From: Eledone cirrhosa
Taxonomy: Eukaryota
Assembly (NCBI GenBank): GCA_964016885.1
Contig: OZ024744.1
Coordinates: forward strand, 57,846,001-57,910,000
Length of the DNA: 64,000 bases
Direction of reading: 5' to 3'
Shown piece by piece: positions 1 to 64,000 of the stretch (position 1 is the stretch's first letter; every line of letters begins with the position of its first letter). The notes under the pieces are model-generated. The model worked only from the letters and a program-made list of their open reading frames with translations, was not told where the DNA came from and did not search any database. The translations under genes and the position numbers were made by a program.

Positions 1-2260
1 TTGCCATATCCCATCTTAGGAGCGGATTTCCTCCACAACTTCTCTTTAACTGTGGACGTCCGTGGCCAACGCCTGGTGGATAACATCACCGGCTTTTCAA
101 TTCATGGCCAGGAAGCCAATGCCCCAATAGTCAGCCCCATGTTCTTTATCACTGCCGCTGGAGACGCCTACCATGCGTTACTGGGTTCTTTCCCGGAGCT
201 CACCGATGGAAATTTTCGAGTCACTGACCCAACACACTCGACCGAACATTTCGTTTCCACCACCGGTGCCCCAGTGTTTTCGCGTCCACGCCGCTTACCG
301 ACGGAAAAATTAAAGGCAGCACGGTCCGAGTTCGACCATATGCTGCAGCTGGGCATTATTCGCCCATCTACGAGTCCTTGGGCTTCACCGTTACACATGG
401 TGCCCAAGACTTCCGGCGACTGGAGAACCACTGGGGATTATAGGAGGTTAAATGCCATGACCGTCCCGGATAGGTATCCCATTCCCCATCTCCACGATTT
501 TGCATCTTCACTGCAGGGGTGTAAGATTTTTTCTAAGTTAGATTTAGTGCGAGCCTACCACCAAATTCCGGTCAGGAAGGAGGATATTCCGAAAACGGCG
601 ATTACAACCCCTTTCGGATCATTCGAATTTTTTACCATGCCTTTCGGACTCAGAAACGCCGCTAGCACTTTTCAGCGGTTCATAGACGAGATTCACGCGT
701 GGTCTGGACTTCGTTTATGCTTACATAGACGATATTCTCGTCGCTAGTTCCTCTCCGGAAGAGCATATGCGCCACATGCTTCTCTTATTTCAGCGACTTC
801 AGGATTACCGCGTTCGTGTGAATCCTACAAAGTGTGTTTTCGGTTCCACTTCCCTACATTTTTTAGGCCACCTCATCGACGCCGAAGGTATTAGGCCGGT
901 CCCTCAGCGAGTTCAAGCCATACAGGAGTTACCTCCGCCTACTACACTTCACCAGTTGCGTCACTTCTTAGGCCTAATCAATTTCTATAGGCGTTTCATT
1001 CCTCATTGTGCTAATTGGCTATCTTCCCTTACTGACATTTTAAAAAATCGTCGTAAGAAGAATGAAGACATTTCCTTGACACAAGGACAGCTTCAGGACT
1101 TCCAGACTGCCAAGACAGCACTCGCTAGTTCATCTTTGCTAGCCCACCCGGTACCAGAGGCCAAGCTTTCGCTTTGTGTTGATGCATCTGATACCGCTGT
1201 AGGAGCAGTTTTACAGCAGTCTTACGCTGAAAAACAACAACCTTTGGCATTTTTCTCGAGGAAGTTGAAACCAGCAGAAACGCGTTATAGCACGTTTGGG
1301 CGGGAATTATTAGCCATATATCTGTCGGTTAAACATTTCTCTCATATTCTTGAGGGGAGAAATTTTACGGTTTTTACCGACCACAAGCCGTTGACCTTCG
1401 CTTTGAGGGCCAAAGCCGACAGATATTCGCCCAGAGAGACAAGGCACCTGGACTACGTTTCACAATTTACAAACGATATCCAGCACATTGCCGGCTCGCA
1501 TAACATAGTTGCAGACGCATTATCACGTTTGCCAATTAGCTCCATCTCGTCATCCCAGGAGATCGACTTAGGTCGTTTAGCTGCAGACCAACCTGCACTC
1601 CAATCGTTGGACACTCTTTCTACTGAATTTGCGACTTGCATTTTCAAATATCTGCCCTTGTCCACCACCGACAAGCAGATTCTATGTGATGTATCTACTG
1701 ATGCACCACGACCATTTGTTCCTGAGACTCACCGTCGAATTGTGTTCCTGGCTTTGCACAACATTTCTCATCCAGGATCTGCTGCCACAGTTAAACTCAG
1801 TTATACAGCCAGATTCTTCTGGCCAAATATGAGGCGCGACATTGCTGCTTAGTGCCGTTCCTGTATCGCTTGCCAGAAATCGAAGATCCATAGACACATC
1901 GGGACTCCACTTGGTACTTTCAGTACTCCAGATGCTCGGTTCCAACACATCCACATTGACATCGTTGGACCTTGGCCATTCAGCAGTGGATATTCTTACA
2001 TATTGACGTGTGTCGATCGTTTTTCAAGGTGGCCTGAAGCCATCCCTTTACAAGACATGACTGCTGAGACAGTAGCACGTGCCCTGGTATCAGGGTGGAT
2101 TACCCGCTTTGGGGTACCAACTACACTCACCACAGACCGTGGTAGACAATTCGAGTCCCATCTCTTCTCTGAGCTCACAAAAATAATTGGAGCTCAACGG
2201 ATTCGGACCACAGCCTATCATCCTGCTTCAAATGGAATGGTGGAACGATTCCACCGCCAA
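1..2260 (+). pseudogene. pol: Ty3/Gypsy LTR retrotransposon pol remnant (protease end, RT, RNase H, integrase), disrupted and 3'-truncated
   Basis: ILGADFL (protease end); [30 protein letters not shown] and MPFGLRNA (RT); YIDD at 722-733 after a frameshift near 692; DASDTAVG, RELLAIY and TDHKPL (RNase H); H..H..C..C zinc finger and [27 protein letters not shown] (integrase). TAG at 1850-1852 replaces an expected Trp. Ends in a (TA)/(TG) microsatellite at ~2261. Confidence 0.95.
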
Positions 2261-2757
2261 TATATATATATATGTGTGTGTGTGTGTGTCTGTGTGTATG
2301 TGTCTGTGTGTGTGTGGTGTATATATATATATAATTATGCACTAAGCAGCTGAAGGATATGATAAAGTTACACATTTGTTTGTATATAGATATATAAACA
2401 TGCCAAATACATACATCTCTCTGTAAATTGAAAAAAATGATAAATATTTATCAATTTTTGAATCGTCTTCATCAGAAGGCGTGTATATCATCTAAACAAC
2501 CTCAAAAAAAAAAAAATACACAACTCATTGGTTTATGTACCCTATCACCCACAGTAGTATCCCAAGATGGATATATACTAATCTGCACATTATTAGTGCT
2601 TATGTTGGTAGTTAATTAAAATATATATATATTAAGTTGTGTGCAAAGCAGTTGAAACACCAAGTAAAGTTATGGCTGTATATATATATTTACTGAATAG
2701 AAGTAGCTGAGACTGTGTAAAGGTGTATACAAATTTACAGGTTATTTTATATATATA

Positions 2758-3352
2758 CTAGCATTAAAGCTCGGCGTTGCTCGGGGTCAGTAAGTTACCA
2801 AAGTTAGGTTGCACCACCCATTTTATGGCAGCACTTTTTTGTCTGCCAGGCACTGGGTGAATGAATTGCAGACCTGGACTGCCGAAGCAGGAGCTGTACC
2901 AGCAGTGACAATTGTAGTTTCGCCTATGGATATTATCTCTGTGCAAAGAAGTGTTGAAATTTATTGTTTCACAGTACTTGCGCAACACGCGCGTAGACGA
3001 TGCCAGCCGAACAACAGAACTGCGCTGGAGTTGTTCTGCATGGTTGTCTAATATGTGTTTTCTAAATTTAAGACAGTAGGGAGGGGTGTGATATGGGGGA
3101 GAGTTAGCTGCTGTTTCTAGCAGGTTTAGTGACCTCATAGAGGATATTATTGTGTATAGTAAATAAACTGATACTTCTTTCTTCCACGTTCGTTGAGAGA
3201 TGTTTTAAAAAAGATTTATCGTTATTTTTTTTTTTGTTGTTGAATAAATTTATCTGTTGCTTTTGAATAATTGTTGTTTCGTATGAAATGTAATAAGTTG
3301 TCTTTGTCATTGAAGTAAATAAATGTTTGACCGTTGCACACTCAAAAACAAA

Positions 3353-3386
<34 letters not shown>

Positions 3387-3734
3387 TTCCTTTCTTTCTC
3401 TCTTCTTTCTTCGACGTTCCTAAAGGAAGTTTGTAAGTTTAAGCGTATATAAGAGAAAGTTGCAGCATGTATGTAGTTTTATCGGATTTTAAGGAGAGTA
3501 GAGAGAGGTATCAGATTGTATTAGAGGGGTAAAGCGTCATGTATTTAGTTTTATCGATTATTTCCGTAATTGTGGATGAGTTTCAAAGAAATAAATAATC
3601 GTTGACCTAAGTTAGACCATTTACAACATTCTTACTGACGTTGAGTCGAATCGGTTTGAAATTGTGCAAATGTATAAACATGGAACATGCACACACATAC
3701 CACACAACAACAATCTGCCTTTTATAGATAATGA
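2758..3734 (-). mobile_element. Probable non-autonomous Helitron
   Basis: Minus strand ends CTAG|T (2758-2761) with an imperfect GC-rich hairpin just upstream (ctcggcgttgctcggg, 2770-2785). The other end reads A|TC on the minus strand at 3728 or 3734. No TSD, TA-rich flanks, internal (TC)n tract. Confidence 0.55.
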
Positions 3735-3808
3735 TATATATATAAAAACAAATAACGAAACGAAATTAAATTTCGTTTCGCTTCTAACTCACTTTTGTAT
3801 AACTTAAT

Positions 3809-3811
<3 letters not shown>

Positions 3812-3867
<56 letters not shown>
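3812..3867. repeat. (TA)n microsatellite
   Basis: Direct reading. Confidence 0.95.
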
Positions 3868-3871
<4 letters not shown>

Positions 3872-4076
3872 GATATCCACGGTAAGTTGTGGGGTCTAGT
3901 CTGCATGAAGAACTCAATGTAATCCATATGTTGAAAATGTTGTAGGTTAAAATAAATCCCGGAAAACAATAAAACATTAAAAGGAAAACAGAGTCATGCT
4001 ATAAGTTAAAACAATGAAATAAAAAATCAAGTCATTAGAAATATACTTCACTGCTTTACGATCGTTTCTAGGTGAT

Positions 4077-4269
4077 GATAATTGTTTCTACTTTTGGCAC
4101 AAGGCCAGCAATTACCCAGTGCATTACTGGTACTTTATTTTATCGACCCCGTAAGGATGAAAGGCAAAGTCAACCTCGGCGGGATTTGAACTCAGATCGT
4201 AAAGAGACGTAACTATGCTGGAAAGCATGGCGTCCGACCCTCTACTGATACTGCCAATCCACCGCCCTA
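4077..4269 (-). mobile_element. tRNA-derived SINE with Deu/Nin-like central domain (family A)
   Basis: Minus strand has A-box-like TGGCAGTATCAG, B box GAGTTCAAATCC, then GCCTTTCATCCTTACGGGGTCGATAAAATAAAGTACCAG. Four further copies occur in the window. Confidence 0.8.
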
Positions 4270-4357
4270 CTATAAATACATAAATAATGCTCAGAAAATA
4301 GAGACTTTGAAATGTTATGAGAAGTTGCTGAATGGGTTAAATATGTGAGAGAAAGAA

Positions 4358-4880
4358 GGAGGCACATGGCTTAGTGGTTAGAGCATTGGGCTTGCAATCG
4401 AAAGGTTGTGAGTTCAATTCTCAGACCGGGTGATGTGTTGTTTCCTTGAGCAAGACACTTTATTTCACATTGCTCCAGTTTACTCAGCTGTAGAAATGAG
4501 ATGATAGGGACAGGGGTCCCTATCATTCCACTGCAAAGTCGACATGTAGGTGCCACAGCAAAAAAGCGCCCAGCACACACTGTAAAGTGGTCATGGAGGT
4601 GCAACGGCAAAAACGCATACAGCCGACACTGTAAAGTGGACGTGTAGGCGCCACGGCAAAAAAGCACCCAGCCCACACTGTAAAGTGGACGTGTAGGTGC
4701 CACGGCAAAAAAGCGCCCAGCACTCACTGTAAAGTGGACATGTAGGCGCCACGGCAAAAAAGCACCCAGCACTCACTGTAAATGAGGTGGTGTTAGGAAG
4801 GGCATCCAGCTGTAGAAATCAAGCCAGAATCAGTTCCCGTCCCACCCTTGCAAGCAGGGAAAAGTGGACGTAAAATGATG
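4358..4880 (+). mobile_element. tRNA-derived CORE-like SINE with RTE-type tail (family B), with an internal 49-bp tandem expansion
   Basis: A box TGGCTTAGTGG (4367), B box GTTCAATTC (4412), CORE-like CCTTGAGCAAGACACTT...CAGTTTACTCAGCTGTAGAAATG, and tail GCAAGCAGGGAAAAGTGGACGTAAAATGATG. Close copies at 6288 and 61095. Confidence 0.85.
4529..4782 (+). repeat. 49-bp minisatellite (5 units plus a partial) inside SINE B
   Basis: CACTG starts at 4529, 4578, 4627, 4676, 4725 and 4774. Confidence 0.92.
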
Positions 4881-5039
4881 AAAAAAACTGATGAAAGAAG
4901 GATTACCCCAGCTGACCCAACAGAGGGACTGGTGACTGAGATCAATAGTTATATGGTTTACGAGGTCATTACATGTAGAAAAAAAAAGCAGCTAAACCAT
5001 CTGGGATAGTCTGACATTCTAAAAATATCTGACAAAATA

Positions 5040-5795
5040 GTGCTTTAGCTAGTTACTTGCATAGTCAACCAGATAAAACATAATGGTGTAACACCAAATG
5101 ACTGGCATAGCAGTATAATCATCAATTGTTATAAAGGGAAAGTGATACTCTAGAACGGATCATCTACAGAGATATTAAATTGATGGATCAAGAAATGAAT
5201 TACTAAAAGAGTGTTAGCATGACTAATTATAGAAAAAGTCATATTAGATGAAATGCTGTTTGGTTTTGTGCTAGAACAGAATACCACCAGCAGTGTCTTC
5301 TTAGTGAGATAATTACAAGAGAAGTTCCTAGCCAAGTGTAAGCTGATAAATCTAGCTTTCATTGACCTGGAGAAGTCCTTTGATAGAGTATTATGATCTG
5401 TTATTTGGTGGTACTTAAGAAAACTGGATGTAAAAGAATGTCTTGAGGGGAACAGGTGTGTGCTCTCAGTAAAGTGAAAGTAGGTAATGAGTTCAGTAAG
5501 GAATTCAATGTGCAAGTAGATGTCCATGATAATTCTCCAGGCTATAACAGAGGAGTTTAACCCTTTAGCATTTAAACCGGCCATATCCAGCTAGAATTCT
5601 CTCACCTCTTTCTGTTCAAACCTGCTGTAACTTGCTACTCACATAGATGTTAAGGTATTGTTTTCACAATAAATTATATCAAAATCTCATAGATTCAATA
5701 TCATGTGAGATAAAGCTGTTACCATGAAAATACAATAGTAAATATAGAGTAATATTAAAGGGTTAAGTCTGGCTGTCAGTGGAAACTCCAACATG
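5040..5795 (+). pseudogene. Decayed RTE-clade LINE reverse-transcriptase fragment, interrupted by a MITE
   Basis: Degenerate translation LFGFV..NTT..VFLVR*LQEKFLAK..LAFIDLEKSFDRV, then AITEEFK|SGCQWKLQHAD across the insertion. Homologous to the minus-strand RTE at 58126-58461. Confidence 0.8.
5561..5762. mobile_element. piggyBac-like MITE (202 bp)
   Basis: TTAA on both sides (5557-5560 and 5763-5766). Termini CCCTTTAGCATT...AATATTAAAGGG match 10/12 as inverted repeats. RTE homology resumes after it. Confidence 0.85.
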
Positions 5796-6029
5796 CTGAT
5801 CACTCAATTGGTACTCAGCCATTCTGCAGATTTATATCTCTCTCCTGATATAACAATCACAATGATATCCATTCAATAGCTGTCAATAGCTGTTGATGAG
5901 AACTTTCTCATATTCATATACCATTAATTTTTCTTCTTTTTTTGTTATCTGTTATCAGTATTCCTGACTAACCTCCTGATCAATTGTGCAATTCATTTCA
6001 CACACACACACTCATACACACACACAGAT

Positions 6030-6089
<60 letters not shown>

Positions 6090-6287
6090 AATTGTAAGAA
6101 AGTCAAGGATTAGAAATTATTCTAAATGTTTTCATACATCTCTACAAACGTTTTAATACGGCAAGAATATCAAATCCATTAGCAGAGCTACTGGAGATTA
6201 TTATCCAATACTTATCTCCATTATGAGTGCTTTGAGCTTATCTCATCTTACCAAAGAAAATAGAAAGTACCTCATATATATATATAT

Positions 6288-6629
6288 GGAGGCACATGGC
6301 TTAGTGGTTAGAGCATTGGCCTTGCAATCGAAAGGTTGTAAGTTCAATTCTCAGACCGGGTGACGTGTTGTTTCCTTGAGCAAGACACTTTATTTCACAT
6401 TGCTCCAGTTTACTCAGCTGTAGAAATGAGATGATAGGGACTGGGTTCCCTATCATTCCACTGCAAAGTGGTTGTAGAGACGCCACAGTAAAAAAGCACC
6501 CAGCACTCACTGTAAATGAGGTTGGTGTTAGGAAGGGCATCCAGCTGTAGAAATCAAGCCAGAATCAGTTCCTGTCCCACCCTTGCAAGCAGGGAAAAGC
6601 GGACGTAAAATGATGATGATGATGATGAT
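6288..6629 (+). mobile_element. CORE-like SINE family B, full length
   Basis: Near-identical to the 61095 copy, ends in (GAT)n, and sits in a TA tract. Confidence 0.88.
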
Positions 6630-6710
6630 ATATATACATGTGTGTGTGTGGGTGCCGGGTTCAATTGGGAGTAACCACAGTAAGTAAGGTACTCAATACA
6701 TTAGTAGAGT

Positions 6711-6848
6711 ATATACAAAATTTAATACAGAAATGGTTTCTACAAGACTAGAACTGTTTCATTCGAAGAAAATCATCAGAAAAGCCCTTCCTTCGAATGA
6801 AACAGTTCTAATCCTGTAGAAGCCATTGCTATATTCAATTTTATATAT
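6711..6848. repeat. Inverted repeat (core arms 6732-6768 and 6791-6827), possibly Penelope-derived
   Basis: aatggtttctacaagactagaactgtttcattcgaag versus cttcgaatgaaacagttctaatcctgtagaagccatt. The minus strand has CTGATGA...GAAAC. Confidence 0.8.
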
Positions 6849-6881
6849 ATATATATAAGTATATGTGTGTGACACATATAT

Positions 6882-7110
6882 CATCATCATCATCATCATC
6901 ATCATTATCATCAACATTTAACATTTAACATCATCATCAACATTCAACATCGATTTTCCACACTTGCATGGATTAGACAGGTTGTCACATTATGGGGCAA
7001 ATCAGGTCAGATGACCATATCTTGCCCATACAGATTTGTATTTTAACTTGGTTTGTATGAGTGGATGCCCTTCCTAACACCAACCACTTTAGAGTGTTGA
7101 TTGAATGCTT
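6882..7110 (-). mobile_element. SINE/RTE-type 3' tail fragment with (CAT)n
   Basis: ggatgcccttcctaacaccaacc is the reverse complement of the family B tail motif, and there is a (CAT)n tract at the left end. Confidence 0.7.
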
Positions 7111-7139
7111 TTTATCGAAGCATCAAAACAACCATCTAA

Positions 7140-7915
7140 CAGGGTGGATAAGCTGTAAAGAACCCATGTCTTACAAGTGGAGAACTTTTCGAGCACATTG
7201 GCGAAACAATTGTGTCCAGAACTACCTGATGTCGTCATCTGAAAAAGGTAAAAAAACCACTGTCATCAGTTAAAAGGTCTCCTCTAAACAAAATATGTAC
7301 ATAAAATCGTCTGAAATGAGCAGAAGATAGCATGAACTTTTCAAAAGTTTTGTTTATGGATTAAACTCATGCTGCACTTGATGGACCTGATGGATAGAGA
7401 TTGTCATCAACGCTTGAGATGCCAACAAAGAACAGAAGGAGGCATCATGATTTGGGCAGGTATTATTGGAGGTATTATGGCTGGTCCTTGGAAAGTGGCT
7501 GACAGGGTTAAAATTACTGCAGATGATTACATAGCCTTTCCGAGGGAGCACCTTGAACCTTGGTTAAAAAAGAAAAGGATCATCTTCAAGACAACCATAA
7601 TAATCATGCAAGATAAAGCACCCTTGCACTCAATGAAGAAAACTAAAGAGTATCTGCAACAATTAGGCTTCTGTGGACATTGGAAGATAACATGGACACC
7701 CTATTCCCTCGAACTAAAGGAAATAGAAAATTGTGGAATATTCTAAACTGATGTCTTTGCAGGAATGGTCACCAATTTAGGAGCAAGGATGACCTGTGGC
7801 AGGCAATAGTGAATGTATCTTGTAGTATAACATCAGAGGAGATCTAGAAATCAACATGTTCCATGGATCGGCACCTTTTTCAGCTTATTACTAAGGCTCA
7901 TATATCCTCTACTAA
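7140..7915 (+). pseudogene. Tc1/mariner transposase remnant, DD37E spacing (TRT-like), 5'-truncated
   Basis: KNPCLTSGELF..VSRTT*CRHL..PLNK..RLK*A; FSKVLFMD*THAALDGPDG*; QQRTEGGIMIWAGI; MQDKAPLH...WTPYSLELKEIEN with 37 residues between D and E; C-terminus SKDDLWQAI..SMDRHLFQLITK. Multiple stops and frameshifts. Confidence 0.9.
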
Positions 7916-10900
7916 CCAGCTATTCTATCCCCTTCTGACCAGCTCATATACCCCTACTAACTAGCTCATCTATCCCGGACTAACCAGCCCATCTATCCCC
8001 CACTAACCTGCTCATCTATACCCTAATAACCAACTCATACATCCACTACAAACCAGCTCATATATCCCCTACTATCCAGCTCATATAGCCCCTACTAACC
8101 AGCTCATATACCCTTACTAACCAGCTCATATATCCCCTACTAACCAGCTTATATATCCCCTACTTACCAGCTCATATATCCCTTATTAACCAGGTCATAT
8201 ATATCCCATACTTACAAGCACATATATCCCATAGTAACCAGTTCATATCTCCCCTACTAACCAGCTCATCTATCCCTTACTAACCAGTTCATATATCCCC
8301 AACTAACCAGTTCATCTATGCCCTACTAACCAGCTCATATATCCCCTACTAACCAGCTCATATATCCCTTACTAACCAGTTCACATATCCTCTACTAACC
8401 AGCTGATATATCCCCTACTAACCAGCTCATATATCTCCTTCTAACCAGCTCATATACCCCCTACTAAGCCGCTCATACAGCCCTACTAACCACTACTAAC
8501 CAGTTCATATATCCCCTACTAACTAGTTCATATATCCCCTACTAACCAGCTAAACTATCTCGTACGAACCAGTTCATATTTCCCTTGGAACCGGCTCATA
8601 TATCCCCTACTAACCAGCTCATATATCCCTTACTAACCATCTCATATCTCCCCTACTAACCAGCTCATATATCCCCTAATAACCAGCTAATCTATCCCCT
8701 ACTAACCAGCTCATCTATCCCCTACTAACCAGTTCATATATCCTCTACTAACCAGCTCATATATCCCCTACTAACCAGCTCATCTATCCCCTACTAACAG
8801 GCTCATCTATCCCCTATTAACCAGCTCATCTATCCCACTACTAACCAGCTCAAATATCCCCTACTAACCAGCTCATATATCCCCTTCTAACCAGCACATA
8901 TATCCCATACTAACCAGTTCATATATCCCCTACTAACCAGCTCATATATCCAATACTAACCAGCTCATCTATCCCTTACTAACCAGTTCATATATCCCCA
9001 ACTAACCAGTTCATCTAAGCCCTACCTACCAGTTCATATATCCCCTACTAACCAGCTCATATATCCCCTACTAACCAGCTCATATATCCCCTGCTAACCA
9101 GCTCATCTATACACTACTAACCAGTTCATATATCCCCAACTAACCAGCTCATATATCCCCTACTAACCAGCTCATATATCCCTTACTAACCAGCTCATAT
9201 TTCCGCTACTAACCAGCTCATATATCCCTTACTAACCAGCTCATATATCCCCTACTAACCAACTCATATACCCCCTACTAACCAGCTCATCTATCCTCTA
9301 CTAACCAGCTCATTTATCTCCTATTAACCAGGTCATCTATCCTCTACTAACCAGCTCATATATCCCCCACTAACCAGCTCATATATCCCCTACAAACCAG
9401 CTATTATAACCCATACTAACCAGCTTATATATCACATATTAACCAGCTCATATATCCCCTATTAACCAGCTCATCTATCCCCTACTAACCAACTCGTTTA
9501 TCCCTTGCTAACCAGGTGGTATATCCCCAACTAAGCAGCTCAACTATCCCATACTAACCAGTTCATATATCCCCTACTAACCAGCTCATGTATCCCCTGC
9601 TAACCAGCTCACCTATCCCCTAATAACCAGCTCATCTATCCCCTACTCACCAGTTCATCTATCCCCTACTAACCAATTCATCTATCCCCTAATAACCAGC
9701 TCATATATCCCCTATTAACCAGCTCATATACCCTTACTAAACAGCTCATATATCCCCTACTAACCAGCTTATATATCCCCTACTAACCAGCTCCTATATC
9801 CCTTATTAACCAGGTCATATATCCCCTGCTAAACCGGCTCATATATCCTTACTAACCAGCTTACATAACCCCTACTGACCATCTCTTATATAGCCTACTA
9901 AGAAGCTCATCTATCCCCTACTAACCAGGTTATATATCCCTTACTAACCAGCTCATATATCCCTTACTAACCAGCTCATCTACACCCTACTAACCAGTTC
10001 ATATATCCCCTACTAACCAGCTAATATATGCCCTACTAACCAGTTCATATATCCCCTACTAACCAGCTCATATATCCCCTACTAACCAGCTCAGATATCT
10101 CCATCTAGTTAGCACATATACCCCCTACTAACCAGCTCATACACACCCTCCTAACCAGTAGTAACCATCTCATATATCCCCTACTAACCAGCTCATATAT
10201 TCCTTACTAACCACCTCATAAATACCTTACTAATCAGCTCATATATCCCCTACTAACCAGATCATATATCCCCTACTAACCAGTTCATATATCCCCTACT
10301 AACCAGCTCATCTATCCCCTACTAACCAGCTCATCTACCCCTACTATCCAGGTTATATATCCCTTAATAACCAGCTCATATATCCACTAGTAACCATATC
10401 ATATATCCCCTGCTAATCAGCTGATATATCCCATACTAACCAGTTCACATATCCAATATTAACCAGGTCATATATCCCCTACTAACCAGCATATATATCA
10501 CCTATTAACCAGCTCATATATATCCTACTAACCAGATCATCTATCACCTACTAACCAGCTCATATATAACTTACTAACCAGGTAGTATATACCCTAATAA
10601 CCAGCTCATATATCCCATACTAACAAGTTCATATATCCCCTACTAATCAGCTGATATATCCCCTACTAACCAGCTCATATATCGCTTACTAACCAGCTCA
10701 GATATCCTGTACTAACCAGCTCATACACCCCATACTAACCACTACTAAGCATTTCATATATCCCCTACTAACCATCTCATATATCCCCTACTAAGCACCT
10801 CATCTATCCCCTAATAACCAGTTCATATATCTCCTACTAACCAGCTCATATATCCCCTACTAACCAGCTCATATATCCTTACTAACCACCTCATATATCC

Positions 10901-13900
10901 CATACTAACCAGCTCATATATCCCTTACTAACCAACTCATATATCCCCTACTAACCAGTTCATAGATCCCCTACTAACCAGCTCATATATCCCATACTAA
11001 CCACCACATCTATCCCCTACTAACTAGGTTATATATCCCTTAATAACCAGCTCAAATAACCCTTACGAATCAGCTCATATATCCCTTACTAACCAGCTCA
11101 TATATCCCCTACTAAGCAGTTCATATATCCCCTACTAACCAGTCATATATCCCTTACTAACCAGCTCAGATACCCCCTACTAACCAGCTCATATAATCCC
11201 TACTAACCAGCTCATATAACCCCTACTAATCACCTTGTATATCAATTACTAACCTGCTCATATATCCCCTACTAACCAGCTCTTCTATCCCCTACTAGCC
11301 AGCTCATATATCCCTTACTAACCAGGTAGTATATCCTCTACTAACCAGCTCATATATCCCTTACTAACCAGTTCATATATCCCCTACTAACCAGCTCATA
11401 TAACCACTACTAGCCAGCTGATATATCCCCTAATAACCTGCTCATATATCCCCTGCTAACCAGCTCATCTATCCCCTAAAAACCAGCTCATCTATACACT
11501 ACTAACCAGTTCATCTATCCCCTAATGATCAGCGCATATATCCCCTACTAACCAGCTCATATATCACCTACTAACTAGCTGATATATCCCCTAATAACCA
11601 GCTCATATATCCCCTGCTAACCAGCTCATCTATCCCCTAATAACCAGCTCATATATCTACTACTAACCAGCTCATCTATCCCTTACTAACAAGTTCATAT
11701 ATCCCCAACTAACCAGTTCATCTACGCCCTACATACCAGTTCATATATCCCCTACTAACCAGCTTATATATCCCCTACTATCCAGCTCATCTATACCCTA
11801 CTAACTAGTTCATATATCTCCAACTAACCAGCTCATATATCCTGTACTAACCAGCTCACATATCCCCTACTAACCAGCTCATATATCCCCTACTAACCAG
11901 CTCATATACCCCCTACTAACCAGCTCATCTATCCCCTACTACCCAGCTCATCTATCCCCTACTAAGCAGCTCATCTATCCCCTATTAACCAGCGCATATA
12001 TGCTCTTCTAACCAGCTTATATATCACCTACTAACTAGCACATATATCCCCTTCTAACCAGCACATATATCCCATACTAACCAGCTCATATATCCCTTAC
12101 TAACCAGCTCACATATCCTGTACTAACCAGCTCATACACCCCCTACTAACAACTACTAACCACTACATATATCTCCTACTAACCAGCTCATATATCCCTT
12201 ACTAACCAGCTCATATATCCCTTACTAAGCACCTCATATATCCCTTACTAACCAGCTCATATATCCCTTACTTACCAGCTCATATATCCCCTACTAACCA
12301 GTTCATATATCCCCTATTAACCAGCTCATATATTCCCTACTAACCAGCACATCTATCCCCTACTAACCAGGTTATATATCCCTTACTAACCATCTCATAT
12401 ATCCCTTACTAACCAGCTCATATATCCTTTACTAACCAGCTCATCTATCCTCTACTAACCAGGTTATATATCCCTTACTAACTAGCTCATATATCCCTTA
12501 CGAATCATCTCATATATCCCTTACTAACCAGCTCATATATCCCCTACTGAGCAGTTCATATATCCCCTACTAACCAGCTCGACTATCCCTTACTAGCCAG
12601 TAATATATCCCTTACTAACCAGGTCAGATACCCCCTACTAACCAGCTCATATAATCCCTACTAACCAGCTCATATAACCCCTACTAACGAGCTTATATAT
12701 CACCTACTAACCTGCTCATATATCCACTACTAACCAGCTCATCTATCCCCTACTAGCCAGCTCATATATCCCTTACTAACCAGTTCATATATCCCCTAAT
12801 AACCAGCTCATATATCCCCTATTAACCAGCTCATCTATCCCCTACTAACCAGCTTATATATCCCTTGCTAAACAGGTTATATATCCCCTACTAAGCAGAT
12901 CAACTCTCCCATACGAACCAGTTCATATATCCCCTACTAACCAGCTCATATATCCCCTACGAGCCAGCTCATATATATCCCCTACTAACCAGCTCATGTA
13001 TCCTCTGCTAACCAGCTCAACTATCCTCTAATAACCAGCTCATCTATCTCCTACTTACCAGTTCATCTATCCCCTAATAACCAATTCATCTATCCCCTAA
13101 CAACCAGGTAATATATCCCCTACTAACCAGCTCATATACCCTTACTAAACAGCTCATATATCCCCTACTAACCAGCTTATATATCCCCTACTAACCAGCT
13201 CATATATCCCTTACTAACTAGCTCACATAACCCCTACTAACCAGCTCTTATATACCCTAGTAACCAGCTCATCTATCCCCTACAAACCAGGTTATATATC
13301 CCTTACTAACCAGCTCCTATATCCCTTACTAACCAGCTCATCTACCCTCTACTAACCAGTTCATATATCCCCTACTAACCAGCTCATATATCCTCTCCTA
13401 ACCAGCTCATATATCCGTTACTAACCACCTCATATATACCTTACTAATCAGCTCATATATCCCCTAATAATCAGCTCGTATATCCTCTACTAACAGGTTC
13501 ATATATCCCCTACTAACCAGCTCATATATCCCCTACTAACCAGCTCGTCTACCCCTACTAACAAGGTTATATATCCCTTACTAACCAGCTCATATATCCA
13601 CTAGTAACCATATCATATATCCCCTGCTAACCAGCTGATATATTCCATACTAACCAGTTCATATATCCACTATTAACGAGGTCATACGTCCCCTACTAAC
13701 CAGCTTATATATCAGCTATTAACCATCTCATATATCCCCTACTAACCAGCTATTATATCCCCTACTAACCAGCACATATATGCCCTACTAACCAGCTCAT
13801 ATATCTCCTACTAACCAGCTCATACACCCTACTAAACAGCTCATATATCCCCTACTAACCAGCTTATATATCCCCTGCTAACCAGCTCATATATCCCATA

Positions 13901-16900
13901 CTAACCAGCTCATATATCCCCTACTTACCAGCTCATATATCCCTTACTAACCAGCTCACCTATCCCCTACTTACCAGCTCATATATCCCTTACGAACCAG
14001 CTCACCTATCCCCTACTAACCAGCTCATATATCCCCTACTAACTAGCTCATCTATACCCTACTAACCAGTTCATATATCTCCTACTAACCAGCTCATATA
14101 TACCCTGCTAACCAGCTCATATATCCCTTACTAACCAGCTCACATATCCTGTACTAACCAGCTCATACACCCCTACTAACCACTACTAACCAATTCATAT
14201 ATCCCCTATTAACCATCACATATATCCCCTACTAAGCATATTATCTATCCCCTACTAACCAGTTCATATATCTCCTACTAACCAGCTCATATATCCCCTA
14301 CTAACCAGTTCACATATCCCCTACTAACCAACTCATATATCCCCTACTAACCAGCACATCTATCCCCTACTAACCAGGTTATATATCCCTTACTAACCAG
14401 CTCATATATCCCCCGCTAACCAACTTATATATCACATATTAACCAGCTCATATATCCCCTATTAACCAGCTCATCTATCCCCTACTAACCATCTCATATA
14501 TCCCTTGCTAACCAGGTTATATATCCCCTACTAAGCAGCTCAACTATCCCATACGAACCAGTTCATATATCCCCTACTAACCAGCTCATGTATCCCCTGC
14601 TAACCAGCTCAACTATCCCCTAATAACCAGCTCATCTATACCCTAATTACCAGTTCATCTATCCCCTACTAACCAATTCATCTATCCCCTAATAATCAGG
14701 TCATATATCCCCTACTAACCAGCTCATATACCCTCACTAAACAGCTCATATATCCCCTACTAACCAGCTCATATATCCCCTACTAACCAGCTCACATAAC
14801 CCCTACTAACCAGCTCTTATATAGCCTACTAACCAGCTCATCTATCCCCTACTAACCAGGTTATATATCCCTTACTAACAAGCTCATATACCCTCACTAA
14901 CCAGTTCATATATGCCCTACTAACCAGTTCATATATCCCCTACTGACCAGCTCATATATCCTCTACTAACCAGCTCATATATTTCCATCTAGTTAGCACT
15001 TATACCCCCTACTAACCAACTCATACACACCCTACTAACTACTAGTAACCAGCTCATATATCCCCTACTAGCCAGCTCATATATCCCCTACTAATCAGCT
15101 CATATATCCACTACTAACCAGTTCATATATCCCCTACTAACCAGCTCATATATCCCCTACTAACCAGCTCATCTACACCAATTAACCAGGTTATATATCC
15201 CTTACTAACCAGCTCATATATCCACTAGTAAACATATCATATATCCCCTGCTAACCAGCTGATATATTCCATACTAACCAGTTCATATATCCACTATTAA
15301 CGAGGTCATACATCCCCTACTAACCAGCTTATATATCAGCTATTAACCAGCTCATATATCCCCTACTAACCAGCTATTATATCCCCTACTAACCAGCACA
15401 TATATGCCCTACTAACCAGCTCATATATCCCCTACTAACCAGCTCATATACCCTACTAAACAGCTCATATATCGCCTACTAACCAGCTCATATATCCCAT
15501 ACTACCCAGCTCATATATCCCCTACTAACCACCTCATATATACCCGACTAACCAGCTCATATATCCCTTACTAACCAGCTCAGATATCCTGTACTAACCA
15601 GCTCATACACCCTACTAACCACTACTATCCATTTCATATATCCCCTACTAACCATCTCATATATCCCCTACTAAGCACCTTATCTATCCCCTACTAACCA
15701 GTTCATATATCTCCTACTAACCCGCTCATATATCCCCTACTAACCAGATCATATATCCCTTACTAACCAGCTCATATATCCCCTACTAACCAGTTCACAT
15801 ATCCCCTACTAACCAGCTCATATATCCCCTACTAACCAGCACATCTATCCCTTACTAACCAGGTTATATATTCCTTACTAACCTGCTCATATATCCCTTA
15901 CTATCCAGCTCATATATCCCTTACTAACCAGCTCATATATCCCCCACTAAACAGCTCATATATCCCTTACTAACCAGCTCATATATCCCCTACTAACCAG
16001 CAATTATAACCCCTACTAACCAGGTTATATATCACATATTAACCAGCTTATATATCCCCTATTGACCAGCTCATCTATCCCCTACTAACCAGCTTATATA
16101 TCCTTGCTAACCAGGTTATATATCCCCTACTAAACAGCTCAACTATCCCATACGAACCAGTTCATATATCCCCTACTATCCAGCTCATATATCCACTACG
16201 AGCCAGCTCATATATATCCCCTACTAACAAAGCTCATGTATCCCCTGCTAACCAGCTCAACTATCCTCTAATAACCAGCTCATCTATCCCCTACTTACCA
16301 GTTCTTCTATCCCCTATTAACAAATTCATCTATACCCTAATAACCAGGTCATATATCCCCTACTAACTAGCTTATACATCCCCTACTAACCAGCTCATAT
16401 ATCCCTTACTAACAAGCTCACATAACCCCTACTAACCAGCTCATCTATCCCCTACTAACCAGGTTATATATCCCTTACTAACCAGCTCATATATCCCTTA
16501 CTAACCAGCTCATCTACACCCTACTAACCAGTTCATATATCCCCTACTAACCAACTCATATATGCCCTACTAACCAGTTCATATATCCCCTACTAACCAG
16601 CTCATATATCCTCTACTAACCAGCTCATATATCTCCATCTAGTTAGCACTTATACCCCCTACTAACCAACTCATACACACCCTATTAACCACTAGTAACC
16701 AGCTCATGAATCCCCTACTAACCAGCTCATATATCCCCTCCTAACCAGCTCATATATCCTTTACTAACCACCTCATAATTACCTTACTAATCAGCTCATA
16801 TATGCCCTACTAATCAGCTCATATATCCCCAACTAACCAGCTCATATACCCTACTAAACAGCTCATATATCCCCTACTAACCAGCTTATATATCCCCTAC

Positions 16901-19900
16901 TAACCAGCTCATATATCCCATACTAACCAGTTCATATATCGCCTACTAACCAGCTCATATATCCCATACTAACCAGCTCATATATCCCCTACTTACCAGC
17001 TCATATATCCCTTACTAACCAGCTCACCTATCCCCTACTAACCAGCTCATATATCCCCTACTAACTAGCTCATCTATAGCCTACTAACCAGTTCATATAT
17101 CCCCCAATAACCAGCTTATATATCCCGTACAAACCAGCTCACATATCCCCTACTAACCAGCTCAAATATCCCCTACTAACCAGCTCATATATCTCCTACT
17201 AACCAGCTCATATACCTCCTACTAACCAGCTCATACAGCCCCTACTAACCACTACTAACCAGCTCATATATCCCTTACAAATAAGCTCATATATCCCCTA
17301 TTAACCACCTCATATAGCTCCTCTTAACCAGTTCATATAACCCCTTCTAACCAGCTCACATATCCCTTACTAACCAGCTCATATAAACCCTACTAACGAA
17401 CTCATATACCCCCTACTAATTAGCTCATCTATCCCCTACTAACCATTTCATCTATCCCAACTACCCAGCTCATCTATCCCCTACTAACCATCACATCTAT
17501 CCCCTACTACCCAGCTCATCTATCCAATACTAAGCAGCTCATCTATCTTCTACTAACCAGCTCATATATCTCTTACAAACCAGGTAGTATATCCTCTACT
17601 AACCAGCTCATATATCCGATACTAACCAGTTCATATATTGCCTACTAACCAGCTCATATATCCCATACTAACCAGTTCATATATCCTCTAAGAACCAGCT
17701 CATATATCCCCTACTAGCCAGCTCATATATCCCCTACTGACCAGCTCATATATCTACTGCTAACCAGCTCAACTATCACCTAATAACCAGCTCATCTATC
17801 CTCTAAAAACCAGTTCATCTATCCCCTAACAACCAGCTAATATATGCCCTACTAAACAGCTATTATATCCCCTAACCAGCACATATATGTACTACTAACC
17901 AACTCATATATCCCTGACTAACCAGCTCATATACCCTACTAAAAATCTCATATATCGCCTACTAACCAGCTTATATATCCTTTACTACCCAGCTCATATA
18001 TCCCTTATTAACCAGGTCATATATCCCCTCGTAACCAGCTCATATATCCCCTACAAACCAGCTCATCTATCCCCTACTAACCATCTCATACAGCCCCTAC
18101 GAACCAATACTAACCAGCTCATATATCCGCTACTAACCAGCTCATATATCCCCTACTAACCAGCTCATATATACCCTACTGACTAGCTCATCTATCCCCT
18201 ATTAACCAGGATATATATCCCTTACTAACCAGATCATATATCCCTTACTAACCAGCTCATATATCCCCTACTAACTAGTTCATATATCCCCAATTAGCCT
18301 GTTCATCTATGCCCTACTAACCAGCTCATGTATCCCCTACTAACCAGCTCCTCTATCACCTACTAACGAAATTATATATCCCCTACTAATAGCTCATATA
18401 TCCCTTACTAACCAGTCATATATCCCTTACTAACCAGCTCAGATACCACCTACTAACCAGCTCATATATCCCCTACTAACCAGCTCATATAACCCCTACT
18501 AACCAGCTTATATATCATCTACTATCTAGCTTATATATACCCTACTAAGCAGCACATATATCCCATACTAACCAGTTCATATATCCCCTAATAACCAGCT
18601 CATCTATCTCTTACTAACAAGTTCATATATCCCCAACTAACCAGTTCATCTACGCCCTACATACCAGTTCATATGTCCCCTACTAACCATCTTCTATATC
18701 CCCTACTAACCAGCTCATCTATACCCTACTAACCAGTTCATATATCGTCAACTAAGCAGCTCATATATCCCCTATTAACCAGCTCATATATCCCTTACTA
18801 ACCAGCTCGCATATCCCCTACTAACCAGCTCATATATCCCCTACTAACCAACTCATATATCTCCTTCTAACCAGCTCATATACCTACTACTAACCAGCTC
18901 ATACAGCCCCTACGAACCACTACTAACCAGCACATATATCCCTTACAAGTAAGCTCATATATCCCCTACTAACCAGCTCATATATCCCCTACTAACCAGT
19001 TCATATAGCCCCTACTAACCAGCTCATATATCCCCTAATAACCAGCTCATATATCTCCTTCTAAACAGCTCATATACCCCCTACTAACCAGCTCAAAAAG
19101 CCTCTATTAACCACTAGTAACCAGCTAATATATCCCATACTAACCAGTTCATATATCCCCTACTAACCAGCTCATATAACCCCTACTAACCAGCTTATTT
19201 ATCACATATTAAATAGCTCATATATCCTCTAATAACCAGCTCATATATCACCAACTAAACAGCTCATATATGCCCTACTAACCAGGTCATATATCCCCTA
19301 CTAACCAGCTCATATACCCTTACTAAACAGCTCATACATCCCCTACAACCTGCTTATCTATACCCTACTAACCAGCTCGTATATCCCTTACTAACCAGGT
19401 TATATATCCCCTATTAACCACCGCATATATCACCTACTAACCAGTTTGTATAACCCTTTCTAACCAGCTCATACATCCCTTACTAACCAGCTCATATATC
19501 CCCTACTATCCAACTCATATACCCCCTAATAACCAGCTCATATATCCCCTACTAAGCAGCTCATCTATCCACTACAAACCAGCTCATCTATCCTCTACTA
19601 ACCGGCTCATATATCTCTTAAAAACCAGGTAGTATATCCCCTACTAACGAGATTATGTATCTCCTACTAACCAGCTCATCTATCCTCTACTAACCACCTC
19701 ATATATCCCTTACTAACCAGGTAGTATATCGCCTACTAACCAGCTCATATATCCCAATCTAACCAGTTCATATATTCCCTAATAACCAGCTCATATATCC
19801 CCTACTAGCCAGCTCATATATCCCCTACTAACCAGCTCATATATCCACTGCTAACCAGCTCAACTATTCCCTATTAACCAGCTCATCTATCCCCTAAAAA

Positions 19901-22900
19901 TCAGTTCATCGATCCCCTACTAACCAGCTCATATATCCCCTACTAACCAGCTCATATACCCTTACTAAACAGATCATATATCCCCTACTAATCAGCTTAT
20001 ATATATCCCCTACTAACCAGCTCATATATACCCTAGTAACCAGTTCATCTATCCCCTACTAACCAGGTTATATATCCCTTACTTACCAGCTCATATATCA
20101 CTTACTAACCAGCTCATATATCCCCTACTGACCAGTTCATATATCCCCAACTAGCCTGTTCATCTATGCCCTACTAACTAGCTCATATATCCCCTACTAA
20201 CCAGCTCATATACCCACTACTAACCAGCTCATCTAAACCTTAATAACCATTTCATATATCCCCTACTAACCAGCTCATATATGCCCTACTAACCAGTTCA
20301 TATATCCCCTACTAACCAGCTCATATATCCTCTACTAACCAGCTCATATATCTCCTTCTAACCAGCTCTTATAACCCCTACTAACCAGCTTATATATCCC
20401 CTAGTAACCACCTCATATATCCTTTACTAACCACCTCATATATAGCTTACTAATAAGCTGATATATCCCCTATTAACCAGCTCATATATCCCCTACTAAC
20501 CAGCTCATATATCCCCTACTAACCAGCTCATCTATTCCCTACTAACCAGCTCATCATATATCACCTACTAACAAGCTTATATATCCCATACTAACCAGCA
20601 AATAAATCACGTACTAACCAGTTCATATATCCCCTACTAACCAGCTCATATATCCACTACTAACCAGCTCATCTATCCCATAATAACCAGTTGATATATC
20701 CCCAACTAACCAGTTCATCTACGCCCTACATACTAGTTCATATATCCCCTACTAACCAGTTCATATATCCCCAACTAACCAGCTCATATATCCCCTACAA
20801 ACCAGCTCATATTTTCAATTACTGAACGGCTCACATATCCCCTACTAACCAGCTCAGATATCCCCTACTAACCTGCTCATATATCTCCTTCTAAATAGCT
20901 CATATAGCCCCTAATAACCAGCTCATACAGCCTCTGTTAACCACTAGTAAACAGCTCATATATCCCATACTAACCAGTTCATATATCCCCTACTAACCAG
21001 CTCATATATCCCCTACTAACCAGCTCATATATCCCCTACTAACCAGCTCATATACCCTTAATAAACAGCTTATATATCCCCTACTAACCAGCTTATATAT
21101 CCCCTACTAACCAGCTCATATATCCCTTATTAACCAGGTCATATATCCCCTACTAACCAAGCCATATATCCCCTACGAACCAGCTCATCTATCACGTACT
21201 AACCAGCTCATATATCTCCTTCTAACCAGCTCAGATACCCCCTTCTAACCAGCTCATACGCCTACTAACCACTGCTAACCAGTTCATATATCCCCTACTA
21301 ACTAGCTCATATATCGCCTACTGACCAGCTCATCATTCCCCTACTAACCAGCTCATATATCCCTTACTAACCAGTTCATATATCCCCTACTAACCAGATA
21401 ATCTATCCCCTACTAACCAGGTTATATATCCCTTACTAACCAGCTCCTATATCCCTTAATAAACAGCTCATATATCCCCTACTAACCAGTTCATATATCC
21501 CCAACTAGCCTGTTCATCTATGCCCTACTAACCAGCTCATATATCCCCTACTTACCAGCTCATCTATCACCTACTAACGAGATTATATATCCCCTTACTA
21601 ACCAGCACAGATACCACCTACTAACCAGCTCATATATCCCATACTAACCAGCTCATATAACCCCTACTAACCAGCTTATATATCACCTACTAACTAGCTT
21701 ATATATGCCCTACTAACCAGCACGTATATCCCATACTAACCGGTTCATATATCCCCTACTAACCAGCTCATATATCCACTACGAACCAGCTCATCTATTC
21801 CTTACTAACAAGTTCATATTTCCCCAAATAACCAGTTCATCTACGCCCTACATACCAGTTCATATATCCCCTACTAACCAGCTTATATATCCCCTACTAA
21901 ACAGTTCATCTATACCCTACTAACCAGTTCATATATCCCCAAATAACCAGCTCATATATCCCCTACTAACCAGCTCATATATCCCTTACTAACCAGATCA
22001 CATATCCACTACTAACCAGCTCATATATCCCCTACTAACCAGCTCATATATCTCCTACTAACCAGCTCATATACCTCCTACTAACCAGCTCATACAGCGC
22101 CTACTAACCACTACTAGCCAGCTCATATATCCCTTACTAACCAGCTCATATATCCCCTACTAACCAGCTCATATATCCCCTACTAACCAGCTCATATATC
22201 CCCTACTAACCAGCTCATATATCTCCTACTAATCAGTTCATATAACCCCTTCTAACCAGCTCATCTATCCCCTACTAATCAGCTCATCTATCCCCTACTA
22301 CCCAGCTCATCTATCCACTACTAACCAGCTCATCTATCCTTTACTAACCAGCTCATATATCTCTTACAGACCATGTAGTATATCCCCTACAAACCAGCTC
22401 ATATATCCCATACTAACCAGTTCATATATCCCCTACTAACCAGCTCATATATCCCCTACTAACCAGCTCATATATCCCCTACTAACCAGCTCATCTATCC
22501 TCTACTAACCAGCTCATATATCCCTTACTAACCAGGTAGTATATCCTCTAATAACCAGCTCATATATCCCCGACTAGCCAGCTCATATTATCCCCTACAA
22601 ACCAGCTCATATATCCACTGCTAACCAGCTCAACTATCACCTAATAACCAGCTCATATATCCCCTACTCACCAGTTCATCTATCCACTAATAACCAGCTC
22701 ATATACCCTTACTAAACAGCTCATATATCCCCTACTAACTGGCTTATATATCCCCTACTAACCAGCTCATATATCCCTTATTAACTAGGTCATATATCCC
22801 CTACTAACCAGCTCATATATCCCTTACTAACCAGCTCACATATACCATACTAACCAGCTCATACATACGCTACTAACCAGCTTATCTATCCCATACTAAC

Positions 22901-25900
22901 CAGGTTATATATCCCTTACTAACCAGCTCATATATCCCATACTAACCAGCTCATATATCCTTACTAACCACCTCATATATCCCATACTAACCAGCTCATA
23001 TATCCCTTACTAACCAACTCATAGATCCCCAACTTACCAGCTCATATACTCCCTACTAACCAGCTCATCTATACGTTACTAACCAGTTCATATATCCCCT
23101 ACTAACATGCTCATATACACCCTACTAACCGGCTCATATATCCCCTACTAACGAGCTCATATATCTCCTTCTAACCAGCTCTTATACCCCCTACTAACCA
23201 GCTCATATATCCCCTAATAACCAGCTCATGTATCCCCTACTAATCAGCTCATATATCCTTTACTAACCACCTCATATATCCCCACTAACCAGCTCATCAT
23301 ATATCACCTACTAACTAGTCTATATATCCCCTACTAACCAGCACATATATCCCGTACTAACCAGCACATATATCCCCTACTAACCAGTTCATATATCCCC
23401 TACTAACCAGTTCATATATCCCCAACTAGCCTGTTCATCTATGCCCAACTAACCAGTTCATATATCCCGTACTAACCAGCTCATATATCCTCTACAAATC
23501 ATCTTATATATCTCCTTCTAACCAGCTCTTATACCCCCTACTAACCAGCTCATATATCCCCTACTAACCAGCTCATGTATACCCTACTAAACAGCTCATA
23601 TATCCTTTACTAACCACCTCATATTTAGCTTACTAATAAGCTCATATTTCCCCTACTAACCAGCTAATATATCCGCTACTAACCAGTTCATATATCCCCT
23701 ATTAACTGCTCATATACCCCCTACTAACCAGTAGATCTATTCCCTACTAACCAGCTCATCATATATTACCTACTAACTAGCCTATATATCCCCTACTAAC
23801 CAGCACTTATATCCCATATTAACCAGTTCATATATCCCCTACTAACCAGCTCATATATCCACTACTGACCAGCTCATCTATCTCTTACTAACCAGTTCAT
23901 ATATCCCCAACAAACCTGTTCATCGACGCCCTACATAATAGTTCATCTATCCCCTACTAACCAGCTCATATATCCCCTACTAACCGCTTCACATATCCCC
24001 TACTAACCAGCTCATATATCCCCTACTAACCAGCTCATATATCCCTTTCTAATCAGCTCATATACCCCCTACTAACCAGCTCATACAGCCTTTATTGACC
24101 ACTAGTAACCAGCTCATATATTCCATACTAACCAGTTCATATATCCCCTACTAACCAGGTTATATATCCCCTACTAACCAGCTCATATATCCCCTACTAA
24201 CCAGCTCATCTATCCCCTAATAACAAGCTCATATATCCCCTACTAACCAGCTCATATAACCCCTACTAACCAGCTTATATATGACATATTAAATAGCTCA
24301 TATATCCCCTAATAACCAGCTCATATATCCCTAATTAACCAGCTCATATATGCCCTACTAACCAGCTCATATATCCCCTACTAACCAGCTCATATACCCT
24401 TACTAAACAGCTCATATATCCCCTACTAACAAGCTTATATATACCCTACTAAACAGCTCATATAACCCCTACTAAGCAGGTTATAAATCCCCTATTCACA
24501 TATTAAATAGCTCATATACCCCTACTACCAGCTCATCTATCCCGTACTACCCAGCTCATCTATCCTCTACTAACCAACTCATCTATCCTCTACTAACCAG
24601 CTGATATATCTCTTACAAACCAGGTAGTATATCCCCTACTAACCGGTTCATATATCCCCTACTAACCAGCTCATATATCACCGACTAACCAGGTTATATA
24701 TCCCCTACTAACCAGCTCATATATCTCCTAATAACCAGTTAATATAACCCCTTGTAACCAGCTCATATATCCCTTACTAACCAGGTAGTATATCGCCTAC
24801 TAACCACCTCATATATCCCTTACTATCCAGGTAGTATATACCCTAATAATCAGCTCATATATCCCATACTAACCAGTTCATATATCCGCTAATAACCAGC
24901 TCATATATCCCCTACTAGCCAGCTCATATATCCCCCTAATAACCAGCTCATCTATCCCCTACTCACCAGTTCATCTATCCACTAATAACCAGCTATTATA
25001 TCCCCTACTAGCCAGCACATATATGCCCTACTAACCAGCTCATATATCCCCTACAAACCAGCTCATATACCCTTACTAAACAGCTCATATCTCCCCTACT
25101 AACTAGCTTATATAGCCCCTACTAACCAGTTCAATTATCCCTTATTAACAAGGTCTTATATCCCCTACTAACCAGCTCATATATCCCTTACTAAACCAGC
25201 TCACATATACCCTACTAACCAGCTCATCTATCCCCTACTAACCAGGTTATATATCCCTTACTAACCAGCTCTTATACCCCCTACTAACCAGCTCATGTAT
25301 CCCCTACTAACCGGCTCATATATCCTTTACTAACCACCTCATATATCCCCTAATAACCAGCTCATGTATCCCCTACTAACCACCTCTTATATCCCCTACT
25401 AACCAGCTCATCATATATCACCTACTAACTAGCGTATATATCACCTAATAACCAGCACATATATCCCATATTAACCAGGTTATATATCCCTTACTAACCA
25501 GCTCATATATCCCATATTAGCCAGTTCATATATCCCCTACTAACCAGTTCATATATCCCCAACTAGCCTGTTCATCTATGCCCTACTAACCAGTTCATAT
25601 ATCCCCTACTAACCAGCTCATATATCCTCTACAAACCAGCTCATATATATCCTTCTAACCAGCTCATATATCCCCTACTAACCAGCACATATATCCCATA
25701 CTAATCAGTTCATATATCTCCTACTAACCAGCTCATATATCCACTACTAACCAGCTCATATATCCCCTGCTACAGAACCCATCTATCCCCTAATAACCAT
25801 CTCATCTATCCTCTACTAACCAGTTCATCTATCCCCTAATAACCAGTTCATCTATCCCCTAATAACCAGCTCATATATCCCCCTACTAACCATCTCATAT

Positions 25901-28900
25901 ATCCCCTACTAACTAGCTCATATATCTCCTTCTAAACAGCTCATATACCCCCTACTAACCAGCTCATACAGCCTCTATTAACCACTAGTAACCAGCTGAT
26001 ATATCCCATACTAACGAGTTCATATATCCCCTACTAACCAGCTCATACATCCTCTACTAACCAGCTCATATATCCCCTACTAACCAGCTCATCTATTCCC
26101 TACTAACAATCTCATATATCCCCTACTAACCAGCTCATATAACCCCTGCTAACGAGGTTATATATCACATATTAAATAGCTCAAATATCACCTAATAACC
26201 AGCTCATATATCCCCAACTAACCAGCTCATATATGCCCTACTAACCAGCTCATATATCCCCTACTAACCAGCTCATATACCCTTACTAAACAGCTCATAT
26301 ATCCCCTACTAACCAGGTCATATATCCCCTAATAACCAGCTCATATATCCCCTACTAACCAGCTCATATAACCCCTACTAAACAGCTTATATATCACATG
26401 TTAAATAGCTCATATATCCCCTAATAACCAGCTCATATATCCCTAATTAACCAGCTCATATATGCCCTACTAACCAGCTCATATACCCTTACTAAACAGC
26501 TCATATATCCCCTACTAACAAGCTTATATATACCCTACTAAACAGCTCATGTAACCCCTACTAAGCAGGTTATAAATCCCCTATTCACATATTAAATAGC
26601 TCATATACCCCTACTACCAGCTCATCTATCCCGTACCACCCAGCTCAACTATCCTCTACTAACCAACTCATCTATCCTCTACTAACCAGCTCATATATCT
26701 CTTACAAACCAGGTAGTATATCCCCTACTAACCGGTTCATATATCCCCTACTAACCAGCTCATATATCGCCGACTAACCAGGTTATATATCCCCTACTAA
26801 CCAGCTCATATATCTCCTAATAATCAGTTAATATAACCCCTTCTAACCAGGTCATATATCCCTTACTAACAAGCTCATATATTCCCTACTAACCAACTCA
26901 TATACCCCCTACTAACCAGCTCATCTCTCCCCTTCTAACCAGCTCATCTATCCCCTACTACCCAGCTCATCTATCCACTAATAACCATCTCATATATCCC
27001 TTACTGACCAGGTAGTATATCGCCTCTAACCAGCTCATATATCCCTTACTATCCAGGTAGTATATACCCTAATAATCAGCTCATATATCCCATACTAACC
27101 AGTTCATATATCCGCTAATAACCAGCTCATATATCCCCTACTAGCCAGCTCATATATCCCCTACTAACCAGCTCATATATCCACTGCTAACCAGCTCAAC
27201 TATCCCCTAATAACCAGCTCATCTATCCCCTACTCACCAGTTCATCTATCCACTAATAACCAGCTATTATATCCCCTACTACCAGCTCATATACCCTTAC
27301 TAAACAGCTCATATATCCCCTACTAACTAGCTTATATAGCCCCTACTTACCAGTTCAATTATCCCTTATTAACAAGGTCTTATATCCCCTACTAACCAGG
27401 TCATATATCCCTTACTAAACCAGCTCACATATACCATACTAACCAGCTCATCTATCCTCTACTAACCAGGTTATATATCCCCTAATAACCAGCTCATGTA
27501 TCCCCTACTAACCAGCTCATTTATCCTTTACTAACCACCTCATATATCACCTACTAACCAGCTCATCATATATCACCTACTAACTAGCGTATAAATCACC
27601 TAATAACCAGCACATATATCCCATACTAACCAGGTTATATATCCCTTATTAACCAGCTCATATATCCCATACTAGCCAGTTCATATATCCCCTACTAACC
27701 AGTTCATATATCCCCAACTAGCCTGTTCGTCTATGCCCTACTAACCAGTTCATATATCCCCTACTAACCAGCTCATATATCCTCTACAAACCAGCTCATA
27801 TATATCCTTCTAACCAGCTCATATATCCCCTACTAACCAGTACATCTATTCCCTACTAACCAGCTGATCATATATCACCTACTAACTAGCCTATATATCC
27901 CGTACTAACCAGCACATATATCCCATACTAACCACTTCATATATCCCCTACTAACAAGCTCATATATCCACTACTAACCAGCTCATCTATCCCTTAATAA
28001 CCAGCTCATATATCCCCTGCTACCGAACCCATCTATCCCCTAATAACCATCTCATCTATCCCCTACTAACCAGTTCATCTATTTCCTAATAACCAGTTCA
28101 TCTATCCCCTAGTAACCAGCTCATATATCCCATACTTACCAGTTCATATATCCCCTACTAACCAGCTCATATATCCTCTACTAACCAGCTCATATATCCC
28201 CTACTAACCAGCGCATCTATTCCCTACTAACAATCTCATATATCCCCTACTAACCAGCTCATATAACCCCTGCTAACCAGGTTATATATCACAAATTAAA
28301 TAGCTCAAATATCACCTAATAACCAGCTCATATATCCCCAACTAACCAGCTCATATATGCCCTACTAACCAGCTCATATATCCCCTAATAACCAGCTCAT
28401 ATACCCTTACTAAACAGCTCATATATCCCCTAATAACCAGTTTATATATACCCTACTAACCAGCTCATATATCCCTTATTAACCAGGTCATATATCCCCT
28501 ATTAACCAGCTCATATATCCCTTAGTAACCTGCTCACATATCCCCTACTAACCAGCTCATATATACACTACTAACGAGTTCATATATCCCCTACTAACCA
28601 GCTCATATATGCCCTACTAACCAGCTCATATACCCCCTTCTAACCAGCTCATATATCCCTTAACAACTACCTCATATATTCCTTACTAATAAAATCATAT
28701 ATCGCCTACTAACCAACTCATCTAGCCCCTAATAACCAGCTCATATATCCCCTACTAACCTTCTCATATATTCCCTACTAACCAGCTCATATATCTCCTT
28801 CTAATCAGCTCATATACCCCCTACTAACCAGCTCATACAGCCTCTACTAACAATCTCATATATCCCCTACTAACCAGCTCATATAACCCCTGCTAACCAG

Positions 28901-31900
28901 GTTATATATCACATATTAAATAGCTCAAATATCACCTAATAACCAGCTCATATATCCCCTAATAACCAGCTCATATATCCCTTAGTAACCTGCTCACATG
29001 TCCCCTACTAACCAGCTCATATATACACTACTAACAAGTTCATATATCCCCTACTAACCAGCTCATATATGTCCTACTAACCAGCTCATATATCCCCTTC
29101 TAACCAGCTCATATATCCCTACTAACCATCTCATCTATGCCCTACTAATGAGATTATATATCCTCTAATAACCAGCTCATATATCCCCTACTAACCAGCT
29201 CATATAACCCCTATTATATATCACCTATTAAACAGTTCATCTATCCCCTAATAACCAGTTCATCTATCCCCTAATAACCAACTAATATATCCCCTACTAA
29301 CCAGCTCATATATGCCTTACTAACAAGCTCATATATCCCCTACTAACCAGCTTATATATCCCCTACTAACCAGATCATATATCCCCTACTAACGAGATTA
29401 TGTATCTCCTACTAACCAGATCATATATCCCTTATTAACCAGGTCATATATCCCATAATAACCAGCACATATATTCCCTACTAACCAGCTCATATATCCC
29501 CTTCTAACCAGTTCATATATCCCTTAGTAACCAGCTCATATATGCCTTACTAACAAGCTCATATATCCCCTACTAACCAGCTTATATATTCCCTACTAAC
29601 CAGCTCATATATCTCCTTCTAATCAGCTCATATACCATCTACTAACCAGCTCATACAGCCTCTATTAACCACTAGTAACCATCTCATATATCCCATACTA
29701 AACAGTTCATATATCCCCTACTAACCAGCTCATATATCCCCTGCTAACCAGCTCATACATCCGCTAATAACCAGCTCATCTATCCCCAACTAACAAGCTC
29801 ATATAACCCCTACTAACCAGGTTATATATCACATATTAAATAGCTGATATATCACCTAATAACCAGCTTATATATACCCTACTAACCAGCTCATATATAC
29901 CTTATTAACCAGGTCATATATCCCCTACTAACCAGCTCATATATCCCTTACTAACCTGCTCACATATCCCCTACTAACCAGCTCATATGTCCCCTACTAA
30001 CCAGCTCACATATCCCCTACTAACCGGCTCATATATGCCCTACTAACCAGTTCATATATCCCCTACTAACCACCTCATATATACGTTACTAATTATCTCA
30101 TATATCCCCTACTAACCAACTCATATATCCCCTACTAACCAGTTCATATATCCCCTAATAACCAGCTCATCTATGCCCTACTAACCAGTTCATATATCCC
30201 CTACTAACCAGCTCATATATCCCTTAAAAACCACCTCATATATACCTTACTAATAAGCTCATATATCCCCTACTAACCAACTCATATATCCCCTACTAAC
30301 CAGCTCACATATCCCCTACTAACCAGTTCATCTATCCCCTACTAGCCAGGTTATATATGCTTTAGTAACCAGCTCATATATCCCTACTAACCAGCTCATA
30401 TATGCCTTACTAACGAGATTATATATCCCCTACTAACCAGCTCATATATCCCCTACTACCAGCTCATATAACCCCTATTAACCAGCTTATATATCACCTA
30501 TTAACCTGCTCATATATCCCCTACTAACAAGCTCATCTATCCCTTACTAAGCAGCTCATATATCCCTTACTAACCAGGTAGTATATCCCTTACTAACCAG
30601 CGCATATATCCCATACGGACAAGTTCATATATCCTCTACTAACCAGCTCATATATCCCCTGCTAATGAACCCATCTATCGCCTAATAACCATCTCATCTA
30701 TCCCCTACTAAACAGTTCATCTATCCCCTAATAACTAGTTCATCTATCCCCTAATAACCAGCTCATATATCCCCTACTAACCAGCTCATATATGCCTTAC
30801 TAACAAGCTCATATATCCCCTACTAACCAGCTTTTATATCCCCTACTAACCAGATCATATATCCCCTACTAACGAGATTATGTATCTCCTACTAACCAGA
30901 TCATATATCCCTTATTAACCAGGTCATATATGCCATATTAACCAGCACATATATTCCCTACTAACAAGCTCAAATATCCCCTTCTGACCAGTTCATATAT
31001 CCCTTACTAACCAGCTCATATATGCCTTACTAACAAGCTCCTATATCCCCTACTAACCAGCCTATATATTCCATACTAAACAGCTCATATATCCCCTCAT
31101 AACCAGCTCATATATCCCTTTCTAATCAGCTCATATACCCTCTACTAACCAGCTCATACAGCCTCTATTAACCACTAGTAACCAGCTCATATATCCCATA
31201 CTAACTAGTTAATATATCCCCTACTAACCAGCTCATATATCCCCTGCTAACCAGCTCATATATCCCCTAATAACCATCTCATCTATCCCCTGCTAACCAG
31301 CTCATATAACCCCTACTAACCAGGTTATATATCACATATTAACCTAAAAACCAGCTCATATATCCCCAACTAACCAGATCATATATACCCTTACTAAACA
31401 GCTCATATATCCCCTACTAACCAACTCATATATCCCTTATTAACCAGGTCATATATCCCCTACTAACCAGCGCATATATCCCTTACTGACCTGCTCACAT
31501 ATCCCCTACTAACCAGCTCATATATACCCTACTAACCAGTTCATATATCCCCTACTAACCAGCTCATATATCCCCTACTAACCAGTTCATATATCCCCTA
31601 CTAACCAGGTTATATATCCCTTACTGACCAGCTCATATATCCCCTACTAACCATCTCATATATCCCCTCCTAGCGAGCTCATATATCCCATACTAACCAG
31701 ATCATATATCCCCTATTAACCAGCTCATATATCCACTACTAACCAGATTATATATCACCCATTAACCAGCTCATATATCCACTACTAACCAGCTGAGCTA
31801 TCACCTACTAACCAGCTCATATATCTCCTTCTAAACAGCTCATATACCACCTACTAACTAGCTCATACAGCCTCTATAAATCACTAGTAACCAGCTCATA

Positions 31901-34900
31901 TATCCCATACTAACCAGTTCGTATATCCCCAACTAACCAGCTCATATATCGCCTACTTACCGGCTCATATATCCCCTACGAACAAGCTCATATATCCTCT
32001 ACTAACCAGCCTATATATCCCCTCCTAGTGAATTCATATATCCCATACTAACCAGTTCATATATCACCTATTAACCAGCTCATATATCCCCTACTAACCA
32101 GCTTATATATCACCTATTAACCAGCTCATATATCTCCTACTAACCAGCTGATCTATCCCCTACTAACCAGCTCATATATCTCCTTCTAAACAGCTCATAT
32201 ACCCCCTACTAACCAGCTCATACAGCCTCTATTAACCACTAGTAACCAGCTCATATATCCCATACTAACCACTTCATATATCCCCTACTAACCAGCTCAT
32301 ATATACCCCACTAACCACCTCATATATCCCCTACTATCAAACTCATCCATTCCCTACTAACAAGCTCATATATCCCCTACTAACCAGCTCATCTAACCCC
32401 TACTAACCAGGTTATATATCACATATTAAATAGCTGATATATCATCTAATAACCAGCTCATATATCCCCAACTAACCAGCTCATATATGCCCTACTAACC
32501 AGCTCATACATCCCCTACTAACCAGCTTATATACCCTTACTAAACAGCTCATATATCCCCTACTAACCAGCTTATATATACCCTACTAACCAGCTCATAT
32601 ATACCCTACTAACCAGTTCATATATGCCCTAGTAACCAGTTCCTATATACCCTACTAACCAGCTCATATATCCCTTAACAACCACCTCATATATACCTTA
32701 CTAATAAGCTCATATTACCCCTACTAACCAACTCATATATCCCCTACTAACCAGTTCATATATCCCCTACTAACCAGCTCATCTATTCCCAACTAACCAG
32801 GTTATATATCCCTTACTAACCAGCTCATATATCCCCTACTAACCATCTCATATATCCCCTCCTTGCGAGCTCATATATCCCCTACTAACCAGTTCATATA
32901 TCCCCTATTAACCAGCTCATATATCCCCTACTAACCAGCTTATATATCACCTATTAACCAGCTCATATATCCCCTACTAACCAGCTGATCTATCACCTAC
33001 TAACCAGCTCATATATTCCTTACTAACCAGCTCACTTATTCCCTACCAACCAGCTCATATATCCCCTACAAACCAGCTCATATATTTCCTTCTAACCAGC
33101 TCATATACTCCCTACTACCCAGCTCATACAGCCCCTACTAACCATTACTAACCAGTTCATAAATCCCCTACTAAGCAGCTCATCTAACCCCTAATAACCA
33201 GTTCGTATATCTCCTACTATCCAGCTCATATATCCCTTACTAACCAACTCATCTATCCCCTACTAACCAGGTTACATATGCTTTAGTAACCAGCTCATAT
33301 ATCCCTTACTAACCAACTCATATATCCCTACTAACCATCTCATCTATGCCCTACTAACGAGATTATATATCCCCTACTAACCAGCTCATATATCCCCTAC
33401 TAACCAGCTCATACAACCCCTATTAACCAGCTTATATATCACCTATTAACCTGCTCATATATCCCTTACTAACCAGCTCATCTATCCCCTACTAATTAGC
33501 TCATATATCCCTTACTAACCGGGTAGTATATCCCTTACTAACCAGCTCATATATCCCATACTGACCAGTTCATATATCCCCTATTAACTAGCTCATATAT
33601 CCCCTGCTAATGAACACATCTATCCTCTAATAACCATCTCATCAATCCCCTACTAAACAGTTCATCTATCAACTAATAACCAGTTCATATATCCCCTACT
33701 AACCAGCTCATATATGCCTTACTATCAAGCTCATATATCCCCTAACTAACCGGCTTATATATCCCCTACTAACCAGATCATATATCCCCTACTAACCAGA
33801 TCATATATCCCTTATTAACCAGGTCATACATCCCATATTATTGAGCACATATATTCCCTACTAACCAGCTCATATATCCCCTACTAACCAGTTCATATAT
33901 CCCATACTAACCAGCTCATATATCCCCTACTAACCAAATCATATATCCCTTACTGACCAGTCATATATCCCTTACTAACCAGCTCAGATACCCCCTACTA
34001 ACCCGCTCATATATCCCCTACTAACCAGCTCATATAACCCTTAATAACCAGCACATATAACCCTTAATAACCAGCTCATATAACCCTTTACCAATCAGCT
34101 CATCCATCCCCTTCTAACCAGGTTATATATCCCTTACTAACCGGTTCATATATCCCTTAATAACCAGCTTATATATCACCTATTAACCAGCTCATATATC
34201 CCCTACTAACCAGCTCATATATCCCCTACTAAACAGCTCATATATCCCTTACTAACCAGGTAGTGTATCCCCTACTAACCAGCTCATATATCCCCTACTA
34301 ACCAGCTCATATACCCCCTGCCAACCAACTCATCTATTCCCTAATAACAGTCTCATCTATCCCCTACTAACCAGTTCATCTATCCCCTACTAACCAGCTC
34401 ATATATGCCCTACTAACAAGCTTATATATCCCCAACTAACCAGATCATATATCCCTTATTAATCAGATCATATATACCATACTAAAAAGCACATATATCC
34501 CATACTAATCAGTTCATATATCCCCTACTAACTAGCTAAAATATATCCGCTACTAACCAGCTCATCTATCCCCTACTAACCAGCTCATATATCCCCTACT
34601 AACCAACTCATATACCCTCTACTAACCAGCTCATATGCCCCCTACTAACCAGCTCATATATCCCCTACTAACCAGCTCCTCTATACCTTACTGACCAGCT
34701 CATTTATCGCTTAGTAACCACCTCATCTATCCCCTAGTAACCAGCTCATATATCCCTTACTAACCAGCTCATCTATCCCTTACTAACCAGCTCATCTATC
34801 CCCTACTAACTAGCTCATATATCCCCTCCTAACCAGTTCATAGATCCCTGACTAAGCAGCTGATATATCCCCTACTAAGCAGCTCATCTATCCCCTACTA

Positions 34901-35332
34901 ACCAGCTCATATATCCCCTACTAACAAACTCATATACCCTCTACTAACATGCTCATATATCCCCTACTAACCAGTTCATCTATCCCCTATTAACCAGCTC
35001 ATATACCCCCTACTAACCAGCTCAGAAATCCCCTAATGACCAGCTCATATATATCCTACTAACCAGCTCATATATCCCTTACTAACCAGATCATATATCC
35101 TCTACTAACCAGCTCATATAACCCCTATTAACCAGATTATATATCACCTACTAAACTGTTCATCTATCCCGTAATAACCAGTTCATCTATCCCCTAATAA
35201 CCAACTAATATTTCCCCTACTAACCAGCTCATATATGCCTTACTAACAAGCTCATATATCCCCTACTAACCAGCTTATATATCCCCTACTAACCAGATCA
35301 TATATCCCCTACTAACGAGATTATGTATCTCC

Positions 35333-38300
35333 TACTAACCAGATCATATATCCCTTATTAACCAGGTCATATATCCCATACTAACCAGCTCATATATCCC
35401 CTTCTAACCAGTTCATATATCCCTTAGTAACCAGCTCATATATGCCTTACTAACAAGCTCATATATCCCCTAATAACCAGCTTATATATTCCCTACTAAC
35501 CAGCTCATATATCCCCTACTAACCAGCTCATATATCTCCTAATCAGCTCATATACCCTCTACTGTCCAGCTCATACAGCCTCTATTAACCACTAGTAACC
35601 ATCTCATATATCCCATACTAAACAGTTCATACATCCCCTACTAACAAGCTCATATAACCCCTACTAACCAGGTTATATATCACATATTAAATAGCTGATA
35701 TATCACCTAATAACCAGCATATATATACCCTAATAACCAGCTCATATATACCTTATTAACCAGGTCATATATCCCCTTCTAACCGGCTCATATATCCCTT
35801 ACTAACCTGCTCACATATCCCCTACTAACCAGCTCATATATACCCTACTAACCAGTTCATATATCCCCTACTAACCGGCTCATGTATGCCCTACTAACCG
35901 GCTCATATATGCCCTACTAACCAGTTCATATATCCCCTACTAACCAGCTCATATATACCTTAACAACCACCTCATATATACCTTACTAATAAGCTCATAT
36001 ATCCCCTACTAACCAACTCATATATCCCCTACTAACCAGTTCATATATCCCCTAATAAGCAGCTCATCTATGCCCTACTAACCTGTTCATATATCCCCTA
36101 CTAACCAGCTCATATATCCCCTACTAACCAATTCATCTATCCCCTACTAACCAGGTTATATATGCTTTAGTAACCAGCTCATATATCCCTTACTAACCAG
36201 CTCATATATCCCTACTAACCATCTCATCTATCCCCTACTAACCAGCTCATATATCCCCTACTAACCAGCTCATATAACCCCTATTAACCAGCTTATATAT
36301 CACCTATTAACCTGCTCATATATCCCCTACTAACCAGCTCATCTATCCCTTACTAAGCAGCTCATATATCCCTTACTAACCAGGTAGTATATCCCCTACT
36401 AACCAGCTCATATATCCCATACGGACCAGTTCATATATCCTCTATTAACCAGCTCATATATCCCCTGCTAATGAACCCATCTAGCCCCTAATAACCATCT
36501 CATCTATCCCCTACTAAACAGTTCATCTATCCCCTAATAACCAGTTCATCTATCCCCTAATAACCAGCTCATATATCCCCTACTAACCAGCTCATATATG
36601 CCTTACTAACAAGCTCATATATCCCCTACTAACCAGCTTTTATATCCCCTACTAACCAGATCATATATCCCCTACTAACGAGATTATGTATCTCCTACTA
36701 ACCAGATCATATATCCCTTATTAACCAGGTCATATATCCCATATTAACCAGCACATATATTCCCTACTAACCAGCTGATATATCCCCTTCTGACCAGTTC
36801 ATATATCCCTTACTAACCAGCTCATATATGCCTTACTAACAAGCTCCTATATCCCCTACTAACCAGCCTATATATTCCATATTAACCAGCTCATATATCC
36901 CCTAATAACCAGCTCATATATCCCTTTCTAATCAGCTCATATACCCTCTACTAACCAGCTCATACAGCCTCTATTAACCACTAGTAACCAGCTCATATAT
37001 CCCATACTAACTAGTTAATATATCCCCTACTAACCAGCTCATATATCCCCTGCTAACCAGCTCATATATCCCCTAATAACCATCTCATCTATCCCCTACT
37101 AAAAAGCTCATATATCCCCTGCTAACCAGCTCATATAACCCCTACTAACCAGGTTATATATCACATATTAAATAGCTCATATATCACCTAAAAACCAGCT
37201 CATATATCCCCAACTAACCAGATCGTATATGCCCTACTAACCAGCTCATATATCCTTTATTATCCAGCTCATATGCCCTTACTAAACAGCTCATATATCC
37301 CCTACTAACCAGCTCATATATCCCTTATTAACCAGGTCATATATCCCCTACTAACCAGCGCATATATCCCTTACTAACCTGCTCACATATCCCCTACTAA
37401 CCAGCTCATATATACCCTACTAACCAGTTCACATATCCCCTACTAACCAGCTCATATATCCCCTACTAACCAGTTCATATATCCCCTACTAACCAGGTTA
37501 TATATCCCTTACTGACCAGCTCATATATCCCCTACTAACCATCTCATATATCCCTCCTAGCGAGCTCATATATCCCATACTAACCAGATCATATATCCCC
37601 TATCAACCAGCTCATATATCCCCTACTAACCAGATTATATATCACCCATTAACCAGCTCATATATCCACTACTAACCAGCTGATCTATCACCTACTAACC
37701 AGCTCATATATCTCCTTATAAACAGCTCATATACCCCCTACTAACTAGCTCATACAGCCTCTATTAACCACTAGTAACCAGCTCCTATATCCCATACTAA
37801 CCAGTTCGTATATCCCCTACTAACCAGCTCATATATCCCCTACTAACCAGCTCATCTATCCCCTACTAAGCAGCTTATCTATCCCCTAATAACCAGTTCA
37901 TCTATCACCTACTAACCAGTTCATATATCCCCTACTAACCAGCTTATATATCCCCTACTAACCAGCTCATATATTCCCTACTAACCAGCTCATATATCCC
38001 GTAATAACCAGGTTATATATACCCTCCTAACCAGCTCATATAGCCCTTATTAACCAGGTCATATATCCCATATTAACCAGCACATATATCCCCTAATAAC
38101 CAGGTTATATATACCCTACTAACCAGCTCATATATCCCTTACTAACCAGTTCATATATCCCCAACTAACCAGTTCATCTATGCCCTATTAACCAGCTCAT
38201 ATATCCTCTACTAACCAGCTCATATATCCCTTACTGACCCGCTCACATTTACCCTACTAACCAGCTCATATATCCTCTACTAACCAGCGCATATACCTCC

Positions 38301-41300
38301 TTCTAACCAGCTCATATACCCCCTACTAACCAGCTCATACACCCCCTACTAACCACTACTACCCAGTTCATATATCCTCTACTAACCAGCTCATATATCC
38401 CCTACTAACCAGCTATAATATATCCACTACTAACCAGATCATCTATCCCCTCCTAACCAGTTCATATATCCCCGACTAACCAGCTCATATATTCCCTACC
38501 AACCAGCTAATATATACCCTACTAAGCAGCTCATCTATCCCTTACTAACCAGCCCATATGCCCCCTACTAACCAGCTCATATGCCCCCTACTAACCAGCT
38601 CATATATTCCCTATTAACCAGCTAATCTATCCCTTACTCACCACCTCATATATCGCTTACTAACCACCTCATCTATCCCCTAGTAACCAGCTTATACATC
38701 CCTTACTAACCAGCTCATCCATCCCTTACTAACCAGCTCGGAAATACCCTACTAACCAGCTCGTATATCCCCTATTAACCAGCTCATATATCCCCTACTA
38801 ACCAGCTCACATATCCCCTACTAACCAGCTCACATATCCCCTACTAACCAGCTCATATAGCCCCTACTAACCAGCTCATCTAACCCCTACTAACCAGTTC
38901 ATCTATCCCCTATTAACCAGCTCATATACCCCCTACTAACCAGCTCATATATCCCTTACTAACCAGGTCATATATCCCCTACTAACCAGCTCATACATCC
39001 TATACTAACCAGTTCATATATCTTCTACTAATCAACTCATATATCCCCTACTAACCAGCTCATATATCCCCTACTAACCAGCTCATATATCCCCTACTAA
39101 CCAGCTCATATACCCCTTACTAACCAGGTCATATATCCCATACTAACCAGCACATATATCCCCAACTAAGCAGTTTATCTATGCCCTGTTAACGAGCTCA
39201 TATATCCCCTACTAACCATCTGATATATCCCATATTAACCAGCTCATCTATCCACTATTAACCAGTTCATGTATCTTTTACTAACCAGCTCATTTATCCC
39301 TTACTAACCAGGTCATATATCCTTTACTAACCAGCTCACCTATCCCCTAGTAACCAGGTTATATATCCCTTACTAACCAGCTCATATATCCCTTACTAAC
39401 CAGATAATATATCCCCAACTAACCAGCTCATACATCCCATGCTAACCAGTTCATATATCTTCTACTAATCAGCTCATATATCCCCTACTAACCAGCTCAT
39501 GTATCCCCTAATAACCAGCTCATCTATCCCATAATAACCAGCTCATATATCCCCTACCAACCAACTCATATACCCTCTACAAACCAGCTCATATACACCC
39601 TACTAACCAGCTCATATATCCCCTACTAACCAGCTGATATATCCCCTACTAACCAAATCATCTATCCCTTACTAACCAGTTCATATATTCTCTACTAACC
39701 AGCTCATATATCCCATATTAACCAGCTCATCTACACCCTACTAACCAGATCATATATCCCTTATTAACCAGGTCATATATCCCATACTAACCAGCTCATA
39801 TATCCCCTTCTAACCAGTTCATATATCCCTTAGTAACCAGCTCATATATGCCTTACTAACAAGCTCATATATCCCCTAATAACCAGCTTATATATTCCCT
39901 ACTAACCAGCTCATATATCCCCTACTAACCAGCTCATATATCTCCTAATCAGCTCATATACCCTCTACTGTCCAGCTCATACAGCCTCTATTAACCACTA
40001 GTAACCATCTCATATATCCCATACTAAACAGTTCATACATCCCCTACTAACAAGCTCATATAACCCCTACTAACCAGGTTATATATCACATATTAAATAG
40101 CTGATATATCACCTAATAACCAGCATATATATACCCTAATAACCAGCTCATATATACCTTATTAACCAGGTCATATATCCCCTTCTAACCGGCTCATATA
40201 TCCCTTACTAACCTGCTCACATATCCCCTACTAACCAGCTCATATATACCCTACTAACCAGTTCATATATCCCCTACTAACCGGCTCATGTATGCCCTAC
40301 TAACCGGCTCATATATGCCCTACTAACCAGTTCATATATCCCCTACTAACCAGCTCATATATACCTTACTAATAAGCTCATATATCCCCTACTAACCAAC
40401 TCATATATCCCCTACTAACCAGTTCATATATCCCCTAATAAGCAGCTCATCTATGCCCTACTAACCTGTTGATATATCCCCTACTAACCAGCTCATATAT
40501 CCCCTACTAACCAATTCATCTATCCCCTACTAACCAGGTTATATATGCTTTAGTAACCAGCTCATATATCCCTTACTAACCAGCTCATATATCCCTACTA
40601 ACCATCTCATCTATCCCCTACTAACCAGCTCATATATCCCCTACTAACCAGCTCATATAACCCCTATTAACCAGCTTATATATCACCTATTAACCTGCTC
40701 ATATATCCCCTACTAACCAGCTCATCTATCCCTTACTAAGCAGCTCATATATCCCTTACTAACCAGGTAGTATATCCCCTACTAACCAGCTCATATATCC
40801 CATACGGACCAGTTCATATATCCTCTATTAACCAGCTCATATATCCCCTGCTAATGAACCCATCTAGCCCCTAATAACCATCTCATCTATCCCCTACTAA
40901 ACAGTTCATCTATCCCCTAATAACCAGTTCATCTATCCCCTAATAACCAGCTCATATATCCCCTACTAACCAGCTCATATATGCCTTACTAACAAGCTCA
41001 TATATCCCCTACTAACCAGCTTTTATATCCCCTACTAACCAGATCATATATCCCCTACTAACGAGATTATGTATCTCCTACTAACCAGATCATATATCCC
41101 TTATTAACCAGGTCATATATCCCATATTAACCAGCACATATATTCCCTACTAACCAGCTGATATATCCCCTTCTGACCAGTTCATATATCCCTTACTAAC
41201 CAGCTCATATATGCCTTACTAACAAGCTCCTATATCCCCTACTAACCAGCCTATATATTCCATATTAACCAGCTCATATATCCCCTAATAACCAGCTCAT

Positions 41301-44130
41301 ATATCCCTTTCTAATCAGCTCATATACCCTCTACTAACCAGCTCATACAGCCTCTATTAACCACTAGTAACCAGCTCATATATCCCATACTAACTAGTTA
41401 ATATATCCCCTACTAACCAGCTCATATATCCCCTGCTAACCAGCTCATATATCCCCTAATAACCATCTCATCTATCCCCTACTAACAAGCTCATATATCC
41501 CCTGCTAACCAGCTCATATAACCCCTACTAACCAGGTTATATATCACATATTAAATAGCTCATATATCACCTAAAAACCAGCTCATATATCCCCAACTAA
41601 CCAGATCGTATATGCCCTACTAACCAGCTCATATATCCTTTATTATCCAGCTCATATGCCCTTACTAAACAGCTCATATATCCCCTACTAACCAGCTCAT
41701 ATATCCCTTATTAACCAGGTCATATATCCCCTACTAACCAGCGCATATATCCCTTACTAACCTGCTCACATATCCCCTACTAACCAGCTCATATATACCC
41801 TACTAACCAGTTCACATATCCCCTACTAACCAGCTCATATATCCCCTACTAACCAGTTCATATATCCCCTACTAACCAGGTTATATATCCCTTACTGACC
41901 AGCTCATATATCCCCTACTAACCATCTCATATATCCCTCCTAGCGAGCTCATATATCCCATACTAACCAGATCATATATCCCCTATCAACCAGCTCATAT
42001 ATCCCCTACTAACCAGATTATATATCACCCATTAACCAGCTCATATATCCACTACTAACCAGCTGATCTATCACCTACTAACCAGCTCATATATCTCCTT
42101 ATAAACAGCTCATATACCCCCTACTAACTAGCTCATACAGCCTCTATTAACCACTAGTAACCAGCTCATATATCCCATACTAACCAGTTCGTATATCCCC
42201 TACTAACCAGCTCATATATCCCCTACTAACCAGCTCATCTATCCCCTACTAAGCAGCTTATCTATCCCCTAATAACCAGTTCATCTATCACCTACTAACC
42301 AGTTCATATATCCCCTACTAACCAGCTTATATATCCCCTACTAACCAGCTCATATATTCCCTACTAACCAGCTCATATATCCCGTAATAACCAGGTTATA
42401 TATACCCTCCTAACCAGCTCATATAGCCCTTATTAACCAGGTCATATATCCCATATTAACCAGCACATATATCCCCTAATAACCAGGTTATATATACCCT
42501 ACTAACCAGCTCATATATCCCTTACTAACCAGTTCATATATCCCCAACTAACCAGTTCATCTATGCCCTATTAACCAGCTCATATATCCTCTACTAACCA
42601 GCTCATATATCCCTTACTGACCCGCTCACATTTACCCTACTAACCAGCTCATATATCCTCTACTAACCAGCGCATATACCTCCTTCTAACCAGCTCATAT
42701 ACCCCCTACTAACCAGCTCATACACCCCCTACTAACCACTACTACCCAGTTCATATATCCTCTACTAACCAGCTCATATATCCCCTACTAACCAGCTATA
42801 ATATATCCACTACTAACCAGATCATCTATCCCCTCCTAACCAGTTCATATATCCCCGACTAACCAGCTCATATATTCCCTACCAACCAGCTAATATATAC
42901 CCTACTAAGCAGCTCATCTATCCCTTACTAACCAGCCCATATGCCCCCTACTAACCAGCTCATATGCCCCCTACTAACCAGCTCATATATTCCCTATTAA
43001 CCAGCTAATCTATCCCTTACTCACCACCTCATATATCGCTTACTAACCACCTCATCTATCCCCTAGTAACCAGCTTATACATCCCTTACTAACCAGCTCA
43101 TCCATCCCTTACTAACCAGCTCGGAAATACCCTACTAACCAGCTCGTATATCCCCTATTAACCAGCTCATATATCCCCTACTAACCAGCTCACATATCCC
43201 CTACTAACCAGCTCACATATCCCCTACTAACCAGCTCATATAGCCCCTACTAACCAGCTCATCTAACCCCTACTAACCAGTTCATCTATCCCCTATTAAC
43301 CAGCTCATATACCCCCTACTAACCAGCTCATATATCCCTTACTAACCAGGTCATATATCCCCTACTAACCAGCTCATACATCCTATACTAACCAGTTCAT
43401 ATATCTTCTACTAATCAACTCATATATCCCCTACTAACCAGCTCATATATCCCCTACTAACCAGCTCATATATCCCCTACTAACCAGCTCATATACCCCT
43501 TACTAACCAGGTCATATATCCCATACTAACCAGCACATATATCCCCAACTAAGCAGTTTATCTATGCCCTGTTAACGAGCTCATATATCCCCTACTAACC
43601 ATCTGATATATCCCATATTAACCAGCTCATCTATCCACTATTAACCAGTTCATGTATCTTTTACTAACCAGCTCATTTATCCCTTACTAACCAGGTCATA
43701 TATCCTTTACTAACCAGCTCACCTATCCCCTAGTAACCAGGTTATATATCCCTTACTAACCAGCTCATATATCCCTTACTAACCAGATAATATATCCCCA
43801 ACTAACCAGCTCATACATCCCATGCTAACCAGTTCATATATCTTCTACTAATCAGCTCATATATCCCCTACTAACCAGCTCATGTATCCCCTAATAACCA
43901 GCTCATCTATCCCATAATAACCAGCTCATATATCCCCTACCAACCAACTCATATACCCTCTACAAACCAGCTCATATACACCCTACTAACCAGCTCATAT
44001 ATCCCCTACTAACCAGCTGATATATCCCCTACTAACCAAATCATCTATCCCTTACTAACCAGTTCATATATTCTCTACTAACCAGCTCATATATCCCATA
44101 TTAACCAGCTCATCTACACCCTACTAACCA
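35333..44130 (+). repeat. Near-identical ~4.4-kb tandem duplication within the satellite
   Basis: Rare variant actgtccag at 35561 and 39967 (offset 4406); tcggaaatac at 38738 and 43121 (offset 4383, one 23-bp unit less). Confidence 0.9.
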
Positions 44131-47100
44131 GTTCATATATTCCTTACTAACCGGCTGACCTATCCACTACTAACCAGCTCATATATCCCCTACTAACTAG
44201 CTCATATATCCCCTACTAACCAGCTGATATATCCCTACTAACCAGCTCATATATCCCATAATATCCAACACATATATCCCCAACTAACTAGTTCATCTAT
44301 GCCCTATTAACGAGCTCATATATCCCCAACTAACTAGTTCATCTATGCCCTATTAACGAGCTCATATATCCCCTACTAACCAGCTCATATACTCACTACT
44401 AACCAGCTTATCTATACCCTACTAACCAGTTCATATATCCCTTACTAACCAGCTCATATATCCCATACTAACCAGCTCATCTATCCGCTACTCACCAGTT
44501 CATATACCCCTTACTACCCAACTCACATATCCCCTACTAATCAGCTCATATATCGCCTACTAACCAGCTCATATATCTCCTACTAACAAGCTCATATAGC
44601 CCTGACTAACCATCTCAAACACCCCCTACTAACCACTACTAACCTGTTTATATATCCCCTACTAACCAGCTCATATATCCCCTACTAACCAGCTCATCTA
44701 TCCCCTATTACCAGGTTATATGTCCCATTCTAACCAGCTCATATATCCTCTACTAACCAGCTCATCTATCCCCTACTAACCAGCTCATCTATCCCCTAGC
44801 AACCAGCTCATATATCCCCTACTATCCAGCTCATATATCCCTTACTAACCAGGTCATATATCCCCTAATAACCAGGTTATATATACCCTACTAACCAACT
44901 CATATATCCCTTACTAACCAGTTCATATATCCCCAACTAACCAGTTCATCTATGCCCTACTAACCAGCTCATATATCCCCTACTAACCAGCTCGTATATC
45001 CCTTACTAACCCGCTCACATATCCCCTACTAACCAGTTCATATATCTTCAACTAACCAGCGCATATACCTCCTTCTAACCAGCTCATATACCCCCTACTA
45101 ACCAGCTCATACACCCCTTACTAACCACTACTAACCAGTTCATATATCCCCTACTAACCAGCTCATATATCCCCTACTAACCAGCTAATATATCCCCTAC
45201 TAACCAGCTCATCTATGCCCTACTAACCAACTCATATACCCTCTACTAACCAGCTCATATGCACCCTACTAACCAGCTCATATAATCCCTATTAAGCAGC
45301 TCATCTATCCCTTCCTGACTAGCTCATATATCGCTTACTAACCACCTCATCTATCCCCTAGTAACCAACTTATATATCCCTTACTAACCAGCTCATCTAT
45401 CCCTTACTAACCAGCTCAGCTATCCCCTACTAACTAGCTCATCTATCCCCTACTAACCAGCTCATCTATCCCCTAATAACCACCTCAGAAATCCCCTACT
45501 AACCAGCTTGTATATCCCCTACTAACCAGCTCATATATCCCCTACTAACCAGCTCATCTATCCCCTATTAACCAGCTCATATATCCCCTAATAACCAGGT
45601 TATATATACCCTACTAACCAACTTATATATCCCTTACTAACCAGCTCATATATCCCCTACTAACCAGCTCATATATCCCCTACTAACCGGCTCATATATG
45701 CCTTACTAACCAGGTCATATATCCCCTACTAACCAGCTCATACATCCCCTACTAACTAGCTCATCTATCCCCTACTAACCAGCTCATCTATCCCCTATTA
45801 ACCAGCTCATATATCCCCTACTAACCAGCTCATACATCCCATACTAACCAGCTCATATATCCCCTCTAACCAGCTCATCTATCCCCTAGCAACCAGCTCA
45901 TAGATCCCCTACTAACCAGTTCATCTATGCCCTACTAACCAGCTCATATATCCCCTACTAACCAGCTCATATATCCCTTACTAACCCGCTCACATATCCC
46001 CTACTAACCAGCTCATATATCCTCTACTAACCAGCGCATATACTTCCTTCTAACCAGCTCATATACCCCCTACTAACCAGCTCATACACCCCTTACTTAC
46101 CCCAACTAACCAGTTCATATATCCCCTACTAACCAGCTCATATATCCCTTACTAACCAGCTCATCTATTCCTTACTAACGAGCTCATTTATCCCCTACTA
46201 ACTAGCTCATCTATCCCCTACTAACCAGCTCATCTATCCCCTAATAAACAGCTCAGAAATCCGCTACTAACCAGCTCGTATATCCCTTACTAACCAGCTC
46301 ATATGTCCCCTACTAACCAGCTCACATATCCCCTACTAACCAGCTCATATATCCCCTACTAACCAGCTCATCTATCCCCTACTAACCAGTTCATCTATCC
46401 CCTATTAACCAGCTCATATATCACCTACTAACCAGCTCATATACCCCCTACTAACCAGCTCACATATCCCCTACTAACCAGCTCATATAGCCCCTACTAA
46501 CCAGCTCATCTAACCCCTACTAACCAGTTCATCTATCCCCTATTAACCAGCTCATATACCCCCTACTAACCAGCTCATATATCCCTTACTAACCAGGTCA
46601 TATATCCCCTACTAACCAGCTCATACATCCTATACTAACCAGTTCATATATCTTCTACTAATCAACTCATATATCCCCTACTAACCAGCTCATATATCCC
46701 CTACTAACCAGCTCATATATCCCCTACTAACCAGCTCATATACCCCTTACTAACCAGGTCATATATCCCATACTAACCAGCACATATATCCCCAACTAAG
46801 CAGTTTATCTATGCCCTGTTAACGAGCTCATATATCCCCTACTAACCATCTGATATATCCCATATTAACCAGCTCATCTATCCACTATTAACCAGTTCAT
46901 GTATCTTTTACTAACCAGCTCATTTATCCCTTACTAACCAGGTCATATATCCTTTACTAACCAGCTCACCTATCCCCTAGTAACCAGGTTATATATCCCT
47001 TACTAACCAGCTCATATATCCCTTACTAACCAGATAATATATCCCCAACTAACCAGCTCATACATCCCATGCTAACCAGTTCATATATCTTCTACTAATC

Positions 47101-49695
47101 AGCTCATATATCCCCTACTAACCAGCTCATGTATCCCCTAATAACCAGCTCATCTATCCCATAATAACCAGCTCATATATCCCCTACCAACCAACTCATA
47201 TACCCTCTACAAACCAGCTCATATACACCCTACTAACCAGCTCATATATCCCCTACTAACCAGCTGATATATCCCCTACTAACCAAATCATCTATCCCTT
47301 ACTAACCAGTTCATATATTCTCTACTAACCAGCTCATATATCCCATATTAACCAGCTCATCTACACCCTACTAACCAGTTCATATATTCCTTACTAACCG
47401 GCTGACCTATCCACTACTAACCAGCTCATATATCCCCTACTAACTAGCTCATATATCCCCTACTAACCAGCTGATATATCCCTACTAACCAGCTCATATA
47501 TCCCATAATATCCAACACATATATCCCCAACTAACTAGTTCATCTATGCCCTATTAACGAGCTCATATATCCCCAACTAACTAGTTCATCTATGCCCTAT
47601 TAACGAGCTCATATATCCCCTACTAACCAGCTCATATACTCACTACTAACCAGCTTATCTATACCCTACTAACCAGTTCATATATCCCTTACTAACCAGC
47701 TCATATATCCCATACTAACCAGCTCATCTATCCGCTACTCACCAGTTCATATACCCCTTACTACCCAACTCACATATCCCCTACTAATCAGCTCATATAT
47801 CGCCTACTAACCAGCTCATATATCTCCTACTAACAAGCTCATATAGCCCTGACTAACCATCTCAAACACCCCCTACTAACCACTACTAACCTGTTTATAT
47901 ATCCCCTACTAACCAGCTCATATATCCCCTACTAACCAGCTCATCTATCCCCTATTACCAGGTTATATGTCCCATTCTAACCAGCTCATATATCCTCTAC
48001 TAACCAGCTCATCTATCCCCTACTAACCAGCTCATCTATCCCCTAGCAACCAGCTCATATATCCCCTACTATCCAGCTCATATATCCCTTACTAACCAGG
48101 TCATATATCCCCTAATAACCAGGTTATATATACCCTACTAACCAACTCATATATCCCTTACTAACCAGTTCATATATCCCCAACTAACCAGTTCATCTAT
48201 GCCCTACTAACCAGCTCATATATCCCCTACTAACCAGCTCGTATATCCCTTACTAACCCGCTCACATATCCCCTACTAACCAGTTCATATATCTTCAACT
48301 AACCAGCGCATATACCTCCTTCTAACCAGCTCATATACCCCCTACTAACCAGCTCATACACCCCTTACTAACCACTACTAACCAGTTCATATATCCCCTA
48401 CTAACCAGCTCATATATCCCCTACTAACCAGCTAATATATCCCCTACTAACCAGCTCATCTATGCCCTACTAACCAACTCATATACCCTCTACTAACCAG
48501 CTCATATGCACCCTACTAACCAGCTCATATAATCCCTATTAAGCAGCTCATCTATCCCTTCCTGACTAGCTCATATATCGCTTACTAACCACCTCATCTA
48601 TCCCCTAGTAACCAACTTATATATCCCTTACTAACCAGCTCATCTATCCCTTACTAACCAGCTCAGCTATCCCCTACTAACTAGCTCATCTATCCCCTAC
48701 TAACCAGCTCATCTATCCCCTAATAACCACCTCAGAAATCCCCTACTAACCAGCTTGTATATCCCCTACTAACCAGCTCATATATCCCCTACTAACCAGC
48801 TCATCTATCCCCTATTAACCAGCTCATATATCCCCTAATAACCAGGTTATATATACCCTACTAACCAACTTATATATCCCTTACTAACCAGCTCATATAT
48901 CCCCTACTAACCAGCTCATATATCCCCTACTAACCGGCTCATATATGCCTTACTAACCAGGTCATATATCCCCTACTAACCAGCTCATACATCCCCTACT
49001 AACTAGCTCATCTATCCCCTACTAACCAGCTCATCTATCCCCTATTAACCAGCTCATATATCCCCTACTAACCAGCTCATACATCCCATACTAACCAGCT
49101 CATATATCCCCTCTAACCAGCTCATCTATCCCCTAGCAACCAGCTCATAGATCCCCTACTAACCAGTTCATCTATGCCCTACTAACCAGCTCATATATCC
49201 CCTACTAACCAGCTCATATATCCCTTACTAACCCGCTCACATATCCCCTACTAACCAGCTCATATATCCTCTACTAACCAGCGCATATACTTCCTTCTAA
49301 CCAGCTCATATACCCCCTACTAACCAGCTCATACACCCCTTACTTACCCCAACTAACCAGTTCATATATCCCCTACTAACCAGCTCATATATCCCTTACT
49401 AACCAGCTCATCTATTCCTTACTAACGAGCTCATTTATCCCCTACTAACTAGCTCATCTATCCCCTACTAACCAGCTCATCTATCCCCTAATAAACAGCT
49501 CAGAAATCCGCTACTAACCAGCTCGTATATCCCTTACTAACCAGCTCATATGTCCCCTACTAACCAGCTCACATATCCCCTACTAACCAGCTCATATATC
49601 CCCTACTAACCAGCTCATCTATCCCCTACTAACCAGTTCATCTATCCCCTATTAACCAGCTCATATATCACCTACTAACCAGCTCATATACCCCC
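43200..49695 (+). repeat. Near-identical 3,247-bp tandem duplication within the satellite
   Basis: atatccaaca at 44261 and 47508; ctcagaaatccg at 46252 and 49499. Both offsets are 3247. Confidence 0.9.
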
Positions 49696-50935
49696 TACTA
49701 AGCAGCTCATATATCCCCTACTAACCAGCTCATATACCCCCTAATAACCAGCTCATATATCCTTTACTAACCAGCTCATATATCCCCTACTAACCAGCTC
49801 ATATATCCCATATTAACCAGCTCATCTACCCCCTACTAACCAGTTCATATATCCCTTACTAACCAGCTCACATATCCACTACTAACCAGCTCATATATCC
49901 CCTACTAACCAGCTCATATATCCCCTACTAACCAGCTGATATAGCCCTTACTATCCAGGTCATATATCCCCTACTAACCAACACATATATCCCCAACTAA
50001 CCAGTTCATCTATGCCCTATTAACGAGCTCATATATCCACTACTAACCAGCTCATCTATCCCTTAATAACCAGTTCATATATCCCCTACTAACCAGCTCA
50101 TTTATACGCTACTAACCAGTTCATATATCCCTTACTAACCAGGTCATATATCCCATACCTACCAGCTCATCTATCCGCTACTAACAAGTTCATATATCTC
50201 TTACTACCCGGCTCACATATCCCCTACTAACCAGCTCATATATCCCCTACTAACCAGTTCCTATATCCCCTACTAACTAGCTAATATATCCCCTACAAAC
50301 CAGCTAATCTATCCCTATTACCAGGTTATATATCCCTTACTAACCAGCTCATATATCCCCTACTAACCAGCTCATATATCCCCTACTAACCAGCTCATAT
50401 ACCCCCTACTAACCAGATCATATACCCCCTACTAACCAGCTCATCTATACTCTACTAACCAGCTCATCTCTCCGCACCTAGCAGCTCAGATACCTCCTAC
50501 TAACCAGCTCATATATCCCCTACTAACCAGCTCATATATCCCCTACTAACCAGCTCATATATCCCCTACTAACCAGCTCATATACCACCTTCTAACCAAC
50601 TCATCTATACCCTACTAACCAGCTGATATTTCCCCTACTAACCAACCAGCTCATATATCCCTTACTAACCAGGTCATATATCCCATACTAACCAGCTCAT
50701 CTATCCCTTACTAACTAGCTCATATATCCCTCACTAACCAGCTCATCTATCCCTTACTAACCAGCTCATCTATCCCCTACTAACCAGCTCATCTATCCCC
50801 TACTAACCAGCTCATGTATCCCCTACTAACCAGCTCATCTATCCCCTACTAACCAGCTCATCTATCCCCTACTAACCAGCTCATATATCCCTTACTAACC
50901 AGCTCATATATCCCCTGCTAACCAGTTCATCTATC

Positions 50936-51267
50936 AGTTTTGAACCCTGTTTATTTGATTATTTCTATTCATTCCATGTTCATTACTCTATGTATTCACT
51001 TCAGTACATCAAACAATTAAATTAGTATTTTCTTGTTTATATGAGTTTTAATTACACCTCGCTATTTATTTGAAACAGTGAAAGTTTACATAAATTTAGT
51101 AAATGGCCATAGTTTCAGCTGTGTCTTACAGAACCTCCCATTTTTACACACCACATGTCTATAACTGTTGCCATTATTCTGTGGAAATTTTGTTGAATTC
51201 CAACAAGTAGTTTTTAAATACAATAAAAAAAATGTTACGTTGTTAATAATTTGAAATACTATGTGTG
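50936..51267 (+). mobile_element. Probable 3' UTR and right terminal inverted repeat of the Tc1 element
   Basis: AT-rich non-repetitive segment with AATAAA (~51221), ending AATAATTTGAAATACTATGTG(TG)|TA. It resembles recalled TRT-type termini and the TA target site. The left TIR is not in view for confirmation. Confidence 0.55.
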
Positions 51268-51286
51268 TATATATATATATATATTT

Positions 51287-51331
51287 GCAAGCAGGGATAA
51301 AGCGGACGTAAAATGAAATGATGATGATGAT
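51287..51331 (+). mobile_element. Short RTE/SINE-B 3' tail
   Basis: gcaagcagggataaagcggacgtaaaatgaaatgatgatg. Confidence 0.75.
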
Positions 51332-51564
51332 ATATATATAGAGAGAGAGGGAAATAGCCATTGAAACGACTTGAGCTCTGCCGTCGGGGTAATACTTGTT
51401 CCTATAGAGAGGGAGAGAGAGAGAGAGGTAAAACACTGGAAGATAATATCCGTAGTGGTAGAGCACTCAGTCCATGGGGCGAGTTAGGTAGAAGTGGTAA
51501 CACAACAGTTAGTTCACCATACCGAGAACAATTGTTTCACCTTAGTGGATCCTCAGCTCATAAT

Positions 51565-51745
51565 TGTTTTTACTTTTGGCACAAGGCCAGCAATTTTCCA
51601 GTGCATTACTGGTACTTTATTTGATCGACCCCGTAAGGATGAAAGGCAAAGTTAACCTCGGCAGGATTTGAACTCAGATCAGAAAGGGGTGTAACTCTGT
51701 GCTACAAAGCATGGCGTCCGACCCTCTACCGATACTGCCAAACCA
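51565..51745 (-). mobile_element. SINE family A with a 13-bp target-site duplication
   Basis: Homologous to the 4077-4269 copy. ctcagctcataat occurs at 51552-51564 and 51746-51758. Confidence 0.88.
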
Positions 51746-52057
51746 CTCAGCTCATAATGCGTTGGTGAGACACAAAGTTGTGTAGGACACAAGGATATAG
51801 AGAGCGCTCAGAGGTTACGAAGCCAAACTCCCACGTGGTGAAGAATCTGCTAAAAGCCAAACTTCCAGTGTGAATTGCAGTCATGTTGAAAGGTCAACAG
51901 TTCAGGTGTCTATTAAGACAAATATATGTGCGTGTGTGTGTAGCAGAGTGGTTCATGGTTGAGGGATTCGGTCAGTAGGAATGTGTGTGTGTGTACGTGT
52001 GTGGGGGATATTTTAACATGTTGAAAGATATTTTTCAGCTCTTGTCTTATATGGAGA

Positions 52058-52169
52058 AGTGTGTGTGTGTGTGTGTATATGTCTGTTTGTATGTTAGTGT
52101 ATGCGTGTGTATGTGTGTGTGTATATGTGTGTGTGTGTATATGTGTGTATGTGTGTGTGTGTGTGTGTG
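52058..52169. repeat. (TG)n/(TA)n compound microsatellite
   Basis: Direct reading. Confidence 0.9.
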
Positions 52170-52174
52170 GATGG

Positions 52175-52596
52175 ACCAGTATTTTTGTGATACTGGTAAA
52201 AATGGTGTACATTTGGCGCAAAATCAATTTTTAACATTCACGTGACCTCTACCGACCAATCAAAATTGTTTTGACTACAAGAATTTTTGCAACACGAATT
52301 GGTGCGAAATTTATAGTACTCATTCACGTGACATTCAACAACCAACCAAATCTTAATACCTCTGGAGCCACTTTTTTCACATAAAACAGGAAGAATTTCC
52401 AAAACTGATCAGAGCAAACATCACGGGCGCTCTATCTCAAAATTATTTTTGAAAAGCATTAGAAATGCGCAACCGGTAAAAACTTAAAACTAAAACTGAA
52501 TACTAACCAATACTTATTACTAATTTATACTTATTCCTAATTAAACTATTTTTCACTGGGAAAAATTTGTCAGCATTTTCTTTTCCTTTTACTAAT
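52175..52596. mobile_element. Possible non-autonomous DNA element (Helentron/MITE-like)
   Basis: Terminal hairpin accagtat-N7-atactggt (52175-52197) followed by A5, internal duplicated attcacgtgac...accaa motif, bounded by microsatellites. Confidence 0.3.
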
Positions 52597-53022
52597 ATAT
52601 ATATATATATTTATATATAGGAAGTTGTATTTCACAACATAAATGACAAGAGACTCCAAAGAGGATTTACAACATGCAGTAATGGTGACAGTCAGTATAA
52701 GAATGTGACTTGACCCTTCCCACTCCCACTGTCACTCCTTATTAACTATTCACACCACCATTACAATCTACTCTACCAAGGATCCCTCACTCCTTTTCCC
52801 ACTCTCATTACCCTGTCAAATTCTGCCTCACCAGCAATACATCCAAGACATACTTTCTCGCCCCTTCTCTTCTTCACATGGCCTGACACCCATGACAACA
52901 TATTTGTCATTCTCCCATCCACCTCCTGTCACATATCCATGATAAGCATATCCTTCTTCTTAACTACACCCATCCTATCTCCTGCTCCCCCTACCCTACA
53001 GTAATGAGAGCTCCTTAGTTAA

Positions 53023-53205
53023 GATAATTGTTTCTACTTTTGGCACAAGGCCAGCAATTACTCAGTACATTACTGGTACTTTATTTTATCGACCCCGTAA
53101 GGATGAAAGGCAAAGTTGACCTCGGCGGGATTTGAACTCAGAATGGAAAGGGCCGTAATTCTATGCGTCAAAGCATGGTGTCCGACCCTCTACCGATACT
53201 GCCAA
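53023..53205 (-). mobile_element. SINE family A
   Basis: Same central domain and B box as the 4077 copy. Confidence 0.85.
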
Positions 53206-53224
53206 ATGACCAGCAACCTCCCTA

Positions 53225-53702
53225 GTGCTGGCACCCCAATAAAAACACCCTGTACACTTGGTAAAGTTGATGCTGATAGGAAGGGCTCCCAACCATAGAA
53301 ACCATGCCAAAAAAAGGTTGACAGGACTCTTCAGTTGAGCCAAAGGCTCAACAACATCTTTAGTGTCATGATAAACCCTGCCAGTACACTCTGTCATGAA
53401 GTTGGTGACAAGAAGGGCATCCATCCATAGAAAACGTGCCAAACAAAGGGTCGGGGGAGTCATCAGTTGTATGAATGCATTGATGACCTCTTGTTACTGG
53501 AGTCATGGTGAAATGCACTCTGTGCACTCAGTATGCACCGCATGCACTCATTAGAGTGTGGAAGCAAGATATAGGGGTTGGTAGTGCTGTCTGTAAGGTC
53601 AGTAGCTTTGGATTAAGTACTGACTTGAACTGTGTCAAACCTAGCCAACCCTTGCTAGCAGGGAGTTCCATCCCCTCCCATTTGGTGGTGATTATGATGA
53701 TA
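53225..53702 (+). mobile_element. Degenerate SINE 3' fragments, partly in tandem
   Basis: Two copies of tacact..gt..aagttg..gaagggc..cca.ccatagaaa...tgccaaa (~53252-53312 and ~53385-53443), plus a tail caacccttgctagcaggga...atgatga. Confidence 0.6.
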
Positions 53703-53715
53703 TATATATGTATAT

Positions 53716-53938
53716 GGATTGGCAGTATCAGTAGAGGGTCGGACGCTATGCTTTGCAGCACAGAGTTACAGCCCTTCATGATCTGAGTTCAAATCCCACC
53801 AAGGTTAACTTTGCCTTTCATCCTTACGAGAGTCGATAAAATAAAGTATCAGTCACACACTGGGGTCAATTTAATCGACTTTCCCCTCCCCCCCAAAAAA
53901 AATTGCTGGCCTTGTGCCTATATAAAAAATTATTATTA
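53716..53938 (+). mobile_element. SINE family A
   Basis: ttggcagtatcagtagagggtcggacg...gagttcaaatccc...gcctttcatcctt...gtcgataaaataaagta. Confidence 0.85.
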
Positions 53939-54688
53939 GCCAGCATCTGACTGCACTAGAACGTCTACTCTTTGACCTTTTGTGGAGGGGTTAGGTTCCA
54001 TTGGTCAGGTGTTCTATCTACTGTCAGCTCCCGCTATGTGGAGGATTGGGTATGCCGTGGCTGATGATGCATAAACATGTACTGAGGCTACATCTCCAAC
54101 TTTTCTTTATCCGTGAACAGTTGTGGTCGCTGTTCACTAAACATGTTTTTCCCCGGCTCGTCTCCTTAATGGAGCTGCAGTCCTGGGTCAAGCAAAGACC
54201 ATGAGGGAGCACTTGGAGACTGGAATGTCTTCAAGTGGTCGCAGCCGTCAGCCAATCAGGCAATACAATCAGTAGAAACTCCACCTTAGCATTCTAGAGT
54301 GATGAAAAAAATGACGATGTTCTTGGGGAGACTCGGAGCTTTGACAAAAATCAACAAGTCACCCTTTACCAAGGGACTTTTAGACCAGGGCCCATGGACA
54401 ACTTCCAAAAATTCCTAACCTGACAGTGCTACTGAGGATCTTTGCCAAGTCAAGATAAACTAACTCTACAGGCATGGAAGTGCTGTCAGCAGTGGCAAAA
54501 CTGTCCTGCATGCACTCATCAAGTGCATGTCTCCTTATCCTGCTTATGCTAACCAAGTCAGTACTGAAATGGGACTACTGACCTTCTGGACAGGCTGAGG
54601 GGTCTGCATCTCCTTTATGAACAATTTTATGTTTTAAGTTAAAGGAGAAGTGTCCTTGACACAAACTGAAGCACACACACACACATAT

Positions 54689-55817
54689 CATCATCATCAT
54701 CATCGTTTAACGTCTATCTTCCACGCTAACATGGGTTAGACGGGAGTTGTCCCACTTGAGGCAAGGTTGGTTGGGTGACCATGTCTCGCTCATATAGGAC
54801 TGTCTGGCAGGTTTTCTACGGCTGGATGCCCTTCCTAACACCAACCACATTTACAGTGTGGACTGGGAACTTTTTACCGTGTTACCTACACGGCCACATT
54901 ACAGCGTGGATTGTGTATTTTTTTGTTGTGACACCTACATGATCTCGATCTCGATCTCATTATCTCATTTATTTGGACTGGATGTTGTGGTACCAACGTT
55001 ACAGAGAGAGGGTGGTGTTGGTGGGAGTGGGAGAGTGGAGTGAGGGGTAGTGCGATGGGGTGTATATTTGGTTAAGAGGTGCCTACTGACTGTAGGTTAT
55101 GCTTTGTACAAGGCACGCCTTCTGTATTACTGCGTGACGCCAAAGATCTCGGTCCAGTGACATGTCTTAGAGAGGTGCAAGTGTGTAAGGTCGGAATTTA
55201 TCAAATCATCCCAGGTTTTTCTGGGTCTGCCTACTCCGTGGCTACCGTCTATTTTGATCGCTCTGGACTTTTTTATACAGCTGTCGTCTTTCATGCGCAT
55301 CACGTGACCATACCAACGTAGTCTTCTCTCAAGTAAACAGCATCTGATCCATCTTATTCCTAATTTCTCACTTAGTTCATTTATGTTTTGCCGTTCACGT
55401 ATATTACTATTACACATCCAATGGAGCAAGTGTGCTTCATTCCTTTCCAGTCTGCGCATGTCCTCTGCACAGAATGCCCAGGTCTCACTACCATGTAGCA
55501 TTGCTGTTCGTATACAGGCATCATACAGCCTGCTTTTCATTTTTAGAGAAACCTTTTGTGGCCAACAACAGTATTAGCTCTCTGAACTTTTTCCATCCCG
55601 TTCTGACTCTGGCTACTATACTCTCAGAACACCCTCCACCACTGCTGATTTTGTCACCCAGGTAACGAAAAGTGTCCACTATTTCTATAGAACCATCTGG
55701 GCAATAGAAGGAGATAGTATCCTGTGGTCACTTGCTACTTATTGCACCAGAGCATCGACCACATATAAAATCTACATTCTTAGATAGTTTACCTGTGATC
55801 CCACTACATCTTTTATG
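54689..55817 (-). pseudogene. RTE LINE 3' fragment, copy 1 (RT C-terminus, 3' UTR, (GAT)n tail)
   Basis: GWKKFREL, LYDACIRTAMLHGSETW, RRLRWYGHVMR, GRPRKTW. (CAT)n at the left end. Confidence 0.92.
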
Positions 55818-55824
55818 TATATAT

Positions 55825-55985
55825 CATCATCATCATCATCATTTTACGTCCGCTTTTCCCTGCTTGCAAGAGTGGGATGGGTCCTATTCAGCACAGCATT
55901 TCTCCACTTGTCACGGTCCTTCGTCATCTCCTCCATGAGTTTCAGCGATCTGAGGTAGCTCTCACCACCTCTGCCCATGTTTTTT
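55825..55985 (-). mobile_element. 3' end of a second RTE family, likely donor of the SINE B tail
   Basis: Minus strand reads KTWAEVVR..LRSLKLMEEMTKDRDKWRNAVLNRTHPTLASREKRT* followed by (ATG)n. Confidence 0.8.
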
Positions 55986-56010
55986 GTATATATATATATA
56001 TATATATATA

Positions 56011-56490
56011 GAATTTATTTTGTCAAAAATAGAACTTAGAAGGCCAAAGCTAAACAGAAAAAAAGAATGGAATAACAACAACACCCAAACAAATAATACT
56101 GACCAAAGAGAAATATAAATAAATAAATAAATATATACACAAGCACAATAACAACAAACACATATAAACACACACTAGTAAACTAAGATAGAATACAATA
56201 ACCAAAACACAGTCACCCAAATGCGAACACACACCAAACACTATACACACATGCAAACGCATGAACAGAGAAGATGACAAAAATAAATAAATAAATAAAC
56301 AGATTAAATAAAGATGGCGTACACATACAATACAACAGGAGGAACATAATAGTACCACTGACGATGTTGCAGATGTGCAACGAAAGAACTTTGTTAGACT
56401 ATATATATGTGTTTGTGTCTATATTATATCTGTATTTTTGACCGTTGGTCAGTCAATGGCAACATTGAGGACCGAATAAATTAACTGATA
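56011..56490 (+). mobile_element. Possible Penelope-like 3' remnant with a hammerhead-like core at 56358-56385
   Basis: EFILSKIELRRPKLNRKKE weakly resembles a GIY-YIG C-terminus. CTGACGA-T-GTTGCA-GATG-TGCAAC-GAAA. AATAAA at ~56476. Confidence 0.45.
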
Positions 56491-56585
56491 TAAAAGATAC
56501 AGAAGCAAAAACCAACCAAACAGTGAGTGTGTTCTGTTATTAATTCTGGCAATATTATTACAACAATATGACCCTCCCCAAATAT

Positions 56586-56649
<64 letters not shown>

Positions 56650-56799
56650 TCTTCAGTGCTGAGATGGGGGTAGGGTGAGACCACTAATCATGGGAGTACT
56701 CAATGCATGGGGAGATGCTGAGTGGATATAGAGATACATAAAATCCTGAAACCACTTGGTGCTATGGTCTGAATTTTATATCTCCCTATATATATATAT

Positions 56800-58575
56800 C
56801 ATCATCATCATCATCATCGTTTAACATCTATCATTCATGCTAGCATGGGTTGGACGGGTTTGTCCTACTTGAGGCAAGATTGGTCGGGTGGCCGTGTCTT
56901 GCTCTTATAGAGCTGTTTCTGGCAGGTTTTCTATGGCTGGATACCCTTCCTAAGACCAACCAAATTTACAGTGTGGGCTGGGAGCCTTTTTACTGTGTCT
57001 CCTATACAACCACTTTACAGTGTGGACTGGATGTCTGTGGTACCAACGTAACTTTAAAGAGAAAGGGTGGTGTGGGTGGAAGTGGGAGGATGGAGTAGGG
57101 GTGTGGAGTGGGGTTAAGAGGTGCCTACTGACTACAGGTTTAAGTTTGTATGTAAGGGAAGGTGGGTCTTCTGTATAACTGTATAGCGCCGAAGATCTCG
57201 ATCCAGTGACATTGTCTTAGAGGGATGTAAGTGAGCAAAGTCAGTTTTTATCACCTCGTCACAGGTTTTTCCATAACTTCCATCAATTTTGATCGCACTG
57301 CACTTTTTTATACAGCTGTTGTCCTTCATACACATCACATGTCCATGCCAATGCAACTCCTCTCCTGCAAACAACATTTGATACCTCTTATGCTTAGTCT
57401 CTCTCTCAATTCGTTTATGCTTTGCCATTCGCGAACATTACTATTACACATCCATCGGAGCATACAAGCTTTGTTTCTTTCTAATCTATGCAAGTCTTCT
57501 GCACACAATGCCCATGTCTCACTGCCATGTAACATTGTTGTTCGTATACACGCATCATACAGTCTGCTTTTCATTTTTAGAGAAACCTTTTGTGGCCAAC
57601 AGCAGTATTAGCTCTCTGAACTTTTTCCATCCTGTTCTGACTCTGGCTACTGTACTCTCAGAGCATCCTCCTCCACTGCTGATTTTGTCACCCAGGTAAC
57701 AGAAGGTGTCTACTATTTCTATAGAACCATCTGGGCAATAGAAGGAGCTAGTATCCTGTGGGCACTTGCTACTTATTGCACCTGAGCATCAACCACATAT
57801 AAAGTCTACATTCTTAGATAGCTTACCTGTGATCCCACTACATCTTTTATGTACCCATAGTTTGCATTTGGGGCATAGAATGGAATTTCTACCTACTCCT
57901 TTCTTACACACTGAGCATGACCATTTCCCAGAGGGAACCTGTGCCCTATTTTCCTTTCTACATACTAGAACTTTAGTCTTAGACAAGTTAACTTTAAGGC
58001 CTTTTGATTCTTGGCCATGTTTCTATGTTTGGAATTTCTTCTCTAGTTCAGCCATAGATTCAGCTATGAGAGTTAGATCATCTGTGTATAGAAGTTCCGA
58101 TTGGTAGCCAATTTAAACTCTTCTATTATAGCCTGAAGGGCAATAAAAAACAGGAGGGGGATAAGGACGGAGCCTTGGTGACACCTACTTTTATGCTAAA
58201 TTCTTCACTATATTCATTGTTAATTCTAACCTTGCTGACTGTTGCTCTATACATGGCTTGTATAGCTCTCACAAGCCACTCATTTACTCCTAGTTTTCTA
58301 AGAGCCCACCAGATAATGGAGTGGGGGACTCTGTCAAAGGCTTTCTCCAAGTCAACAAAGGCTAAGTAGAGGGATTTACTTTTAGCTAGGTACCTCTGTA
58401 GTTGCCGTACATGGAAAAGAGCATCTGTGGTACTTTTACCTGGCACAAACCCAAACTGCATTTCATCTAGATCAATTCAGCCTCTAATCAGTTGAGTAAT
58501 AATTCTTTCTGTGACCTTCATGACCTGGTCAACTAACTTAATGCCTCTATAGTTTTCTCTACCTAGGGTATCTCT
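56800..58575 (-). pseudogene. RTE LINE fragment, copy 2 (RT core, Cys/His finger, C-terminus, 3' UTR, tail)
   Basis: QFGFVPGKSTTDA, LAFVDLEKAFDRVP, ELLYTDD, SKTKVL, CSVCKKGVGRNSILCPKCKLWVHKRC, LHGSETW. Several frameshifts. Confidence 0.93.
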
Positions 58576-58715
58576 ATATATATATATATATTTGGTGTGG
58601 GATGCTTAAAGCGTCCATATGCGGTAGGCCGTTTGAGCACTCAATGCTCTTACAGAGTAGAGTATAATATCACATAAGAAATGGAGAATCAGTGGTGCGA
58701 TGAATGAGATTTATT

Positions 58716-58812
58716 AGACATATTACAATCGTTTCTCTGGCGACCAGCTCGAGGCACGACCCATGCAATGATCAAACCTGACTCTGAAATTGCAAGTTCT
58801 TCAGACATGTCT
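58716..58812 (-). ncRNA. Putative type I hammerhead ribozyme with a long stem II
   Basis: AGACATGT-CTGAAGA-[~62 nt]-GAA-ACGA/TTGT-A-ATATGTCT: 8-bp stem I, intact core, palindromic stem III, GUA triplet, followed by AATAAA. Confidence 0.6.
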
Positions 58813-58883
58813 CAATCCTTCGAAGCAGAGTTTCCCTATTTGGAAACTCTTTCCATATTTGGAAACTCTGCTTCAAAGGATTG

Positions 58884-58980
58884 AGATGTGCCTGAGGAAC
58901 TTGCGATTTCAGAGTCAGGTTCGATCATCACATCGATCATGCCTCGACCTGGTCGCCAGAGAAACGATTGTAATATGTCT
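58884..58980 (+). ncRNA. Second putative hammerhead (mirror arm, weaker stem I)
   Basis: AGATGTGC-CTGAGGA-acttgcga...tcgccaga-GAAACGATTGTA-ATATGTCT. Confidence 0.45.
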
Positions 58981-59514
58981 AATAAATTCTAATTCATCGC
59001 ACCACTGATTCTCCATTTCTTATGTTATATATATATATTTATATGCATGTGTGTGTGTGTGCATGTGTCTATGTGTGTGTGTATGCATACTTTCCCTATT
59101 TTTCCACGGTTTCTTCTATTCCTTTCCTATTGTTCTCCTTCTTCCTCTCTCCTCATCTTTTTCCGCCCTGTTCTTCCTCCTTTCCCTCTCTTTCTTTTTC
59201 TCTCTCCTTTTTTTCTCTCTTTCTCTCTCCTTTTCTACCTGGCCTTTTCATTAATAAAAGGCCCCGGGCGCACCCAAACTACACCGATGTCCTGTAATTC
59301 AGCACCGAAACATCGGTTCGGGAAACATTTACAGCTGACGATGGAAACTCCTTTCTTCCTTTCTTCCTTTCTCCTCCTATTCCGTCCTAACCACCACCCT
59401 AAACCTTGTTTTTAGTAAACACACAGCTACTTTCGTTTCATAACTTTATATATATATATATATATATACACTCTCATATATATATATGTTTATATATGTA
59501 TATATATATATATA

Positions 59515-60185
59515 GTTAAAACTTAGACGGGAACAAAAACAGAGAGGCAGTACAAATAAGAGTTTATTAGGTTCACGCTTTTGAGAGTGGAGGGGGTGGG
59601 GAACCATGTTTCGGGCATAAGCCCTTCATCAGGAGAAAAGTGGGTAGGAAGAGAGTTCCGAGGGTGTGTGGGGGAGTGGTGGAAAGACATTTAGAAAAAA
59701 AAGGGGGGGGGGGTGAGAAAAGGGAGGAAAAACGATTGAAGAAGTACAAATAAAAATAAAAATAAACATAAAAATAAACAAGTGGTGGAAGGGTGTGAGG
59801 CGTGTAGGGGTGGTGGCGGGTGGAGTAGGGAGAGGGAGGCGGGGGGTCCGAGCGGGGAGGGCTTCAGATGGTGTTTGTGTATGTGTGTAGGTGTGTGTGT
59901 ATGTGAATGTGAGAGTTAGGGCAAGAATGAGGTTCCATGTTCAGGAAAAGGTGTGTGCATGGGGTGTAAGCCGGCGTGTGCATGTGTGTGATGGAGAGGG
60001 GTCAGAGGGGTGGGGCATTTGATGGGGGGGGGAGATTCCGGAGGCTGAGTGTGTATATGTGGGGGTGCGTACGTGTGTGTTTGTGTTTATATGTGGTGTG
60101 GATGTAGGTGGTGTGGTTCGAAAAAAAATGTGAGTGTTTTTCCTGGGTAAGTTCCTAAGGTAGTTCCGTGGTGTGTGCGATGAGA
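59515..60185 (-). mobile_element. Possible Penelope-like 3' remnant with a hammerhead-like core at 59609-59632
   Basis: Minus strand CTGATGA-A-GGGC-TTAT-GCCC-GAAACATG, with downstream AATAAA and a TA tract. Stem I is not recoverable. Confidence 0.5.
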
Positions 60186-60186
60186 T

Positions 60187-60252
60187 GTATATATATATAT
60201 ATATACATACATATATACATATATACATACATATATACATATATATACATAC

Positions 60253-60312
<60 letters not shown>
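60187..60312. repeat. (TA)n/(TACA)n microsatellite
   Basis: Direct reading. Confidence 0.93.
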
Positions 60313-60320
<8 letters not shown>

Positions 60321-60609
60321 GTAATTAAATAGCTCTGTACAATACATAGAGCACTCTTCTTTCCTTTATCTTCTCTACGGAAATACTTAACACTTAAAAC
60401 ATATATATATATGCTTATGTGTGTGCAGTTTAAATGCATGCGTGTGTGGGTATATGTGTGTATGTGTGTATATAGTTGGGTAATTAAATGTTTTATTTCC
60501 TATTATATCTTTTTCCTCCCATGTTCTATCATTATCTCCTGTTGCAGCTCCTCCTTCCCCTTCCTCGGTTGGAGGATGGGTGGAGTGTTTCCTTTTTGTT
60601 CTCACCACA

Positions 60610-60790
<181 letters not shown>

Positions 60791-60899
60791 TTGTGTGTGT
60801 GTTTTACATGTCATGTATTTGTGTGTATTTATGTATGTGTGTATATATATGTGTATATCTGTGTGTATGTGAGTATATAATCATATCATCATCATCATC

Positions 60900-60901
<2 letters not shown>

Positions 60902-60981
<80 letters not shown>

Positions 60982-61005
60982 TGTATGTATGTATGTATGT
61001 ATGTA

Positions 61006-61094
<89 letters not shown>
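60902..61094. repeat. (TA)n-(TATG)n-(TG)n-(TA)n compound microsatellite
   Basis: Direct reading. Confidence 0.95.
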
Positions 61095-61430
61095 GGAGGC
61101 ACATGGCTTAGTGGTTAGAGCATTGGCCTTCCAATCGAAAGGTTGTGAGTTCAATTCTCAGACCGGGTGATGTGTTGTTTCCTTGAGCAAGACACTTTAT
61201 TTCACATTGCTCCAGTTTACTCAGCTGTAGAAATGAGATGATAGGGACTGGGGTCCCTATCATACCACTGCAAAGTGGTCGTGGAGGTGCCACGGCAAAA
61301 AAGCACCCAGCACTCACTGTAAATGAGGTTGGTGTTAGGAAGGGCATCCAGCTGTAGAAATCAAGCCAGAATTAGTTCCTGTCCCACCCTTGCAAGCAGG
61401 GAAAAGCGGACATAAAATGAAATGAAATAA
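61095..61430 (+). mobile_element. CORE-like SINE family B, full length
   Basis: Near-identical to the 6288-6629 copy. Confidence 0.88.
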
Positions 61431-61574
61431 ACGTCTGTGTGTGTGCATGTGTCCTCAACACCACTGTACGACCCACCACGACCACCATCACCACCACCAT
61501 TTTTTCTCTACCAGTCCATCAGCTCAGCTGGTTGCTTTCTGGATTGATACAACTCAACTTATTTAGTTCTTCTA

Positions 61575-61990
61575 CAGCTTTCAGACATTATTAGACTGCG
61601 GTCATGTGGGAGCACTTCTTTGAAGGGATTTTAGTTGGTTATATCAACCCCATTACTAATTTTTTCAAGACTGGTACCTATTTTATCAATTTCCTTTTGT
61701 CGAAACACTGAGATATAGGACAGAAACAGTAAATACACATAGACATACACACACAGACACACACACACACAGACATACACACACATACACACACACACAC
61801 AGACACACACAGACATACACACACAGACACACACACACACAGACACACACAGACATACACACACAGACACACACACACACACACACACACAAACATACAC
61901 ACACTAACTCCCACACATACACAACAGGCTTATACACAGATTCTGTCTATCTAATTCCACTCAGAAGGCATTGGTCAACCCATGACTATA
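61575..61990 (-). mobile_element. SINE family C body with an internal (CA)n tract
   Basis: gactgcggtcatg..ggagcac...ctggtacctattttatc...(CA)n...aattccactcagaaggcattggtc resembles an abundant octopus SINE recalled from memory. Confidence 0.6.
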
Positions 61991-62002
61991 TATATATTGT
62001 GT

Positions 62003-62044
62003 GGCTTTGATGAACGCCAACCAGCGTGAAACAGACTGTCAGCT
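62003..62044 (+). ncRNA. Putative minimal type I hammerhead ribozyme (C3U variant)
   Basis: GGCT-TTGATGA-ACGC-caacca-GCGT-GAA-ACAG-a-CTGT-C-AGCT. All three stems pair and the cleavage triplet is GUC. Confidence 0.6.
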
Positions 62045-62253
62045 TCTCTCCCTTCTTTCCCCAAAAAGAAGTAAGTGACTCAGTCACTACTTTAAAACTG
62101 ATAGTGTATGGTCTTCTAAATGTTTTTAATTAAACATACGATGTATTGCCAAATATACTATACATACATTCATGTATATATATATATGTGTTAGGTAATT
62201 CCGAAGAAGAAGCAAAGGAAAAAAAGAGTGCTCTATGTATAAAACAGAGCTAT

Positions 62254-62379
62254 TTAATTAGAAAGTGAACAACACAATATATAACTACTCCATTACCAAA
62301 GGTTTCTGGATCCTAGACAATATTAATATACGTCTGGTAATGGAGTAGTTGTATATTGTGTTGTTCACTTTCTAATTAA
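62254..62379. repeat. Inverted repeat with ~45-bp arms and one mismatch
   Basis: ttaattagaaagtgaacaacacaatatataactactccattacca versus tggtaatggagtagttgtatattgtgttgttcactttctaattaa. Confidence 0.92.
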
Positions 62380-62415
62380 GAGGTATATATATATATAATG
62401 ATTTGTGTTCATTGT

Positions 62416-62523
62416 GAAGGACCGTGACAAGTGGAGAGATGCTGTGCTGAATAGGACCCGTCCCACCCTTGCAAGCAGGGAAAAGCGGACGTAAAATGGT
62501 GATGATGATGATGATGATGATGA
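62416..62523 (+). mobile_element. 3' end of the second RTE family
   Basis: Matches the reverse complement of 55825-55922 and ends in (GAT)n. Confidence 0.82.
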
Positions 62524-62727
62524 ATGATTTCTACTTTAAGCACAAGATCAGAAATTTGTTGAAGGGGAGGGGAAAGTCTATTAAATCGACCCCCAGTGTA
62601 TAACTGGTACTTTATTTTAAAGATGAACAACAAAGCTAACTTTGGCAGTATTTGAACTCGGAACGTAAAGGGCCATCACTCTATGCCGCAAAGCATGTTG
62701 TCCGACGCTCCACTGATACTCCCAATC
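62524..62727 (-). mobile_element. SINE family A, diverged
   Basis: tttctactttaagcacaag...ctggtactttatttt...tttgaactc...gtccgacgctc. Confidence 0.75.
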
Positions 62728-62824
62728 CAGACGACACTTGCATTTGGTGCTGTACACTAGGACTGAACCGAAAACCAAGTGGCTGTGAAGGAAATTTCTT
62801 AACCACATAGACAGCCATGCCTGT
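62728..62824 (-). mobile_element. tRNA-like head of SINE family C
   Basis: Minus strand caggcatggctgt..gtggttaagaa...ggttcagtcc has A/B-box-like motifs, followed by caagtgtc. Confidence 0.55.
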
Positions 62825-63223
62825 GTCAGCCTTCATAGTTTTCAAAGTTTGAAAGTCAATTTTGTCCTGCAAAAGGGCAATTGCAATGTTTTGTTGTTGT
62901 TGTTGTTGTTTTTTGTTGTTTTTATTTTCGTTAGTTTGTTTTTCTCACACACACCACTTTTCACTCTTTCACTCACTTACCTACATCATTAACTCCACTA
63001 GCTCTATTCATTCTACTCCCTCAGTCAGTCATCATACACACACATCCTTTCTCTCTAGTACTAGTACCTCCTTCCAGTTCTGTCTCCTACCACACAGAAA
63101 CATATATTTACATAGAAGAAACTGGAGGGAAAGGGTGAGAGGAGGGGGGGGGGGGTGAGGAGAAGTAGGGAGAGGAGTGCCAGAGCAGACAGAGACAGAG
63201 GGGAAATTGAAATGTCATGGACT

Positions 63224-63678
<455 letters not shown>

Positions 63679-63889
63679 TGTGTGTGTGTAAGTATTCTTA
63701 CTCTGAAATACTGAACTATTTCCCATTTACCTCATCCATTCCTCTCACATCACACACTTTAAGATAAAATGTAAATTGTTGGTAATTTGTTGCGACTTCT
63801 TCACTTCTTTCTGTTGTTAAGTAATTATTCAAACACCAACGGATTTCAACAACAGTTATACTAAGATATCCACAGTATAAATATATAAA

Positions 63890-63940
<51 letters not shown>

Positions 63941-64000
63941 CGGGGGAGGGAGAGTGAGAGATCACAGAATAGAATACAAATACAGACAGTACCACTTACA

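What the first reader, a model, noticed from the sequence alone, without database searches (positions are those of the whole stretch)
7861..51267. 43-kb satellite apparently born inside a Tc1 (DD37E) transposon, from the stop-codon region of its transposase
Seen: the transposase C-terminus (SMDRHLFQLITK) runs straight into the first unit. In an adjacent frame the junction reads GGC TCA TAT ATC CTC TAC TAA (GSYILY*). The array ends ...CCAGTTCATCTATC and is followed by a ~330-bp AT-rich segment ending in a TIR-like sequence plus TA. Known: Tc1 transposases typically end in a G-x-[YFT] motif, and transposon-derived satellites exist. Inference: the ancestral element read ...GCTCATATATCCCCTACTAACCAGTTCATCTATC..., and the GCTCATATATC/GTTCATCTATC microhomology 23 bp apart seeded amplification of one unit to ~1,870. 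Both junctions appear to be preserved, so the origin may be resolvable to the base.
Basis: partly seen in the sequence, partly recalled or inferred. Interest (0 to 1): 0.85.

Follow-up and report, generated by a model that had tools for sequence, protein, structure and literature searches.

The report
Satellite grown from transposase stop codon
A 23-base piece covering the last codons and stop signal of a dead jumping gene is repeated about 1,870 times in a row here, while sister copies elsewhere in the genome carry 1 to 98 repeats at the same spot, so this genome likely preserves the stages by which a transposon turns into satellite DNA, a route already known from other transposons.

Summary
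The array is real: 7896-50935, about 1,876 units of 23 bp, inside a dead DD37E (TRT-like) Tc1 element of a probable octopod genome. The unit is the transposase's last six codons, its stop and three more bases. An intact homologue ends in the same residues, so the repeat came from the coding end rather than being captured. The array was probably not born at this locus. All 13 of 27 family loci that keep this site carry the unit there: 1, 2, 3, 13, 16, 17, 28, 48, 53, 59, 82, 98 and 1,876 copies. The copies form a star tree (one old burst) and share unit variants, so the mobile ancestor likely carried a short array. Here a block of about 60 units was then multiplied about 30-fold. A second 25-kb array and a 6-unit piece have no transposon flanks. 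This copy has lost its left TIR. No function was found. The route is known (miDNA4, Tetris, Ogre, Chenopodium tnp2), and this scan already noted other transposon-born satellites in this genome. What is special is the base-level origin and the full length series.

The parts
6929..7149 (.). Dispersed high-copy repeat (SINE-like; label is my inference) abutting the 5' break. The element's left TIR and first ~430 bp are missing.
   Evidence: Matches many loci at 70-78%. Very high contig depth at 7044-7115. No left-end match in the 37 kb upstream, and none on this contig other than the right TIR.
7150..7915 (+). Broken DD37E (TRT-like) Tc1 transposase remnant, from about residue 72 of the homologue to the stop. 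It has several stops and frameshifts, and a 4-base loss just before the last codons puts GSYILY* out of frame.
   Evidence: 68% identity to intact P0002 over the open part.
7896..50935 (+). Tandem array of about 1,876 units of 23 bp. The unit is codons S-Y-I-P-Y, the stop and flanking bases. The first unit overlaps the coding end; the last partial unit is the 11-base imperfect repeat.
8486..48368 (+). At least 30 copies of one private marker (a variant unit followed by a 10-base extra block), about 1.4 kb apart on average. This is the trace of repeated block duplication.
   Evidence: 34 hits, of which I set aside 4 as out-of-phase matches (20233, 29803, 31306, 34057). None in the C4 array.
35971..44131 (+). 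Youngest block duplication 1: 35971-39748 repeated 4,383 bp later, with 3 mismatches in about 3.8 kb.
43198..49701 (+). Youngest block duplication 2: 43198-46454 repeated 3,247 bp later, with no mismatch.
50936..51263 (+). 3' untranslated part and right terminal inverted repeat of the same element (TIR homology about 51056-51263), followed by a TG/TA microsatellite.
   Evidence: Sibling TIR pairs are about 80% alike over 113-154 bp, and weaker out to about 225 bp.

Best explanation
The array is a 43-kb expansion of a 23-bp minisatellite that this DD37E Tc1 family carries at its transposase stop codon; the repeat likely began by slippage between two 11-base imperfect direct repeats 23 bp apart, was likely already a few units long when the element spread, and here likely grew by repeated duplication of kilobase blocks. 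Shown: (1) the unit is homologous to the coding end, because it spells the C-terminus conserved in intact homologues; (2) every family copy that keeps the site has the unit, at 1 to 1,876 copies, with the same left and right phase where not deleted; (3) arrays carry copy-private amplified variants, so growth went on after insertion; (4) this array contains block duplications of many ages. Inferred: (a) the first duplication used the pair of repeats that differ only at unit position 7 (A in the first unit, C in the last partial unit), which explains why both letters persist in most arrays; (b) it happened in the mobile element or very early after insertion; (c) growth had two phases, unit-scale slippage to 1-2 kb as in the siblings, then unequal exchange of blocks of about 60 units and longer, about 30-fold; (d) the process is neutral and the array has no function; (e) array pieces later left or lost the element, giving the flankless arrays on C4.
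For: Homologue ends: P0002 KKGSSIPY, P0007 QGSHIPY; sibling L050 reads in frame to NKGSYIPY*. Length series: L054 1 unit split by a SINE (at most 2), L058 2, L062 3, L052 13, L060 16, L056 17, L050 28, L064 48, L051 53, L053 59, L055 82, L057 98. Star tree: copies are 7-13.5% (K2P) from the leave-one-out majority, and short and long arrays are interleaved, e.g. L062 (3 units) groups with L053 (59) at bootstrap 82-85. The A7C variant is at 7% or more in 9 of 11 arrays, against 0-1 of 11 for the six other A>C sites. The four commonest shared variants exceed all 5,000 within-class shuffles. No array has a fixed private substitution, which argues for early or pre-insertion duplication. Private amplified variants: T15A 36% in L050, C12T 62% in L060, a shorter unit in L053, a 10-base block in L056. 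Block history: at least 30 marker copies; 69% of 10-unit windows have a partner closer than the 5th percentile of a unit-shuffled control; duplicated blocks range from 0% to about 7% divergence. Census: all 385 of 385 pattern matches fall in the window (189), nine sibling copies (99), the C4 array with its inverted piece (96) and one 6-unit orphan (1). Run X4 (organism B) has summed depth up to 13,700 on the element's 3' part and 0-9 on the array, whereas X1 has 40-125 and 10,000-16,000, so a relative seems to hold the element in bulk without long arrays.
Against: The founder's unit number is not observed. Shared variants could also come from mutation hot spots or from exchange between arrays; T10C and C14T/A sit at the edges of the C run, where slippage recurs. 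The shuffle test treats arrays as independent and some arrays gave few clean units (4-12). A7C is nearly absent from L053 and L060, and 2 of 11 last partial units shown lack the C or are deleted. The tree is mostly unresolved, and it does not group the window copy with L051/L052 although they share the 4-base loss. X4 also has no cover at 50954-50985, so diverged sequence is missed there and a diverged unit could be too. Depths of contigs are not copy numbers. The two youngest duplications (about 7.6 kb) are so identical that assembly error is not excluded.
Confidence: 0.78

Rival explanations
1. The mobile element carried only one unit plus the 11-base repeat, and each inserted copy made its own first duplication (many parallel births from one seed).
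For: L054 has one unit and L058 two. Short copies are scattered in the tree. Organism B seems to hold the element in bulk with almost no array. A7C can be regenerated from the seed in every copy.
Against: Ten arrays of 13 or more units share one consensus with no fixed private change, although flanks are about 4-9% diverged at non-CpG sites. By my rough estimate this needs duplication within the first ~40% of the time since insertion in all of them. C2T recurs in 6 of 11 arrays and is not explained by the seed.
Confidence: 0.3
2. The repeat was born at this locus, and the other copies got their arrays from it.
For: It is by far the largest array, and both junctions are in place.
Against: This copy is 5'-truncated and among the most diverged. 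Its private marker is absent from the C4 array and from 10 of 11 sibling arrays; L056 has a different 10-base block. Siblings have their own private variants.
Confidence: 0.05
3. The element captured a pre-existing satellite, as proposed for miDNA4.
For: Flankless arrays exist on C4 (1,093 units and 6 units), and the large one is more diverged (11.7%) than the window array.
Against: The unit encodes the C-terminus and stop conserved in intact transposases from other sources. All other unit loci are inside the element.
Confidence: 0.03
4. The 43-kb structure is partly artificial or chimeric: falsely duplicated blocks in the assembly, or the left and right halves come from two copies joined through their arrays.
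For: Two blocks are 99.9-100% identical. No listed contig bridges the right junction. The left TIR and target site are lost, so the ends cannot be paired.
Against: About 35 kb remains without those blocks and shows a nested history with one marker from end to end. The left junction is bridged exactly in X1-X3. Both flanks share small features with L051/L052.
Confidence: 0.12

Closest known systems
miDNA4 of Xenopus tropicalis (Scalvenzi and Pollet; primary paper not read; seen as passages in reviews PMC12628747 and PMC9659126)
   Same: A Tc1/mariner-type element with an internal monomer present once or as arrays of variable length, short direct repeats invoked, and later arrays without terminal repeats.
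   Different: miDNA4 is a non-coding MITE, and the review says the repeat was captured. Here the element is transposase-coding, and protein homology shows the unit is its own coding end.
CficCl-61-40 satellite from CACTA tnp2 in Chenopodium (PMC7320549; abstract and Results part 1 of 2 read)
   Same: [quoted passage not shown]
   Different: That is a CACTA element and a major satellite (up to 3.8% of the genome), attached to deletion derivatives. Here it is a Tc1 element, the array is enclosed by both element halves, and it is minor (about 3,400 units in the assembly).
Ogre 3'UTR repeats of Lathyrus sativus (PMC7004042; abstract and Discussion read) and Tetris TIR-220 of Drosophila virilis (PMC4079207; abstract and outline)
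   Same: Short arrays dispersed by an element, with occasional expansion to long arrays at a few loci.
   Different: Those are a retrotransposon UTR and a foldback TIR, with units of non-coding origin. Expansion there was mapped to (peri)centromeric or heterochromatic sites; location was not testable here.
Minisatellite birth between short flanking repeats (Haber and Louis 1998, as described in PMC6947457 section 3.1; primary not read)
   Same: First duplication by slippage or unequal crossing-over between 5-10 bp repeats flanking the unit, then amplification.
   Different: Here the repeat pair is 11 bases with one mismatch that survives as a polymorphism in most arrays, and growth passed minisatellite size.
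DD37E/TRT family of Tc1-like transposons (PMC5630946; parts 1-2 of 5 and supplement passages)
   Same: DD37E spacing, 337-338 aa homologues, shared motifs (LDGPDGW, QQGGGG, QDNAPSH, PDLNPIE, SMD-x-RL). A long TIR as in XtTRT (202 bp).
   Different: The parts read list vertebrates, a protozoan and related fungal elements, and mention no internal tandem array. All copies found here are dead.

Membership tests
DD37E/TRT Tc1-like transposons | 37 residues between the second D and the E | tested here: met
   37 in the window and in P0002; same spacing in L050, L054 and L058 of six siblings scanned (the other three gave no match to the pattern, which I did not follow up).
DD37E/TRT Tc1-like transposons | Catalytic-domain motifs as in DrTRT/XtTRT | tested here: met
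   Compared by eye: supplement alignment rows of PMC5630946 against alignment A1. P0002 is 50-51% identical to fish transposases P0036 and P0059.
DD37E/TRT Tc1-like transposons | Falls in the TRT clade, not DD37E/L18 or DD37E/Mosquito | not tested
   Three DD37E groups exist (PMC10379824 passages). No tree with reference sequences was built.
DD37E/TRT Tc1-like transposons | Terminal inverted repeats and TA target duplication | tested here: inconclusive
   Met in siblings: TIR pairs found in 6 of 7 tested, with ends mostly beside TA. In the window copy only the right TIR remains.
DD37E/TRT Tc1-like transposons | N-terminal HTH DNA-binding domain | tested here: inconclusive
   Pfam HTH_Tnp_Tc3_2 and DDE_3 hit P0002; no Pfam hit for the 113-aa window fragment. 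The window copy has lost its N-terminus.
Satellite DNA | Long head-to-tail array (tens of kb) | tested here: met
   43 kb here and 25 kb on C4.
Satellite DNA | Regular higher-order repeat | tested here: not met
   No array-wide period. Only local block duplications of varied lags.
Satellite DNA | Heterochromatic or centromeric location | not testable with these tools
   No chromatin or cytogenetic data.
miDNA4-type MITE-borne satellite | Monomer single or in variable arrays inside element copies, bounded by short direct repeats | tested here: met
miDNA4-type MITE-borne satellite | Non-coding MITE carrier with a captured repeat | tested here: not met
   The carrier encodes a transposase and the unit is its coding end.

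The most novel reading that the evidence does not exclude
One transposon burst sowed the same seed at 13 or more sites, and growth has a threshold. Arrays creep to 1-2 kb by slippage and then, at permissive loci only, run away by block duplication (nothing lies between 98 and 1,093 units). The largest runaway sits on a contig that may be the hemizygous Z chromosome and that holds other transposon-born satellites, so the family would be a natural experiment on what makes a locus turn a minisatellite into a satellite.
Probability: 0.2. Interest if true: 0.7.

Novelty: new member of a known kind. Interest (0 to 1): 0.45.

Why it matters
Most transposon-to-satellite cases rest on sequence likeness and cannot fix the direction or the starting base. 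Here protein homology fixes both. One genome holds a near-complete series: a single unit, minisatellites, a 43-kb array still inside the element, and arrays without flanks. Because the seeds are the same age and sequence, differences in length must come from locus or chance, which makes models of satellite growth testable. The principle is not new, the satellite is minor (about 78 kb in 3 Gb), and no function is indicated.

Tried and rejected
Left TIR upstream of the window copy: none in 37 kb by BLAST or profile. Element flanks around the C4 arrays: none in 90 kb around the large one or 9 kb around the small one. Searches for an empty site for the orphans found only other repeats and a local duplication. 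Source of the orphans: unresolved; the 6-unit piece matches five arrays equally at 90-92%, and the longest exact matches between the two big arrays (70-82 bp) use only common variants. The inverted 10-unit piece is closest to the C4 array (94%). Function: no fold of six units (0 kcal/mol), no ORF of 120 aa or more in the array, no Rfam family there. No RNA holder was listed, which is no evidence either way. My first two marker patterns were too loose and too strict (7 hits); one search is the one used. An intact copy of this family was not found in the genome. Literature searches showed no paper on this repeat or on a satellite from a TRT stop codon; the library lacks most subscription papers, and Repbase and Dfam were not available. 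A term search in bioRxiv 10.1101/2024.12.09.627507 gave no hits, and its supplements are closed. Earlier scan notes by sequence: none.
Full report
Observation. Tandem Repeats Finder reports one array from 7896 to 50935 with the 23-base consensus GCTCATATATCCCCTACTAACCA. A wrap-around decomposition gives 1,876 units; the 1,718 full-length ones are 9.8% from consensus, evenly along the array. On the left a broken transposase runs into the first unit: SMDRHLFQLITK starts at 7860 and GSYILY* at 7895 in the next frame. On the right the array stops in a partial unit and is followed by about 330 bp that ends near 51263 before a TG/TA microsatellite.

The element. The window is G000:C28:57846001-57910000 in a 3.0-Gb genome. 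A named homologue from Octopus sinensis (P0043) and the repeat landscape suggest an octopod; that is inference. Searches with the transposase part, the 3' part and a sibling's 5' part gave 19, 35 and 27 matches, which I collapse to 27 loci including the window. The two parts lie together in the same orientation in siblings. Sibling ends form inverted repeats in 6 of 7 tested, and three siblings measure 1.38-1.48 kb without their arrays, with internal deletions. D..E spacing is 37, and the motifs match the DrTRT and XtTRT rows in the supplement of PMC5630946. I call it TRT-like; clade placement against the other two DD37E groups (PMC10379824 passages) was not tested. No intact copy was found. 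Copies are 7-13.5% from the leave-one-out majority, with a mostly unresolved, star-like tree. The window copy lacks the left TIR and about 430 bp, with a dispersed repeat at the break and no left end in 37 kb upstream.

Where the unit comes from. Most siblings have four more bases before the first unit, and L050 reads in frame to FQLITNKGSYIPY*. Intact homologues end KKGSSIPY (P0002) and QGSHIPY (P0007). The unit therefore spells the conserved C-terminus and stop, which fixes the direction: coding end first, repeat second. The first unit usually has A at position 7 and the last partial unit usually C. Both letters persist at 7% or more in 9 of 11 arrays, while the six other A>C changes reach that level in 0-1 arrays. 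This fits a first duplication between the two 11-base repeats, the mechanism described for minisatellite birth in PMC6947457 section 3.1. That step is inferred.

Not born here. Thirteen of the 27 loci keep the site and all 13 carry the unit; the other 14 are fragments that do not reach it. Counts: L054 1 (split by a SINE; at most 2), L058 2, L062 3, L052 13, L060 16, L056 17, L050 28, L064 48, L051 53, L053 59, L055 82, L057 98, window 1,876. Short and long arrays are interleaved in the tree. Several arrays amplified private variants, so growth continued in place. No array has a fixed private substitution, and four variants recur across arrays more than in any of 5,000 within-class shuffles. 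I read this as a short array already in the mobile element. Against that reading: hot spots at the C run or exchange between arrays could give the same pattern, some arrays gave few clean units, and run X4 (organism B) shows the element in bulk with depth 0-9 on the array, which suits a one-unit ancestor. Independent early births therefore stay a serious rival.

How it reached 43 kb. A private marker, a variant unit followed by a 10-base block, occurs at 30 places from 8486 to 48368 (34 hits, 4 set aside as out of phase), about every 1.4 kb. It is absent from the C4 array. The array is thus likely about 30 descendants of a block of about 60 units, the size of the larger sibling arrays. Duplicated blocks range from about 7% divergence at the left to nearly identical at the right. 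There is no array-wide higher-order period. The two youngest duplications, 3.8 kb with 3 mismatches and 3.3 kb with none, are either live length variation or assembly error.

Escape. A 29-base pattern has 385 genome matches against 0 for the control, and all 385 lie in stretches I fetched. Besides the element copies there is a 25-kb array on C4 (1,093 units, 11.7% diverged) with no element sequence in 90 kb. An inverted 10-unit piece lies beyond a Penelope-like 3' end (my label, from the translated motif), and there is a 6-unit orphan elsewhere on C4. Their source copies could not be assigned. More diverged loci can escape this pattern, as L054, L056 and L058 do.

Support from runs. Exact contigs bridge the left junction in X1-X3, one sample that may be the assembly's source. 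None listed bridges the right junction. Long reads were not available. Contigs matching the window exactly have depth 2-6.5, while most sibling-derived contigs have about 7-15. C28 (136.5 Mb) is also out of the descending size order of the other numbered contigs seen. Both hint at a hemizygous chromosome, as described for octopus Z (PMC10925132 passages). This is a lead only, since contig depth is not copy number and heterozygosity gives the same signal.

Comparison and verdict. Expansion of element-internal repeats into satellites is documented for miDNA4 (review passages), Tetris (abstract), Ogre (abstract and Discussion) and a CACTA transposase piece in Chenopodium (abstract and part of Results). 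Earlier notes of this scan report piggyBac-MITE, Helitron and ribozyme satellites in the same genome (not checked by me). My searches found no report of this repeat. It is a new, unusually well-resolved member of a known kind, with no sign of function. Interest 0.45.

Noticed in passing
window 4529-4782: 5.2 copies of a 49-bp unit that looks cut from the dispersed repeat seen at about 6460-6520. Possibly a second, small repeat-derived minisatellite.
   Followed up: no
window 686-2353: Gypsy-type reverse transcriptase / RNase H / integrase remnant (label from the motifs), broken by a stop near 1852 and truncated.
   Followed up: no
G000:C4:370083470-370108510 (L071-L073): Second array of the same unit, 25 kb, with C2T in half of its units and no element flanks. 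A Penelope-like 3' end separates it from an inverted 10-unit piece. Its last 3 units and 4.9 kb of right flank are duplicated 8.26 kb downstream at 99.8% identity.
   Followed up: partly
L101 (G000:C4 near 31,862,500, minus strand): Six units alone in unrelated sequence, with no element remains and no evident target duplication.
   Followed up: partly
contig C28: Out of size order, and window-exact contigs show about half the depth of most sibling-derived ones. Earlier notes place two other transposon-born satellites on it. Possible sex chromosome.
   Followed up: partly
run X4 (organism B): The same element is far more abundant relative to the neighbouring SINE-like repeat than in X1-X3, which suggests a separate large burst in another species.
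   Followed up: partly
L053 and L061 (G000:C3 near 357.04 and 377.27 Mb): The 5' parts are 98% identical against about 80% for other copies, which points to a segmental duplication rather than transposition.
   Followed up: no
window 4367-4424 and 55127-55573: A tRNA-like match, likely a SINE head, and a LINE-like reverse transcriptase tail on the minus strand.
   Followed up: no
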